DNA from: Squalus acanthias | Taxonomy: Eukaryota | DNA: 64,000 nt | Assembly (NCBI GenBank): GCA_030390025.1 | Contig: CM059432.1 | Coordinates: 3,968,001 to 4,032,000 of the forward strand | Reading direction: 5' to 3' | Part shown: positions 1-64,000 of the stretch, in pieces | Layout of the letters: every line of letters starts with the position of its first letter | Position numbering within the stretch: position 1 is the stretch's first letter | Program-made: the position numbers and the translations under genes | The notes under the pieces: model-generated | What the model was told of the DNA's origin: nothing | The model's input: the letters and a program-made list of their open reading frames with translations, nothing else | The model's database searches: none

Positions 1-227
1 GCACAACTGTCAAGATCAATTTGCGCGTGATCCTTTTAAGGAAACCGGCTGATGACGTGTCTTCAAATGACGTCATCAGATCTGCTTCCTTCAATTGGCT
101 GGGAACCTCGCTGGGCGGGCTTAACAATCCCGATCAAGGGAAAATCATTTAGGACAGCGGGATAGAGCCAGCAGTGGGGTCAGGACCCGCCACGGACCCG
201 CCGAGGTAGGGGAAATCGCGGCCACCA

Positions 228-341
228 TTTCAGGTCGACGGTACTGATGAAAGGTCATCGACCTGAAACGTTAACTCTGTTTCACTCTCCACAAGATGCT
301 GCCTGACCTGCTGAGTGTCTCCAGCATTATCTGTTTTAGTT
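228..341 (+). mobile_element. Penelope-like element terminal (pLTR) fragment with short inverted 5' piece
   Basis: ctgatgaaaggtcatcgacctgaaacgttaactctg...cagatgctgcctgacctgctgagt, same family as 15017-15283 and 39089-39185; tttcaggtcga (228-238) is the reverse complement of tcgacctgaaa (258-268). Confidence 0.7.
244..276 (+). ncRNA. Minimal type I hammerhead ribozyme motif
   Basis: CUGAUGA-A-[AGGUC AUC GACCU]-GAAA-CG-UU; core intact, but the 5' strand of stem I is not complementary in this copy. Confidence 0.65.
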
Positions 342-622
342 TTGGATAATGCCCTTGCCCATCTAACCAATCCGGGCACAGCTTTAGACCAAAGACAGCT
401 TTGTGCTGCATATTTACTGTTGCGGTATGGTGATCTCATGGACTTCCTGAGATTCTCTTTTCATTTTCCCAGGCATGCTATCTAACTTACCTAAAACTCA
501 GAGCGAGGGAAGATTGCCCTTAAGGCCTTAGGGAGCTGGGGCTCACCTATGGGAGTGGTGGCAGAGTGGTTATGTTACTGGACTAGTAATCCTGAGGCCT
601 GGACTAATGATCTGAAGATTTT

Positions 623-3600
623 GGGCTGAATTCTAATTGCCAAGGCGGGTTGGAGTTGGGTTGTGTGGTGGGCGGGTTCCGGAGCCGCTTCCGGCGGGAT
701 CAGCTGCTGATGTCCGATTTTGATTCAATGAGCTTGTTAGTTTCAATGGGGCGCGCTGGCCGGTCCAATGAGTGCGATCGTATCGGCTGGCCGCCTCTGA
801 TGATGTCATCATAGCTGCTGCTTTTAAAGCTGCCATCCAGCCTGAGCCTTTCTCTTGTGGATTCCTGGACTCATTGATATTGATTTATACGCAATGACTT
901 CTTCCAGAGGCAAGTCAGCTCCTCGTTTTAATGATGAGTCCCTCCAAGTTCTTGTGGATGCTGTCAGAGGGCGCAGGGAGATTCTCCTCCCTCCTGATGG
1001 CCGGAGGAAGCCTCCTCAGCAGATCAAGGCAGCCTGGCTGCGCATTGCTCAGGAGGTGAGCGCAAGGTGCATTTATGCACGCTCATGGATCCAGTGCCGC
1101 AAAAGATTTAATGATCTTGTGCGAACATCAAAAGTGAGTATCCCATCACACTTGCCTTCACTCTGCTTCCCTTCTCTTCTCATCACCAGCACTCTACATT
1201 GTAAGCCTCTCCTTCCCATCCCACCTTACCCTTACTTCCCTTGCACCCTTTCCTATCCATCTCTGTGTCTGCACTGAATCACTTCAGCATCCTGCCTATA
1301 CACCCCTTAGACTCGCTCTCACTGTCATGCAGTGACAACAACCAACAACGCACAGGGAGCTACCTTCCTCTTGGCACCTTACCCCATCTTCATCTCACTC
1401 AAAGCTTCTATGGAAGGGATTAATCACACTCACTCCATCACTGTGGCTGAAACACCGCTTGTGTCCCTCCTTGCAGGAAATGATAGCCCACAATAAGAGG
1501 GAGAGAGCACTGACTGGAGGAGGAACAGTTTCCCTCGCAACATTGACCACTGCTGAGGAGGCTGCATACGAGATTGTTGGAGGTGGCGAGGACCTGGAAG
1601 TGGGCGATGGAGAGGCGGGCACACTAGAGGAAGCTGGTGACATAATAGAGTTTCATCCCTCTCAGAATGCAATGGCATATGATGTCCATAGAGAATCGCA
1701 TTGCATCATCTGCTCAAAAGGATGTGTCTGCTACATCAATATCAGATGTCTAAATCATGCCTTTACTCTCCCACAAGACCATCGAGCGCCCCCCTCCCCA
1801 CGATCCAGGACGAAGAGCTGGACATCTCCTCAGAGGAACCTGAAGCCTCCGAGGGACCAGCTTCACCAGGACTCAGTGCACCCAGCACCAGCGCAGCGAC
1901 GCACACCTCGGTGGGGCCCTCGCGTGTTGCCACCTGGTCTATCACAGTGCACAAGTGAGCATCAGCAGATGGTGGAGACAGCGACAGCAGTGGAGAGTCC
2001 TCCTTGTAGGTCGCAGGACTCTCCTAGCTCTGCTGAGCTGCATGCAAATGCTGTGCCTCTGGGGCCATCCAGAAAAAGAGCCTCTCGGGAAATACAGGAA
2101 CAAGTGCAGGTGTCTCTGGAAGGGTTTGCCTCCAGGGTTAGTGCGAGTGTGGAGAGAATGGAGGAGTCCATCTCTAACATCAGCACTGCCGTGGTGGAGG
2201 TAATGGCGCATGAACGCACCACCATGGATAGGATGGCAATCTCCGTGGAAAGGCTGGCTACCTCAGTGGAAAGGACGGCTACGGCCATGGAGGAAATAAG
2301 TCGCCAGAGTCAGGAAAACATGGTGACTGTTCAAAATAGAATGTCATCTCTGGAGGTGCAATGGGCAGCTATTGAGCAGAGAGACCAGGGCTTCATGGAT
2401 GTCCTTTTGAGGAGGACTGCCAGTGCAGATACGGGTCCTCATGGTCCCCCTGATGTGCAGCAAGGTGCTCTCCAGCCACTTGCCAGCACTGAGGTGCAGC
2501 TGACCCTTGAGAGGGATGTTGTTGGCAAGACTGAAGGAAGTGTGGGCTCCTCTCAAAGCGCTCACACGACCATGCCACTGCGGAGCCCTCGGTCAGAGAC
2601 CCACTTTGCAGAGACAACTGAGGTGGCCGTTTCAGCCCCTGCACAGCCGCAGGAAGAGCAGACTGTGGAGGAGCCCTCCTAGGCTCCCAAACCCAGAGGA
2701 CGCCCGCCAAAGGCATCTAAGTAAGAGCAGCATCCTAGTCAGCAAGGTGCCTCTACATCTGCTAAAGCCACAGGGGAAGCACCACGTAGAAGCACGCGTA
2801 AGAGAAAGATTAAGCACCTATAGTCACAAGGGGAGTCACTTGGGTGATTTATCTTTTTTTCATTACTGTTATTGGTTTATTATCCTTTTGTGATGTGTAA
2901 AAGAAAAATTATGGCAAACAGTTGATTGTGTGGCCTATGTGTTATGGAAATGGCAAAAGCGCATTGAGGGCTCAGGGCGACTTGCTTTTGTAATGCTGAT
3001 GGTAAAAGTGATAGGAAATAACAGGGTATAGCAGAGATGATGTATGACATTGGACAAATGTCGCCTGCAATTACAGAGCCATATGGTAGCCACCTATGGT
3101 TGAAGAGTAAGCTTATGGTAGTGTGGCATGGCAGTGTGCATACCCTGGTTGACGGGCAGCAGTGAACTGGAGGGATGCTGCATTGGTCACAACAGGGCAT
3201 GCAAGGCTCCCCTCGTCCTCCTCGTACTCCTCTTCCCAGTAAGATCTGCACTGAGCCACGCGGCTGCTCCTCCTCCGATTATGAGGACCAGGATGAGAGG
3301 GCATAAATGTTTCCCATCCCCTTGCTATAGATTTCATTTGAGGCAACAATCTTGCAAGCGCACAGTCGAAGTGGCCTGAAATAATTCCATTCATGACACA
3401 CTGCAGATGGATGTCAGCTTTAACAGTCACAAGGTCAGTAGATGTGCAAAATCTTATCCCATACCTACAACAGCAAAGTTGTTGCACTTGAATGTTAATC
3501 ATGTTTCAGGGGCGCTTTTAAAGTGCTCCACCAATGCATACAAATCATGTCCTCCAGCAACTCGTCTCCTTGAACCTGGCCTTTTTCTGACTAGTTGGGA

Positions 3601-3839
3601 AACAGGAGCCAGAGGCATGAAAATGGGAAACCACGATGAAAATAGGATTAGCAAGGCAGTTAACAGGCTCTTAACTGCCTTAACTACCTGTCCCACTGGT
3701 TGGAGCAGCTAAACAGACACTCAGAAAATTCGGGTAGGGGCTGGATGGAGGCGGGTTGGGTGTCTGAAACCAGTTTTTCCGATTTTCGCTGCCAACCCGC
3801 CTCCAAACCCGCCTCCTCAGGGCTATTAAAATCGAGCCC
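623..3839 (+). mobile_element. PIF/Harbinger-type DNA transposon, non-autonomous (Myb gene only)
   Basis: Termini gggctgaattctaat / attaaaatcgagccc; interrupts a SINE between its A and B boxes; flanks TTT/TTG; encodes a Myb/SANT protein; no DDE transposase recognisable. Confidence 0.8.
894..2823 (+). pseudogene. Harbinger Myb/SANT-like DNA-binding protein, spliced and degraded
   Basis: Exon 894-1133 (APRF..LVDAV..W..IA..V..RSWIQCRKRFNDL), GTGAGT...TTGCAG intron 1134-1476, exon from 1477 (EMIAHNKRERALTGGG); later acidic region, coiled coil, AT-hook PRGRP (2692-2706) and basic tail after in-frame stops at 2680 and 2722. Confidence 0.8.
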
Positions 3840-4228
3840 TTGAGTTCAAATCCTACCACAGCACCTGGGAAATTTAGGTTTAATTAAATAAATCTGGAAT
3901 GAAAAGCTAGTATCAGTAATGGTGACCATGAAACCACTGGATTTCATAAAAACCCACCTGGTTCACTCATGTCCTTTAGTGAAGGAAATCTGCCATCCTT
4001 ACCTGGTCTGGCCTATATGTGACTCCAGACCCACAACAATGTGGTTGACTCTTAACTGCCCCTCTGAAATGGCCGAGCAAGACACTCAGGTGTACTCAAG
4101 AGGCGGCTGACCACCACCTTCTCGAGGACAATTAGGGATGGGCAATAAATGCTGGCCTTGTCAGCAACACCCACATCCCATGAATGAATAAAAGAAAGTG
4201 AGAGGAGTTTGAAGCATGTAAACTAAAA

Positions 4229-4915
4229 GGGCTGGATTTTCATTGACCCGTGGAGACGGGTTTGGAGGCGTGTGGGGGGTTAAAATTGTGAAAACTGGTG
4301 GGCGGGCACAAGTCCGCCTCCATGCAATTTTCATTAAATTGTGTCTGCTGGTCCTGACTCTGTCCCGCCTCTAAGAGGCGGGATAGGCTGTTAAGGCCCT
4401 TAACAAGCACTAAATTGCCTCTATAATGCCATTTTGAAAGACCTTTGTGATTTTAACCCTTGTTCTACGTGAAGCACGCCTGTTCTGAACCACGATTGTG
4501 AAACCTGGTGGGAGCATGGCTGGCTGGCGGGGAGCATGGCTGGCTGGCTATGCATATATGGATGGCTATGTGGATGGATGTATATATGAATGGAGAGGAG
4601 ACATATCTGGGAGTGGTGGTGTAAAAATATCTGGGAGCAGACTTAGGGCTGCTGCTGCTCATTTTGCATCCAGGTCCTCTCACAGCAAAGGCCAGGCAGT
4701 CTTTGCAGACCTTCAATGCAGCAGCAATGATGACATCATCAAAGGCGACTTTCAGACTGAAAACACTAATTGGTTCATGGGTTCCCACATGCTGGAACTC
4801 AATTGCCCAATTAGGTAAAAATTGCATCAATCTCCCACATCCAATTGCAGTCGGGTGGATAACACGAAAAGTGGATGACACGACCCCAACCCGCCCCAGT
4901 ATCAAAATCCAGCCC
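4229..4915 (-). mobile_element. Harbinger-type MITE related to 623-3839
   Basis: 12-bp TIR gggctggatttt / aaaatccagccc, TSD AAA; inverted match to ~790-830; minus strand retains MSSSSPKSAPRY, resembling the Myb start MTSSRGKSAPRF. Confidence 0.8.
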
Positions 4916-5019
4916 AAAGTATCCGAATTAAATAGAGTAAAATAAATCCCAAAATGTTAATAACTCCACTCAGATAGCAATGAGCAGCATTTTGGATGAA
5001 CACATGGGACGTATACTAG

Positions 5020-6060
5020 TAGGAACATGGGAACATGAGTCGGCTATTCAGCCTCTCGAGCCTACTCCACCATTCAATGAGATCATGGCTGTTCTGTATC
5101 TCAACTCCATCAACCGCCTTGGTTCCATAATCCTTAATGCCCTTACCTAACAAAAATCTATCAATCTCAGTTTTGACATTTTCAATTGACCCCCAGCCTG
5201 ACAGCTTTTTGGGGGGAGAGAGTTCCAGATTTCCACTACCCTTTGTGTGAAGAAGTGCTTCCTGACATCACCCCTGAACGGCCTGGCTCTGATTTTAAGG
5301 TTTTGCCCCCTTGTTCTGGACTCCCTCCACCCAGAGCAAATAGTTTCTCTCTCTCTCTCTACCCTATCAAATCCTTCGATCATTTTAAACACCTCACTTA
5401 GATCACCCCTTAATCTTCTAAACTCGGGGGAATACAATTCTTAAGTATCCCGTTGCATAATTTCAGGGCACTCATTCTGTAAATTCAGCACCATCTCTGA
5501 AAATTAGATCACAGCATGTAAAACTAGATGCTAAGCTAAAATAGTGTGCTTAATCACCTTATAATACTTGAATACATACTTGAAGGAGAGAACATTTATA
5601 GGGCTACGGGGAAAGAGCAGGGGGGAGTGGGACCAATGGGAGAGCTCTTTCAAAGAGCCGGCACAGGCACGATGGGCCGAATGGGCTCCTTCTGTGCTGT
5701 AAGAGTCTATGAAAATAGATAGGAAACAAAAAGTGTTCGAACATCTAAAAGAGAATAGGTAAGTCAATATTATGGGTGAAGATTGCCAGAATTAGAGATC
5801 ATAAGAACATAAGAAATAAGAGCAGGAGTAGTCCATTCAGCCCTTCAAGCCTTTCAACAAGATCATGGCTGATCTTCTACCTCATCTTCACCTTCCTTTA
5901 CTATCCCCATATCCCTTGGCTCCATTAGTATCCAAAAATCTATCGATCTCTGCCTTGAATATACTCAACGACTGAGCCTCCACAGCCCTCTGAGGTAGAG
6001 AATTCCAAAGATTCACCACCCTCTGAGTGAAGAAATTTCTCTTCACCTCAGTCCTCAATA
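5020..6060. mobile_element. Cluster of CR1 LINE 3' fragments (5020-5440 minus, 5570-5712 plus, 5798-6060 minus)
   Basis: RRLRGDL..FK, FFTQRVV.WNSLP and the CR1 3' stem-loop/microsatellite tails. Confidence 0.85.
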
Positions 6061-6197
6061 GCGTTCTTATGAAAAGTCCCCATGCAAAGCACTAATGCCG
6101 TTTCTCTTCATAGAGTCATAGAGTCATAGAGTTATACAGCACGGATAGAGGCCCTTCGGCCCATCGTGTCCGCGCCGGCCATCAAGCCCTGTCTAAT

Positions 6198-9117
6198 CTA
6201 ATCCCATATTCCAGCATTTGGTCCGTAGCCTTGTATGCTATGGCATTTCAAGTGCTCATCCAAATGCTTCTTGAATGTTGTGAGGGTTCCTGCCTCCACA
6301 ACCCATTCAGGCAGTGAGTTCCAGACTCCAACCACCCTCTGGGTGAAAAAGTTCTTTCTCAAATCCCTTCTAAACCTCCCGCCCTTTACCTTGAATCTAT
6401 GCCCCCTTGTTATAGACCCCTCTGCTAAGGGAAAAAGCTCCTTAGTATCCTTCCTATCTATGCCCCTCATAATTTTGTGCACCTCAATCATGTCCCCCCT
6501 CAGCCTCCTCTGCTCCAAGGAAAACAAACCCAATCTGCCCAGTCTCGCTTCATAGCTGAAGCACTCCAGCCCGGGTAACATTCTGGTGAATCTCCTCTGC
6601 ACCCTCTCCAAAGCGATCACATCCTTCCTGTAGTGTGGCGACCAGAACTGCACACAGTATTCCAGATGTGGCCTAACCAGTGTTCTATACAGCTCCATCA
6701 TAACCTCCTTGCTCTTATATTCTATGCCTCGGCTAATGAATGCAAGTATCCCATATGCCTTTTTTACCACCTTATCCACCTGTTCCGCCGCCTTCAGGGA
6801 TCTGTGTACTTGCACACCAAGATCCCTCTGACCCTCCGTCTTGCCTAGGGTCTTACCATTCATTGTGTATTCCCTTGCCTTGTTAGTCCCTCCAAAGTGC
6901 ATCACCTCGCACTTTTCCGGATTAAATTCCATTTGCCACTGTTCCGCCCATCTGACCAACCCATCTATATCGTCCTGCAGACTGAGGCTACCCTCCTCGC
7001 TATTTACCACCCTACCAATTTTTGTATCATCCGCGAACTTACTGATCATACCTTTTACATTCATATCCAAGTCGTTAATGTAGACCACAAACAGCAAGGG
7101 ACCCAGCACCGATCCCTGTGGTACCCCACTGGCCACAGGCTTCCAGTCACAAAAACAACCTTCGACCATCACCCTCTGCCTTCTGCCACTGAGCCAGTTT
7201 TGTATCCAATGTGCCAAGGCACCCTGGATTCCATGGGCTCTTACCTCCTTGACCAGTCTCCTGTGCGGGACTTTATCGAAGGCCTTACTGAAATCCATGT
7301 ATACCACATCCACTGTGTTACCCTCATCCACACACCTAGTCACTCCCTCAAAAAATTCAATCAAATTAGTCAGACATGATCTTCCCTTGACAAAGCCATG
7401 TTGGCTAACCCTGATTAATCATTGCCTCTCCAAGTGGAGACTGATTTTGTCCCTCAGAATTTTTTCCAATAATTTTCCTACCACTGATGTTAGGCTCACT
7501 GGCCTGTAGTTCCCCGGTTTTTCCTACTCCCTTTCTTGAATAATGGTACTACATTAGCGGTTCTCCAGTCCTCTGGCGCATCCACTGTGGCCAGAGAGGT
7601 TCTGAATATATGTGTTAGAGCCCCCGCAATCTCCTCCTTTGCCTCACACAGCAGCCTGGGATACATTTCGTCCGGACCTGGGGATTTATCCATTTTTAGA
7701 CCTGCTAAAACCGCCAATACCTCCTCCCTCTCGATGTTAAAATGTTCGAGTATATCACAGTCCCCCTGCCCTAATTTTATGTCTGCATCGTCCTTCTCCA
7801 TAGTGAAAACAGATGCAAAAAATTCATTTAGAACCCCACCTACATCTTCCGGCTCCACACACAGATTGCCACTTTTGTCCCTAATGGGCCCTACTTTTCC
7901 CTAGTTATCCTCTTACCCTTAATATACTTATAAAACATCTTAGGATTTACCTTTATTTTGCTCGCCAGTGTTATTTCATGGCCCCTCCTTGATCTCCTAA
8001 TTTCTTTTTTAAGTATCCCCCTGCACTTTTTGTACTCCTCTAGGGCTTCCTCCGTCTTTAGCATTTTGTATCTGCCAAAATCCCTCCTTTTTTTCCTGAT
8101 CCATTCTCGTATATCCCCTGACATCCAAGGTTCCCTGGGGTTTTTGGAACCACCCTTGACCTTTACGGGAACATGCTGCCATTGTATGATCTCAATCTCC
8201 CTTCTGAAAGAATCCCATTGCTCCAATGCGGATTTTCCTACAAGCAGCTGATCCCAGTCAATTTTGGCCAGATCCTGCCTTATTCTATTAAAATCGGCCT
8301 TCCCCCAATTTAGAACCTTTATTTCCGGCCCATCCCTGTCCTTTTCCATGACCACTTTAAATCTCACCGTATTATGGTAACTGTCACCAAAGTGCTCACC
8401 TACTAGCACTTCTTCCACTTGGCCGGCCACATTCCCTAGAATTAGGTCCAGTACCGCCCCCTCTCTTGTAGGACTTTCTACATGCTGGCTCAAAAAGCTC
8501 TCCTGGATGCACTTTAAGAATTTTGAACCCTCTAAGCCTTTCACACTCTGACTATCCCAGTTAATATTGGGGAAGTTGAAGTCCCCCATTATTATTACCC
8601 TATTATTTGCACATTTCTCTGAGATTTGCCTACATATCTGTTCCTCTATCTCCCCCTGACTATTTGGGGGCCTATAGTACGCTCCCAGCAAAGTGCTTGC
8701 CCCCTTTTTGTTTTTAAGCTCCACCCATATAGCCTCATTGGAGGAACCTGCTAATATATCATCCCTCCTTATGGCAGTAATTGATTCCTTAATTAATATT
8801 GCGACACCCCCTCCTCTTATACCTCCCCCTCTGTCTCGCCTGAAGATTCTGTACCCCGGAATATTGAGCTGCCAGTCTTGCCCCTCCCTCAACCATGTCT
8901 CCGTGATAGCAACAATATCATACTCCCATGTGTTTATCAACACCTTCAGTTCATCCACCTTATTCGCTAGACTCCTTGCATTAAAATAGATGCCTTCCAG
9001 CCTTGCTCTTACATGTTTGCCCTGTCTTCCAAGCTGACTTGTTTTTTTCTCTATATTTGACTGTACATCACCCCCTATTGTACCTCCACTCTGTATCCCA
9101 TCCCCCTGCCAAGTTAG
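6198..9117 (-). pseudogene. CR1 ORF2: APE endonuclease plus reverse transcriptase, two frameshifts
   Basis: [35 protein letters not shown]; frameshifts near 7895 and 7520. Confidence 0.92.
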
Positions 9118-10064
9118 TTTAAACCTCCCCCAACAGCGCTAGCAAACCTCCCCGCAAGGATATTTGTCCCGCTCTGGTTCAGGTGCAAACCGTCCGACTT
9201 GTACAAGTCCCACCTTCCCCAGAAGCAGGCCCAGTGATCCAGGAAACTAAAACCCTCCCTCCTGCACCAACTCTTTAGCCACGCATTCATCTGTTCTATC
9301 CTCCTATTCCTATACTCACTAGCACGTGGCACTGGGAGTAATCCAGAGATTACAACCTTTGAGGTCCTGCTCTTTAATCTGCTGCCTAGCTCCCTAAATT
9401 CTTGATGCAGGACCTCATCCTCCTTCCTACCTATGTCGTTGGTCCCAATGTGAACCACGACCTCTGCCTGCTCCCCCTCCCCCTTAAGAATGCCCTGTAG
9501 CCGCTCAGTGACATCCATGACCCTGGTCCCAGGGAGGCAACAAACCATCCTGGAGTCACGTTTACGGCCACAGAAACGCCTATCTGTTCCCCTTACGATA
9601 GAATCCCCTACCACTATTGCTCTCCCACTCTTTTTCCTCCCTTTCTGAGCAGCAGAAGCAACCCTGGTGCCAGGAAGTTGGCTGCTGCTGCACTCCCCTG
9701 GTGAGTCATCCCCCTCAACAGTATCCAAATCGGTATACCTGTTTGAAAGGGGGATAACCGCAGGGGTCCCCTGTACTTCCTTCCTGCCTCTAAAGCTCCG
9801 CCTGATGGTCACCCATTTCCCTTCTGCCTGTGCAGCCCTACCCTGCGGCATGACCAACTCGCTAAACGTGTTATCCACGACCCTCTCAGCATCGCGTATG
9901 CTCCAAAACTCATCCACCCGCAGCTCGAGCGCCGCAATGCGGTCTACAAGTAGCTGCAGCTGGATGCATTTCTCGCACACATGGTCCCCAGGGACACTGG
10001 CAGCGTCCCTAAATTCCCACATGGAGCAAGAGGAGCATAACACGGGGCTGATCTCACCTGCCAT
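9114..10064 (-). CDS. CR1 ORF1: zinc finger/leucine zipper plus SGNH/GDSL esterase-like domain
   Basis: 316 aa open; CxxC...CxxC, LQLLVDRIAALELRV, GDSIVRG, HIGTND, DGLH. Confidence 0.9.
   Translation of the reverse strand: MAGEISPVLCSSCSMWEFRDAASVPGDHVCEKCIQLQLLVDRIAALELRVDEFWSIRDAERVVDNTFSELVMPQGRAAQAEGKWVTIRRSFRGRKEVQGTPAVIPLSNRYTDLDTVEGDDSPGECSSSQLPGTRVASAAQKGRKKSGRAIVVGDSIVRGTDRRFCGRKRDSRMVCCLPGTRVMDVTERLQGILKGEGEQAEVVVHIGTNDIGRKEDEVLHQEFRELGSRLKSRTSKVVISGLLPVPRASEYRNRRIEQMNAWLKSWCRREGFSFLDHWACFWGRWDLYKSDGLHLNQSGTNILAGRFASAVGGGLN
9117..9123 (-). promoter_or_regulatory. Candidate -1 ribosomal frameshift slippery heptamer U_UUA_AAC
   Basis: GGT TTA AAC TAA at the ORF1 end; the -1 frame (CTA ACT TGG...) is open and in frame with ORF2, with no AUG before the EN domain. 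Confidence 0.65.
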
Positions 10065-10288
10065 GACCTACTCCTTTAATTAAATTAAAAATGTATTCAA
10101 TACCCCAGTTACAGATATACTCTAGGGCGCTTTATTTACCAACTGTCCCCACTACACCACAGAGACCCTAGAAATTTAACACCACAGAATTTAAGCTTAG
10201 AGAGAAATACTCACCAACCAATCACTTACCTGCTTTTTGGTGACGTCACACTTCGATTATTTTTCCCTCCGAGTTCGGAGACTGGTAC

Positions 10289-10560
10289 GCCTTACCTGGT
10301 CTCTGGAGCCTTTTATAGGCCCACTGCCACCGCTGAAACTCCCGCCGACGCTCTGAGGCCTCACCTGGTCTCTGGAGCCTTTTATAGGCCCACTGCCGCC
10401 GCTGAAACTCCCGCCGACGCGTTGAGGCCTTACCTGGTCTCTGGAGCCTTTTATAGGCCCACTGCCGCCGCTGAAACTCTCGCCGATGCTCTGAGGCCTT
10501 ACCTGGTCTCTGGAGCCTTTTATAGGCCCACTGCCGCCGCTGAAACTCCCGCCGACGCTC
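10289..10560 (-). repeat. 69-bp tandem repeat x4 forming the CR1 5' end
   Basis: Units start at 10289, 10358, 10427 and 10496 on plus; each carries TATAAAAG and CAG|GT(A/G)AG on the minus strand. Confidence 0.95.
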
Positions 10561-11216
10561 ATGGGTGTTTCTGAATTAGCTGTGTATTTTCAGCTGGTTT
10601 CTATTTTTAGATTTTCAGCATTCATGCCAAAAAAAACAGCTCGTACATATATGAAATAATTAATTATGAGGAAGCATTGAATCAATGGCTCTGTATTGGT
10701 GTTCAGATAATCCATGAAACCATTGTTTAATGACCTGTCATGTTCTTATAAGTTTTTGAATCCCGTGAGTAACTGGTTTTATTATTCATGGTTTTATAGA
10801 GGCATAGAGATCAATGAAATAGATTTGTATAAAGGCTGGAATATGCAGAGTCATCTGTGACTGCAGGGTCTGATCAAGTATTTGTTGCCCGGTCACCAGG
10901 AATTCTGGCTTCAGGTCTATATCGGATATCATAGTATTCTGGAATTGGGTGACATTAATTAATGGCATGTAATGGGCCAGCATTCGATTAGGCAACAAAA
11001 TCAGGTGACCTATGGGAACTGAACAGTTCACAGAAAAAATCCACTGGGGCTAAATCAGCAAGCTATCAATCCAAGCACTTCAAGTTAATAAGTTAGGTGT
11101 CACTCACAAAACCAAGTCCAATTGGGCCCTTGCCCCGTCCAGCCACCACTACTGCTTATCCACTGGGACAAACTCAAATCTTCTGAAGCCTTACGGCAAT
11201 ATTTCAATGTCAGAGT

Positions 11217-11283
11217 CAGCCCAGACTCCAGACAGCCCAGACTCCAGACAGCCCAGACTCCAGACAGCCCAGACTCCAGACAG
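11217..11283. repeat. 16-bp tandem repeat x4 (cagcccagactccaga)
   Basis: Direct reading; the motif recurs at ~14801-14819. Confidence 0.9.
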
Positions 11284-11376
11284 TACAGAGGCCTGAGCTG
11301 TCTGGAGGCTGTGAGTATGAAAAGAAACTTGCAAAGGATATCAAAATCTACACAATTTTTTTTTTTACAATTGTAT

Positions 11377-14300
11377 TAGGAAAAAGAGGGTGGTCAGGAG
11401 CAATGTGGGCCCCTTGAAAACGGAAAGTGGTGATATTGTCAATGATAATAAGGAAATGACGGACATGTTCAATGATTACTTTGCGTCGATAGAGGAAGGG
11501 GATAGCATGCTGGAAATCCCAAGGAAACTAATATTGAATCAGGGATAGGGACTCAACAAATTAACGTAAGTAGTATAACAGTAATGGAGAAAATAATGGT
11601 ACCAAAGAGTGAGAAATCCCCAGGTCCAGATGGTTTCCATCTCAGGGTTTTAAAGGTAGTAGGTGAGCACATTGCAGATGCCCTGACTATAATCTTCCAA
11701 AGTTGTCTCGATTCAGGAACCGTTCCTTCAGATTGGAAATTTGAATATGTCACTCCGCTATTTAAGAATGGCGAGAGAGGGAAACCAGGGAATTATGAAC
11801 AGTTAGCCTAACATCTGTTGTCGGAAAATTGCTAGAGTCTATAATTAAGGATAGAGTGACTGAACACCTGGAAAATTTTCAGCTGATCAGAGAGAGCCAG
11901 CATGGATTTGTGAAAGGTAGGTCATGCCTGACAAACCTGATTGAATTTTTTGAAGAGGTGACTGAAGTAATGGACAGGGGAATGTCTACAGATATTATTT
12001 ATATGGACTCCCAGAAGGCATTTGATAAAGTCCCTCATAAGAGACTGTTAACTAAGGTTGAAGCCCATGGCATTGAAGGCGAATTATTGTCCTGCTTAGG
12101 AAATTGGCTGAGCGGCAGGAGACAGAGAGTAGGGATATTGGGCAGGTACAGTAACTGGCAGGATGTATAGTGGTGTCCCGCAGGGATCTGTGTTGGGGCC
12201 TCAACTATTCAACATATTTATTAACGACATAGATGATGGGATAGAGAGCCACATATCCAAATTTGCGATGACACAAAGATAGGCAGCATTGTAGGCAGTG
12301 TAGATGAAAGCATAAAATTACAAAGGGATTAGATAGGATTACATAGGATATACAGCACAGAAACAGGCCATTCGGCCCAACCAGTCCATGCTGCCGTTTA
12401 TGCTCCACTCGAGCCTCCTCCCGTTTTTCCTCATCTAACTCTATCAGCGTAACCCTCGATTCCCTTCTCCCTCATATGCTTATCTAGCCTCCCCTTAAAT
12501 GCATCTATACTATTTGCCTCAACCACTCCCTGTGGTAGTGAGTTCCACATTCTCACCACTCTCTGGGTAAAGAAGTTTCTTCTGAATTCCCTATTTGATT
12601 TCTTGGTGACTATCTTATATTGATGGCCTCTAGTTATGCTCTTCCCCACAAGTGGAAATACTCTTTCTGTATCTACTCTATCAAAACCTTTCATAATTTT
12701 AAAGACCTCTATTAGGTCATCCTTCAGCCTTCTATTTTCAAGCCTGTTCATCCTTTCCTGATAGGTATACCCTCGCATTTCTGGTATCATCCTTGTAAAT
12801 CTTTTCTGCACCCTCTCCAGTGCCTCTATATCCTACTTATAATATGGCGACCAGAACTGTACACAGTACTCCAAGTGTGGTCTAACCAAGGTTCGATACA
12901 AGTTTAGCATAACTTCATTACTTTTCAATTCTATCCCTCTAGAAATAAATCCTAGTGCCTGGTTTGCTTTTTTTATGGCCTTGTTAACCTGTGTTGCTAC
13001 TTTTAGTGATTTGTGTATTTGTACTCCGAGATCCCTTTGCTCCTCTACCCTACCCAGACTCGCACCCTCCAAGTAATAAGTGACCTCCCTATTCTTCCTA
13101 CCAAAATGTAATAGCTCACATTTATCTGTGTTGCATTTCATTTACCAATTATATGCCCATTCTGCAAGTTTATTAATATCTTCCTGTAATTTGTTGCAGT
13201 CCTCCTCAATATTAACTATACTCCCCCACAATTTGATATGATCTGTAAATTTAGAAATTGTGTTTTTGATTCCAAAGTCTAAATTGTTAATATAAATTGT
13301 GAACAACAGTGGTCCCAGCACTGATCCGTGTGGAACACCACTACCCACCTTCTGTCACTGTGAATAGCTAACCTTTATCCCTACTCTCTGCTTTCTGTCT
13401 TGAAACCAGCTAGCTATCCATTCTGCTACTTGTCCCCTGACTCCGCATTCTCTGACCTTATTCATTAGTCTATTATCGAAGGCCTTTTGAAAATCTAGAT
13501 AAGTTACATCTACTGCATTACCCTTGTCTATTCTCCCTGTTACCTCTTCAAAATATTCAATGAGGTTGGTCAAGCAAGTCTTTCCCTTTTGAAATCCATG
13601 CTGACTATTCCTTATTATATTTTTGGCTTCTAGATGTTCTTCTATTTTCTCCTTTAGTAGGGATTTCATTAGTTTTCCTACCACCGATGTTAAGCTGACT
13701 GGTCTATAGTTCCCTGGACATGTTCTATCCCCCTTCTTAAATATAGGTATTACGTTAGCCATCCACCAGTCCTCTGGCACTACACATTTTTCTAATGAAT
13801 TATTAAATATGTCTAGTAATGCCTCTGCTATCTCTTCCCTAGATTCTTTTAAAATGTGCGATGTAATCCATCCGGACATGGGTTTTTTTCCTCTTTGAGT
13901 TTGATTAGTTTATTTAATATAATGTATTGATAGCTTAAGTTAATGGGCAAAACTGTGACAAATGGATTTCAATGTAGGTAAATGTGAGGTCATTCACTTT
14001 GGACCTAAAAAGGATAGAACAGGGTACTTTCAAAATGGTGAAAAGCTAAAAACAGTGGAGTCCCAAAGAGACTTGAGGGTCCAGGTACATAGATCATTAA
14101 AATGTCATGAACAGATACAGAAAATAATCAAAAAGGCTAATGGGATGCTGGCCTTTATATCTAGAGGACTAGAGCACAAGGGGGTAGAAGTTATGCTGCA
14201 GCTGTACAAAACCCTGGTTAGACCACACCTGGAGCACTGTGAGCAGTTCTGGGCACCACACCTTAGGAAGGATATATTGGCCTTGGAGGGAGTGCAGCGT

Positions 14301-14771
14301 AGGTTTACCAGACTGATACCCGGACTCCAAGGGTTATGTTACGAGGAGAGATTACACAAACTAGGCTTGTATTCCCCAGAATTTAGAAGGTTAAGGGGTG
14401 ATCTGATTGAAGTTTTCAAGATATTAAGGGGAACTGATAGGGTGGATAGAGAGAAACTATTTCCGCTGGTTGGGGAGTCTCGAACTAAGGGGCATAGTCT
14501 AAAAATTAGAGCCAGGTCTTTCAGGAGTGAAATTAGGAAACACTTCTACGCACAAAGGGTAGTAGAAGTTTGGAACTCTCTTCCGCAAAAGGCAACGGAT
14601 GCTAGATCAATTGTTAATTTTAAATCAGAGATTGATAGATTTTTGTTAACCAAAGCTACTAAGGGATATGGGCCAAAGGCGGGTCTATGGAGTTAGGTCG
14701 CAGATCAGCCATGATCGCATTGAATGGCGGAACAGGCTCGAAGGGCTGAATGGCCTCCTCCTGTTCCTATG
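11377..14771 (+). mobile_element. 5'-truncated CR1 (RT to 3' end) split by a nested CR1; pieces 11377-12337 and 13935-14771
   Basis: KSPGPDG, SQHGF, KAFDKVPH; gatttagatagg|ttaagt..gggca continuity across the insert. Confidence 0.9.
12339..13930 (-). mobile_element. 5'-truncated CR1 nested in opposite orientation
   Basis: NYRPVSLTS, VRPHLEYCVQFWSP, 3' stem-loop. Confidence 0.9.
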
Positions 14772-14912
14772 ACTCCAAAAAGTACAGAATCCATGTGGCA
14801 CAGACTCCAGACAGCCCAGTTCACACATATATCATTTCAGTAATGCTTGTGTAAAGTGGTTTGGTAAACATTTGTGCTGGCGAGGTATTCACATAGTACA
14901 GTATTGATCCAG

Positions 14913-15600
14913 CCAATGAAGTACTTTTGAAGTGCAGTCACTGTTGTAATGTGGGAAACGCAGCACAGCAAGCTCCCACAAACAGCAGTGTGATAATGAC
15001 CAGATAACCTATTTTTCTCTTAATGTCTCTTTAATCTCTCCTGCCTTTTATTCTACCATAGACCTTCCCTTTTGTTCTTTCATCCCCTCCCCCATTTCCC
15101 AGCCCCTAAACTTGCTTTAAAATCTGTTCCATTTCCTGCTTTTTTCCAGTTCTGACAAAAGGTCATCGACCTGAAACGTTAACTCTGTTTTTTTTCTTCA
15201 CAGATGCTGCCTGACCTGCTGAGTGTCTCCAGCATTTTCTGTTTTTATTTCCGATTTCCAGCATCTGCAGTATTTTCTTTTTGTAACCTATTTTTAGTGA
15301 TGTTGATTGAGGGATAAATATTGGCCCCAGGACACCGGGGAGAACTCTCCTGCTCTTCCTCGAAATAGTGGCCGCGGGATCTTTTACGTCCACACTGAGA
15401 GGGCAGACGGGGCCTTGGTTTAACGTCTCATCCGAAAGACGGCACCTCCGACAGTGCAGCACTCCCTCAGTACTGCACTGGGAGCGTCAGCTGAGATTTT
15501 TGTGCTTAGGTCTCTGGAGTGGGACTTGGACCCACACCCTTCTGACTCAGAGGCGAGAGAGAGAGAGAGAGAGTGCTGCCCACTGAGCCATGGTTGACAT
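14913..15600 (-). mobile_element. DeuSINE (SacSINE1-like) interrupted by a Penelope fragment
   Basis: Deu-domain-like ggtgccgtctttcggatgagacgttaaacc...gtggacgtaaaagatccc; tRNA head at the 15600 end. Confidence 0.85.
15017..15283 (+). mobile_element. Penelope-like terminal fragment with decayed hammerhead (15148-15184)
   Basis: 12-bp TSD taacctattttt (15005-15016, 15284-15295); agtt-CUGACAA-A-AGGUC AUC GACCU-GAAACGUU-aact. Confidence 0.8.
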
Positions 15601-16069
15601 CTGGAATGTGAAGCCTGGAGTGTGATACTTGATGCAGGAGTCTTAATATACTGTAGATTAGCATTGTCGCCAGAGGGAGGGCTGGACAGGCAGACAGATA
15701 ATGGGTTTGTCCCTAATCCGTGTTGATGTTCAGTTTTCAGTTCCAGAAATTTTAAAGTGTAACCAGATTAACTTCATTTTCAGAAACCCGGCAGCTCTAA
15801 CCTGATTACAAGTGAGGATTATTAGAAAGATCTCTTACTGTTAGAGAGATGAGTAAAGTGGCTTTGCTGAAACTGAATCACCAATAAAACCTAGAACAAG
15901 ACCTTCAAATTAAATTTCCTCAATAAATATTACTCATTAAATAATAGGAGTCTGTGAAAATATGTAACTGAAGTTAATTATGTTTCAAAGTTATAATGAG
16001 TTGTATTTCTTTAGATTTGGCCGCCAACCATGGATAATAACGGTGACAATCCCTCCTCAAGCAATCTGT

Positions 16070-17800
16070 CCTAATATCTCCTTCTGTGGCTCAGTTGTTT
16101 GTTTGATAATCGCTCCTGTGAAGCACCTTGGGATGTTTTAATACATTAAAGGTGCTATATAAATGTAAGGGGGGGAAAAATTGAGTCGCGCCCCCTTTGG
16201 AGCGCTAACTTCGCCGGAGCGCTACTTTTAGGGCGCAAAGCAACCGAATTTTTCCCCCAAGGTGTTGTTGTTATAGGACAATTGATCAAAAGCTTGGTCA
16301 AAGAGGTAGGTTTTAAGGAGCGACTTCAAGGAGGTGAAAGAGAGATGAAGATGTTTAGGGAGGGAATTTCAGAGCTGCTGAAGGCACGGCCGCCAATGGA
16401 GTGGTGATGGAAATCGGGGATGTGCAAAAGCTCAGAGCTAGAGGAGCAGAGATCTCAGAGGGTTATAGTGTTGGAGGAGGGGGCGAGGCCATGGAGAGAT
16501 TTGAAAACAAGGATGAGAATTTTAAGTTTAAGGCGTTGCCGGACCAGGAGTGAATGTAGGTCAGCGAGCACAGGGGTAACGGGTGAACGGGTTTCATTAG
16601 GGTCTAGTTTGGATACGGGCAGCAGAGTTTTGGACGAGCTCAAGTTTATGGAGGGTGCAAGATGGGAGGCCGGCCATGACAGCATTGGAATAGTCGAGTC
16701 TAGAACTAACAAGGCATTGGTGAGGGTTTCAGCAGCAGATGGGTTGAGGCGGGGTAGAGACGGGCGATGTTACAGAGGTGGAAGTAGGCGGTTTTGGTGA
16801 TGGAGTGGAGCCCCGTTCTCCCATCACCCCATGGATGGATCTCAGTGAGTGATCTGACACAGCACAGTATTTAAACACAGAACTTAACACCCTAGTGATA
16901 TACACCCTAGATTTTTGTGCTCCGGTCTAACTGGAGTGGGACTTGAACCCGCAACCTTCTGACTCTAGGGGCGAGAGTGCTACCCAACTGAGCCACAATG
17001 CTAATCTACAGTATATTAAGACGCCTGCATCAAATATCACACTCCAGGCTTCACATTTTACATTTTAAACCCCGCTATTTCTTAAACTTCGTTCCAGAAT
17101 ATTTCCACCTCTATTTTTATCAATCTCCTGTGGCATTGCTCTCGGTGAGTCAGAGTTTATTTTGTTCTGAGGTGTTCTGTCAACATTGAACTCATCCAAA
17201 ACTCTGCTGCCCGTGTCCTAACTCGCACCAAGTCCCGTTCACCCATCACCCCTGTGCTCGCTGACCTACATTGGCTCCCGGTCCAGCAACGCCTCAGATT
17301 TAATATTCGCATCCATGTGTTCAGATCCCTCCATGGCCTCGCTCCCCCCTACCTCTGTGTCCTTCTCCAGCCCTACAACCCTCTGAAAACTCTGATAACG
17401 CTCCTGTGAAGCGCCTATGGATGTTTTACTATGTTAAAAATATCAAAGGCAACTTCCCTAACTACTGATAATTCAACATCATCTTGCCATTAACATAGTA
17501 AAACATCCCAAGGTGTTTCACAGGAGCGATTATCAGACAAAATTTGACACCGAGCCACATAAGGAGATATTAGGACAGGTGACCAAAAGCTTGGTCAAAG
17601 AGGGAGGTTTTAAGGAGCATCTTAAAGGAGGAAAGAGAGGCGGAGAGGTTTAGGGAGGGAATTCCAGAGCTTAGGGCCCAGGCAGCTGAAGGCACGGCCG
17701 CCAATGGTGGGATGATAGATATCGGGGATGTGCAAGAGGCCAGAATTGGAGGAGCGCAGAGATCTCGGAGGGTTGTAGGGCTGGAGGAAGTTGGAGATGT
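16070..17800. mobile_element. Cluster of L2 LINE 3' fragments on both strands plus a DeuSINE head fragment (16905-16997 minus)
   Basis: L2-type TPVLADLH.L...R..FKIL and the tail aaaggcgctatataaatg(caag)(ttg)n. Confidence 0.8.
16170..16258. mobile_element. ~89-bp Harbinger-type mini-MITE
   Basis: TIR gggggaaaaatt / aatttttccccc, TSD AAG; both ends resemble 55131-56022. Confidence 0.75.
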
Positions 17801-17899
17801 TTTAGGGAGCGAAAGACAAGTAAAGTTAATGGAGAGCGGCTGGAGATTAGAAGTGAGATAAAGTTTGCTCAGCAGACAACAAGCCTTTTTCTTATATAG

Positions 17900-18475
17900 G
17901 AACATAGGAACAGGAGTAGAAGGGTTAAATTATGAAGACAGTTTGCATTGACTGGGCTTGTATTCCCCTGAATCTAGATTAAGGGGTGATCTAAAGTGTT
18001 TAAGATGATCATAGGATTTGATAGGGTAGAGAGAGAGAAACTATTTCCTCTGGTTGGGGGTGGGGGGTGGGGGGTGGGGGGGCGGCGGGGGGGAATCTAG
18101 AACAAGGGGGCATAACCTTAAAATTAGAGCCAGGCCGTTCAGGGGTGATGTCAGGAAGCACTTCTTCACACAAAGTGCAGTGGAAATCTGGAACTCTCTC
18201 CCCCCAAAAGCTGTTGAGGCTGGGGGTCAATTGAAAACTTAAAAACAGAGATTGAGAGATTTTTGTTAGGCAAGGACATTAAGGGTTACGGAACCCAGGC
18301 GGTTGATGGAGTCCAGATAGAGAGATTTCTGGACACAAAAGGCATCAAGGGGTATGGGGAGAGAGCGGGAATATGGTATTGAGATAGAGGATCAGCCATG
18401 ATCATATTGAATGGCGGAGCAGGCTCGAAGGTCCGAATGGCCGACTCCTGCTCCTATTTTCTATGTTTCTATGTC
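17900..18475 (+). mobile_element. CR1 3' fragments
   Basis: SRTRGHNLKI..FFTQ..WNSLP; (TATGTTTC) tail. Confidence 0.85.
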
Positions 18476-18786
18476 TAGTAGCATGAAGCAGCTTGTGGAA
18501 GAGCAGCTATAATATGTGCGCAGTACTTAAGTCTTGCGCAGATCTGAGCTTTACAGAGAACTAAGACTTGTTGAGGGGAAAAGAAGTGTTAACACAAGAA
18601 AGGAAGTCACCCTTCTTCAAAGGAGCTTGAGCAATAGGATCGATGTAGAAATTTCATTTGAAGTCAGAGGAGATAGTGGTGCTGAGAATGTAAAAGCCAT
18701 CAAAGGTAAGAGGTGGACATGAAGGACCTGTAGGGTTGAAAGTCCTTGGACGGGGCAATCTGGGTAGGTGCTGTCATGTATAAAAA

Positions 18787-19155
18787 CTACAACTTGCATT
18801 TATATGGGGCCTTTACCGTAGTAAAACATCCCAAGGCGCTTCACAGGAGCGATTATCAGGCATAATTTGACACCGAGCCACATAAGGAGATATTAGGACA
18901 GGTGACCAAAAGCTTGGTCAGAGAGGTAGGTTTTAAGGAGCATCTTAAAGGAGGATAGAGAGGTGGAGAGGAGGAGAGATTTAGGGAGGGAATTCCAGAG
19001 CTTAGGGCCCAGGCAGCTGAAGGCAATGGAGGTATTTAAACAAGAGTATGAGAATTTTAAATTTGAAGCATTGATGGACTGGGAGTGAATGTAGTTCAGT
19101 GATGGGTGAATGGGACTTGGTGCGAGTTAGGATACGGGCAGCCGAGTTTTAGATC
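18787..19155 (-). mobile_element. L2 3' fragment
   Basis: Matches the other L2 tails in the window. Confidence 0.8.
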
Positions 19156-19157
19156 TA

Positions 19158-20960
19158 GAGTCTAGAACTAGGGGGCATAGTCTCAGGATAAGGGGTCGGC
19201 TATTTAGGACTGAGATGTGGAGAAATTTCTTCACTCAGAGAGTTGTGAACCTTTGGAATTCTCTAGGCCAAAGGGCTGCGGATGTTGAATCGTTGAGTGT
19301 ATTCAAGGCTGAGATCGATAGACGTTTGGACTCTGGGGGAATCAAGGGATATGGGGATCAGTGGGAAAGTGGAGTTCACAGAATCATAGAAATATACAGC
19401 ACAGAAGGAGGTCATCCGGCCCATCGTGCCCGCGCCGGCCGACAAAGAGCTCTCCAGCCTAATCCCACTTTCCAGCTCTTGGTCCGTAGCCCTGCAGGTT
19501 ACGGCACTTCAAGTGCATATCCAAGTACTTTTTAAATGTGATGAGTGTTTCTGCCTCTCCCACCCTTTCAGGCAGTGAGTTCCAGACCCCCACCACCTTC
19601 TAGCTGAAAAAAGTTCTCCTCAACTCCCCTCTCAACCTCCGACCAATTACTTTAAATCTCTGCCCCCTGGTTATTGACCTCTCTGCTAAGGGAAATAGGT
19701 CCTTCCTATCCACTCTATCTAGGCCCCTTATAATTTTACACACCTCAATTAGGTCTCCCCTCAGCCTCCTCTGTTCCAAAGAAAACAAACCCAGCCTATC
19801 CAATCTTTCCTCATAGCTAAAATTCCCCAGCCCAGACAACATCCTTGTAAATCTCCTCTACACCGCCTCTCGTGCAATCACATCCTTCTTGTAATGTGGT
19901 GACCAGAACTGCACGCAGTATTCTAGCTGCATCCTAGCTAGTGTTTTATACAGTTCAAGCATAACCTCCCTGCTCTTATATTCTATGCCTCGGCTAATAA
20001 AGGCAAGTATCCCGTATGCCTTCTTAACCACCTTATCTACCTGTCCTGCTACCTTCACGGATCTGTGGACATGCACTCCAAGGTCCCTCTGATCTTCTGC
20101 ACTTCTCAGTGTCCTACCATTTAATGTATATTCCCTTGCCTTGTTAGTCCTCCCCAAATGCATTACCTCACACTTTTCCAGATTGAATTCCATTTGCCAC
20201 TGTTCTGCCCACCTGACCAGTCCATTGATATCTTCCTGCAGTCTACAGCCTTCTTCTTCATTATTAACCGCACGGCCAATTTTTGTATCATCTGCAAACT
20301 TCTTAATCATACTTCCTACATTCAAGTCCAAATCATTGATATATACCACAAAAAGCATGGGACCCAGTACTGAGCCCTGTGGAACCCCACTGGAAACAGC
20401 CTTCCAGTCACAAAAACACCTTTCGACCATTACCCTTTGTTTCCTGCCTCTGAGCCAATTTTAGATCCAACTTGCCACTTTTCCTTGGATCCCATGGGCT
20501 TTTACTTTTGTGACCAGTCTGCCATGTGGGACCTTATCAAAAGCCTCCTTGTTGCCTTCTCAAAAAATTCAATCAAGTTAGTCAGACACAACCTTCCCTT
20601 GACAAATCCATGCTGACTGTCCCTGATTAATCCGTGTCTTTCTAAATGAAGATTTACCCCGTCCCTCAGAATATTTTCCAATAATTTTCCCACAACCGAG
20701 GTTAGGCTGACTGACCTGTAATTATTCGGTCTATCCCTTTCTCCCTTTTTAAACAACGGTACCATGTTAGCAGTCCTCCAGTCCTCCGGCACCACACCTG
20801 TAGCCGGAGAGGATTGGAAAATGATGGTCAGGGCCTCTGCTATTTCCTCTCTTACTTCTCTTAACGGTCTGGGATACATTTCATCAGGGCCTGGGGATTT
20901 ATCCTCTTTCAAAGATGCTAAACCCCTTAATACTTCCTCTTTCACTATGTTTATTTCATC
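19158..20960 (-). mobile_element. CR1 fragments (19158-19378 plus; 19379-20960 minus, RT to 3' end)
   Basis: [29 protein letters not shown]. Confidence 0.9.
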
Positions 20961-21384
20961 GTTGATGGTAGAAGATCAGGCACGATCTTATTGAATGGCG
21001 GAGCAGGCTTGAGGGGCCGTATGGCCGACTCCTGCTCCTAATTCATATGTTCTTTGCTATCTGTTGATGATGGTAGTTAAAAGGGAATTCTAGGAGTTTA
21101 TTGGTTGCAATAGGAAGTGACGAGCAATTCATCTATAACCCTGCCCAGAGACTGGCTCAGTTTGCAGAATTGCATGAAATGGAACATTTTACTCAAATTC
21201 TTTGGTCCTGTTGCATTTATCTATTTGTGTTAGATTGCTCACTATTCTACCTACACTGTGTAGAATCGTGGGCATTACTTTTCTTGGCTAATTTCAGCAG
21301 CGGATGGGCTGAGGCAGGGGCGGAGACGGGCAATGTTTCGGTGGTGGAAGTAGGCGGTCTTGGTGATGGAGAGGATTTTTAATT

Positions 21385-22212
21385 TTTTTAAATTAATTCC
21401 TGGGATGTGGGCATCGCTGGCAAGGCCAGCATTTATTGCCCATCCCTAATTGCCCTTGAGAAGGTGGTGGTGAGCCGCCTTTTTGAACCACTGCAGTCCC
21501 TGTGGTGAAGGTACTCCCACAGTGCTGTTAGGGAGGGAGTTCCAGGATTTTGACCCAGCGACGATGAAGGAACGGCTGATATACTTCCAAGTCAGGATGG
21601 TGTGTGACTTGGAGGGGAACTTGGAGGTGGTGGTGTTCCCATGCGCCTGCTGCCCTTGTCCTTCTAGGTGGAAGAGGTCGTGGGTTTGGGAGGTGCTGCC
21701 GAAGAAGCCTTGGCGAGTTGCTGCAGTGCATCTTGTAGATGGTACACACTGCAGCCATGGTACGCCGGTGGTGGAGGGAGTGAATGTTTAAGGTGGTGGA
21801 TGGGGTGCCAATCAAGTGGGCTGCTTTGTCCTGGATGATGTCGAGCTTCTTGAGTGTTGTTGGAGCTGCACTCATCCAGGCAAGTGGAGAGTATTCCATC
21901 ACACTCCTTACTTGTGCCTTGTAGATGGTGGAAAGGCTTTGGGGAGTCAGGAGGTGAGACACTCGCCGCAGAATACCCAGCCTCTGACCTGCTCTTGTTG
22001 CCACAGTATTTATGTGGCTGGTCCAGTTAAGTTTCTGGTCAATGGTGACCCCCCAGGATGTTGATGGTGGGGGATTCGGCGATGGTAATGCCGTTGAATG
22101 TCAAGGGGAGGTGGTTAGACTCTCGCTTGTTGGAGATAGTCATTGCCTGGCGCTTGTGTGGTGCATATGTTACCTGACACTTATCAGCCCAAGCCTGAAC
22201 GTCGTCCAGGTC
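21385..22212 (-). mobile_element. 3' fragment of the tRNA-headed LINE family
   Basis: ATRAGQRLGILRRVSHLL..IYKAQVRSVMEY; same tail as 51471-51718. Confidence 0.9.
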
Positions 22213-22494
22213 TTTTTGCTCAACTTGGGGTCAACTAGGATGGCGAGGTTACGGACAGTCTGGCTCGGCCAGGGAGGGCGGATGGAATCGGTGGCGAGGG
22301 AACTAGGGAATCACGGCTACCTTCTGCCTTACTTCAAAATCCTCCCGAGAAAACCTTCTTTTCAATCGCACCTGCATTTCTTGGCTAATAGTTTTTTAAC
22401 GGCGGTTTTCAAGGACATGCCCCATGTATACAAATTGCATTGTGCACAATTTTGATTATAATTGATTTTGCCAGCGTTCATGTTGTGAATGCTG

Positions 22495-23606
22495 AAACAT
22501 AGAAACATAGGAGATAGGAGCAGGAGTAGGCCATTCGGCCCCTCGAGCCTGCTCCGCCATTCAATGCGATCATGGCTGATCATCCAAATTCAGTACCCTG
22601 TTCCTGCTTTCTCCCCATATCCCTTGATCCCCTTAGCTTTAAGAAATATATCTAACTCCTTCTTGAATATATTTAATGAATTGGCCTCAACTGCCTTCTG
22701 TGGTAGAGAATTCCACAAGTTCACCATTCTCTGGGTGAAGAAATTCCTCCTCAACTCAGTCCTAAATGGCTTACCCCTTATCCTTAGACTGTGACCCCTG
22801 GTTCTGGACTCCCCCACCATCGGGAACAGCCTTCCTGCATCTAGTCTGTCTAGTCCTGTTAGAATTTTATAAGTTTCAATGAGATCCCCTCTCATTCTTC
22901 TAAACTCTAGCGAATATAATCCTAATCGACCCAATCTCTCTTCATACATCATTCCTGCCATCCCAGTTATCAGTCTGGTGACTCTTCGCTGCACTCCCTC
23001 CATGGCAAGAATATCCTTCCTCAGATAAAGCGACCAAAACTGCACACAATACTCAAGGTGTGGTCTCACCAAGGCCCTGTACAACTGCAGCAAGACATCC
23101 TTGTTTCTGTACTCGAATCCTCTCGCTATGAAGGCCAACATACCATTTGCCTTCTTAACCGCCTGCTGCACCTGCATGCTTACCTTCAGCGACTGGTGCA
23201 CAAGAACACCCAAGTCTCGTTGCACTTCCCCTTTTCCCAATCTATTGCCGTTCAGATAATAATCTGCCTTCCTGTTTTTGCCATCAAAGTGGATAACCTC
23301 GCATTTATCCACATTATACTGCATCTGCCATGCATCTGCCCAATCACCCAACCTGTCCAAATCATACTGGAGTTTCTCTGCATCCTCCTCACAGCACACA
23401 CGCCCACCCAGCTTTGTGTCATCTGCAAACTTGGAGATATTACATCTAGTTCCCTCGTCTAGATCATTAATATATATTGTGAATAACTGGGGTCCTAGCA
23501 CCGATCCCTGCGGTACCCCACTAGTCACTGCCTGCCACTCGGAAGAAGACCCGTTTATTCCAACTCTTTGCTTCCTGTCTGCCAACCAGTTTTCTATCCA
23601 AGTCAG
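22495..23606 (-). mobile_element. 5'-truncated CR1 with open RT C-terminal ORF (22590-23585)
   Basis: 331 aa open, FADD, (TATGTTTC) tail. Confidence 0.92.
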
Positions 23607-24339
23607 TTAAGTTTATGTTGAAGCTTCTTTGAAATTACCCTCGTAAAACAGACCAGCTTTCAACGTAGGTTCCAGAGCAGTGTGCTTTTCAGTAAGACTT
23701 TAACCTTTCTCAGAAACTAATGCATAAGTAGCAATTGTTGTGATAATTATTAAAATATAATTGAACTGACCGCATAATTTCCTTATATATTCATTAAATT
23801 AGCCTAACACCCAATTATAAATGTACGTTGGCAATGTACTATTTTGAAACACATCAATGCTATTAGAAATCCATTAGTGATTTGACACAATGCTGCTTTT
23901 TCATTTAACTGTGTATTACAATTTCATTAAGATCATCCTCACCACTGGTTATTATACGGCAAGTCATCACAAACTGATTATTGTGGATACAGTACAGTAA
24001 CTCCATAACTTAAGTGAGACGGAGTCCTTACACAATTTGCAGTGGGTATAGAAATTCAAAAAGGTTTAATCATCATTTGGGTTCCACTAGGCTGAAGCCC
24101 AAAGCACTCACTTGGCATTACACTGTAAGCAATTTAAATTGATATTTTTCCAATGGTATGAGGCAACAGCAAGTATTCAATGAGACAAACTCAGACAAGG
24201 GCGGATTTTAATCGCATAAATTGAATAAAAACTTCAGACCTCTCTGAAAGCCTTTTGGTTCCTCTTCACAAACACTGGAGACATTTTCGTACCAAAGTTA
24301 CACCTCCATGAGTCTAGGTCCACCAGTTTAAAAAAATAA

Positions 24340-24898
24340 TTAATTCATGGAATGTGGGCGTTGCTGGCGAGGCCAGCATTTATTGCCCATCCCTAATTGT
24401 CCTTGAGCGCCGCCTTCTTGAACCGCAGCGGTCTGTGTGGTGAAGGTGCTCCCATAATGTTGTGGGGGGACTTTGCAGGGTCGACTGTGATGGGTACGCC
24501 TTTGTCATGTTCGGTGCCAAGATCGCTGGTGTGTGGTCCGTCAGGTCTTATTCTTAGTATACGTCTTTGTAGCGGTTTGGTACAACTGAGTAGCTCGCTG
24601 GGCCATTTCAGAGGGGCAGATAAGAGTCAACCACATTGCTGTGGGTCTGGAGTCACATATCGGCCAGACCGAGTAAGGACGGCAGATTTCCTTCCCTAAA
24701 GGACATTCGTGAACCAGATGGGTTTTTCACGACAATCCAGTAGCTTTATGGTCGCCATTACTGATACTAGCTTTTTATTCCAGATTTATTTAATTAACTG
24801 AATTTAAATTCCCCAGCTGCTGTGGTGGGATTTGAACTCACGTCTCTGGATCGTTAGTCCAGGCTTCTGGATTATTCGTCCAGTAACAAAACCACTAT
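24340..24898 (-). mobile_element. Internal-deletion derivative of the tRNA-headed LINE
   Basis: tRNA head plus 5' UTR to the first EN codons (gaccctgcaaagtcc) joined near 24460 to the 3' tail. Confidence 0.85.
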
Positions 24899-25006
24899 TG
24901 ACTTAATACACTGCTCTCAAATGTTGGAAACCTGGGTTCAAACCAGCCTTGTAAAAGGTATCGTTTTTAGTGAAGGCCATTAACTCCATCTCATCACCAA
25001 CACCAT

Positions 25007-25592
25007 GGGCCAAAAATTAGGCACTTGCCGGGTGAGTACGCGCTGTGTACTCACCCATAATGCCTCCTGAAGTGCCGGTTTCCTGCATGCACTGCGCATG
25101 CGTGGGAAACTGGAACTTCCGGTCTCGTGAAGGGAGTGGTTCAGAAGTGAACCGCGTGCGCGGGGGAGGCTGCGCGCATGCAGCGAACTTAGGTTTTTTT
25201 TCAGGTTTCTCCGGGAGGGTAAGTATTGAAGAAGCTGCGCTTTTAAAAAGGAGGCGCAGGACCCGTTTTTAACAAGGTAAGTGGTTAATTAATTACAATT
25301 TAAAAATGTTTTCAACAGGTTTATCTTTTTTAGATACTTTAAAGAAAGGTAAGTTTATTTTTAGCACTGTTAAAAAGTATTTTAATTTTGTCAAAAATTT
25401 AAATTTTTGTTTAAAGTAGTTAATTTATTTAACTTATAGTTATTTTTAAAATGTGATGTTTTTTTAAAAATTTATTTGAAGTTTAGGTGTTGTTTTGGGG
25501 CTGATTTCAATTCCTAGATTTGACAGGTCGGTAGGTAGGTGCGCGCGGGATCCTTGCACCCGCGAGAAGCCAGGGAGCCTAATTTCTGGGCC
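25007..25592 (+). mobile_element. Harbinger-type MITE
   Basis: 16-bp imperfect TIR gggccaaaaattaggc / gcctaatttctgggcc, TSD CAT; inverted relative at 57305-58067. Confidence 0.85.
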
Positions 25593-25728
25593 CATATTTT
25601 CATCAAAGCATAACTACTCAAAGAGGTTTCTGTTTGTTGGTCATTTTAGTTAAAGTTCTAGAAATCTCTGCCTGTTCTTAGATAGCCTTACAGCATAAGA
25701 ACATGAGAAATAGGAGCAGGAGTAGACC

Positions 25729-28310
25729 ATAGAAACACAGAAACATAGAAGACAGGAGCAGGAGTAGGCCATTCGGCCCCTCGAGCCTGCTCCGCCATTC
25801 GATGAGATCATGGCTGATCATTCAAACTCAGTACCCTGTACCTGCCTTCTCCCCATATCCCTTGATACCTTTATCTTTAAGAAATATATCTAACTCATTC
25901 TTGAATATATTCAATGACTTTGCCTCAACTACCTTCTGCGGTAGAGAATTCCACAGGTTCACCACTCTCTGGGTGAAGAAATTCTTCCTCATTTCTGTCC
26001 TAAATGGCTTACCCGTTATCCTTAGATTATGACCCCTGGTTCTGGACTCTCCGACCATCGTGAACATTCTTCCTGCATCTAGTTTGTCCAGACCTGTCAG
26101 AATTTTATATGTTTCGATGAGATCCCCTCTCATTCTTCTATACTCCAGCGAGTATAAGCCCAATCGACCCGATCTCTCCTCATATGTCATTCCTGCCATC
26201 CCAGGTATCAGCCTTGTGAATCTTCGCTGAACTCCTTCCATGGCAAGAACATCCTTCCTCAGATAAGGCGACCAAAACTGCACACTGTACTCAAGGTGTG
26301 GTCTCATCAAGGCCCTGTACAACTGCAGCAGGACATCCCTGTTCCTATACTCAAACCCTTTCACTATGAAGGCCAACATACCATTTGCCTTCTTCACCGC
26401 CTACTGCACCTGCATGCTTACTTTCAGCGATTGGTGCACAAGGACACCCAGGTCTCGTTGCACTTCCCCTTCTCCCAATCTATTGCCATTCAGATAATAA
26501 TCTGCCTTTCTGTTTTTGACACCAAAGTGGATAACCTCGCACTTATCCACGTTATATTGCATCTGCCACGCTTCTGCCCACTCACCCAACCTGTCCAAAT
26601 CATCCTGGAGTTTCTCGGCATCCTCCTCGCAGCACACACTCCCACCCAGCTTTGTGTCATCTGCAAACTTGGAGATATTACATTTAGTTCCCTTATCTAG
26701 ATCATTAATGTATATTGTGAATAGCTGGGGTCCAAGGACCGATCCCTGTGGTACCCCACTAGTCACTGCTTGCCACTCAGAAAAAGACCCATTAATTCCT
26801 ACTCTCTGCTTTCTGTCCGCCAACCAGTTCTCTATCCAAGTCAATACCTTGCCCCCAATCCCATGTGCCTTAACTTTACACGCTAATCTCTTATGCGGGA
26901 CCTTATCGAAAGCCTTTTGAAAGTCCAAATACACCACATCTACTGGTTCTCCCTTATCTATTTTCCCAGTTACATCCTCAAAAAATTCCAGTAGATTAGT
27001 CAAGCACGATTTAACTTTTGTAAATCCATGTTGACTTTGTCCGATCCTGTCACTGTTTTTCAAGTGCTCAGCTATTACATCCTTTATAATGGACTCTAGC
27101 ATTTTCCCCACTACCGATGTCAGGCTTACCGGTCTGTAATTCCCCGCTTTCTCTCTACCACCCTTTTTGAATAGTGGGGTAACATTAGCTACCCTCCAAT
27201 CCATGGGTACAGTTCCAGATTCCATCGAATGTTGGAAGATGATCAGCAATGCATCTACTATTTCTAGGGCCACTTCCTTAAGTACGCTAGGATGTAGATT
27301 ATCAGGCCCTGGGGATTTATCAGCCTTCAATCCCGTCAATTTCCCTTACACCATTTCCCTGCAAATACTGATTTCTTTCAGTTCCTCCCTTTCATCAGAC
27401 CGTATGTTCTCCAACATCTCTGGGAGGTTATTTGTGTCCTCCTTTGTGAAGACAGAACCAAAATATGCATTTAATTGGTCTGCCATTTCTTTGTTCCCCA
27501 TTATAACTTACCCCGCTTCTGACTGCAAGGGACCTACACTTGATTTCACTAATCTTTTTCTCTTCACATATCTATAAAAGCTCTTACAGTCAGTTTTTAT
27601 GTTCCCAGCAAGCTTATTTTCATATTCTATTTTCCCCTTCTTAATTAATCCCTTTGTCCTCCTTTGTTGAATCCTAAAAAGCTCCCAATCCTCAGGGTTA
27701 CTGCTTTTTCTGGCCAATTTATATGCCCTCTTCTTGGATCTTATGCTATCCCTAATTTCCCTTGTTAGCCACGGTTGAGTCACCCTTTTTGTTTTATTCT
27801 TATGCCACACTGGGATGAACAAATTCTGTAGTTCATCCATGTCGTTTGAGGAGAGATTGAGTAGCCCCTCAAGCCTGCTCCGCCATTCAATAAGATCATG
27901 GCTGATCTTCGACCTCAACTCCACTTTCCCGCCTGATCTCCATATCCTTCGATTCCCCTCGAGTCCAAAATCTATCGATCTCAGCCCTGATTATACTCAA
28001 AGACTCAGCATTCACAGCCCTCTGGGGCAGAGAATTCCAAAGGTTCACAACCCTCTGAGTGAAGAAATTCCTCCTCATCTCGGTCTTAAATGGCCTACCC
28101 CTTATCCAGAGACTATGCCCCCTAGTTCTAGACTCTCCAGACAGGGGAAACAACCTCTCAGCATCTACCCTGTCAATCCCCTTCAGAATCTTGTATGTTT
28201 CAATGAGATCACCTCTCATTCTTCTAAACTCCAGAGAGTTTAGGCCCAATCTACTCAATCTCTCCTCACAGGACAACCCTCTCACCCCAGGAATCAATCT
28301 AGGGAACCTG
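25729..28310 (-). mobile_element. CR1 fragments (25729-27843 tether/RT to 3' end; 27865-28310 3' end)
   Basis: QPWLT, KSPGPD, FADD, FFTQRVVNLWNSLP. Confidence 0.92.
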
Positions 28311-28656
28311 CTGTCCATTTTTCATGGTAATTTTAGTCTGCACAAAAGAAGATAAATTACTACAGGTAGTGAATTATTTCCAACAATATTAGGATTCATA
28401 TAAAAAGCCTGATAATGTGGGCGGGTTATACCCTTGGATTATTTGAAAGCTCTTACACCAACTGAGATTTCTTTCTGATTTCAACGGCCCAGATTTTCCT
28501 GCAGCGTGGAGACTGCCGACGCACACCGTAAATTTCCCCGTCTAACGCGCCCGATCTCGCCGCCGATAACTTCCTCCAGATTGTCCTGCATTTCTAATTG
28601 GAATGCACTGCAGGGAGCACGGTGGCGAATCAGAGGCAGCGCGGCCAATGACCAAA

Positions 28657-29144
28657 GTGTCAGCCGTGGCTCAGTGGGTCGCGCCCTCACCTCTGAGTCA
28701 GAAGGTTGTGTGTTCAAGTCCCCACTCCAGGGACTTGAAGCACAAAAATCCAGGCTGACACTCCCAGTGCCAGTACTGAGGGAGCGCCGCACTGTCGGAA
28801 GTTCCAAATTTTGGATGAGACGTCAAACCGAGGCCACCATCTGCCCTCTCGGGTGGACGTAAAAGATCCCAAGGCCAGTATTTCGAAGAAGAGCAGGGGA
28901 GTTCTCCCCGGTGTCCTGGGCCAAAATTTGTCCCTCAACCAACATCGCTAAAAAAAAACCAGATGATCCGGGTCATGATCACATTGCTGTTTGTGGGAGC
29001 TTGCTGTGCGCAAATTGGCTGCCGCGTTTCCTACATTTCAACAGTGACTCCACTTAAAAAAAAAAGTACTTCATTGGCTGTAAAGCGCTTTGGGACGGCC
29101 TGAGGTCGTGAAAGGCGCTATAGAAATGCAAGTTCTTTCTTTCT
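28657..29144 (+). mobile_element. Full-length DeuSINE (SacSINE1-like)
   Basis: A box tggctcagtgg, B box gttcaagtc, Deu-like domain, L2-like tail ending (tttc)n. Confidence 0.88.
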
Positions 29145-29929
29145 AATAAGATCTCATCAAAAATGAGCCATAGCTTCATTGGAATGTTACGATGTATTTT
29201 TAAATGAAGCCTGCTGTTATTTTCTGACCACTGAGGATGGCCTCACGCTGGGTGCTCCTTTCATCTATCTGGAGTTTCCTAATGGATGCCACAGGTGCAA
29301 TGAAGCTCTTTAAAAAATATAAATCAACGGCTTCTTAGCTATTTTTTGTACTTGCCGCATTCACAGTACATTTTTAGTACCATTTTTATTCATTTTGCTG
29401 TACCATTTATTAAAAATCTTTTCATTTTGATTTTTAACTGCAATGTTTTTCTGATTATTTACATCAAAGAATGAGGCCATTCGGCCCAACTGTCCACCTC
29501 GCCCTGTCAGCAGATCCTTCTCATCCTTTCTCCCTCATGTGTTTATCCAGCTCCCTGCTAAAGGCATCTATGCTCATCGCCTCAACCACTCCCCGTGGTG
29601 AGATGAGGCAAGGTGGGAGGAGGCTCGAGTGGAGCATAAACACCGGCACGGGCCAGTTGGGCCGAATGGCCTGTTTCTGTGCTGTACATTCTTTGTAAAT
29701 GTAACATCCATTTCAAACTGTCAGCACGGGGTAAATCTTCATCTATCAGCAGAACAGAGAGAGCTGAAAAATGAACCCTTACGCCGCAAGCTTTCATGAA
29801 AGTTTGAGGATGGGCAAGACTGAAAATTTGTTGTGGCTGTTGATAACCTAAAACAAAATATCAGGTTTGGTTTTGAAAGCCCCATTAATGCAGTATTTTA
29901 TGGTGGTAAAAAAAATGAAAGAACTCTTA

Positions 29930-32900
29930 CTGCGACCTCTACTACCTAGAAGGACAAGGGCAGCAGGCGCATGGGAACACCACCACCTGCGAGTTCCCCT
30001 CCAGGTCACACACCACCCTGACTTGGAAATATATGGGCCGTTCCTTCATCGTCACTGGGTCAAAATCCTGGAACTCCCTCCCTAACAGCACTCTGGGAGT
30101 ACTTTCATCAATTTTTCTCCAACTCCCTTTTGAAAGTTACGATTGAATCTGCTTCCACCACCCCTTCAGGCAGCGCGTTCCAGATCACAACAACTTGCTG
30201 CGTAAAAATAAATGTTTCCTCTTGTCGCCTCCGGTTCTTCTGCCAATCACCTTAAATCTGTGTCCTCTGGTCACCGACCCTCCTGCCACAGTTTCTTCTT
30301 ATTTACTCTATCAAAACCCTTCCTGATTTTGAACACCTCTATCAAATCTCCCCTTAACCTTCTCTGCTCTAAGGAGAACAACTCCAGCTTCTCCGGTCTC
30401 TCCACACAACTGAAGTTCCTCATCCTTGGTGCCCTTCTCATGAATCTTCTCCACACCGCCCTCCAAGGCCTTGACACCCTCCCTAAAGTCCTTCCTAGAA
30501 TATTGCCCATAATCTGCCTTCCTCCCATGAATAAAGACACAATTATTCTTTCCTTAATCAATTTTTCTTCTTATTTAATTTTTTTTAAATTAACTCGTTC
30601 TTAAGATGAATATATAATTTGTCATTGAAATATCTAGTATGATAGAGCACTGGTGTATTTACATATTCATCATACTCATTTGTTCAGCATTGTAGCACCT
30701 TCAGCTGCAGAAGGTGGGCAAGTGCGTGTTCTGTGTGTGGGAGAGAGTGCAATCCTGGGAATAATGTCTAACTCTGACAGTTTAACATCAGTGGTGGGTA
30801 ACGTTTTAGAAACAATAATCAAGGAAAAAATTAACGGGCACTTGGAGAGGTTTAAGCTAATTAAGGAGAGCCAACACGGATTTGTAAAAGGCAGATCGTG
30901 TTTGACTAATCTAATTGAATTTTTTGATGAAGTAACAGGGAGGATTGATGAAGGGAAGGCAATGGATGTTGTCTACATGGATTTTAGGAAGGCGTTTGAC
31001 AAAGTACCACATAGAAGGCTGGTTAACAAAATTGAGGCTCATGGAATAGATGGGTCAGTGGCAGCTTGGATAAGGTATTGGCTTAAGGACAGAAAACAGC
31101 AAGTTGTGGTAAATGGCTGTTTTTCAGACTGGAGGATGGTAGACAGTGGTGTTCCCCAAGGGTCAGTGCTGGGGCCACTGCTTTTTTTGATATATATAAA
31201 TGACCTGGATATTGGAATACAGAGTAGAATTTCTAAATTTGTTGATGACACCAAACTTGAGGGTGTGGCAAACATCGACTGCAACAGGACATAGAAAGGC
31301 TAGCAGAATGGGCAGACAAGTGGCAGATGGAATTTAATACAGTGACGTGGGAACAGGGAGAGGCAATATGCAGTTAATAGCACAGTTTTAAAGAGTTTTG
31401 TACAAGGTATTGGTGAGACCGCACCTGGAATACTGCATACAGTTTTGGTGTCCTTACTTAAGGAAAGACATCCTTGCTCTCGAGGCAGTGCAAAAAAGGT
31501 TCACTCGGTTAATCCCGGGGATGAGGGGGTGGTCATATGAGGAGAGGTTGGGTAGATTGGGACTCTACTCATTGGAGTTCAGAAGAATGAGAGGCGATCT
31601 TATTGAAACATATAAGATTGTGAAGGGGTTGGATCGGGTGGATGCGGGGAGGATGTTCCCGATGACGGGTGAGACGAGAACTAGGGGACATAGTCTTAGA
31701 ATAAGGGGCTGCTCTTTCAAAACTGAGATGAGGAGGAACTACTTCACTCAGAGGGTGGTAGGTCCATGGAATATGCTGCCACAAAAAGCTGTAGAAGCTA
31801 CAACATTAATTAAATTTAAAACAGAAATAGACAGTTTCCTGGAAGTAAAGGGCATTAAGGGTTACGGGGAGCGGGCAGGAATTTGGACATGAGTCTAGGT
31901 TCGGATCGGTCATGGCCCTGTGGGTAGTGGAGCGGGCCCAGGGACTGTGTAGCCTGATTCTGCTCCTATTTCGTGTGTGCAATTCTGTTAGATGCAGGAG
32001 ATGGTTCTGTGATAGATAGTAGATTGGCGGTTAGGATCAGATCAGCCATGATCTTATTGAATGGCGGAGCAGGCTCGAGGGGCCGATTGGCCTACTCCTG
32101 CTCCTATTTCTTATGTTCTTATGTTCTTAGTGTGCAGGGACAGAGGGATCTGGGAGTTAATGTGCACAGGTCCCTGAAGGTGGCAGGACATTTTTTTTTT
32201 ATTCGCTTATGGGATCTTGGCGTTGCTGGCAAGGTCAGCATTTATTGTCCATCCCTAGTTGCCCTTGAGAAGGTTGTGGTGAGCCGCCTTCTTGAACTGC
32301 TGCAGTCCGTGTGGTGAAGGTACTCCCACAGTGCTGTTAGGGAGGGAGTTCCAGGATTTTGACCCAGCGACGATGAAGAATTGGCGATATATTTCTAAGT
32401 CAGGATGGTGTGTGACTTGGAGGGAAACTTGGAGGTGGTTTGGCCGCAACTGGAGTATTACATCCAGTTCTGGTCACCACACTTTAGGAAGGATATGAAG
32501 GCCCTTGAGAGGGTGCAGAGGAGATTTACCAGAATGGTTCCGGCGATGGGGGATCTTAGCTACAAGGACAGGTTGGAGAAGCTGGATTTGTTTTCATTAG
32601 AGCAAAGGAGGTTGAGGGGTGATTTGATAGAGGTGTACAAGATTATGGCAGGTTTGGATAGGCTAGACGGGGAAAGGCTGTTCCCACTAGTTGATGGTAC
32701 AAGGACTAGGAGACACAGATTTAAGGTTTTGGGCAAGAGATACAGAGGGGATGTGAGGAAAATCTTTTTTCCGCAGCGAGTGGTGAGGAACTGGAATTCG
32801 CTGCCGACGGAAGTGGTGGAAGCGGAGACACTCAATGTTTTCAAGGGGAGACTGGATAGGCACTTGAGGGAAATAAACTTGCAGGGCTACGGGGATAGAG

Positions 32901-33330
32901 CGGGGGAATGGGACTGACTGGATTGCTCTGCGGAGAGCTGGCACGGACTCGATGGGCCGAATGGCCTCCTTCTGTGCCGTTATGACTCTAACAGGCAGTT
33001 AGAACACTTTATCAAGTTGACTATTTAGATTTAAATCATACAGTGAGTGGAAGTACCAGGACCATCTAACCCCGATTTTAATCGCCCCACCATTGGCGGC
33101 CGTGCCTTCAGCAGCCTGGGCCCTAAGCTCGGGAATTCCCTCCCTAAACCACTCCACCTCTCTCTCTCCTCCTTTAAGACGCTCCTCAAAACCTACCTCT
33201 TTGACCAAGCTTTTGGTCACCTGCCCTAATATCTCCTTATGTGGCTCAGTGTCAAATTTTGTTTGATAATGCTGCGTGTGGGACGTTTTACTACGTTACT
33301 GGCGCTTGATAAATGCAAGTTGTTGTTGTT
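29930..33330. mobile_element. Mixed LINE fragments: tRNA-LINE 3' pieces (29930-30110 plus, 32191-32438 minus), CR1 (30110-30490 minus, 30778-31972 plus, 32439-32990 plus), L2 (33065-33330 plus)
   Basis: Family-diagnostic translated motifs and tails as in the other copies. Confidence 0.8.
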
Positions 33331-33844
33331 TATATAATATAGAAATGTGATGTGGAAATTGGGAGTGTGAGTGAGGTGAAAGATCAGATGCATGTGTTCT
33401 CAGTATTTGTTTATTGATACTTGGCTGTATACTACGTAAAATAATGACGTGTAGTTTTCAACACATTTTCAATCTTGCTCTTCTCTCATGCTCTCGGCAC
33501 AAGTGAATTATATCACAGAAATTGTTTGCATAGCCATTGTTTAACTTTCTATCCATTTAAGTTCCACAATCGTAGCAGCAACTGTTGAATATGCGCGGGG
33601 AGCATGTTACAAGAATAATCAATAGCTGGAGAGACGCGTAAGCAGATGCTGAATGAGTCACAGACAAAGACACAACTAACGAGACTAAAAAAAAAACCCA
33701 CCTTAGAAGATCAACACAACTAGGCACCTCTGAGATTACCAGCCAGTGTTTATGATACCACGATTCCTGGAGCTGCAATGTATTTTTTTACGATCTACAT
33801 TTATTCCAAATATATGGAAAGCATTAGTGTGACTCAGCTATGAT

Positions 33845-34765
33845 TTTTTTTTAATTTGTTCATGGGATGTGGGCGTCGTTGGCAAGGCCAGCATTTATTG
33901 CCCATCCCTAGTTGCCCTTGAGAAGGTGGTGGTGAGCCGCCTTCTTGAACCGCTGCAGTCTGTGTGGTGAAGGTGCTCCCACAGTGCTGTTAGGGAGGGA
34001 GTTCCAGGATTTTGACCCAGCGACGATGAAGGATCAGCGATATACTTCTAAGTCAGGATGGTGTTTGACTTGGAGGGGAACTTGGATGTGGTGGTGTTCC
34101 CATGCACCTGCTGCCCTTGTCCTTCTAAGTGGAAGAGGTTGCGGTTTTGGGAGATGCTGCCGAAGAAGCCTTGGTGAGTTGCTTCAGTGCATCTTGTAGA
34201 TGGTACACACTGCAGCCACGGTACGCCGGTGGTGGAGGGAGTGAATGTTTAAGGTGGTGGATGGGTGCCAATCAAGCGGGCTGCTTTGTCCTGGATGGTG
34301 TCGAACTTCTTGAGTGTTGTTGGAGCTGCACTCATCCAGGCAAGTGGAGAGTATTGCATCACACTCCTGACTTGTGCCTTGTAGATGGTAGAAAGGCTTT
34401 GGGGAGTCAGGAGGTGAGACACTCGCCGCAGAATACACAGCCTCTGACCTGCTCTTGTTGCCACAGTATTTATGTGGCTGGTCCAGTTAAGTTTCTGGTC
34501 AATGGTGGCCCCCAGGATGTTGATGGTGGAGGATTTGGTGATGGTAATGCCATTGAATGTCATGGGGAGGTGGTTAGACTCTCGCTTGTTGGAGATAGTC
34601 ATTGCCTGGCACTTGTGTGGCGCGAATGTTACCTGCCACTTATCAGCTCAAGCCTGAACGTCGTCCAGGTCTTGTTGCATGCGGGCATGGACTGCTTCAT
34701 TATCTGAGGAGTTGCGAATGGCGCTGAACATTGTGCAGTCATCAGCGAACATTCCCATCTCTGAC
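33845..34765 (-). mobile_element. 3' fragment of the tRNA-headed LINE family
   Basis: FADD region through the tail; matches 49695 onward. Confidence 0.9.
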
Positions 34766-35242
34766 TCATTTTTTTGCTGGGCTATGGGCAAAGACCGAAG
34801 GGAGGAGTGGGACTAAATTGGATAGCTCGTTCAAAGAGCCGGCACAGGCACGATGGGCCCAAGGGCCCAAACCAAGAGGGTGGTGAACCGATGTGAATTG
34901 AGCCTCGGGGCCCGTCAACAGGCCAGCTGGTCGTGCCTGCACTGGCAAATCGCCTGAGGAAAGACATCAATATGGAGCCACCAGCCTCAATGGCCCTCAG
35001 ATAAGACCTGGGATTACGGGGCCAACTCTCCAGGATTGGCCTGGAGTCTCCAGGAATTGATGATTAATGGCCAGGTCACTGCTTGGGGGCAACACCCGCG
35101 AGAAAAAGTATTGGGGTATTAAAAAACATATTTTTCTTTTACTTTCTTTGAACATTTCTGTTTACTAGTTATAAAAATATTGGAGATGGTTGGGGGGGGC
35201 GGGCAGTGCGGTGAAGGCTACTTGACTGACAATCATGCAAAT

Positions 35243-36518
35243 CAACAACGACAACAACAACTTGTATTTATATAGCGCCTTTAATGTAGTAAAACATCCC
35301 AAGACATTTCACAGAAGCAATTATCAAACAACATTTGACACCAAGCCACATAAGGAGATATTAGGATAGGTTTTAAGGAGCGTCTTAAAGGAGAAGAGAG
35401 AGGTAGAGAGGCAAAGAGGTTTAGGGAGGGAATTCCAGAGCTTGGGCCCAGGCAGCTGAAGGCAGGGCCGCCAGTGGTGTAGCGATTAAAATTGGGGATG
35501 TTCAAGAAGCCAAAATTAGAGGAGCGCAGAGGTCTCGGAGGGTTGTGGGGGTGGAGTAGATTACAGAGATAGGGCGGGGGCGAGACCATGGAGGGATTTG
35601 AAAACAAGGATGAGCCTTTTAAAATTGAGTTGTTGCTTAACGGGGAGCCAATGTAGGTCAGCGAGCACGGCGGTGATGGGTGAACGGGAATTGGTGCGAG
35701 TTAGGACACGGGCAGCCGAGTTTTGGATGGGCTCAAGTTTACATAGGGTAGAATGTGGGAGGCCAGCCAGGAGTGCACTGGAATGGTCAAGTCTAGAGGT
35801 AACAAAGGCATGGATGAGGGTTTCAGCAGCGGATGAGCTGAGGGAGGGGTGAAGTGGGGCGATCTTTCGGAGGTGGAAATGGGCGGTCTTGGTGATGGCG
35901 CGGAAATGTGGTCGGAAGCTCATCTCGGGGTCAAATATGACACCAAGGTTGCGAACAGTGTGGTTCAGCCTCAGATAGTTGCCAGGGAGAGGGATGGAGT
36001 CAATGGCTAGGGAACAGATTTTGTGGCGGGGACCGAAAACAATGGCTTCGGTCTTCCCAATATTTAGTTGGAGGAAATTTCTGCTCATCCTGTCCTGGAT
36101 GTCAGACAAACAGTCTGACAATTTAGAGACCGTGGAGGGGGTCGAGAGAAGTGGTGGTGAGGTAGAGCTGGGTGTCGTCAGCGTACATGTGGAAACTGAT
36201 GCTGTGTTTTCGGATGATGTCACCAAGGGGCAACATGTAGATGAGAAATAGGAGGGGGCCAAGGATAGATCCTTGGGGGACACCAGAGGTAACACTGCGG
36301 GAGCGGGAAGAGAAACCATTGCAGGTGATTCTCTGGCTACGATTAGATAGATAAGAATGGAACCAGGCGAGTGCAGTCCCACCCAGCTGGACGACGGTGG
36401 AGAGGCGTTGGAGAAGGATGGAGTGGTCAACTGTGTCAAAGGCTGCAGACAGGTCGAGAAGGACGAGGAGGGATAGTTTACCTTTGTCAAAGTCGCATAG
36501 GATGTCATTTGTGACTTT
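35243..36518 (-). mobile_element. L2 LINE RT C-terminus and 3' end
   Basis: NFLQLNIGKTE, VRNLGVIFD, LIHAFVTSRLD, IQNSAARVL. Confidence 0.9.
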
Positions 36519-36885
36519 GATCCCTCCATGGCCTCGCCCCTCCCTATCTCTGTAATCTCCTCCTGCCCTACAACCCTCTGAGATCTCTGCGCTCCTCCAA
36601 TTCTAGCCTTTTGAGCATCCGTGATTTCCATCGCTCCACCATTGGCAGCCGTGCCTTCAGCAGCCTGGGCCCCAAGCTTTTGAATACCCTCCCTAAACCT
36701 CTCCGCCTCTCTTTCCTCCTTTAAGACGCTTCTTAAAACCTGCCTCTTTGACCAAGCTTTTGGTCACCTGCCCTAATATCTCTATGTGGCTCGATGTCAA
36801 ATTTTCTGTTATAATACTCCTGTGAAGCGCCTTGGGACGTTTTACTAGGTTAAAGGCGCTATAGAAATACAAAGTTGTTGTTGAA
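36519..36885 (+). mobile_element. L2 3' fragment, inverted relative to 35243-35600
   Basis: Same tail on the opposite strand. Confidence 0.85.
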
Positions 36886-37536
36886 AAACGGGTGCAAAGC
36901 ACAGCAATTCCTCCCCCTGCAAGTCCAAAAGCAACGTGTGCTGTCGATCTGAAATATATAGAGACTTATGAATTCAAACGTTTAAACTAGATTAGCTGTT
37001 TATTTAAATAAATGTTTGTGCACCTGTTTACATATATAATTCATTTTAATTCATAAATCTTTATGCAGTTCTCCTCTTTGTGGGTGTTTGCTGTAAATGA
37101 TTTAGTAAATCAAGAGACAATAAACAGTACTTATCAACCAATGCATGTTTAATACAGTTAAACAGCAGCAAAAGCAGCACATTTCAAATTCACACTCGGT
37201 ACCATTTGTAAAGGCAGAGCATGCCAACGTCAGATGTAAGTTCCACTGACCCCTTCCCCACCGCCCCCCTTAACTGAGCACAATAGGAACATCTCAGACA
37301 TCACCGTGCAAGCATGCATTGATTAAATAACTGCCGTCTGCTGCGCTCGACATTTGTTCCCAGCCTCAATCCCGGCATTACTATGGCAACGTGGGTTTTT
37401 TTTTTGAATCGCTGTGCTTAAATAAAAACTTTTTCGCACCAAGGAAGGTGGTACCACTTGTTTGTTCCGCGTGGGTGTATTGATTGTCGCTCCCGCATCC
37501 GCGCACATCTCCAGCAGCTGATTGCTTCTTGTCGTT

Positions 37537-38487
37537 CATAGGAACAGGAGGAGGCCATTCAGCCCCTCCAGCCTGTTCTGCCATTCAATGAGATCATGGC
37601 TGATCTGTGACCTAACTCCATATACCTGCCTTTGCCCCATATCCCTTAATACCATTGGTTAACAGAAATATATCAATCTCCGATTTAAAATTAACAATTG
37701 ATCTAGCATCAATTGCCGTTTGCGGAAGAGAGTTCCAAACTTCTACCACCCTTTGTGTGTAGAAGTGTTTCCTAACTTCACTCCTGAAAGGTCTGGCTCT
37801 AATTTTTAGACGATGCCCCCTAGTCCTAGAATCCCCAACCAGCGGAAATAGTTTCTCTCTGTCTACCCTATCTGTTCCCCTTAATATCTTGAAAAAGTCG
37901 ATCAGATCACCCCTTAACCTTCTAAATTCCAGGGAATACAACCCTAGTTTGTGTAATCTCTCCTCTTAATTTAACCCTTGAAGTCCGGGTATCATTCTGG
38001 TAAACCTGCGCTGCACTCCCTCCAAGGCCAATATATCCTTCCTAAGGTGTGGTGCCCAGAACTGCTCACAGTGCTCCAGGTGTGGTCTAACCAGGGTTTT
38101 GTACAGCTGCAGCATGGCTGCAGTGTGTACCATCTACAAGATGCACTGCAGCAACTCGCCAAGGCTTCTTCAGCAGCACCTTCCAAACCCGTGACCTCTT
38201 CCACCTAGAAGGACAAGGGCAGCAGGCGCATGGGAACACCATCACCTCCAAGTTCCCCTCCAAGTCACACACCATCCTGACTTGGAAATATATCGGCCGT
38301 TCCTTCATCGTCGCTGCGTCATAATCCTGGAACTCCCTCCCTAACAGCACTGTGGGAGCACCTTCACCACACGGACTGCAGCGGTTCAAGAAGGCGGCTC
38401 ACCACCACCTTCTCAAGGGGCAATTAGGGATGGGCAATAAATGCTGGCCTCGCCAGCGACGCCCACATCCCGTGAATGAATTAAGAA
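37537..38487. mobile_element. CR1 3' fragment (37537-38112 minus) abutting a tRNA-LINE 3' fragment (38113-38487 plus)
   Basis: Translated motifs and tails. Confidence 0.85.
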
Positions 38488-38804
38488 AATTGCACGCACT
38501 TTATAGAAGCCGCTTGATTTCCGTTCCACTGAACATAGTCCACAACACATTAATTACATAGAATTACATAGAATCTACAGCACAGAAGCAGGCCATTCGG
38601 CGCAACTGGCCAATGCTGGCTTTTATACTCTAAACGAGCCTCCTCCCACCCTACTTCACCTAACCCTATCATTAAAATCTCTGGATTAATATTTTATTTG
38701 CAGAAGAATTGGAAATAGATTTTTTGACAGAAATTACACATACCTCGCAACTAGGTGACAGCCCTTTCCATAGTGTCCTCGCCAGCACAACATGGATAAT
38801 CCAA

Positions 38805-39350
38805 CAGCAACTTGTATTTATACAGCGCCTTTACTGTAGTAAAACGTCCCAGGGTGCTTCACAGGAGCGTTATTGAACAAAATTTGACACCGAGCCACCA
38901 GAGGAGATATTAGGGCAGGCGACCCAAAGCTGGGTCAAAGAGGGAGGTTTTAAGGAGCGTCTTAAAGGAGGAGAGAGAGGCGGAGAGGTTTAGGGAGGGA
39001 ATTCCAGAGTTTAGGGCCCAGGCAGCTGAGGACACGGCCGCCAATGGTGGAGCGATTAAAATCAGGGATGAACAAGAGATCTTGGAGTAACAACAGAAAG
39101 CGCTGGAAAAACTCAGCAGGCCAGGCAACATCCGTGGAGAGAGAAACAGAGTGAACGTTTCAGGTCGGAGACCCTTCGTCAGAACTCTTGGAGTGTTGGA
39201 GTGTTGTCGAGCTGGAGGAGCTTACAGAGATAGGGAGAGAGCGAGGCCGTGGAAGGATTTGAAAACAGTGATGCGAATTTTAAAATTGAGGTGTTGCTGA
39301 CCGATGTAGGTCAGCCAACACAGGGGTGATGGGTGAAGGGGAGTTGGTGC
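38805..39350 (-). mobile_element. L2 3' fragment interrupted by a Penelope fragment
   Basis: L2 tail; insert at 39089-39185. Confidence 0.8.
39089..39185 (-). mobile_element. 97-bp Penelope-like fragment beginning at a hammerhead motif (39150-39186)
   Basis: TSD tcttggagt (39080-39088, 39186-39194); minus strand gtt-CUGACGA-A-GGGUC UCC GACCU-GAAACGUU. Confidence 0.8.
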
Positions 39351-39457
39351 GCTGGGACCGCCACAGCCCAGACCGCTTCTCGTTCCAGCGGACACCTTCA
39401 AGTCCTCGGCTAAAATTTGAGGCAGGCCTGTCGTTCTTTCGCTGGAGGGCCTTAATT

Positions 39458-39894
39458 TCATAGAAACATAGAAACTAGGAGCAGGAGTAGGCCATTCGGC
39501 CCGTCGAGCCTGCTCCACCATTCAATACGATCATGGCTGATCATCCAAATCCAGTACCCTGTCCCTGCTTTCTCACACCGAATCCCCACATCAAGCCTGC
39601 ACCTATCCCACCCTATCCCCACGTATTTAATTCCCCCTAACATATCCCATCCTATCCCCATAACCCCACATATTTAATCCCCCCCTAACACTAAGGGTCA
39701 ATTTATCAGAGCCAAATCAACCTAACCCGCACATTTTTGGACTGTGGGAGGAAACCGGAGCACCCGGAGGAAACCCACGCAGACACGGGGAGAATGTGCA
39801 AACTCCACACAGACAGTCACCCGAGGTCAGATTCGAACCCGGGTCCCTGGCGCTGTGAAGCACCAGTGCTAACCACTATGCCACCGTGTTGCCC
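39458..39894 (-). mobile_element. V-SINE (HE1-like)
   Basis: tRNA head tggcatagtgg / gttcgaatc; V-domain gtggagtttgcacattctccccgtgtctgcgtgggtttcctccggg; tail shared with the CR1 at 22495. Confidence 0.88.
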
Positions 39895-40596
39895 TTAGGT
39901 ACTGTTCATTCGTTGGTCTCCGGTATGAGATTCTGGCCCTCAGCTCTCGCTCCCTTGGATTTAATCATCTTGGCAGCAGGTTCCTTATCCGAAAGGATCG
40001 TGGAAGCCACAACAAAGCGAAATCCATGTCGCTGCCCTATCATTGTGGTTCACAGCCACTTCACCCTGTTAGCAGCTGCTGTGAGCTGACTTATGTGAGA
40101 TAAGTCCAGAAGCCACTTAAGTGATCAGAAGCTGTCAAACGGCCAGCTTTAATTGAACTCATCCCTCATGCAAGGACCTTAATTGGTCGTTTCAGTTACA
40201 GCTTTGCAAGCCTTTTTTCCGATATCTGAAATCTGTGCTGGAAACTTGTAACAGCCATCCAGAAGCAACAGCTGATTCAGCACTGCTATTTTTGTCAAAT
40301 GGGGAGAGGAGAGGGGAGTGGGACTAATTGGACAGCTCAATCAAAGAAGTGTGCACAGGCATGATGAGCCGAATGGCCTCATTCTGTGCTGTACAATTCT
40401 ATTCTGTGTTAGCCGCACCAAGAACGTTGACCTTTGGTGGTGTACACTGAGGTTATACACCAACGATAGGCATTCCACTCCATATTTAACGGCAATGTCC
40501 ACTTGCACCGTCCGCTGGTATAGCTGTTGAGCAGAGGAGGAGTACAGACCTTTGCGTGTACATGCTCAAACACACTGGTGGGACGCTGCCTACTGG

Positions 40597-41957
40597 GTGT
40601 CAGCCGTGGCTCAGTGGGTAGCACTCTTGCCTCCGAGTTAGAAGGTTGTGGGAACAGTGAGGAGGATAGTGATAGACTTCAAGAGGACATAGACAGGCTG
40701 GTGAAATGGGCGGACACGTGGCAGCTGAAATTTAACGCAGAAAACTGCGAAGTGATACATTTTGGTAGAAAGAATGAGGAGAGACAATACGAACTAAAGG
40801 GTACAATCCTAAAGGGGGTGCATGAACAGAGAGACCTGGGGGTATATGTGCACAAATTGTTGAAGGTGTCAGGGCAGGTTGAGAAAGCAGTTAAAAAAGC
40901 ATACGGGATCCTGGGCTTCATAAATAGACGCATAGAGTACAAAAGCAAGGAAATTCTGATGAACCTTTATAAAACACTGGTTCAGCATCAACTGGAGTAT
41001 TGTGTCCAATTCTGGACGATATACTAAGGATGTGAAGGCCTTAGAGAGGGTGCAGTAAAGATTTACGAGAATGATTCCAGGGATGAGGGACTTCAGTTAC
41101 GTGGATAGACTGGAGAAGCTGGGGTTGTTCTCCTTCGAGCAGAGAAGGTTGAGAGGAGATTTGATCGAGGTGTTCAAAATCATGAGGGGTCTGGACAGAG
41201 TAGATAGAGAGAAACTGTTCCCATTGGCGGAAGGGTCGAGAACCAGAGGACACAGATTTAAGGTGATTGGCAGAAGATCCAAAGGCGACATGAGGAAAAA
41301 CTTTTTTACGCAGCAAGTGGTTATGATCTGGAATGTACTGCCTGAAAGGGTGGTGGAGGCAGACTCAATCATGGCTTTCAAAAGGGAATTAGATAAGTAT
41401 CTGAAGGAAAAACATTTGCAGGGCTACGGGGAAAGGGCGGGGGGAGTGGGAGTAGCTGAAGTGCTCTTGCAGAGAGCTGGCACGGGCTCGACGGGCTGAA
41501 TGGCCTCCTTCTGTGCTGTAACCATTCTATGATTGTATGTGCTACTCTAGAGACTTGAGCACAAAATCTAGGCTGACACTCCCAGTGCCAGTACTGAGGG
41601 AGTGCTGCACTGTCGGAGGTGCCATCTTTTGGATGAGATGTTAAACCAAACCCGTCTGCCCTCTCAGATGGACGCAAAAGATCCCAGGGCAGTATTTCGA
41701 AGAAGAGTAGGGGAGTTCTCCTCGGTGTCCTGGGCCAATATTGATCCCTCAACCATCAGCACTAAAAAAACAGATTATCTGGCGATTGTCACATTGCTGT
41801 TTGTGGGAGCTTGCTGTGCGCAAATTGGCTGCCGCGTTTCCTACATTACAACAGTGACTACACTTCAAAAAGTACTTCATTGGCATTGGCTAAAGTGCTT
41901 TGCGATGTCCTGAGGTCGTGAAAGGGCGCTATATAAATGCAATTTCTTTCTTTCTCT
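40597..41957 (+). mobile_element. DeuSINE split by a CR1 fragment (40651-41540)
   Basis: Head at 40597-40651, body resumes ~41545. Confidence 0.85.
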
Positions 41958-42441
41958 ATCCGTGTGATTTGACTGAGTCGAGATGATTGGATAACTCAAT
42001 TCAATTCAAGCCATTCTTTACAGACGAGAGGCAATGCTTGAGGTGCAAGGCATCATCCAGATGGTCTGGATATTGGTGCCAAACTGCAAAAATAGCAGCT
42101 TTATACAATACCTTTAGTATTAGGGACGCAACAATAGGACACACACTTTATGCAAATGCTGGTATACATCATTGTTATTTCCTAGAATATGCACCTGATT
42201 TTCTGATGGATTGATCAGGACTTCTGAACTTTGTCATTTTTCCACGTGTCCTATTAAAACATTAAAGCTGGTCAAAATGCTTCTGAACAGTGAGAGGAAA
42301 CATATGGTGGGTAGAAAGCTGGCAGAGGGAGCAGGGATCTGTTACAGAGAAGTATAGGGCCAGGAGTGAAAAGAGGCACAGAGCCAGGAGCTGAAAGATG
42401 GGGTTGGTAGGGAGAGATGGAGAGTGAGAAAAGGCAACGTG

Positions 42442-42596
42442 GAGCTAGTATAGAGAGTAACAGAGGCAGGAGATAAAAGAAAGAGCTAGTATAGAGAGAT
42501 ACAGAGGCAGGAGATAAAAGAAAGAGCTAGTATAGAGAGTAACAGAGGCAGGAGATAAAAGAAAGAGCTAGTATAGAGAGATACAGAGGCAGGAGA
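42442..42596. repeat. 41-bp purine-rich tandem repeat x~4 with alternating variants
   Basis: Units at 42442, 42483, 42524, 42565; gagtaac and gagatac alternate. Confidence 0.9.
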
Positions 42597-42599
42597 GGA

Positions 42600-44262
42600 A
42601 GTTCCCTTTACTCATCACCCCTGTGCTCACTGACCTACATTGACTCCCGGTCCACCAATGCCTCGATTCTAAAATTCTCATCCTTGTTTTCAAATCCCTC
42701 CCTATCTCTGTCACCTCCTCCAGCCCTACAAACCTCCGAGATCTCTGCGCTCCTCTAATTCTGGCCTCTTGCGCATCCCCGATTTCCATCGCTTCACCAT
42801 TGGCGGCCGTGCCTTCAGCTGCCGGGGCCCTAAGCTCTGGAATTCCCTCCCTAAACCTCTCCGCCTCTCTCTCCTCCTTTAAAACGCTCCTTAAAACCTC
42901 CCTCTTTGACCAAGCTTTTGTCATCTGTCCTAATATCTCCTTATGTGGCTCGGTGTCAAATTTTGTCTGATAATCGCTGCGTGTGAAGCACATGACAACA
43001 TATAAATGCAAGTTGTTGTCATACAACGCTAACTCTCTGTCTATCCCACCCAAGGTGCCTATACCTGTACTGGTGCTGGGGGGTTGGGGGGGCGGTGGGG
43101 GGTGGTGGGAGACGGGTGGGAAGGGACGGATCGAGTGTCTGGGCATTTTCGGGAAGATTGTCTAGTTATGTTCTACAGACCTACATGTCTTTAGATGGAC
43201 GTAGAAAAAAGGGAAGAAGGATTGGATCAGCATGATGAGGAAGGATGTTCTTGCCATGGAGGGAGTGCAGCGAAGATTCACCAGACTGATACCTGGGATG
43301 GCAGGAATGACGTATGAAGAGAGATTGGGACGATTGGGTTTGTATTTGCTAGAGTTTAGAAGAATGAGAGGGGATCTCATTGAAACTTATAAAATTCTAA
43401 CAGGACTAGACAGACTAGATGCAGGAAGGATGTTCCCGATGGCGGGGGAGTCCAGAACCAGGGGTCACAGTCTAAGGATAAGGGGTAAGCCATTTAGGAC
43501 AGAGATGAGGAGGAATTTCTTCACCCAGAGAGTGGTGAACCTGTGGAATTCTCTACCACAGAAGGCAGTTGAGGCCAATTCATTAAATATATTCAAGAAG
43601 GAGTTAGATATATTTCTTAAGGCTAAAGGGATCAAGGGATATGGAGAGAAAGCAGGGACAGGGTACTGAGTTTGGATGATCAGCCATGATCCTATTAAAT
43701 GGTGGAGCAGGCTCGAGGGGCCGAATGGCCTACTCCTGCTCCTATCTTCTATGTTTCTATGTTTCTATGATGTGGAAAAGTTAAGCAGTAGCAACACCGT
43801 GTAGCACTCGGTTGCCACACAGTCTGAATGTGTGATTACTTGAGGAAAGAAAGAGTGAAAGTCTTGCATTTCTATAGCGCCTTTCACAACCACCGGACGT
43901 CCCAAAGCGCTTTACAGCCAATGAAGTAATTTTTGAAGTGTAGTCACTGTTGTAATGTGGGAAACGTGGCAGCCAATTTGCGCACTGCAAGCTCCCACAA
44001 ACAGCAATGTGATGATGACCAGATAATCTGTTTGAGTGATGTTGATTAAAGGATAAATATTGGCCAGGGACACCGGGGAGAGCTCCCCTGCTCTTCTTCG
44101 AAATAGTGCAATGGGATCTTTTACAGAGAGCAGAAGGGGCCTCAGTTTCATCCGAATGACGGCACCTCAGACAGTGCCGCACTCCCTCAGCACTGCACTG
44201 GAGTGTCAGCCTAGATTTTATGCTCAAGTCTCTGGAGTGGGACTTGAACCCACAACCTTCTG
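42600..44262. mobile_element. L2 3' fragment (42600-43022 plus), CR1 3' fragment (43235-43770 plus), DeuSINE (43852-44262 minus)
   Basis: Family motifs as in the other copies. Confidence 0.85.
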
Positions 44263-44289
44263 AAAGAGTAAAGGTACAATTAATAGGCA

Positions 44290-44935
44290 GATGCACCAGC
44301 CCCGATTCTCCTCGATCTTCCTCCTCCGTCTGGGTGGGGGCCTGAAATGAGGTGGGCCTGGCTCCAGTTCTGGTCTTCTCCCAGTTCTCCGGGTCGCTGT
44401 GAGTCAGCTTCTGCTGCAGAAACACATGGGTTTCGATTTTAACCCCGCCCCGGGGCCCAGTGAGGATGGCGTGTGGGGGGTGGAGGGGGGGTGGGGGAGT
44501 GGGGCGAGGGGAAGTGGGTGTTAAAATCAGGCCAAGCCCACTTACCGGCCTGAGGTAGCTCCATTCCCGCCCGGCACCTCATCTCATCTTTTCCAGCTTC
44601 CAAGTAGGACGAGGCTCCGGCTATAGGCAGGCGGGATTTCAATTCAAACGAAAAGTCAGGGGGGAGCACTCCATCTGCTCCTGACCCCGTAAAACAATGA
44701 TAATCTTCGGCTTTGGGCTCTCCTCTTTGAGCTGGCTCGCCAGATGGAAGTAGGTGGACTCTGCATGGCTCACATTCCGCCCAGCTTTGTCCAAAAATGA
44801 CAAGCATCGTCATATGTCCATCAAGGACTCCGATTTGCATAGTTAAAGGGCCTACTGGTGGACTCAGGGGGGAACTGGACGGTAAGCTCTTCCCCACAGC
44901 TTTAATGCAACTGCTTCAGCCCAGTGACGCCAGAA
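44290..44935 (-). pseudogene. Possible highly decayed Harbinger Myb/SANT gene remnant
   Basis: GTAAGT donor at ~44546 and ttctgcag acceptor at ~44415; flanking peptides CRxxWSYLR (one shift) and QKLTH..EKTRTG..TQTEEE resemble exons 1 and 2 at 894-1636. Confidence 0.4.
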
Positions 44936-44944
44936 TATCTATTT

Positions 44945-45532
44945 TAATTCATTCGCGGGTTGTGGGCATCGCTGGCAAAGCCAGCATTTATTGCCCATCC
45001 CTAGTCGCCCCTGAGCAGGTGGTGGTGAGCCGCCTTCTTGGTCGTGAATCTTTGGAATTCTCTTCCCCAGAGAGCTGTGGAGGCTGGGTCAGTGAATATA
45101 TTTAAGGTGGAGATAGACAGATTTTTGAATGGTAAGGGAGTCGCGGGTTATGGGGAACGGGCAGGGAAGTGGAGTTGAGGCCAAGATCAGATCAGCTATG
45201 ATCTTATTGAATGGCGGAGCAGGCTCGAGGGGCCAAATGACCGACTCCTGCTGCTACGTCTTATGTTCTTATGTTCTTGAACCGCTGCAGTCCATGTGGT
45301 GAAGGTGCTCCCACGGTGCTGTTAGGGAGCGAGTTTCAGGATTTGGACCCAGCGACGATGCAGGAACGGCCGATATATTTCCAAGTCAGGATGGTGTGTG
45401 TGACTTGGAGGTGGTGGTGTTCCCATGCGCCCGCTGCCCTTGCCCTTCTAGGTGGAAGAGGTCGCGGGTTTGGGAGGAGCTGTCGAAGAAGCTTTGGCGA
45501 GTTGCTGCAGTGCATCTTGTAGATGGTGCCCA
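44945..45532 (-). mobile_element. tRNA-LINE 3' fragment split by a CR1 3' fragment (~45041-45275 plus)
   Basis: ccgccttcttg | ...ttcttgaaccgc continuity. Confidence 0.85.
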
Positions 45533-45899
45533 CTGTGAGGACCTGCTATGTTTAATTTGTATCTGTGAACCTCAACAAAAATAATTATCTGCAACAGATA
45601 AAGGGCTGCGATGGTTTTCAAATTATTGAGTAGAAGGCTAATTGCCTCAGTCAGCACGTTCCCTTTTATGCTGCGTAAAATGATAATTGAATATACTGTT
45701 TATTTAAAGTTTAATTATTCCTCCTCGCTATGAATGCATCAATCAAAGCATTCATTTGAACTAATATCTCATTAAGTAGATTTGTGAGATACAAGTTCAT
45801 CTTGTTAACAAAATGTTTCCTGTGCACGTGCATGTCAGGACGATGTCACTGATATTGGAAATTAAAGAAAGGAAGAACAAACTTTGACAGCAGTGGAAT

Positions 45900-47335
45900 T
45901 AGAATCATAGAATGGTTACAGCACAGAAGGAGGCCATTCGGCCCATCGAGCCCGTGCCAGCTCCCTGCAAGAGCACTTCAGCTAGTCCCACTCCCCCACC
46001 CTTTCCCCGTAGCCTGGCAATTTTTTTCCTTCAGGTTTTTATCCAATTCCCTTTTGAAAGCCGTGATTGAATCTGCCTCCACCACCCTTTCAGGCAGTGC
46101 ATTCCAGATCCTAACCACTCGCTGAGTAAAAAAGTTTTTCCTCATGTCGCCTTTGGTTCTTCTGCCAATCACCTTAAATCTGTGTCCTCTGGTTCTCGAC
46201 CCTCCGCCAATGGGAACAGTTTCTCTCTATTTACTCTGTCCAGACCCCTCATGATTTTGAACACCTCGATCAAATCTCCTCTCGACCTTCGCTGCTCTAA
46301 GGAGAACAACCCCAGCTTATCCAGTCTATCCACGTAACTGAAGTCCCTCATCCCTGGAACCATTCTTGTAAATCTTTTCTGCACTGTATACCTTCCTCCA
46401 ATCCAAAAAATATCAGTTCACCGCTACTTTCTGTTTCCTGTCACTCAGCCAATTCTGTATCCATGCTGCCACTGTCCCTTTTATTTCATGGGCTTCAACT
46501 TTGCTGGTAATCCTATTACGTTGAACTTTATCATATGCCTTTTGTAAATCCATGTACACCACATCAACCGCATTGCCCTCATCAATCCACTCTGTTACCT
46601 CATCAAAAAACTCAATCAAGTTAGTTAAACCTGATTTCCCTTTAACAAGTCCGTGCTGGCTTTCCTTAATTAATCCACACTTATCCAAGTGACTGTTAAT
46701 TTTGTCCCGGATTATCATTTCTAAAAGCTTCCCCACTACCAAGGTTAAACTGACTGGCCTGTAGTTGCTGGGTTTATCTTTACACCCTTTTTTGAACAAG
46801 GGTGCAACATTTGCAATTCTCCAGTCCTCTGGCACCACCCCTGTATCCAAGGAGGATTGGAAGGTTATGGCCAGTACCTCCGCGATTTCCACCTTTACTT
46901 CCCTCAGCATCCTCGGATGCATCCCATCCAATCCTCGTGACTTATCTACTTTAAGTACAGCCAGCCTTTCTAGTACCTCCTCTTTATCAATTTTTATCTC
47001 ATTCAGTATCTCAACTACCTCCGCTTTCACGATGACTTTGGCAGCATCCTCTTCCTTGGTAAAGTCAGATGCAAAATACTCATTTAGTACCTCAGTCATG
47101 CCCTCTGCCTCCATGCATAGGCCTCCATTTTGGTCCCTAATTGGCCCCAACCCTCCTCTTACTACCCGTTTACTATTTATATGCCTATAGAAGACTTTTG
47201 GATTCCCTTTTATGTTAGCTGCCAATCTATTCTCATACCCTCTCTTTTTCCCTCATATTTTCTTTTTCACTTCCCCTCTGAACTTTCTTTATTCAGCCTG
47301 GTTCTCACTTGTATTCTCAACCTGACATCTGACAT
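45900..47335 (-). mobile_element. CR1 fragment with internal deletion
   Basis: NPKVFY, NYRPVSLT, KRFTRMVPG; deletion near 46390-46415. Confidence 0.88.
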
Positions 47336-47591
47336 ACTTCATCTGCCTGCACGTTCTATATGATCCGAACTAAGGACCTTAAATTTGCCTATTATTGTAG
47401 CGAGCTACAACAGGCCAACTTTCATGGGCAAAGACTGGTGGAGAAAATTAAAATTAAATTGAAAAACGTCTTCAGTGTAGATGCTTCAAAGAAGCAACTC
47501 GACACAATGCTGAATAAGTACGAAAGCATGTTCACAGACAGTTACCTACATCGCAAGGTTTGTCTGCTGCACTCTCTGGGTCAAAAGGAAC

Positions 47592-47685
47592 GGGAATAGT
47601 AGCATAGTGGTTATGTTACTGGACTAGTAATCCAGAGGCCTGGATGAATGTTCCAGAGATGTGAGTTCAAATCCCACCACGGCAG
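47592..47685 (+). promoter_or_regulatory. tRNA-like head / type 2 Pol III promoter
   Basis: A box TAGCATAGTGG 47600-47610, B box GTTCAAATC 47665-47673; D stem GCAT/ATGT, anticodon stem CTGGA-CTAGTAA-TCCAG, second CTGGA/TCCAG arm, T arm. Confidence 0.85.
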
Positions 47686-50353
47686 CTGGGGAATTTAAAT
47701 CCAATTAAATAAATTTGGAATAAAAAGCTAGTATCAGGAATGGCGACCATGGAACTATCAGATTGTTGTAAAAACCCATCTGGTTCACTAATGCCCTTTA
47801 GGGAAGGAAATCTGCTGCCCTTATGTGACTCCAGACCCACAGCAATGTGGTTGACTCTTAACTGCCCTCTGCCGTCTGAAATGGTGTAACAAGCCACTCA
47901 GTTGTACACAATCGCTACAAATAAGAATAAAACTGGATGGACCACCTGGCTCTGGTTTCAGACACGACAACGGCACACCCAGCCCAGTTGACCCTGCAAA
48001 GTCCTCCTCACCAACATCTGGGGACTTGTGCCAAAGTTGGGAGAGCTGTCCCACAGACTAGTCAAGCAACAGGCTGACATAGTCATGCTCACAGAATCAT
48101 ACCTTTCAGCCAATGTCCCAGATTCCTCCATCACCAACCCTGCGGGATGTCCCATCCACTGGCAGGAGGGAGTGGTCCTGGGAGTCCTCAACATTGAAGT
48201 ATGGGACAAGGGAACCTCCTGCTGAGATTGCCCTCCCTCGGCTGATGGATCAGTACTCCTCCATGTTGAACACCACTTGGAAGAAGCATCTGAGGGTAGC
48301 AAGGGCACAGAATGTACTCTCAGTAGGGGACTTCAATGTCCATCACCAAGAGTGGCTGAAGAGCACCACTACTGGCCGAGTCCTGAAGGACATAACTGCC
48401 AGACTTGGACTGGGACAGATGATGAGAGAACCAACACGAGGGAAAACCCTACTTGACCTTGTCCTCACCAATCTACCTATGACAGATGGATCTGTCCATG
48501 CCAGCATTGATAGCAGTGACCACCGCACAGTCCTTATGGAGACAAAGTCTCGTCTTCACACTGAGGATACCCTCCATCGTGTTGTGTGGCACTGTGCTAA
48601 ATGGGATAGATTCTGAACAGATCTAGTAGCTTAAAACTGGGCATCCATGAGGCGCCGTGGGGCAGCAGAAGAATTGTATTCCACCACAATCTGTAACCTC
48701 AAGGCCCGGCATATCCCTCACTCTACCATGCCACCAACCCTGGTTCAATGAGGAGTGTAAAACAACGGAATGCTATAGACAGAGCTAAGCAATCCAACGG
48801 ATCAGATCAAAGTCCTGCCACATCCAGGAGTGAATGGTGGTAGACGACTAACGGCAGAAGGAGGCTCCATGAATATCCGCATCCTCAATGATGGCGGAGT
48901 GCAAAAGACAAGGTTGAAGCGTTTGCAACCATCTTCAGCCAGAAGTGCCGAGTGGATGATCCATATCTGCATCCTCCTGAGGTCCACACCATCACAAAAG
49001 CCAGTCTTCAGCCAATTCGATTCACTCCACGTGATATCAAGAAATGGCTCAGCGCACTGAATACAGCAAAGATTATGGGCCCCGACAACATCCCGGCTAT
49101 CGTGCTGAAGACTTGTGCTCCAGAACTAGCCGCACCTCTAGCCAGGCTGTTCCAGTACAGCTACAACACTGGCATCTATCCAACAATGTGGAAAACTGCC
49201 CAGGTAGCTCCTGTACACAAAAAGCAGGACAAATCCAATCTGGCCAATTATCGCCCCATAAGTCTACCCTCAATCATCAGCAAAGTGATGGAAGGTGTCG
49301 TCGACAGTGCTATCAAGCGGCACTTACTTATCAATAACCTGCTCACCGATGCTCAGTTTGGGTTCCGCCAGGACCACTTGGCTTCTGACTGATTACAACC
49401 TTGGTCCAAAGAGCTGAATTCCAGAGGTGAGTTGAGAGTGACTGCCCTTGACATCAAGGCAACATTTGACCATGTGTGGCATCAAGGAGCCCTAGTAAAA
49501 TTGAAGTCAATGGGAATCAGGGGGAAAACTCTCCACTGGCTGGAGTCATACCTAGCACAAAGGAAGATGGTTGTGGTGGTGGGAGGTCAATCATCACAGC
49601 CCCAGGACATCGCTGCAGGAATTCCTCAGAGCAGTGTCCTAGGCCCAACCATCTTCAGCTGCTTCATCAATGACCTTCCCTCCATCATAAAGTCAGAAGT
49701 GGGGATGTTCGCTGATGACTGCACAGTGTTCAGTGCCATTCGCAACACCTCAGATAATGAAGCAGTCCGTGCCCACATGCAACAAGACCTGGATGACATT
49801 CAGGCTTGGGCTGATAAGTGTGAAGTAACATTCGCGCCACACAAGTGCCAGGCAATGACTATCTCCAACAAGCGAGAGTCTAACCACTGCCCCTTGACAT
49901 TCAACAGCATTACCATCGCCAAATCCCCCACTATCAACATCCTGGGGTTCACCCTTGACCAGAAACTTAACTGGACCAGCCACACAAATACTGTGGCTAC
50001 AAGAACAGGTCACAGGCTGGGTATTCTGTGGCAAGTGTCTCACCTCCTGGCTCCCCAAAGCCTTTCTACCATCTACAAGGCACAAGTCAGGACTGTGATG
50101 GAATACTCTCCACTTGCCTGGATGAGTGCAGCTCCAACAACACTAAAGAAGCTGACACCATCCAGGAAAAAGCAGCCCGCTTGATTGGCACTCCATCCAC
50201 CACCTTAAACATTCACTCCACGTACTGTGGCTGCAGTGTGTACCATTTACAAGATGCACTGCAGCAACTCGCCAAGGTTTCTTCAGCAGCACCTCCCAAA
50301 CCCGCGACCTCTACCACCTAGAAGGACAAGGGCAGCAGGCGCATGGGAACACC

Positions 50354-51470
50354 GGAAGGGATAATTACTAGTCCTAGCTGCTTTTGGGCTACCCCGGATC
50401 AGGCGTATTCCTCAGACGTTCACTTTCAACTAAAGTTTGAGGTAGCCGAATCCTAAAGACGCTTAATTGGGTCTAAAGGTCCGGACTATCTCTCCCTAAA
50501 GGAAAGGAACAACCTGAAAATGTTACCGTCCTCCAGATAGCACTTTTAATAAGTTTAGCTAGACTGTAACGTTCCGGATATTATGAGGGTCCGGAAAACT
50601 CCCCCAGAATTCTGCAACTCCTCACCAAAGAGTGTACAGAGATTGAGTTCGCGAGTTTGATACAGAAGCCTTATGTGAGATAATTCTAAAAATATATAGA
50701 TTTATTAAAGAACCGACATGTAGTTTACAGTTGGTGAGTCAATCACAACATTAACAGTTCTAAAAAGAGAAAGCTTTACAATCTTATTATCAGAGATCCT
50801 TACTCTCAAATCTTAACTTCGTTACAGTTTTACAGTTCTTAAAGTTTATTCAGGATATCCACCAAAATCAAATACAGCACCTTTGATCCCCGCGGTACAA
50901 AGAGTTGTAGACTTACAGAGCTGCCTCTGAAGCTGAGAATGACTTTGTCCCTTCACAGCGAGTCTATTATCCCATTTGAGAGTTCAATATTTATACCCTT
51001 TTTCAGTGGTATTTTCTTTAAGGTTTTCTGCTGATGTAAGCTAATTATCTCTAGTCATTTTTCTGCTGACTTCTGCAATTCTTAGTCACCTCAGCTGGTA
51101 GCATTACAGAATCATATCTCTCCTCTAGGTGTTCCAAGCTTACCATAAAAAACGGTGTAACAGCAGGTGCGCTTTATTTGATGTCATTTTTACGAAGGCA
51201 GATGTTTGTGCTTCTTTACGAAGTGTAAATTAGAACACCTTGTACAGGGTGAACTATTGTCTTGTTCCCAAAGGTTCAGACTGTCAGGAGCCTTTAACCT
51301 TCTGTTTCAATAAGGTTATTGATTCAGTGTCAACAACTATCTTATCTTAATAGCCAGAATGCTGTCACAGCTTTTCCATAGTTTGGGTTTCCCAGTTTGT
51401 CATGTTTTAATAAAGCCAGAATTCTTTCATAGAATGGTGTATTTTTCTGAATATGGCTTATTCCTTCACA
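50354..51470 (-). mobile_element. Probable solo LTR (~1.1 kb)
   Basis: 4-bp TSD CACC; ends ggaagggataa / ttattccttcaca; minus-strand TATAAA (50990-50995) upstream of AATAAA (50845-50850, 50701-50706); noncoding. Confidence 0.75.
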
Positions 51471-52097
51471 CACCATCATCTGCAAGTTCCCCTCCAAGTC
51501 ACACACCATCCTGACTTAGAAGTATATTGGCCGTTCCTTCATCGTCGCTGGGTCAAAATCCTGGAACTCCCTCCCTAACAGCACTGTGGGAGCATCTTCA
51601 CCACACGGACTGCAGCGGTTCAAGAAGGCGGCTCACCACCACCTTCTCAAGGGCAATTAGGGAATGGCAATAAATGCTGGCATTGCCAGCGACACCCACA
51701 TCCCAGGAACTAATAAAAAAAAGGTTTTCTCCAAGCTTGAGCTGTCACACGCTTACGCGCAGCTGAATGTTGACGAAGAAAGTCAACAGTATCTCACTGT
51801 CAACGCACACAAGGGACTGTACTCATACACTCAGCTGCTGTATGGTGTAAAGTCCTCCCCCAAAATCTTCCCGGCTACGATGGATAAGATTTTGCATGGA
51901 GTTGCAAATTGCTTATTCAATCGATGTGCTGATTGCAACAAACAGCGAGGAAGAAAATCTAGAATAGTTAGATATAGTGCTTCAAAGGTTGAATGCCCAC
52001 AACGTCAAATTGAAAAGGAGCAAATGTGCTTTTGTGCGACCCGAGGTTGTGTACCTTGGTTTAAAAGTTGATGCAAATGGCTTGCAACCAGTGAAGG

Positions 52098-52698
52098 TTG
52101 AAGGAGCGGTGATATACTTCCAAGTCATGATGGTGTGTGACTTGGAGGGGAACTTGCAGGTGGTGGTGTTCCCATGCACCTGCTGCCCTTGTCCTTCTAG
52201 GTGGTAGAGGTCGCGGGTTTGGAAGGTGCTGCTGAAGAAGCCTTGACGAGGTGAGCAGGTTGGGCCTATACTCATTGGAGTTTAGAAGAATGAGAGGTGA
52301 TCTTATTGAAACATATAAGTTTCTGAAGGGGCTTGACAGGGTAGATGCAGAGAGGATGTTTCCCCTCGTGGGGAAATCTAGAACTAGGGGGCATCATTTC
52401 AGAATAAGGGGAAAACCTTTTAAATCAGAAATGAGGAGGAATTTCTTCTCTCAGAGGGTCGTGAATCTTAGGAATTCTCTTCCCCAGAGAGCTGTGGAGG
52501 CTGGGTCATTGAATATATTTAAGGTGGAGATAGACAGATTTTTGAACGATAAGGGAGTGAAGGGTTATGGGGAGCGGGCAGGGAAGTGGAGTTGAGGCCA
52601 AGATCAGATCAGCCATAATCTTATTGAATGGCGGAGCAGGCTCAAGGGCCTAAATGACCTACTCCTGCTCCTACGTCTTATGTTCTTATGTTCTTATG
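52098..52698. mobile_element. tRNA-LINE fragment (minus) plus CR1 3' fragment (plus) inserted in Gypsy pol
   Basis: Interrupts ...LQPVK | VDAVINAP... Confidence 0.85.
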
Positions 52699-54140
52699 TA
52701 CAAGTTGATGCTGTCATCAATGCTCCCAAGCCACAGAATGTGTCTGAGTTAAGATCTGTCCTTGGAATGGTCCAGTACTACGCACAATTCTTACCTGAGT
52801 TAGCGACCATGTTAGCTCCATTGCACGAGCTCCTCAAGAAGGATGTACAGTGGAAGTGTGCAAAAGCGCAACAGGAAGCTTACGACGCTTGTAAGAGAAG
52901 ACTCTCCAGCGATGCTCTACTTGTGCACTACGACACAGAGCGTGAGCTTAATTTAGTGTGCGATGCTTCCAGCTACGGTGTGGGAGCTGTCATAAGCCAC
53001 GTAATGGATGATGGCCAAGAGAAACCAATCGCATTCGCATTGCGAAACCGCGCAAAGAGCGAAGGAAACTACATGCAAATTGAAAAGGAAGCACTCGCCA
53101 TAGTGTTTGGAATCAAGAAATTCCAACAGTTCCTGATTGGCAGAAAGTTTACCCTGATAACCGATCACAAACTGCTCCGAGCAATATTGGAGTCCAAATC
53201 TGCCATCCCTGCAGTGTTGTTGTCACAATATGACTGCACGATTGAATATCGCATCTCAAAGCAAAACACAATCGCAGATGCATTGTCCAGGTTGCCACAT
53301 GCGGACTCGTGTGTTGGGAGTGAAGGTGCTATTTTCATGCTTGGTGCAATTGACAAAGACTTTCCTGTGAATGCAACTGAGATTGCAGATGCGACTCAAA
53401 AGGACTCAGTACTGAAAAGAGTGTACGAAAACACCTTGAATGGACGGACTGATCAGTGTCTGGACACAGAAGTGAAACTATTCCATAACCGACGTACTGA
53501 ACTGTCTTGTGAGCAAGGTTGTGTCAAGTGGGGAAACAGAGTGGGGGTACCTACTTCTTTGAGAGACAGAATTCTGGCCGAACTTCAAATTGAACATCCA
53601 GGGATCGTTAATATGAAATCAATTGCAAGAAGCTTTGTTTACTGGCCTGGATTGGACAGTGATCTTAAATCACTTGCCAGCAAATGCAGTGTTTGCCAAA
53701 ATTGCAGAAACAAACCACCCAAAACTCCACTACAACCCTGGTCATGGCCAAGTAAACCTTTTCAGAGAGTACATGCAGACTTCTGTGAGAAAGCAAATGA
53801 TTATTTCCTGGTACTTGTAGATAGTCACTCAAAGTGAATTGAAGTGAAACACATGGGTTCAAATACTACAACTGAAAGTACCATAGATGAGTTGAGGTCT
53901 ATCTTCGCATGTCATGGCTTATCTGAAGAGCTTGTTTCTGACAATGGTCCTCAGTTCCGTTCTGTTCTATTCATAAAATGGAACGGTATCAAACACACTC
54001 TCGTTCTACCATATCATCCAGCTTCAAACGGAGCAGCTGAAAGGTCAGTCAGAATAGTAAAAGAAGCTCTCAAAAAGCAAGTGTTGCAGGGTTGTTCGGG
54101 ACTCAGCATGAAGAACGTTTGCCAAATTTCTTGCTGAAGT
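52699..54140 (+). pseudogene. Gypsy pol: RT connection, RNase H, integrase
   Basis: CDASSYGVGAVISH, IEKEALAIVFG, HPG..CSVC, RVHADF, SDNGPQF, SNGAAERSV; stop at 53835. Confidence 0.9.
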
Positions 54141-54828
54141 ACAGAACTACTCCGCAAATTACAACTGGACATATCCCAGCAGAACTCTTGATGAAGAGAT
54201 TGAGAACATGATTGAGTCTTGGTCGACCAAATTGGGTCTGAAGAGTTGAACAGAAACAGTTGAGTCAGAAACGTTATTGTGACAGCAATCAGAAAGAACA
54301 CAGTTTCAGAGAAAATGAGTGTGTTCGTGTTCTCAGTCCCCCCTGGCAAGTCGAGTTCACACAAGTGGGATGTCGGAACCATAGTAGAGGTTGGTGGAAC
54401 CAAGAGACATTTGGTTGAAATTGGTGACAAAATCTGAAGTGTTCATGTGGATCAAAGGATCTCTGCTAGAGATGAACCAAGGCATGATCGTGAACCACTT
54501 GATCATGAACACATACATGAGTTTGACTCCGTTCAGACTTCAGTAACCGAAGTACCAGGTTCAAACAAATCTGAGAGAGAAACAGGATCATCTTTGAGTT
54601 CGGAACCAAAACAAAAGAGCCCGAAAATTGGTTCAACACCAAAACCTTCAGTCAGGAGATCAGGAAGGCTCTGCCAACCTGCTATTAAACTGGATTTGTA
54701 GTTCACTTAAAAGAAAAAAAGCCGGGAGTTTTTGTTATGTGGGACATGTAATGCTGGGAAAGGTGGGACCATAGTTCTGTTGTATTTGAGAGGGGAATAT
54801 GTACATTTATTTTTAAGTGGGACTGCAG

Positions 54829-54953
54829 TGTAATGTATTATCACATGGTTTGGTATGAGCATGCTCAGTTCGCTCTGGCCTAGTAAAGCAAGCACATGGA
54901 CTAACAACTCATCCTCTCTCTGTCCTTCATTTGTTCCACCCACGTATATTACA
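54829..54953 (+). repeat. Probable Gypsy 3' LTR (5' boundary uncertain, could begin ~54733-54747)
   Basis: TGTAATGTA...TATATTACA, internal AGTAAA, followed by resumed CR1 3' UTR sequence. Confidence 0.55.
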
Positions 54954-55130
54954 GACAGCTCTTTCAAAGAGTCGGCATAGTCACGATGGTCTGAATGGCC
55001 TCCTTCTGTGCTGTGTGATTCTATGATTCTATGTAACATAGGGGGAATGGGACTGACTGGATTGCTCTACAGAGAGCCGGCACGGACTCAATGGGCTGAA
55101 TGGCCTCCTTCTGTGCCGTTATGACTCTAT

Positions 55131-56022
55131 GGGGGAGAAATTCAGTATCGCCCCATTTGGGGCGCAATTATCGGCCGGGCGCAAAGATTAGCGCCTGGCG
55201 CTAATTATCGCCACCGACTGCAAACTTGACTTTTATCGCCCCTGGAGGTGATTGGAGCGCTAAATCAGGCGCTTCACACCTGTCTTAAGGCGCAAAGGCC
55301 GAGGAGCGAGGCGCTACCTCAGAGCGCTGGCGAAGCTCATGTGATGTCAGTCAGCAATGGAACACACACACAATGGCACGGGCCAGTTCTTAAAGGGGAG
55401 GGTTGATCTTGCTTTCCATCCACATCCTGCTCATTGCAGCCTTGAATTTCGGCCTGGAGAGACCGGTACATCAAATCTGCTGGAAAGAACAATGGAGAGT
55501 ACCAGGGAAAGAGCTCAGAGTGCAGCCCCCACAGTCTCTTCTAAATCGATACAAGGAAGGGCAAATCAAAATGAACCTGCAAAGTGCTGCTCAGTACCCA
55601 AAACACCTTCACACAGCATTGCATTTCTCCAGAAGTCTCTCTCCCTCTCTCTCAGAAAGCGTGGTTCAAAAATGTCACCAACAATAAAAGGCAGGAAGCG
55701 GTCGCCTTTAAATAGCGCTCCCCCAGTCCCTTCCTGACTGCAAAACGCTCCCCTCAACCTGTCGTTGCTAGCGGCAGGCGGTAAGGCAGGGGGCGCCACT
55801 TAATATCCGCTCCGGGGCGATACCGGGGCGTTGCGCACTCGACTGACGTCACGATCTGCCGGCGCAGGAGATCGTGGTGGTAGTGTTTAGCGCCGCCGCA
55901 AAATGTCTAGTTAATTTCGCGAGCGGTGCAAACATCGCCGCGCCTGGGCGCTAGATGCTTTGCACCCCATTAGCGCCCTCTTAAGGCGCTAACGGGAGGC
56001 GCAACCAACTGAATTTTCCCCC
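55131..56022 (+). mobile_element. Harbinger-type non-autonomous element
   Basis: TIR gggggagaaattcagt / actgaattttccccc, TSD TAT, inserted in a CR1 tail; retains MESTRERAQ, resembling a Myb ORF start. Confidence 0.85.
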
Positions 56023-56374
56023 TATGGCTCTAGTTATGACTCTGTATCACGAATACCGCACGCTGCATCTTGGTGTATTGTGGCTAACCTGAGTGTGCCT
56101 GCTTTCCACCTGAAAAAGTGTTCCACATCCCAGCTCTGACAGCCTTCACCTCGAGAAGCACAGCCTATATAATTAAGCTTAAAAACGTTTTAAGAGAGTT
56201 TATGGTGTTCACCTTTTGCTAAACACATACTAGATCTAAGAACAATTTAATGGCATTTGTTCAGAGAAAAGCACAACACCTTGCTGATAGAAGTCAAAGG
56301 TTCACAGCACATATTAGCCTTGATGTGAACCAGAATAAACTACGGTTTGCCTCACAGGGTTGCTGCTCTCCACA

Positions 56375-56826
56375 ACAATAGCAACTTCTATTTAAACCGC
56401 ACCTCTAATATTGCAAAACCTCCCAAGGTGCTTCACAGGAGCGATTATCAAGCAAAACGTGACGCCGAGCCACACGAGGAGAGATTGGGACAGGCGACCA
56501 AAAGCTTGCTCAAAGAGGTAGGTCTTAAGGAGCGTCTTAAAGGAGGAGAGAGAGATAGCGAGGCAGAGAGGTTTAGGGAGGTTCCAGAGCTTAGGGCCTC
56601 ATCGGCTGAAGGCATGGCCACCAATGGCGGGGCGATGAAAATCGGGGGATGCGCAAGAGGCCAGAATTGGAGGAGCGCAGAGATCTCGGGAGGGTTGTAG
56701 GGGCTGGAGGAGGTGACAGAGATAGGTGGGGGGGGGGGGGGGGTGGGCGGCGAGGGCCATGGAGGAATAGGAAAACAAAGATGAGAATTTTTAAAATCAA
56801 GGCGTTGCCTAACCGGGAGCCAATGT
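56375..56826 (-). mobile_element. L2 3' fragment
   Basis: L2 tail similarity. Confidence 0.8.
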
Positions 56827-57304
56827 ATCTGACTCCGAGAAAGGTTAGTTCTATTTTGGAGGGCGTTACACGGAGTGGAGCCATTGTTGGATTCTGTGGA
56901 AACAACACAGCAGCAGAAGCAATGACGATGTTGTTGTTCATGGGTGTTACTGCTAGAATTCCACGAGGAGTAAATCTAAGTGAAAGAGGCATTGATAATA
57001 TATTGCTGTCACACGGCAACATCGGGGTCATTTCCCATAAGGCCTTCTGTTTATATTGCTTGCCAGGCATGGTTTTATTTATTATTGGTTGAACAGCTTT
57101 TCTTTTGCGGTTTTCCTCTCAGTGGGGAACGCATACTGCTGGAAATGGGTCAATGAAGTGCAAATGAAGCTACAGGAAACATTTTTATTTCTCTTTTGGT
57201 AATAAATACAGTTGCTCAAGTGGTTCTCCAGCATCTCTCAGAGCACAGTCCTTGCCTCTGTAAGACAGGAGCATCTTAGAACATCTTTCAGGAGAGTATC
57301 TATT

Positions 57305-58067
57305 GGCCCAGAAATTCGCCTCTCCGGCTTGCCGCGGGGGTAAGGATCGCGCGCGCACTTACCTACCGCGCCTGCCGTTGTGTTTTGGGCCCACGGGAAC
57401 TTCAGCTCCTGGGCCTCTCCCAACTGCCGGCGCGCAGTGCGTGCGTGTCCCAGGGGCGCAGTTAGTGCGATGCTTCCCCTGGGATCACGTGGGCCATGGA
57501 GAGCCAATGGCAGCAGACCATCTTTCATTCATAGATTTGACAGGAAGACCTGTCAAATCTGTGAATTGAAATCGGCCCCAAAAGAACAGCTAAACTTAAA
57601 CTAAATAAAAAAAAAACCATCACATTTATAAAATAACTATAGTTAAATAAATTAACCACTTTAAACAAAAATTAAAATTAAAAAAAAAATTAAAATCTTT
57701 CTAAAAAAGATAAAAATAAACTTACCTTTCTTTAACGTATCTAAAAAAGATAAACCTGTTGACATTTTTTTTTAATTATACTTAATTAACCACTTACCTT
57801 GTTGAAAACGGCTCCTGCGCCTCCTTTTTAAAAGCGTAGGTTCTTCAATACTTACCCTCCCGTAGAAACCTGAAAAAAAATCTAAGTTTGCTGCGTACGC
57901 GCAGCCTCTACCGCGTACGCAGTTCACCTAGGAACCGCCCCCTTCACCAGACCGGAAGTTCCGGTTTCCCGCGCATGCGCAGTGCATGCAGGAAACCGGC
58001 ACTTCGGGACGCCTTGCGGGTGAGTATGGACTGTGTACTCACCCGGGAAGGGCCGAATTTTTGGCCC
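57305..58067 (-). mobile_element. Harbinger-type MITE, same family as 25007-25592
   Basis: TIR ggcccagaaattcg / cgaatttttggccc, TSD ATT. Confidence 0.85.
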
Positions 58068-58078
58068 ATTATTTATTC

Positions 58079-60398
58079 AGTGTCAGCCGTGGGTCAGTGG
58101 GCAGCACCCTCACCTCTGAGTCAGAAGGTTCATAATCTCACTCCAGAGACTTGAGCACAAAATCTAGGCTGACACTCCCAATGCAGTGCCGAGGGAGCGC
58201 CGCACTGTTGGAGGTGAGGTCTTTCAGATGAGAACATAAGAAATAGGAGCAGGAGTAGGCCATTCGGCCCCTCGAGCCTGCTCTGCCATTCAATAAGATC
58301 ATGGCTGATCTGATCTTAGCCTCAACTCCACTTTCCCGCCCGCTCCCCGTAACCCTTGACTCCCCTGTAGCTCAAATATATGTCTATCTCCACCTTGAAT
58401 ATATTCACTGACTCAGCCTCCACAGCTCTCTGGGGTAGAGAATTTCAAAGATTCACGACCCTCTGAGAGAAGAAATTTCTCCTCATCTCTGTTTTAAATA
58501 GGTGACCCCTTATCCTGAAACTGTACCCCCTAGTTCTAGATTCCCCCACGAGGGGAAACATCCTCCCTGCATCAACCCTGTCAAGCCCCCTCAGAATCTT
58601 AGATGATTCAATAAGATCACCTCTCATTCTTCTAAACTCCAATGAGTATAGGCCCAACCTGCTCAACCATTCTTCATAAGACAACCCCTTCATCTCAGGA
58701 ATTAACCTAATGAACCTTCTCTGAACTGCCTCCAATGCAAGTATATCCCTCCTTAAATAAGGAGACCAAAACTGCACGCAGTACTCCAGGTGTGGTCTCA
58801 CCAGTGTCCTGTACAGTTGTAGCAAGACTTCCCTACTTTTATACTCCGTACCCCTTGCAATAAAGGCCAACATTCCATTTGCCTTCCTAATTACTTGCTG
58901 TACCTGCATGCTAACTTTTTGTGTTTCATGTACGAGGACCCCCAGATCCCTCTATACCGCAGCATTATGTAGTCTCTCTCCATTTAAATAATAATTTGCT
59001 TTTTTATTTTTCCTACCAAAGTGGATAACCTCACATTTTCCCACATTATGCTCCATCCACCAACATTTTGCCCACTCACTTAACCTATCTATATCCCTTT
59101 GCAGACTCTTTGTGTACTCCTCACAACTTGTTTTCCCACCTATCTTTGTATCATCAGCAAATTTGGCTACAGTACACACGGTCCCTTCATCCAAGTCATT
59201 AATATAGATTGTGAATAGTTGCGGCCCCAGCACTGATCCCTGTGGCACCCCACTAGTCACAACGGGGCCTTGGTTTAACGTCTCAAACAGAGTCAACATG
59301 GTTTTATGAAAGGGAAATCGTGTTTGACCCATTTATCCCGACTCTTTGTTTTCTGTTAGCTAGCCAATCCTCTATCCATGCTAATATATTACCCCCAACC
59401 CCGTGAGCTCTTATCTTGTGCAGTAACCTTTTATGTGACACCTTATCAAATGCCTTCTGGAAATCCAAATACAGAAACGCCACACTATAGGAAGGATGTG
59501 ATTGAATTGGAGAGGGTGCAGATGAGATTCTCCAGGATGTTACCTGGGCTGCAGCGCTTCAGCTATGAAGAGAGACTGGACAGGCTGGGGTTGTTTTCCT
59601 TAGAGCAGAGAAGGCTGAGGGGGGACCTGATTGAGGTGTACAAAATTATGAGGGGCGTGGATAGGGTAGATAGAAAGGAACTTTTCCCCTTAGTAGAGGG
59701 GTCAATAACCAGGGGGCATAGTTTCAAGGTAAGGGGCAGGAGGTTTAGAGGGGATTTGAGGAAAAACTGGAATCTGGAACTCACTGCCTGAAAGGGTGGT
59801 AGAGGCAGGAACCCTCAACATTCAAGAAGCATTTAGATGAGCACTTGAAATGCCATAGCATACAAGGCTACGGACCAAGTGCTGGAAAATGGGATTCGAA
59901 TAGACAGGGCTTGATGGCCGGCGCAGACACGATGGGCCGAAGGGCCTCTTTCTGTGCTGTATAATGACTACATCTACTGGTTCCCCTTTATCAACCCTGC
60001 TTATTACATCCTCAAAGAACTCCATCAAATTTGTCAAACACGATTGCCCTTTCATAAAACCATATTGACTCTGTTTGAGACGTTAAACTGAGGCCCCGTC
60101 TGCTCTCTCAGGTGGACGTAAAAGACCCCGCAGCCACTATTTCGAAGAAGAGCAGGGGTGTTATCCCCAGTGTCCTGGGCCAATGTTTATCCCTCAATCA
60201 ACATAACAAAAACAGATTATCTGGTCATTATCACATTGCTGTTTGTGGGAATCTTGCTGTGCGCAAATTGGTTGCCACGTTTCCTACATTACAACAGTGA
60301 CCACACTTCAAAATAGTACTTCATTGGCTGTAAAGCGGTTTGGGACATTCCAAGATCGTGAAAGGCGCTATAGAAATGCAAGTCTTTCTTTTTTTTTA
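58079..60398 (+). mobile_element. DeuSINE (58079-58231, 60076-60398) split by a minus-strand CR1 (58232-60075) that itself contains a plus-strand CR1 (~59475-59965)
   Basis: tgaga repeated at both junctions; aaatccaaatac|actacatctac continuity. Confidence 0.85.
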
Positions 60399-60636
60399 AT
60401 TTAAGGCACTCACCAGTGCATAGAGTGATTTCCTCAGTCAAAGTCTGCCGTGGCATGAACTTCAAATGATTCCTCCTCTGAAGACTCTGGTCACCAGTGA
60501 TCACTTGATAGACGATCTCTTAAATATTTTACCGTCTCGTCACTTATTCACCAAGTGCAGAAGTGACCGCAGGTATTTCTCTTCCGCCATACAGTCCACT
60601 CACTTTACAATGACATTAAAGTGTCTGCGTGTGATG

Positions 60637-63411
60637 GAATTTAGAAGAATGAGAGGTGATCTTATTGAAACATATAAGATACTGAGGGGGCTCGACAAGG
60701 TAGATGCAGAGAGGATGTTTCCCCTCGTGGGGAAATCTAGAACTCGGGGGCATAGTCTCAGAATAAAGGGTCGCCCTTTTAGAACTGAGATGAGGAGGGA
60801 TTTCTTCTCTCAGAGGGGAATTATGGGATGTGTTCATTCTGCATTAGGGCAGCGCACCAGTTGAATCTGTCACACTGTCGTGGTAAACTTCACTGAATCT
60901 CCATTTGACTGAATTTACAAGTGACCAAATGTACCGAGAAGCTTTGAGGGCAAGAGACTGCTTGGCTAAAAACATTTGCAAAACAAGTGATGTGCTGGTA
61001 CTTTTCCTTCAAAAGATAAGCTCTTGAAAATTCTGTGAGAACTACGGGTCAACAACCCTGCAGATGAGAAAAACAATGACCACACCTGGAGTACTGCGTA
61101 GTTTTGGTCTCCTTATTTAAGGAAGGATATACTTGCATTGGAGGCAGTTCAGAGACGATTCACACGGTTGATTCCAGATATGAGGGGGTTGACTTATGAA
61201 GAAAGGTTGAACAGGCTGGGCCTCTACTCACTGGAATTTAGAAGAATGAGAGGTGATCTTATTGGAACATATAAGATACTGAGGGGGCTCGACAAGGTAG
61301 ATGCAGAGAGGATGTTTCCCCTCGTTGGGGAAATCTAGAACTTGGGGGCATAGTTTCAGAATAAAGGGCCGCCCTTTTAGAACTGAGATGAGGAGGAATT
61401 TATTCTCTCAGAGGGTCGTAAATCTGTGGAATTCTCTGCCCCAGAGAGCAGTGGAGGCTGGGTCATTTAAGGTGGAGATACAGATTTTTGCAAGATAAGG
61501 GAGTGAAGGGTTATGGGGAGCGGGCAGGGAAGTGGCTTTGAGCCCAAGATCAGCCATGACCTTATTGAATGGCGGAGCAAGCTCGAGGGGCCAAGTGGCC
61601 TATTCCTGCTCCTATTTCTTATGTTCTAATGACTCCCTCCAGTCCTTGGAGTTTGACCTTGGTCAGCTAAGCATCAAAACAGATAGGAGGAGAGAGAGAG
61701 AGAGAGAGACAACATTCCCCACAGTCTGAAACATGAATGCTGGGGGCCAGTTGCCAAGTTTTGGGGTGTAAGTGTTATTGGACACTGAGATTCGGGGCTA
61801 TAGTCGATGGTGACCTGGTCAGTTGCCAGTTAAAGTCAATCATACGTCTAGTCATCATTGAACTGACCTCTCATCTGGTGAATAGTATGTATGTGGTTTT
61901 TGCTTATAATCACCTGAGCTTGAAGTAAATGATTTTCGATGCTTGCTTGTGGTAAGTACATGAATTGAGTACAGTTTGTATTCTGGTAATCACTTGTAAC
62001 CTCTTGTTGATTTTTAAGTAAAGAAGTTTCACAGATTCATTGGGTTTTGTGTTGTCTGTTCCCCGGGTCTGAACTCTATGAACTGTCAGACAATCAGAAC
62101 GTCTTACAAATCATTGAATATTCCATACAGATCTGTTCTGTCCCCTTCATTATCATGAATAAATAGTTACACAACAACAACTTGCATTTATATAGCGCCT
62201 TTAATGTAGTAAAACGTCCCAGGGTGCTTCACAGGAGCGATTTGACACCGAGCCACATAAGGAGATATTAGGACTTGTGACCAAAAGCTTGGTCGAAGAG
62301 GTAGGTTTTAAGGAGCACCTTAATGGAGGAGAGAGAGGCGGAGAGGTTTAGGGAGGGAATTCCAGAGCTTGGGGCCCCAGGCAGCTGAAGGCACGGCCAC
62401 CAATGGTGGAGCGATGGAAATCGGGGATGCGCAAGAGGCCAGAATCGGAGGAGCGCAGAGATCTCGGAGGTTTGTGGGGCTGGAGGAGGTTATGGAGAAG
62501 GTGGGGGGTGGGGGAGGGGAGGCCATGGAGGGCTTTGAAAACAAGGGAGCAGCAACTTTGACACTATCCGAGGTGTCTAAGATGATTAAAGGAGTTGATA
62601 GGGTAGAGATAGAGAGAAACTATTTCCTCCGGTGGGGGGAGTCTAGAACAAGGGGGCATAGCCTTAAAATCCATATACAACGCATCTATTCCATTCTCTT
62701 TATCAGTCCTTTCTTGAAAAACTCTATTAAATTTGTCAAATATGATTTGCCTTGGAACAAGTTCATGCTGACTGTCTTTTGATTATCTCTAAATACCCAC
62801 CAAGTTGATCTTGAATTATAGATTCTGAGAATTTGCCCGCAACTGTCATTGGAGTCAATGATCCAATGATCCGTCGTTTGTTGGCCCAGCCTGTCCTGAA
62901 CAAAGGTGTACACCAGCTACTCTCGAGTCCAACAGTACAAGTTGTGTCTCAAAGGAAGATTGGAAAAATATGTTCAGAGTCTCTGAATTCCGATCAATAG
63001 CCTACGGGGAATGTCAACAGGGTGAGTGATCTGCCTTGACCTCCGCTAATTATTCCACAATCAATTCCTTTCCTGCAGTCACCTTGCGCAACTGTTCCGC
63101 CCCCCCCCCCGCCCCCCTTTTAGTATGAATGCACTCTTATGTCCACTGTATAACCAGATGAAAAATATTTACTTTGTGTCTCCGCCACGCCTTCACCTCC
63201 GTGACTAAGATTCCTGGCTTCATTCCCAAGCGGATTATCTGGTCATTGTCACGTTTGCTCTTTGTGGGATCTTGCTGTGCGCATATCAGGCTGCCGCCTT
63301 TCCTACATTACAACAGCGACTACACGTCAAAAACGTACTTCATTGGCTGTAAAGCGCTTTGGGACGCCCTGAATTGGTGAAAGGCGCTATAGCAGTGCAA
63401 GTTTTTTCTTT
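60637..63411. mobile_element. CR1 fragments (60637-60817, 61078-61627 plus; 62560-63000 old), L2 (62171-62545 minus), DeuSINE 3' part (63232-63411 plus), separated by unassigned sequence
   Basis: Family motifs as in the other copies. Confidence 0.75.
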
Positions 63412-63461
63412 GATGTCATGGGACCATCCAATGCTATTTTAAGACAGAACCGGAGGGAGCC

Positions 63462-63659
63462 GTGAGCCCTGCGTGTTCCACCCGGTATCTACTGTGCGCC
63501 TTGCGTGTTCCACCCGGTATCTACTGTGCGCCTTGCGTGTTCCACCCGGTATCTACTGTGAGCCCTGCGTGTTCCACCCGGTACCAGCTGTGTGCCTTGC
63601 GTGTTCCACCTGATATCTACTGTGAGCCCTGTGTGTTCCGTCCGGTACCAGCTGTGCGC
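63462..63659. repeat. 32-bp minisatellite x~6
   Basis: gtg(a/c)gcc(c/t)tgcgtgttccacccggtatctact, units every 32 bp from 63462. Confidence 0.92.
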
Positions 63660-64000
63660 TCACATCAGGCAGCCGCCCAGGCCATCTATTAGGAGGTTCC
63701 CAGCAAGACGGCGCCGGCCACAGCGACAGCAGAAAAAGGGCGGAAAGTTCTTCCGTTGCATTTTCAGGGCCCCACTGTCCCAGTTCTGCCAGGCGGGGGG
63801 CCTCAATAATCGGCCCACTGAGTGAGGTGAGGGCTTCCACCATTTTGAGGTGTTGGGAAAGAATAAGTTAGAGTAAACGATGCTGTGAAGAGGCTTTCAT
63901 TTTAATACAATTCCACTTGTTGACTATCGCCTAATCAGATTTCTACCAAAGGAGACTTGTTTCTGGAGGTAAAATACTCATAAGTATCTCATTTACCAGA

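Follow-up and report, generated by a model that had tools for sequence, protein, structure and literature searches.

A SINE is usually taken to combine a head of small-RNA origin with the tail of a foreign LINE. By the usual divide, LINEs use polymerase II and SINEs use polymerase III (PMC10886601). Persaeus, a SIDE from lepidopteran Zenon, is described as keeping the 5′ UTR and ORF start together with the ORF end and 3′ UTR of its parent, with at least four origins, variable breakpoints, microhomology and, between the two ends, a variable segment whose source is unclear (Wang et al, 2019, PMC6740152). As characterised there, it lacks homology to tRNA, 5S and 7SL as well as a polymerase III promoter and hence does not count as a SINE. 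In Bov-A/Bov-tA, RIME and Vingi, the SINE body comes from the 5′ part of a LINE and is followed by a LINE tail; the small-RNA head was added later by a template switch, and the parents listed are only RTE, Ingi, Vingi and R2 (Kojima, 2018, PMC5786205). Two SINEs with a shark host, a tRNA head and a LINE-derived tail are SacSINE1 (Deu, with an L2-2_CM-type tail; PMC5499810), which is described with a partner LINE and a conserved domain other than those of the repeats studied here, and HE1 (V-SINE, HER1; PMC3747384), for which the same is true. Elasmobranch Zenon is a LINE of ~3.3 kb with one ORF, no ORF1 and a poly-A tail (Stuart et al, 2026, PMC13343379); the words 'tRNA', 'internal deletion' and 'polymerase III' do not occur in the main text of that study, which describes neither a head of this kind nor short derivatives nor T-run depletion.

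The window analysed here is a 64-kb stretch of repeat-rich, vertebrate-type DNA. Self-comparison and a profile search find only three copies of one tRNA-derived head in it, in two short repeats, elements A and B, and at the 5′ end of a full-length LINE (Table 1). The preliminary description had read A (551-622 plus 3840-4196) as the first ~320 nt of the LINE fused at ~4095 to its last ~100 nt, and B (24340-24898, minus strand) as the same head prolonged into the first endonuclease codons, with a longer tail and another breakpoint. The alignments bear out both readings, with a revised 5′ end for B. Taken as a whole, the best explanation is that A and B are the ends of a tRNA-headed shark Zenon LINE, probably formed by loss of its coding middle.

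Element A consists of the front end and the rear end of the LINE only. It measures 430 nt (328 nt of head and 102 nt of tail), is 84-88% identical to the LINE ends (BLAST E 1e-14 to 1e-61 in the window self-comparison) and joins them at 47906|51620 in LINE coordinates. A 3.2-kb DNA transposon, presumably Harbinger-like, separates its A box from its B box, both of which are present. In element B (578 nt), the junction lies at 48016|51583; 24898-24580 matches the LINE head at 265/297 positions (89%), and 24579-24457 matches the remaining leader and about eight endonuclease codons at 88/108 (82%). Its 5′ end seems to extend beyond 24898 to ~24916, with a damaged A box. Since it contains LINE coding sequence, element B must be a descendant of the headed LINE. 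Target duplications were searched for around both elements and none was found. The one-parent anatomy of A and B is solid.

Table 1. Coordinates of elements A and B and of the parent LINE in the window.
Feature	Position	Strand	Evidence
Element A, 5′ portion: head of tRNA origin, A box TGGCAGAGTGG at +9	551..622	+	58/69 (84%) to LINE 47592-47660; box scan
DNA-transposon insertion, 3,217 bp	623..3839	+	Imperfect terminal inverted repeats; Myb/SANT-like ORF from 894, PF13873 E 7e-08
Element A: B box and conserved head body, to LINE 47906 equivalent	3840..4095	+	206/239 (86%) to LINE 47661-47906
Element A, LINE tail: final ORF codons, 3′ stem-loop, A-rich end	4096..4197	+	90/102 (88%) to LINE 51620-51722
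Element B, LINE tail from ~51583, 12-nt internal deletion	24339..24456	-	102/118 (86%) to LINE; junction on imperfect homology
Element B: head and leader of the LINE plus ~8 codons of the endonuclease, to LINE 48016 equivalent	24457..24916	-	A box damaged, B box intact
tRNA-derived head of full-length LINE, A box +9, B box +74	47592..47690	+	Rfam RF00005 26.3 bits, E 0.0037 (below gathering score 29)
Conserved head body (to ~47906, common to A and B), then LINE-only leader	47691..47991	+	By-eye agreement with 5′ ends of published Zenon
Single decayed ORF, endonuclease and reverse transcriptase, without ORF1 and without sense-strand T4 run	47992..50353	+	PF14529 E 4.8e-09; PF00078 E 2.4e-24
Nested insertion, 1,116 bp, 5-bp duplication ACACC, putatively solo-LTR-like	50354..51469		Reads bypass: 50348->51470, 2,688 reads in read set X23
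ORF end, 3′ stem-loop, poly-A tail	51470..51723	+	AAAAGG duplication flanks whole element

The parent LINE occupies 47592-50353 and 51470-51723, outside the coordinates given in the preliminary description, and measures 3,011 nt against ~3,300 in the published consensuses, with several internal deletions. Its ORF starts 400 nt from the 5′ end; upstream, this copy has a single ATG in frame with the endonuclease, and a stop follows it. Judged by its structure and 5′ sequence, the LINE is an elasmobranch Zenon: by eye, it matches the first 400 letters of the published consensuses, in SquAca_Zenon-3 into the first ORF codons, in the endonuclease. In a 37-row RT tree without a named Zenon reference, it is separate from the CR1 copies of the window and has unnamed single-ORF proteins as its sister group, with support of 93/91, which falls short of the starred level. 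The named protein nearest to its RT piece is the shark protein P0004 (73% over 46% of the query), and a peptide across the head and the ORF start has two weak matches among 1.84 billion proteins.

The first 90 nt of the LINE align to tRNA, and ARAGORN calls no tRNA at this head; a tRNA-Ala that it calls at 51775-51871 lies in a flanking RT remnant and is unrelated to the head. The subthreshold Rfam score and the density of SINEs and LINEs in the window would both suit a chance neighbourhood of a SINE and a 5′-truncated LINE, with the head foreign to the LINE. Such an arrangement is nonetheless extremely improbable. A single 6-bp target duplication, AAAAGG, with three extra bases at the 5′ side, bounds head and LINE together, which makes the head part of the LINE, and element B independently repeats the order of head, leader and ORF. 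In agreement, this head begins all seven elasmobranch Zenon consensuses of Table S2 in PMC13343379 (SquAca_Zenon-1 to -3, CarCar, ScyCan, RhiTyp and HypSab, from four sharks and one ray; 2,886-3,314 nt), as read by eye in the first 400 letters of each. The head, as first proposed, genuinely belongs to the LINE and moves with it as one unit across sharks and rays. The unit at this locus sits within an RT remnant of another element, for which the Pfam score covers the right flank only. Read depth is continuous from the head through the LINE-only leader to the ORF, both in read set X1 (691k, 409k and 562k) and in X23 (10,219, 3,001 and 4,064), where the ratios are biased, 340,125 of 450,334 reads being <90% alike. 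A search of the open literature, with Repbase, Dfam and subscription journals outside its scope, found no description of a tRNA head on shark Zenon or of these SINEs.

Head, body and tail had also been proposed to come all from one parent. They do occur together in one LINE, and B holds ORF codons, but the head may trace to an older SINE, in which case the chimera step would be moved back and not removed. On this account, the starting point was an ordinary SINE with a tRNA head, a body and a short Zenon tail, from which its partner LINE took over the head by template switching before the shark-ray split; the donor survives as the commonest of the short forms, and later deletion accounts for B-like forms only. 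By eye, the head is absent from the 5′ ends of two hagfish Zenon elements and one coelacanth Zenon in PMC13343379 (the coelacanth row being of low confidence there), which points to a head gained, once, before sharks and rays split and would fit a SINE donor. The absence of tRNA homology reported for the moth Persaeus (PMC6740152) and the exchange of modules described in PMC5499810 and PMC5786205 are consistent with such an origin. Head-like DNA was not found in 160 distant loci of non-shark relatives, none of them in viral contigs, and head and tail profiles gave nothing under E 0.3, in scans of almost no power: only locus L082, with just 33 nt ahead of its open frame, falls in the nearest protein group. 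Searches of metagenome, genome and viral contigs for the exact head motif give no match. Joints to a short tail (from ~51648) occur in all four read sets mapped on element B, and in X23 the head-core depth (20-24k) exceeds the ORF-start depth (~4k, other bait).

Against these points, we consider a SINE-first order of events unlikely. The short forms share the head variant of the local LINE, which is of the SquAca type by eye in A, B and the LINE alike; the main loose ends in X23 follow the CarCar/ScyCan type, also by eye. Pairwise divergence of the three heads is similar (11.1-14.8%), with no indication that the short heads greatly predate the full-length form, a weak comparison with two short copies. 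Many junctions nest inside the LINE, a pattern consistent with recurrent loss from a single parent, as reported for Persaeus in moths. Outside the X23 raw reads, the short-tail joints are not strong, a weak argument as contigs under-report branch points. In the window, this head was not seen on a free SINE ending in some other tail. The body is not that of a MetaSINE: its 66-bp Meta domain is absent by eye against the Meta consensus given in the supplement of PMC7245038. Against the Deu alignment it shows, by eye only, a vague likeness without a distinct Deu domain; the tail is that of this LINE, not of L2. Judged by eye against alignments of Deu and of CR1 tails, the short forms are probably distinct from SacSINE1 and HE1.

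For the junctions, four read sets were mapped onto the LINE and four onto element B; X22 (0 reads) and X21 (144 reads) are left out of the counts. The X23 raw reads probably come from another species than the source, because most are <90% alike. In X23, 854 reads with 195 starts carry the joint 47871->51648, 737 of them with the same two letters between. Mapped on element B, the same set gives 11 listed joints from 24614-24623 to 24399-24407, with a total of 2,445 reads, as well as 24405->24584 with 247 reads, and these joints may mix two junction types. From the read counts over 1,887 million letters, and with a genome size that we assume to be a few gigabases, the head-tail form in X23 would reach a copy number of roughly a thousand or higher. 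Contigs add the joints 47871->51565 and 47950->51574 (X1, with ~24 letters between) and 24454->24564, 24454->24643 and 24446->24626 (X15). Amplified head-tail forms exist in another genome, with at least one junction amplified there; breakpoints are many, and distinct low-support joints number in the thousands.

The preliminary description had called the short forms themselves SINEs. Amplification as a unit is seen for the third junction, in X23, but not for A and B, which occur as one copy each in the window and whose junctions are missing among the joints listed (the best 15 of 2,487 on the LINE and 15 of 1,236 on element B). No listed contig piece spans the junction of B, whose leader is too diverged to capture reads (X23 depth <270). 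A and B may instead be unamplified single events, either post-insertion deletions or one-off template jumps, a view to which we give nearly even weight while leaning slightly against it; it is compatible with the preferred derivation from the headed LINE, where amplification rests on other junctions. Element B in particular may well be a single event. Its junction falls in ~20 nt where head and tail are imperfectly homologous (P 0.02 in a comparison with 3,000 head-tail pairs drawn at random), and it carries a further 12-nt deletion and the damaged A box; the full-length copy has internal deletions of its own, and the thousands of low-support joints would suit one-off formation. Junction homology is seen for B alone, the other five of the six junctions being no better than random (four of the six positions are read-derived and approximate). 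Element A fits single formation less well: its head stops near the end of the amplified forms (~47878-47906), it has both boxes, and its junction is without homology. The absence of the A and B junctions is itself weak evidence, as the read sets may be of other species and only the best 15 joints are listed.

Under the preferred reading, a single deletion would leave a polymerase III promoter joined to a tail predicted to be the recognition site of the RT. The head would provide an internal type-2 promoter, to judge from its boxes, and the tail stem-loop may be the RT recognition site of the established SINE-LINE model. This 3′ stem-loop is spared by every junction and kept in all short forms; its fold, in the sister copy at 38410-38482, has a z of -1.5, with 10 of 200 shuffles equally good. 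The RNA fold of the head core is ordinary (z -0.51), and Rfam finds no ribozyme. Deletions would recur through template jumps in reverse transcription or homology-led DNA deletion; most of the resulting forms would stay single or rare, and a few would become SINE subfamilies mobilised in trans.

The short forms and Persaeus, as described in PMC6740152, are both the ends of a Zenon parent, and A and B are likewise made up entirely of the 5′ and 3′ regions of a single LINE, as a SIDE is. They are not SIDEs by the Persaeus definition, given their tRNA head with A and B boxes. They resemble SINE2 elements, being non-coding, 430 and 578 nt long and equipped with a LINE-derived 3′ tail; A, like the LINE, has both boxes, and B is without a clean A box. 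Unlike Bov-A, RIME and Vingi, they take their head from their own LINE and not from a later template switch. The proposed likeness to the derivation of MITEs has precedents in Persaeus from Zenon, in Bov-A and in RIME. What is new here is that the parent LINE itself provides the polymerase III head; the deletion-type route already has precedent. With head and tail on one parent, the birth of a SINE can be a single, repeatable deletion; such births would be datable and countable in existing shark assemblies, and the parent LINE would be the direct source of the conserved SINE body.

Four T end polymerase III transcripts. The sense strand of the LINE contains no T4 run in 3,008 nt, with 5.0 expected from composition, and 11 T3 runs with 23.2 expected; A and G runs are near expectation, and C4 runs number 7 versus 12.5. 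Pooled, overlapping copies of the family likewise have no T4 run in 5,958 nt, whereas 15 CR1 stretches totalling 15,341 nt contain 60 and a third LINE family contains 7 over 1,630 nt. When the LINE protein is re-coded with CR1 codons, 4.8 T4 runs are expected (P 0.002), but the depletion is not significant against the LINE's own codon usage (P 0.06) or dinucleotides (P 0.06). The absence of T-runs weakly suggests that polymerase III reads through the LINE. Transcription of the parent LINE by polymerase III, from its head, is a lead that we regard as possible but rather doubtful; if it holds, the LINE would yield a natural protein-coding transcript of that polymerase. The coding strand would then avoid T-runs, and the deletion products would be transcription-ready, because the parent is read by polymerase III. 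In its widest and still tentative form, the proposal would make elasmobranch Zenon an autonomous protein-coding retrotransposon that polymerase III transcribes for 3.3 kb from an internal promoter of tRNA type, selected to be free of T-runs and translated independently of a cap. It would act as a SINE factory, separately in several shark lineages: every internal deletion that left the head and the 3′ stem-loop in place would give a complete SINE in one step. Among the long ORFs of non-shark relatives, none of 94 is free of T4 runs; L082, the closest non-shark locus, is likewise T4-poor, with one run versus 3.7 expected.

Directly 5' of the junctions, where the head meets the LINE tail in the short forms, lies a body of ~130 nt (within window 47692-47906) that seems by eye to be more conserved between the ray and the sharks than the tRNA part, as judged from the first 400 letters of the published elasmobranch Zenon consensuses (PMC13343379, Table S2). 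No strong RNA fold was found for this body. It resembles the 'highly conserved domain' of SINEs, placed within the LINE leader.

Further downstream, window 47882-47994 holds no clear start codon for the LINE ORF; in the endonuclease frame, an ATG is followed by a stop two codons downstream. The corresponding position in the compared part of the published Zenon rows shares ATG-GCC-TAG, and a further downstream ATG opens, by eye, a different frame that overlaps the ORF start. The leaders of the LINE and of the short head-tail element at 24339-~24916 (minus) differ by gaps of 9 and 6 nt.

The 3' half of the LINE carries a solo-LTR-like insertion (50354-51469), whose depth is high in contig run X1 and almost nil in the raw reads X23, probably from another species. 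These reads contain a 56-nt tandem duplication in the LINE 3' part (51550-51609), with joins 51609->51554 (2,865 reads) and 51605->51550 (2,126 reads); it is a subfamily marker that the window's copy lacks.

Two elements with related inverted ends are presumably Harbinger-like.

Other repeats in the window
Feature	Position	Remarks
Longer Harbinger-like element	623-3839	Myb/SANT-like ORF kept; only a remnant at the would-be transposase place
Shorter Harbinger-like element	4226-4915	Non-autonomous; AAA duplication
69-bp tandem repeat	10289-10560	Adjoins CR1-like 5' region

Outside the window, the first ~120 residues of P0004, a shark FERM-domain gene model, correspond to the RT of the Zenon-type LINE, reflecting either exonisation or an annotation error. 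Animal-type LINE contigs also occur inside many bacterial and archaeal genome bins (L081-L160 of the related-locus scan), apparently as host contamination.

Follow-up and report, generated by a model that had tools for sequence, protein, structure and literature searches.

A conserved slippery heptamer at the end of ORF1 points to -1 ribosomal frameshifting in CR1 retrotransposons of jawed vertebrates

The CR1 element and its ORF junction

The window analyzed here, a 64-kb stretch of Squalus acanthias DNA, harbors on its minus strand a LINE in which the following parts can be distinguished (coordinates are those of the window).

10289..10560, minus strand: 5' region with a 69-bp tandem unit in 3.9 copies, every copy including a TATA-like box and a motif resembling a splice donor
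9114..10064, minus strand: ORF1, 316 aa, ATG at 10064 (Pfam PF13472, E 1e-15), with a Cys-rich N-terminus, a long helix (probable coiled coil), a disordered linker and an SGNH/GDSL esterase
9117..9123, minus strand: slippery heptamer U_UUA_AAC, in phase with ORF1 and encoding its final residues, Leu-Asn
9114..9116, minus strand: ORF1 stop codon UAA, immediately 3' of the heptamer
9097..9110, minus strand: G-rich motif, candidate stimulator; its five-G run begins 11 nt past the heptamer, after a 7-nt spacer following the stop
9063..9083, minus strand: gtaca/tgtac hairpin, weak and too distant from the slip site
8989..9116, minus strand: linker in the -1 frame that leads from the slip site to the first endonuclease motif, about 42 codons without an AUG
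7891..9138, minus strand: first open stretch of ORF2, apurinic-type endonuclease (Pfam PF03372, E 1.7e-14, residues 52-255)
8587..8589, minus strand: codon 184 of ORF2, its first in-frame AUG, well inside the endonuclease at IIMGDFN
7419..7903, minus strand: damaged middle of ORF2, as seen in the stop map
6198..7418, minus strand: reverse transcriptase part of ORF2, up to its stop (Pfam PF00078, E 1.3e-26)
6108..6136, minus strand: 3' terminal 8-bp tandem repeat, 3.6 copies, from a repeat search

Judged by its domain content and 3' repeats, the element appears to be an esterase-type CR1 LINE: ORF1 contains an SGNH esterase (Pfam PF13472; Foldseek 4C1B), ORF2 combines an apurinic endonuclease (PF03372) with a reverse transcriptase (PF00078), and the 3' terminus consists of short tandem repeats (8-bp unit, 3.6 copies) instead of poly(A). 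Repeats of 8 bp are found at the ends of CR1 elements. By eye, the start of ORF1 resembles the consensus SquAca_CR1-11 and the junction resembles ScyCan_CR1-1a and PriPec_CR1-7, while the 5' tandem-repeat region is a probable internal promoter. The structure model of ORF1 (pLDDT 77) has as its best Foldseek match the ORF1 esterase of ZfL2-1 (4C1B, E 4.6e-10), an ORF1p that has the same architecture as in CR1 according to the available part of its description (PDB 4C1B; PMC3905857); that part also mentions esterases in Penelope-like elements and states nothing on the mode of ORF2 translation or on a fusion in ZfL2-1. ORF2 gave weak matches alone to solved structures, namely ExoIII (E 0.05) and TRAS1 (E 0.33). 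The copy itself is decayed and broken, since its ORF2 is interrupted by frame changes near 7900 and 7500 and by a stop at 7421, and it has no special function of its own. Candidates for a target-site duplication are 6 bp long, and within the 64-kb window there is no second CR1 copy that reaches the junction.

On the minus strand, ORF1 ends with GGT TTA AAC TAA, which places the heptamer at 9123-9117 and the stop codon at 9116-9114, just as the initial annotation had described. The -1 frame is open across this site (9138-7891), overlaps the 3' end of ORF1 by 25 nt and reads F-K-L-T-W-Q-G-D-G... into the endonuclease. Its first AUG is indeed located deep inside that domain, 133 codons in (codon 184, 8589, IIMGDFN), and because the Pfam match starts at residue 52, initiation there would cost approximately 130 domain residues; of the eight AUGs within the 260 nt that begin at the heptamer, none is in the ORF2 frame. 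The description of ORF2 as lacking a start codon is accurate for this copy and for a distant locus considered below (L001), and does not extend to some other families. In-phase X_XXY_YYZ heptamers occur at 2 of the 317 codon positions of this ORF1, corresponding to a chance of about 0.6% per position.

Conservation of the heptamer, the adjacent stop and the phase

The initial annotation had named conservation in sibling copies as one check of its proposal, and the heptamer, the stop and the -1 phase turned out to be kept across jawed vertebrates. At the DNA level, 18 published consensuses of the CR1 group, representing 12 vertebrate species, close ORF1 with the heptamer and an adjacent stop (18 of the best 22 of 23 matches); these were searched over their first 400 bases and are gapped, so that heptamer and stop were counted without regard to frame. 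The adjacent stop can be UAA, UAG or UGA, and it adjoins the heptamer in L001 as well. Codon usage alone predicts the spelling U_UUA_AAC in about 1% of cases, and 30 alternative search strings for other spellings found none at an ORF1 end in the published CR1-group consensuses.

These data bear on the main rival of frameshifting, termination followed by reinitiation, whereby ribosomes would stop at the end of ORF1 and then initiate anew in the -1 frame, either on an AUG that overlaps the stop or on a non-AUG codon, releasing a free ORF2 protein, with the U/A-rich heptamer aiding the step back after termination. Human L1 employs AUG-independent reinitiation, and the invariable contact between stop and heptamer is in keeping with such a process. 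One example is SART1, which, as far as the accessible sections of PMC3708506 describe it, is likewise a LINE with two ORFs, the second of them lying in the -1 frame by the ORF1 stop; it uses the overlap UAAUG, requires both the AUG and a downstream RNA structure, and yields separate proteins. UAAUG in the ORF2 frame, overlapping the stop, occurs in 3 of the 18 consensuses (catshark CR1-1a, dogfish CR1-17a and dogfish CR1-6c), and elephant shark CR1-1b has GUG at the same place. In contrast, the copy studied here has neither the AUG nor the structure, and in L001, too, no AUG overlaps or adjoins the ORF1 stop in the ORF2 frame. Across the 18 consensuses the would-be start codon is free to vary (it is ACU here and GAA in L001) whereas the heptamer is invariant, and linker methionines are either absent or located at unrelated positions. 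We therefore regard reinitiation as unlikely.

The phase was confirmed beyond this copy by L001 and by two gene models. L001, the ORF1 of which is 37% identical, has the identical heptamer and -1 frame, with the first Met past the first endonuclease motif; the stingray (Hypanus) gene models P0036 and P0229 are fused, continuing from ORF1 via F-K-L into the endonuclease. In these two models a Met lies 16 and 41 residues past F-K-L, which would allow the families concerned to initiate ORF2 with no slip. The junction is not a private indel, as contigs of runs X1 and X7 span it free of gaps and no indel at 9010-9260 was present among 12 of 14 rows listed from four runs. L001 was the only one of 13 metagenome loci to contain the CR1 junction. 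Prokaryote genomes gave five loci, none with this junction; viral contigs contained no match to ORF1, ORF2 or the GN group defined below, plasmids no match, and phages only an esterase of 30% identity. Two loci from a motif scan were both unrelated to CR1, and none of six matches from a homologue search with the ORF2 N-terminus spanned the heptamer.

Fused gene models could also arise if the two ORFs were joined in RNA, either by transcriptional slippage that inserts an extra base into the run of U or of A or by a splice from the 5' UTR or ORF1 into ORF2, and the 5' region indeed has frequent splice-donor-like motifs. For polymerase slippage, however, stretches of three U and three A are short, and there is no pyrimidine tract 5' of ORF2. 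Two runs guessed to be RNA (X7 and X17) showed no joints and no insertion was listed at the site, a weak argument given that contigs drop rare variants. Furthermore, base-inserted RNA would seed new fused elements, yet separate ORF1s ending in LN predominate. Joining at the RNA level thus seems very improbable.

The same conservation is evident in ORF1 proteins. An exact C-terminal Leu-Asn is found in 51 of the 57 near homologues that align as far as the C-terminus (82 matches in all; sharks, rays, frog and turtles, 37-70% identity), and alignment A1 shows no variation at L313 and N314. The wider set, which includes lizard, snapping turtle and swallow among its named members, comprised 150 representatives of 50%-identity clusters, 109 of them with the His motif and a full tail. 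Among these 109 tails, 48 end in LN, 9 in GN, 3 in EN, 2 in KN, 2 in SN and 1 in FN, compared with an Asn background of 4.6%. By rank band of this distant set, LN accounts for 25/30, 13/40 and 10/39; many ORF1s past rank 50 end differently. Leu-Asn is anchored to the stop and not to the fold, since its distance to the catalytic His varies from 22 to 36 residues and residues 312-314 lie past the last helix with pLDDT below 50.

A heptamer spelled U_UUA requires a U-ending codon before Leu. Residues that lack such a codon (M, W, Q, K and E) precede Leu in none of 33 de-duplicated tails but make up 44 of 231 residues (19%) at the seven positions further upstream (p = 0.0009, a value that overstates independence because the families are related); this limit on the residue is a codon fingerprint of the heptamer. 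In the GN group, the preceding residue is Gln in nine of nine tails. These Gln-Gly-Asn tails, seen as protein, would fit CAG GGA AAC, i.e., the slip site G_GGA_AAC, and the group is probably a single clade and hence a single change. Reinitiation predicts neither the U-ending codon before Leu nor the Gln-Gly-Asn alternative. The invariance of L313 and N314 could alternatively reflect selection on the protein, with Leu-Asn acting as a C-terminal binding or degradation motif of ORF1p, the heptamer being a by-product and ORF2 being made by other means; a free C-terminal motif may function while disordered. This leaves unexplained (i) the single spelling expected in about 1% from codon usage, (ii) the limit on the preceding residue and the Leu-to-Gly swap coupled to Gln, and (iii) how ORF2 would start, and we consider it extremely improbable.

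The region downstream of the heptamer

The initial annotation had called the signal coronavirus-type and had pointed to G-tracts and a gtaca/tgtac stem downstream. Both sequence features do occur there. The stem, however, is weak and begins 34 nt past the heptamer, and the structural part of the claim did not hold: no stable fold and no Rfam match was found. Four downstream windows folded no better than shuffles (z of +0.82, -0.12, -0.08 and -0.20), 93% of element windows fold better than the downstream region, and the corresponding region of L001 is almost unstructured (-2.5 kcal/mol). No stable hairpin or pseudoknot was predicted 5-8 nt downstream, with a folding program that models no pseudoknots, and for this reason the element is not filed as coronavirus-type. 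In the accessible text of a review (PMC5009743), U_UUA_AAC, G_GGA_AAC and A_AAA_AAC are among the most shift-prone sites, and the coronavirus ORF1a/1b junction (U_UUA_AAC in IBV) shares with CR1 the identical in-phase heptamer and a replicase ORF in the -1 frame; in coronaviruses, however, a pseudoknot lies a few bases downstream, while in this copy no fold exceeds shuffles, the stop abuts the heptamer and only the G-run is shared.

The gtaca/tgtac stem was rejected as a stimulator, being weak and distant. The first base of its gtaca arm is changed in 96-100% of depth in all four runs (among the best 40 of 257 substitution rows, the other 217 of which may contain a compensating change), and the hairpin is probably confined to this copy or its subfamily. 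Pairing of the G-motif with distant sequence was likewise dismissed, as the best partner (-19.0 kcal/mol) was equalled or beaten by 13 of 30 shuffles; the downstream region is rich in purines, has few C and has no long-range partner better than shuffles. What the families do have in common downstream is a G-run at approximately 10 nt, their only such feature: by eye, a run of at least four G within 14 nt is present in 14 of the 18 consensuses, against a background of 9.6%. With a G4Hunter score of 1.52, the G-motif of this copy is in the top 0.7% of element windows. G-quadruplexes with G-tracts 6-8 nt past a slip site stimulate -1 frameshifting up to about 7%, but those described in the available part of PMC3919603 are engineered and three-tier, with less stimulation from fewer tiers, whereas at most a two-tier fold is predicted in this copy and the four-tract form is not possible in L001. 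The stimulator would not be a classical hairpin, its best candidates being the adjacent stop codon and the G-run.

Translation of ORF2 and its implications

Sequence elements of a frameshift signal are found together in CR1: an in-phase X_XXY_YYZ heptamer, a -1 ORF that is open across the site (in the window, L001, P0036 and P0229) and conservation of the heptamer beyond the needs of the protein. The geometry, the phase, the lack of a usable AUG in this copy and the nucleotide-level conservation of the heptamer are direct observations. From these we infer the slip of the ribosome, its rate and the fusion as the working form. The conserved heptamer, stop and phase support the core idea of the initial annotation, and we consider it likely, from sequence comparison, that esterase-type CR1 LINEs make an ORF1-ORF2 fusion by programmed -1 ribosomal frameshifting. 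The majority of ribosomes would translate ORF1, halt at the codon that follows U_UUA_AAC and release the 316-aa ORF1 protein, while a minority would slip back on the heptamer by a single base (UUA AAC to UUU AAA), bypass the stop and translate a linker of 30-105 residues into ORF2. The resulting Gag-Pol-like fusion would be roughly 1,290 aa long and read ...G-L-N-L-T-W-Q-G... across its junction.

There are precedents among other retroelements, as far as the accessible portions of the respective papers describe them. For the Dictyostelium elements TRE5-A and TRE3-A, which are APE-type non-LTR elements of another clade with another ORF1, a -1 frameshift is stated as required for ORF2, in a passage that names neither a slip site nor an assay (PMC5911963); CR1 adds a single heptamer kept across jawed vertebrates. 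Penelope-like elements are LTR-free retroelements in which ORF1 is joined to the reverse transcriptase by frameshifting, as proposed here, but they have another class of reverse transcriptase and endonuclease, and a pseudoknot is reported there (PMC8557442). A literature search found no report of frameshifting in CR1, and the available parts of PMC5009743, PMC13343379, PMC11835228, PMC3905857, PMC4255032, PMC6609765, PMC11303007, PMC4120745, PMC2734521 and PMC4316615 contain no statement of it; founding CR1 descriptions or Repbase notes may already mention the overlap.

A bolder version of the frameshifting model, possible but doubtful in our view, is that CR1 has an ancient, structure-free and stop-coupled -1 frameshift, including its distant relatives with G_GGA_AAC, that delivers the reverse transcriptase as an esterase-coiled-coil-RT fusion. 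The pause would come from the adjacent stop together with a trans-acting protein bound to the G-run seven bases past the stop. The binder could be a host protein or ORF1p itself, and the latter would permit feedback. If this version is true, the CR1 particle would be Gag/Gag-Pol-like in its stoichiometry.

To conclude, CR1-group elements are described as the dominant retrotransposon of most vertebrate species (PMC13343379, in the part available), and the translation of ORF2 in two-ORF LINEs as unclear (PMC3708506, likewise). A heptamer kept from sharks to birds offers one small, testable site. If frameshifting is confirmed, the heptamer would be a natural -1 frameshift site present at very high copy number in vertebrate genomes, and the absence of RNA structure would point to an unusual stimulator. 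The real CR1 ORF2 protein would then bear ORF1 at its N-terminus, making annotations of ORF2 from the first AUG wrong, the ratio of ORF1 to ORF2 would be fixed in a retrovirus-like manner, and the reverse transcriptase would enter the particle in cis, brought in by the esterase and the coiled coil.

The CR1 element and its junction

The junction lies within a LINE of almost full length (minus strand, approximately 10560 to 6108), with the following features in order of transcription:

5' end of the LINE, minus strand: 69-bp tandem array
10064-9114, minus strand: ORF1, 316 aa, with Cys-rich N-terminus, long helix and SGNH esterase
Minus strand, from domain matches: ORF2, with apurinic-type endonuclease and reverse transcriptase
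3' end of the LINE, minus strand: 8-bp tandem repeat

The putative assignment to CR1 rests on domain layout and by-eye resemblance to published CR1 consensuses. The ZfL2-1 ORF1 esterase is the best structural match of ORF1, and the closest named homologues come from sharks and rays. The window copy is defective, with ORF2 frame changes near 7900 and 7500 and a stop at 7421. In the 5' block (10560-10058, minus strand), a splice-donor-like motif and a TATA-like box recur in every 69-bp repeat; more donor-like motifs at approximately 10230 and 10215 precede an AT-rich stretch immediately before the ORF1 ATG. SquAca_CR1-3 and -18, two consensuses from shark, have the block too, and it may serve as an intron of the 5' UTR or as a promoter module. 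Upstream of the LINE lies a 16-bp tandem repeat (4.2 identical copies, 11217-11283), and between 12500 and 60000 are more than 12 other 5'-truncated CR1-like fragments (64-86% identity to the LINE), none of which reaches the junction.

ORF1 ends GGT TTA AAC TAA, which places the slippery heptamer U_UUA_AAC (9123-9117, minus strand) directly before the stop, with ORF2 open in the -1 frame, as the initial annotation had stated. This frame opens at 9138, passes the heptamer reading F-K-L, and continues through a 42-residue linker to the endonuclease, whose Pfam domain begins at residue 52 of the ORF2 frame. The first in-frame AUG of ORF2 is codon 184, and all eight AUGs in the 260 nt after the heptamer are out of frame. 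In-phase heptamers occupy 2 of 317 codon positions of ORF1; the second shift-prone one, G_GGU_UUU (9255-9249, minus strand), lies inside the esterase and meets a stop immediately in its -1 frame. Contigs of two sequencing runs (X1 and X7) bridge the junction gap-free, no indel was found there in four runs among the 12 of 14 indels listed, and the junction does not stem from an indel private to the window copy.

Conservation of the heptamer and its phase

In the first 400 bases of each of approximately 1,000 CR1-group consensuses (PMC13343379 supplement), the heptamer plus stop gave 23 matches; among the 22 listed, 18 lay at an ORF1 end and 4 elsewhere (by eye). The 18 span 12 species: halosaur (labelled Crack), alligator, bowfin, bullfrog, elephant shark, crocodile, stingray, coelacanth, bearded dragon, sawfish, catshark and dogfish. 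From the element's codon usage, this spelling is expected at approximately 1% of Leu-Asn ends. Thirty alternative strings (other Leu/Asn codons, a changed base ahead of Leu, different heptamers), a subset of the possible spellings, were found at no ORF1 end, and six strings of the heptamer without stop added one junction, in a gapped consensus. Since the consensuses are gapped, phase was taken from other data: (i) L001, a distant junction locus from a metagenome scan (ORF1 37% identical), reads CAT TTA AAC TAG, and its -1 frame stays open as it enters the endonuclease, the first Met coming 10 codons past the first endonuclease motif; and (ii) the Hypanus (stingray) gene models P0036 and P0229 are continuous from ORF1 via F-K-L into the endonuclease. 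P0026, a sister of P0229, ends G-G-G-G-L-N, and the P0229 fusion would fit a one-base change in the upstream G-run. That ORF1 and ORF2 are joined at the RNA level is very unlikely. At another distant locus, L006 (approximately 1290-1700), a single in-frame UGA separates an esterase ORF from a downstream open frame carrying an endonuclease-like start motif; this arrangement may represent the junction in a stop-readthrough form.

Among proteins, the C-terminal region is covered by the alignments of 57 of 82 near homologues, and 51 of the 57 have Leu-Asn as their last residues; the remaining six finish in IN, LNY, SL, RQ and WL (two, one being a read-through gene model). In a distant set (profile search, representatives at 50% identity; 109 of 150 with His motif and full tail), the 109 ends include 48 LN, 9 GN, 3 EN, 2 KN, 2 SN and 1 FN, compared with 4.6% Asn in preceding residues, and the LN share drops with distance (25/30, 13/40 and 10/39 by rank band). 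Among ten proteins looked up, the LN group includes those of lizard, snapping turtle and swallow. Because the spacing from catalytic His to LN varies (22, 23, 24, 29 or 36 residues) and the last three ORF1 residues, beyond the final helix, have low model confidence, LN tracks the stop codon and not the fold; a protein-only constraint behind the conserved Leu-Asn is highly improbable.

U_UUA_AAC requires a U-ending codon before Leu, which Met, Trp, Gln, Lys and Glu lack. These residues precede LN in 1/51 near and 1/54 distant LN proteins, both being the homologue P0006; after removal of similar tails, related families being non-independent samples for such counts, they do so in 0/33 vs 44/231 at seven upstream positions (binomial p 0.0009). 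Gln precedes GN in all nine ORF1s ending Gly-Asn (six after de-duplication), the residue that CAG GGA AAC would require in order to give the predicted heptamer G_GGA_AAC; since this group, read from its proteins, is probably a single clade, it counts as one predicted swap, not nine. Both heptamers are listed among the most shift-prone in a review (PMC5009743). The distant ORF1s P0223, P0206, P0153 and P0179 end Gln-Glu-Asn, Leu-Glu-Asn, Ser-Lys-Asn or Phe-Phe-Asn, which would be compatible with G_GAA_AAC, A_AAA_AAC and U_UUU_AAC. ORF1 pieces also occur inside ray host-gene models (P0025, P0076, P0081, P0229 and P0230; annotated as ribosomal protein S24, TMEM204, ABHD14A-like and hydroxyacid oxidase 2), probably as annotation artefacts or exonisation, and the homologue P0011 is recorded as a Pseudomonas aeruginosa protein, probably through contamination.

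Candidate stimulators

The gtaca/tgtac stem previously put forward as stimulator starts 34 nt past the heptamer, vs the usual 5-8 nt (PMC3919603), and is discounted; its first G is substituted in 96-100% of depth in all four runs. The downstream RNA of the window junction is predicted to fold no more stably than shuffled sequences, folding is stronger in 93% of element windows, Rfam gave no match for the junction region, and the L001 junction is almost without structure. The CR1 junction is proposed to work like retroviral and coronaviral -1 frameshift sites, but theirs have a pseudoknot or hairpin; because this feature fails in CR1, we do not retain the coronavirus-type label.

A G-run (at least 4 G) starting at most 14 nt from the heptamer, most often at 10-11 nt, is present in 14 of the 18 consensuses (by eye), the window and L001, against a background of 9.6%. 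Prediction gives a two-tier quadruplex for the window and none for L001. For a folded stimulator that acts on the heptamer this distance is long, but it would leave a 7-nt spacer if the stop occupies the A site. The pause could be supplied by the adjacent stop or by a G-binding protein; protein-stimulated frameshifting exists, as described for nsp1beta with PCBP (PMC5009743).

Translation of ORF2

Termination-reinitiation could also make ORF2: an AUG over the ORF1 stop in the ORF2 frame (UAAUG), matching the SART1 layout (PMC3708506), occurs in 3 of the 18 consensuses, and the linkers of P0036 and P0229 both contain Met. Such starts are sporadic, whereas the heptamer is constant, and reinitiation as the general route is unlikely, though it may operate in some CR1 families. 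The description of ORF2 as AUG-less accordingly stands for the window copy and not for every family, because of these same AUG and Met codons. As a kind of mechanism, frameshifting has precedents among non-LTR elements: a -1 frameshift is attributed to Dictyostelium TRE5-A and TRE3-A (PMC5911963), and a frameshift to some Penelope-like elements (PMC8557442); no report of a CR1 frameshift was found in the literature searched, seen in part and with the founding CR1 papers outside its scope. The feature itself is real and deeply conserved, and on its sequence we consider it quite probable that programmed -1 frameshifting produces an ORF1-ORF2 fusion in CR1.

What the first reader, a model, noticed from the sequence alone, without database searches (positions are those of the whole stretch)
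47589..51718. Candidate RNA polymerase III-transcribed, protein-coding LINE: tRNA-like head and no TTTT terminator in ~3 kb
Seen: one insertion, bounded by TSD aaaagg inside a Gypsy RT, begins with a tRNA cloverleaf carrying consensus A and B boxes. After ~400 nt it runs directly into an APE endonuclease-RT ORF with no ORF1. Reading the sense strand by eye (47589-50353 plus 51471-51718) I find no run of 4 or more T but over a dozen runs of 4 or more A. The 3' copies at 21385 and 33845 also lack sense T4, whereas CR1 sense strands here contain many. Established: vertebrate Pol III terminates at T4 or longer, SINEs use tRNA promoters, and LINEs normally use Pol II (or Pol I read-through). Inference: the element has been selected for full-length Pol III transcription, which would make it an autonomous SINE-like LINE. 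I know of no description of this, but could not search.
Basis: partly seen in the sequence, partly recalled or inferred. Interest (0 to 1): 0.92.

Follow-up and report, generated by a model that had tools for sequence, protein, structure and literature searches.

The report
LINE with a SINE-type tRNA head
A very abundant jumping gene in this shark-like genome encodes its own copying enzyme yet starts with the tRNA-like promoter module normally seen only on small parasitic SINEs and lacks the stop signals for that polymerase along its whole 3.3 kb, which suggests, without proving, that a protein-coding LINE is transcribed by RNA polymerase III.

Summary
The insertion 47589-51718 is a decayed copy of a ~3.3-kb LINE with one endonuclease-reverse transcriptase ORF. 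It carries a later 1.1-kb insert.

- **Head.** The fixed 5' end is a degenerate tRNA-derived head. Its A box fits the recalled consensus and its B box fits 9 of 11.
- **Head and ORF are one unit.** Of 17 copies chosen without regard to the head, 9 start at the head, 8 are 5'-truncated and none has another 5' end.
- **No terminators.** The sense strand has no run of four or more T. 57 copies (116 kb) hold 16 private T4 against about 170 expected. Three near-intact full-length copies have none in 3.25-3.3 kb.
- **Controls.** 80 related LINEs and the other LINEs of the window have T4 at or above expectation. Their longest T4-free stretch is 1.6 kb.
- **3' end (new).** 10 of 42 LINE 3' ends carry T4-T10 exactly between the last element bases and the A-tail, downstream of AATAAA. 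This is the layout of mammalian "T+" SINEs.
- **SINE derivative (new).** A ~420-bp SINE consists of the LINE's first 318 nt plus its last 100 nt.
- **Start codon (new).** The ORF has no in-frame ATG.

Polymerase III transcription fits every test I could run. Nothing here shows which polymerase acts. Five literature searches found no description.

The parts
47583..47588 (+). left target-site duplication aaaagg in the host Gypsy-type RT frame
   Evidence: direct reading
47589..47690 (+). tRNA-derived head. The element's first base lies 11 nt before the A box. A box 47600-47610, duplicated anticodon-like arm, B box 47664-47674.
   Evidence: Rfam tRNA 26.3 bits, below threshold. 34-copy alignment. 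The same 5' end within a few nt in full-length copies.
47691..47906 (+). AT-rich 5' untranslated body. Together with the head (element nt 1-318) it forms the 5' part of the derived SINE. It holds two AATAAA and several ATG.
47907..50353 (+). decayed single ORF, first part: endonuclease (Pfam match about 48272-48532) and reverse transcriptase (about 49222-49956). It is broken by frameshifts and stops. The site homologous to the conserved ACG codon is 47917-47919.
50354..51469 (.). later nested insertion, not part of the LINE: 1116 bp, T-rich, 11 T4+ runs, flanked by ACACC (50349-53 and 51470-74), about 10-nt inverted ends
51470..51660 (+). end of the ORF (C-terminal domain shared with relatives). 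Stop TAG at 51658-51660.
51619..51718 (+). 3' tail module (element nt 2914-3013) shared with the SINE. AATAAA at 51669-51674. Ends ...GGAACTAAT followed by an A-run.
51714..51724 (+). A-tail (51714-51722), overlapping the right target-site duplication aaaagg (51719-51724). This copy has the T1 form of the terminal T-run site.
3841..4193 (+). 5'-truncated copy of the derived ~420-bp SINE (element nt 74-323 joined to 2915-3013)
24339..24898 (-). a second, rare internally deleted derivative (element nt 16-429 joined to 2873-3009)
21392..22219 (-). 5'-truncated LINE copy (element nt 2191-3009), no sense T4, tail T3A7
33850..34766 (-). 5'-truncated LINE copy (element nt 2103-3013), no sense T4, tail T2A9

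Best explanation
This is a decayed copy of a very abundant ~3.3-kb non-LTR retrotransposon. Its single ORF encodes an apurinic-type endonuclease and a reverse transcriptase. Its fixed 5' terminus is a tRNA-derived, SINE-type head with A and B boxes.

Most likely mechanism:
1. TFIIIC and polymerase III use the head as an internal promoter and start about 11 nt upstream of the A box.
2. The polymerase reads the whole element, because the sense strand holds no T4+ or TCTTT terminator.
3. It stops at a T-run that source copies carry directly after the last element bases.
4. The RNA is then polyadenylated with the help of the upstream AATAAA, as in mammalian T+ SINEs.
5. The full-length RNA serves as template for target-primed reverse transcription.

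The protein may come from the same uncapped RNA by an unconventional start, since the ORF has no in-frame ATG. It may also come from rare polymerase II read-through transcripts.

Internal deletion between nt 318 and nt 2914 produced a ~420-bp SINE that uses the same head and tail.

Shown: the architecture, its constancy across copies, the strand-specific lack of T-runs, the terminal T-run, and the SINE derivative. Inferred: which polymerase acts, polyadenylation, translation, and the direction LINE to SINE.
For: Unit structure.
- All 39 other scored places for the first 812 nt align from within nt 1-29 to at least nt 564.
- 27 of 28 head-selected loci run collinearly from the head into the endonuclease/RT. 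19 do so to nt 1836 or beyond, the limit set by the locus edge.
- Among head-blind samples, 6 of 9 RT-selected copies and 3 of 8 copies chosen for a near-intact ORF start at nt 1-5. The other 8 are truncated at nt 59 to about 609. None has a different 5' end.

Promoter geometry. The A box is exact and the B box 9 of 11. The A-B spacing is 53 nt. The first base lies 11 nt before the A box. Differences between subfamilies fall on N positions of the A box.

Terminator avoidance.
- 57 copies, 116,397 nt: T4+ 16 against 170 expected from composition alone, and T5+ 0. A runs are 571/558, G 289/237, C 364/515.
- All 16 T4 are private.
- 8 near-intact copies: 3 T4 in 25,176 nt against about 32 expected, and none in the three full-length ones. 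These three also lack TCTTT.

Controls.
- Other LINE ORFs in the window: 41 T4 in 10.9 kb against 26 expected.
- 80 related elements: 2520 observed against 1949 expected, lowest ratio 0.57, longest T4-free stretch 1644 nt at most.
- No tRNA-like match in 29 relatives that have upstream sequence.
- Synonymous codons drawn uniformly expect about 6.3 T4 in the ORF, P(0) about 4e-4.

3' end. The T-run directly after GAA and before the A-run is T4 or longer in 10 of 42 LINE ends and T2-3 in 13 of 42. Five of the 8 near-intact copies have T3, T5, T5, T10 and T3. It is scattered over the tree, so it is reset at each copying event. This matches the T+ SINE layout and the known shortening of the terminator in descendants (PMC9599045, passages read).

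SINE. The junction nt 318/2914 is shared by 40 of 40 scored places at 89-93% identity.
Against: - No direct evidence on the polymerase. No RNA holder was listed, and only assembled contigs could be laid.
- The statistics rest on essentially one ancestral 3.3-kb sequence. Expectation from composition alone is about 4.5 T4, so P(0) is about 0.01. T3 is itself halved (338 against 651), and a Markov estimate from TTT/TT counts expects only 36 against the 16 seen. Permuting the element's own synonymous codons expects about 2.8, P(0) about 0.04. C-richness and a TTC over TTT preference of 41:11 explain part of the effect.
- 3.3 kb is several times longer than the elements regarded as polymerase III products. 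Kojima 2024 (PMC10886601, passages read) cites the weak processivity of polymerase III as the limit on SINE and TRIM length and states that LINEs use polymerase II.
- An uncapped RNA is a poor mRNA. The 5' region has ATG triplets at or above chance level, and the ORF has no in-frame ATG.
- AATAAA plus an A-tail is also what a polymerase II transcript would leave.
- The derived SINE, which should be the clearest polymerase III product, has no terminal T4+ in 0 of 22 ends.
- The head scores below Rfam's threshold.
Confidence: 0.5

Rival explanations
1. An ordinary polymerase II-transcribed LINE. By 5' switching (template jump of the reverse transcriptase onto a SINE RNA, or recombination) it replaced its 5' UTR with the head and body of its own SINE parasite. 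The head acts as a polymerase II promoter or enhancer, or is a passenger. The lack of T-runs comes from composition and codon usage. The terminal T-run is a U-rich polyadenylation element.
For: - 5' switching of LINEs is documented (bioRxiv 10.1101/2022.11.04.512097, passages read).
- LINE-SINE homology stops about 20-30 nt before the ORF, as a jump near the LINE's 5' end would give.
- AATAAA and an A-tail are present.
- T3 is also depleted, and own-codon permutation gives P(0) about 0.04.
- The length and the coding capacity fit polymerase II.
Against: - None of 80 related LINEs, and none of the co-resident LINEs, shows comparable T-run avoidance, even at the same T content of 0.21-0.23.
- U residues lying between the element and the poly(A) are not what cleavage upstream of a U-rich element leaves.
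- Two AATAAA sit within the first 135 nt of the sense strand.
- The 5' region is AT-rich, 8 or more ATG triplets lie upstream of the ORF by my reading's majority line, and the ORF lacks an in-frame ATG, which is awkward for cap-dependent scanning.
Confidence: 0.33
2. The tRNA-like head works at the RNA level as a processing signal. RNase P or RNase Z would cut it out of host read-through transcripts and give the LINE RNA a defined 5' end. This would be analogous to the self-cleaving ribozyme of R2 (recalled).
For: Precise, shared 5' ends. Copies are everywhere in the genome, so read-through RNA must exist.
Against: - The head has no acceptor stem. Rfam aligns only model positions 7-64, and ARAGORN fails on 31 of 34 copies.
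- This idea does not explain the strand-specific lack of T4 or the terminal T-run.
Confidence: 0.04
3. The head-ORF junction is an accident of this locus, either a SINE next to a truncated LINE or an assembly artefact.
For: None beyond its prior plausibility. Nested repeats are common in this window.
Against: The same junction, with no SINE tail in between, is found in dozens of copies on many contigs. Other organisms' contigs lie across the head and ORF.
Confidence: 0.01

Closest known systems
tRNA-derived SINEs (SINE2), especially 'bipartite' SINEs built from the 5' and 3' ends of a LINE (Bov-tA, AfroSINE, SINE2-1_ACar; Kojima 2018, PMC5786205, introduction and passages read)
   Same: tRNA-derived head with A and B boxes at the extreme 5' end. 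A body and tail shared with a LINE. No internal T4. The ~420-bp derivative here is exactly such a SINE.
   Different: Here the head sits on the full-length coding LINE itself. Kojima 2018 found 5' LINE parts in SINE bodies only for the RTE and Vingi clades, and places the head upstream of a head-less bipartite LINE. In the parts I read it describes no LINE that carries the head.
T+ SINEs of placental mammals (B2, Dip, Ves, Can; PMC9599045, abstract and passages read)
   Same: AATAAA, then a polymerase III terminator (T4 or longer) or its rudiment (T2-3), then the A-tail. The terminator length varies and shortens from copy to copy.
   Different: Those are short non-coding elements mobilised by L1 and, per that paper, known only from placentals. 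Here the layout is on a 3.3-kb coding LINE in a cartilaginous-fish-like genome. The AATAAA lies about 46 nt upstream. Polyadenylation is untested.
R2 and other LINEs not made by polymerase II (R2: polymerase I co-transcript released by a ribozyme; recalled, not read here)
   Same: A precedent that a LINE can use a polymerase other than II, yield an uncapped RNA, and lack a conventional AUG start.
   Different: R2 has no promoter of its own and is site-specific. This element would carry an internal polymerase III promoter and inserts dispersed.
Single-ORF endonuclease-RT LINEs of about 930-970 aa on 3-4 kb contigs (nearest database proteins, 37-47% identity) and the CR1-like element of the window
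   Same: Same domain order and the same C-terminal motif before the stop. The RT is of the same broad group as CR1 (28% identity over 287 aa).
   Different: The relatives show no tRNA-like 5' part (0 of 29) and normal T4 counts. CR1 here has an ORF1 with an esterase domain. The clade name could not be settled without reference sets.
TRIMp3 / Cassandra (LTR elements with polymerase III promoters; Kojima 2024, PMC10886601, passages read)
   Same: A small-RNA-derived polymerase III promoter recruited by a retrotransposon other than a SINE.
   Different: Those are short (0.3-1.3 kb) and non-coding. That paper argues that autonomous partners must use polymerase II.

Membership tests
Non-LTR retrotransposon (LINE) with apurinic-type endonuclease | endonuclease and reverse-transcriptase domains in one ORF | tested here: met
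   Pfam Exo_endo_phos_2 4.8e-9 and RVT_1 2.4e-24 in the window copy. RVT_1 5.4e-39 in P0001. PDB hits to L1 ORF2p and R2.
Non-LTR retrotransposon (LINE) with apurinic-type endonuclease | target-site duplication, frequent 5' truncation, 3' A-rich tail, no LTRs | tested here: met
   TSD aaaagg. Truncation points scattered from nt 59 to 1746. A-tails.
Non-LTR retrotransposon (LINE) with apurinic-type endonuclease | autonomy: an intact ORF in at least some copies | tested here: inconclusive
   The best copies align in one frame over 933 aa with 1-3 stops. The longest open stretch seen is 819 aa. None of the 16 copies whose frames I read has an intact ORF, nor does the window copy; for the other 41 of the 49 places only the tool's stop counts are known.
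tRNA-derived SINE (SINE2) | 5' head derived from tRNA with A and B boxes | tested here: met
   A box exact, B box 9 of 11 (consensus recalled). Rfam tRNA 26.3 bits, below threshold.
tRNA-derived SINE (SINE2) | short (up to about 600-700 bp) and non-coding | tested here: not met
   The element is 3.25-3.3 kb and coding. Only its ~420-bp deletion derivative meets this.
tRNA-derived SINE (SINE2) | transcription by RNA polymerase III | not testable with these tools
   No raw RNA reads were available.
T+ class of SINEs | AATAAA and a terminator (T4+ or TCT3+) directly before the A-tail | tested here: inconclusive
   T4 or longer in 10 of 42 LINE 3' ends, T2-3 in 13, T1 in 18. AATAAA about 46 nt upstream. 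0 of 22 SINE ends have T4+.
T+ class of SINEs | AAUAAA-dependent polyadenylation of polymerase III transcripts | not testable with these tools
   Needs transfection or RNA data.
CR1 clade | ORF1 upstream of the pol ORF; 3' end of short tandem repeats (recalled) | tested here: not met
   No ORF1. The 3' end is GAAT(T)n(A)n. 28% RT identity to the window's CR1-like element, which does have an esterase ORF1.
RTE clade | about 3.2 kb, one long ORF without its own ATG overlapped by a very short ORF1 (recalled); RT sequence grouping with RTE references | tested here: inconclusive
   The organisation resembles it. A 48-aa overlapping ORF from an out-of-frame ATG occurs in one subfamily, and the main ORF has no in-frame ATG. 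No reference RT set was at hand for a phylogeny. The recalled RT motifs look more like the CR1/Jockey group.

The most novel reading that the evidence does not exclude
A protein-coding, family-level autonomous LINE is transcribed end to end by RNA polymerase III from a tRNA-derived internal promoter. It has been purged of terminators over 3.3 kb, stops at its own terminal T-run and is then polyadenylated. It is in effect a SINE that kept, or gained, the genes, and it spawns ordinary SINEs by simple internal deletion. This would break the rule that LINEs use polymerase II and SINEs use polymerase III. It would be by far the longest natural polymerase III transcription unit. It would also offer a one-step route for the birth of SINEs.
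Probability: 0.45. Interest if true: 0.92.

Novelty: new variant of a known kind. Interest (0 to 1): 0.82.

Why it matters
Textbook and specialist accounts split retrotransposon transcription cleanly: LINEs use polymerase II, or polymerase I read-through for R2, and SINEs use polymerase III. Length limits on SINE-like elements are ascribed to the processivity of polymerase III (PMC10886601).

A highly successful LINE that carries the SINE promoter module, avoids polymerase III terminators along its whole sense strand and ends in a T+ type terminator makes that rule directly testable.

Even if polymerase II turns out to make the RNA, the architecture is informative for the long-standing question of how SINEs arise. 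Here a SINE is simply head-bearing LINE minus its ORF, or else the LINE captured its parasite's promoter.

It also extends LINE-derived SINE bodies beyond the RTE and Vingi clades (PMC5786205), and the T+ tail layout beyond placental mammals (PMC9599045).

Tried and rejected
- **RNA evidence.** No RNA holder was listed. All 24 runs were assembled contigs. Laying four of them showed that the family, and in at least one organism the SINE junction, occurs in other organisms' runs. It gave no starts, strands or levels, so it says nothing on expression.
- **tRNA finders.** ARAGORN misses the head in the window and in 31 of 34 copies. The three calls disagree on isotype, so no parent tRNA can be named.
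- **Clade naming.** Pfam, PDB sequences, the protein atlas and the 5.8-billion-protein search (names uninformative) did not name the clade. No reference RT set was available for a tree.
- **Terminal T-run as a subfamily marker.** Rejected, because T-run copies are scattered on a tree of 29 3' ends.
- **T-run as target-site sequence.** Rejected in one full-length copy (L046), where the duplicated flank appears to begin after the A-run; the other flanks I compared gave no clear duplication.
- **The 560-bp derivative at 24339-24898 as a family.** Only 1 of 39 other scored places spans its junction.
- **Direction of descent, LINE to SINE or SINE to LINE.** A 4-nt microhomology (TCAA) at the junction fits both. 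Not resolved.
- **Earlier notes of this scan**: nothing on this family.
- **Literature.** Five full-text searches found no LINE with a tRNA-derived head or polymerase III transcription. Ogiwara 2002 was not held. Repbase and Dfam could not be searched, so the family may already be catalogued there.


Full report
**What is in the window.** The insertion starts at 47589 and ends in an A-run at 51714-51722. It is flanked by aaaagg (47583-88 and 51719-24) and splits the reading frame of a Gypsy-type pol. Pfam finds RVT_1 at 51661-52071, and RT_RNaseH_2 plus Integrase_H2C2 at 52596-53834. A later 1116-bp T-rich insertion (50354-51469) interrupts it. That insertion is flanked by ACACC and has short inverted ends. 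Without it the element is 3013 nt. Relative to other copies it has lost about 100 nt near nt 1174-1182 and 60-140 nt near nt 579-642. Its ORF is broken by several frameshifts and stops, and Pfam recognises an endonuclease (Exo_endo_phos_2, 4.8e-9) and a reverse transcriptase (RVT_1, 2.4e-24).

**The head.**
- Rfam's tRNA model matches 47599-47678 at 26.3 bits (E 0.025, gathering score 29). Only model positions 7-64 align, so there is no acceptor stem.
- ARAGORN does not call it in the window and calls only 3 of 34 copies, with inconsistent isotypes.
- Only 1 of 14 further heads reaches E<=1 in Rfam. That alignment shows the anticodon-like arm is duplicated in tandem.
- The A box (47600-47610) fits the recalled consensus TRGCNNAGTGG exactly. 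The B box (47664-47674) fits 9 of 11 of GGTTCGANNCC. The gap between them is 53 nt, and the element's first base lies 11 nt before the A box.
- The two LINE subfamilies differ at four head positions. The one inside the A box is an N position, and none is in the B box.

This is a typical degenerate SINE head and not a clean cloverleaf.

**Head and ORF are one unit, in many copies.** The window lies in a 3.7-Gb assembly.
- A search with the first 812 nt gave 12,115 first-look candidates. All 39 other scored places align from within nt 1-29 to at least nt 564, which is more than 200 nt into the ORF.
- In 27 of 28 such loci (one duplicate dropped) the match runs on collinearly into the endonuclease and RT. 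In 19 it reaches nt 1836 or beyond, where the fetched locus ends.
- Two samples were chosen without regard to the head. Of 29 loci chosen by RT similarity, 9 reached nt 609 or less at the locus edge. After fetching 800 nt more, 6 start at nt 1-5, one at nt 115 and two are truncated near nt 510 and 609.
- Of 8 copies chosen for an almost intact ORF (in-frame over 933 aa with 1-3 stops), 3 start at nt 4 and 5 are truncated at nt 59, 82, 207, 356 and 373.
- Together this gives 9 complete and 8 truncated copies, and none with another 5' end.
- A search with the RT protein gave 451,323 first-look candidates. This is a loose count and not a copy number. Twelve fragments lie in this 64-kb window alone.

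**Anatomy of the family.** Full-length copies are 3.25-3.3 kb. The head takes about 100 nt and an AT-rich body runs to about nt 300-330. One ORF of about 960-970 codons follows, ending 60-90 nt before the 3' end. There is no ORF1. The nearest proteins among 5.8 billion are only 37-47% identical. They are 930-970 aa endonuclease-RT proteins on 3-4 kb contigs and share the C-terminal motif before the stop. The RT is 28% identical to the CR1-like element of the window, which unlike this family has an esterase ORF1. I could not name the clade.

**Absence of T-runs.**
- The window copy has 0 T4+ and 15 A4+.
- In 57 copies (116,397 nt) there are 16 T4+ where base composition alone predicts 170, and no T5+. 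A, G and C runs are 571/558, 289/237 and 364/515.
- All 16 are exactly four T long and lie at 14 sites. Each is seen in one copy, or in two by recurrent change, so the source sequences had none.
- Eight near-intact copies hold 3 T4 in 25,176 nt (about 32 expected). The three full-length ones have none in 3252-3297 nt and no TCTTT.
- Ten other fragments in the window hold 1 T4 in 4258 nt.
- The depletion grows with run length: TT 3033/3140, TTT 338/651, T4 16/135, T5 0/28.

**Controls.**
- Other LINE ORFs of the window have 41 T4+ in 10.9 kb (26 expected). The CR1-like element alone has 16 in 3.87 kb.
- Eighty related LINE loci from public metagenome contigs have T4 at or above expectation in the ORF. 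Over the whole loci the count is 2520 against 1949, with a lowest ratio of 0.57. Those with the same T content (0.21-0.23) also sit near expectation.
- Their longest T4-free stretch has a median of 504 nt and a maximum of 1644 nt.
- In the window, on both strands, the longest such stretch is this element at 3119 nt. The next is 1479 nt.
- None of 29 relatives with a complete N-terminus and upstream sequence has a tRNA-like match at E<=1.

**Limits of the statistics.** The copies share ancestry, so the real sample is about one 3.3-kb sequence. With about 4.5 T4 expected, P(0) is about 0.01. A Markov estimate from TTT and TT counts expects only 36 against the 16 seen. Permuting the ORF's own synonymous codons expects about 2.8 T4, P(0) about 0.04. 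Drawing synonymous codons uniformly expects about 6.3, P(0) about 4e-4. TTC outnumbers TTT 41:11.

**New: the 3' end.** After the conserved last bases (...GAA) comes a T-run of variable length and then an A-run.
- In 42 LINE 3' ends the T-run is T1 in 18, T2 in 9, T3 in 4, T4 in 2, T5 in 5, T6 in 1, T9 in 1 and T10 in 1. One end is cut by a contig end.
- Among the 8 near-intact copies the lengths are 5, 3, 2, 5, 10, 3, 1 and 2.
- The run belongs to the element and not to the target. In one full-length copy (L046) the duplicated flank appears to begin after the A-run; other flanks I compared gave no clear duplication.
- Copies with long T-runs are scattered on a tree of 29 3' ends, so the length is reset at each copying event.
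- An AATAAA lies about 46 nt upstream.

This is the layout that Kramerov's group defines for T+ SINEs: AATAAA, then a polymerase III terminator (T4 or longer, or TCT3 or longer) or its T2-3 rudiment, then the A-tail. In those SINEs the terminator shortens in descendants because polymerase III stops within it. That paper says the class is known only from placental mammals (PMC9599045, abstract and passages). A polymerase II reading is not excluded, with cleavage within a U-rich stretch. The derived SINE shows 0 of 22 ends with T4+.

**New: the SINE.** The copy at 3841-4193 joins element nt 74-323 to nt 2915-3013. A 234-nt query across that junction is matched over its full length by 40 of 40 scored places, at 89-93% identity in the 39 others, out of 5,415 first-look candidates. 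Three of the five further loci read through show nt 11-16 to 318 joined to 2914-3013; in the other two the 5' part is cut or interrupted. So a ~420-bp SINE equals the LINE's 5' 318 nt plus its 3' 100 nt. It has its own diagnostic base near the start. A second derivative at 24339-24898 (nt 16-429 joined to 2873-3009) is rare, with 1 of 39 other places. A further copy joins nt 4-283 to nt 1621-3013. The junction has a 4-nt microhomology. This fits deletion of a head-bearing LINE, and it fits equally the capture of the SINE's 5' part by the LINE. The direction is open.

**New: no ATG.** In 0 of 6 near-intact copies, and in only 9 of 36 copies overall, is there an in-frame ATG between the upstream stop and the first endonuclease motif. 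By my reading's table, the conserved codon at the expected start is ACG in about 16 copies, ACA in about 7 and ATG in about 6. This is the pattern of a decaying CpG, so the ATG forms are secondary. One subfamily has an out-of-frame ATG that opens a 48-codon overlapping ORF. By my reading's majority line the roughly 300-340 nt ahead of the ORF hold 8 or more ATG triplets (the counts of 14-23 run to the first in-frame ATG, 636-1158 nt in), and two AATAAA sit within the first 135 nt. Conventional cap-dependent scanning from the element's 5' end looks unlikely.

**Reading.** The architecture, the promoter geometry, the strand-specific and family-specific purge of terminators, the terminator-like T-run at the very end and the SINE built from the same ends all fit full-length polymerase III transcription. 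Against it stand the missing RNA evidence, the modest statistics once T3 depletion and codon usage are allowed for, the unprecedented length, and the problem of translating an uncapped RNA. Two readings soften the translation problem. The polymerase III RNA may be mainly the copying template while protein comes from rare polymerase II transcripts. Or translation may be cap-independent. I put about 0.5 on polymerase III and about 0.33 on a polymerase II LINE with a captured SINE module.

**Literature.** Five full-text searches found no LINE with a tRNA-derived head.
- Kojima 2018 (PMC5786205, introduction and passages read) finds LINE 5' parts in SINE bodies only for RTE and Vingi, and treats bipartite LINEs as polymerase II units.
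- Kojima 2024 (PMC10886601, passages read) states that LINEs use polymerase II and that autonomous partners must do so because of the processivity of polymerase III.
- Repbase and Dfam could not be consulted.

Noticed in passing
window 6201-10067 (-): Nearly intact CR1-like LINE. ORFs of 406, 415 and 317 aa carry RVT_1, an endonuclease and a GDSL-lipase/esterase ORF1. The sense strand is G-rich and C-poor, with 16 T4+ runs.
   Followed up: partly
window 50354-51469: A 1116-bp T-rich insertion nested in the LINE. It is flanked by a 5-bp duplication (ACACC) and has inverted ends of about 10 nt. Its family was not identified.
   Followed up: no
window 51775-51871 (-): ARAGORN calls a 97-nt tRNA-Ala inside the Gypsy RT frame. 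Rfam's permissive scan of 47400-52000 does not list it, so it is probably a false call.
   Followed up: partly
window 846-1274 and 1336-2679 (+): An ORF with a Myb/SANT-like DNA-binding domain is followed by a 448-aa ORF with no Pfam match. They may be the two genes of a DNA transposon.
   Followed up: no
L176, L179, L181, L182, L183 (about 310-480 nt from the element start, where present); window 47917-47919: The main ORF of the LINE has no in-frame ATG. A conserved ACG (a CpG that decays to ATG or ACA in old copies) sits where a start is expected. One subfamily has a 48-codon overlapping ORF from an out-of-frame ATG.
   Followed up: partly
L062+L050 (5' flank of the element): A partial second head-like stretch lies directly upstream of the complete head of this full-length copy, as if the head were partly duplicated in tandem.
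   Followed up: no
L009 and L010 (two places 3.5 Mb apart on one contig, opposite strands): Two copies have identical flanks. This is an inverted segmental duplication or an assembly duplicate. One was dropped from all counts.
   Followed up: no
window 551-612 (+): An isolated 62-nt piece of the head (element nt 4-65, 87% identical) with nothing of the family after it.
   Followed up: no
one search run list; L008:1301-3876: 31-mers of this old copy are held by runs of about ten coded organisms. Contigs of four of them lie across the head and ORF, and contigs of at least one carry the SINE junction, so the family predates the split of several species.
   Followed up: partly
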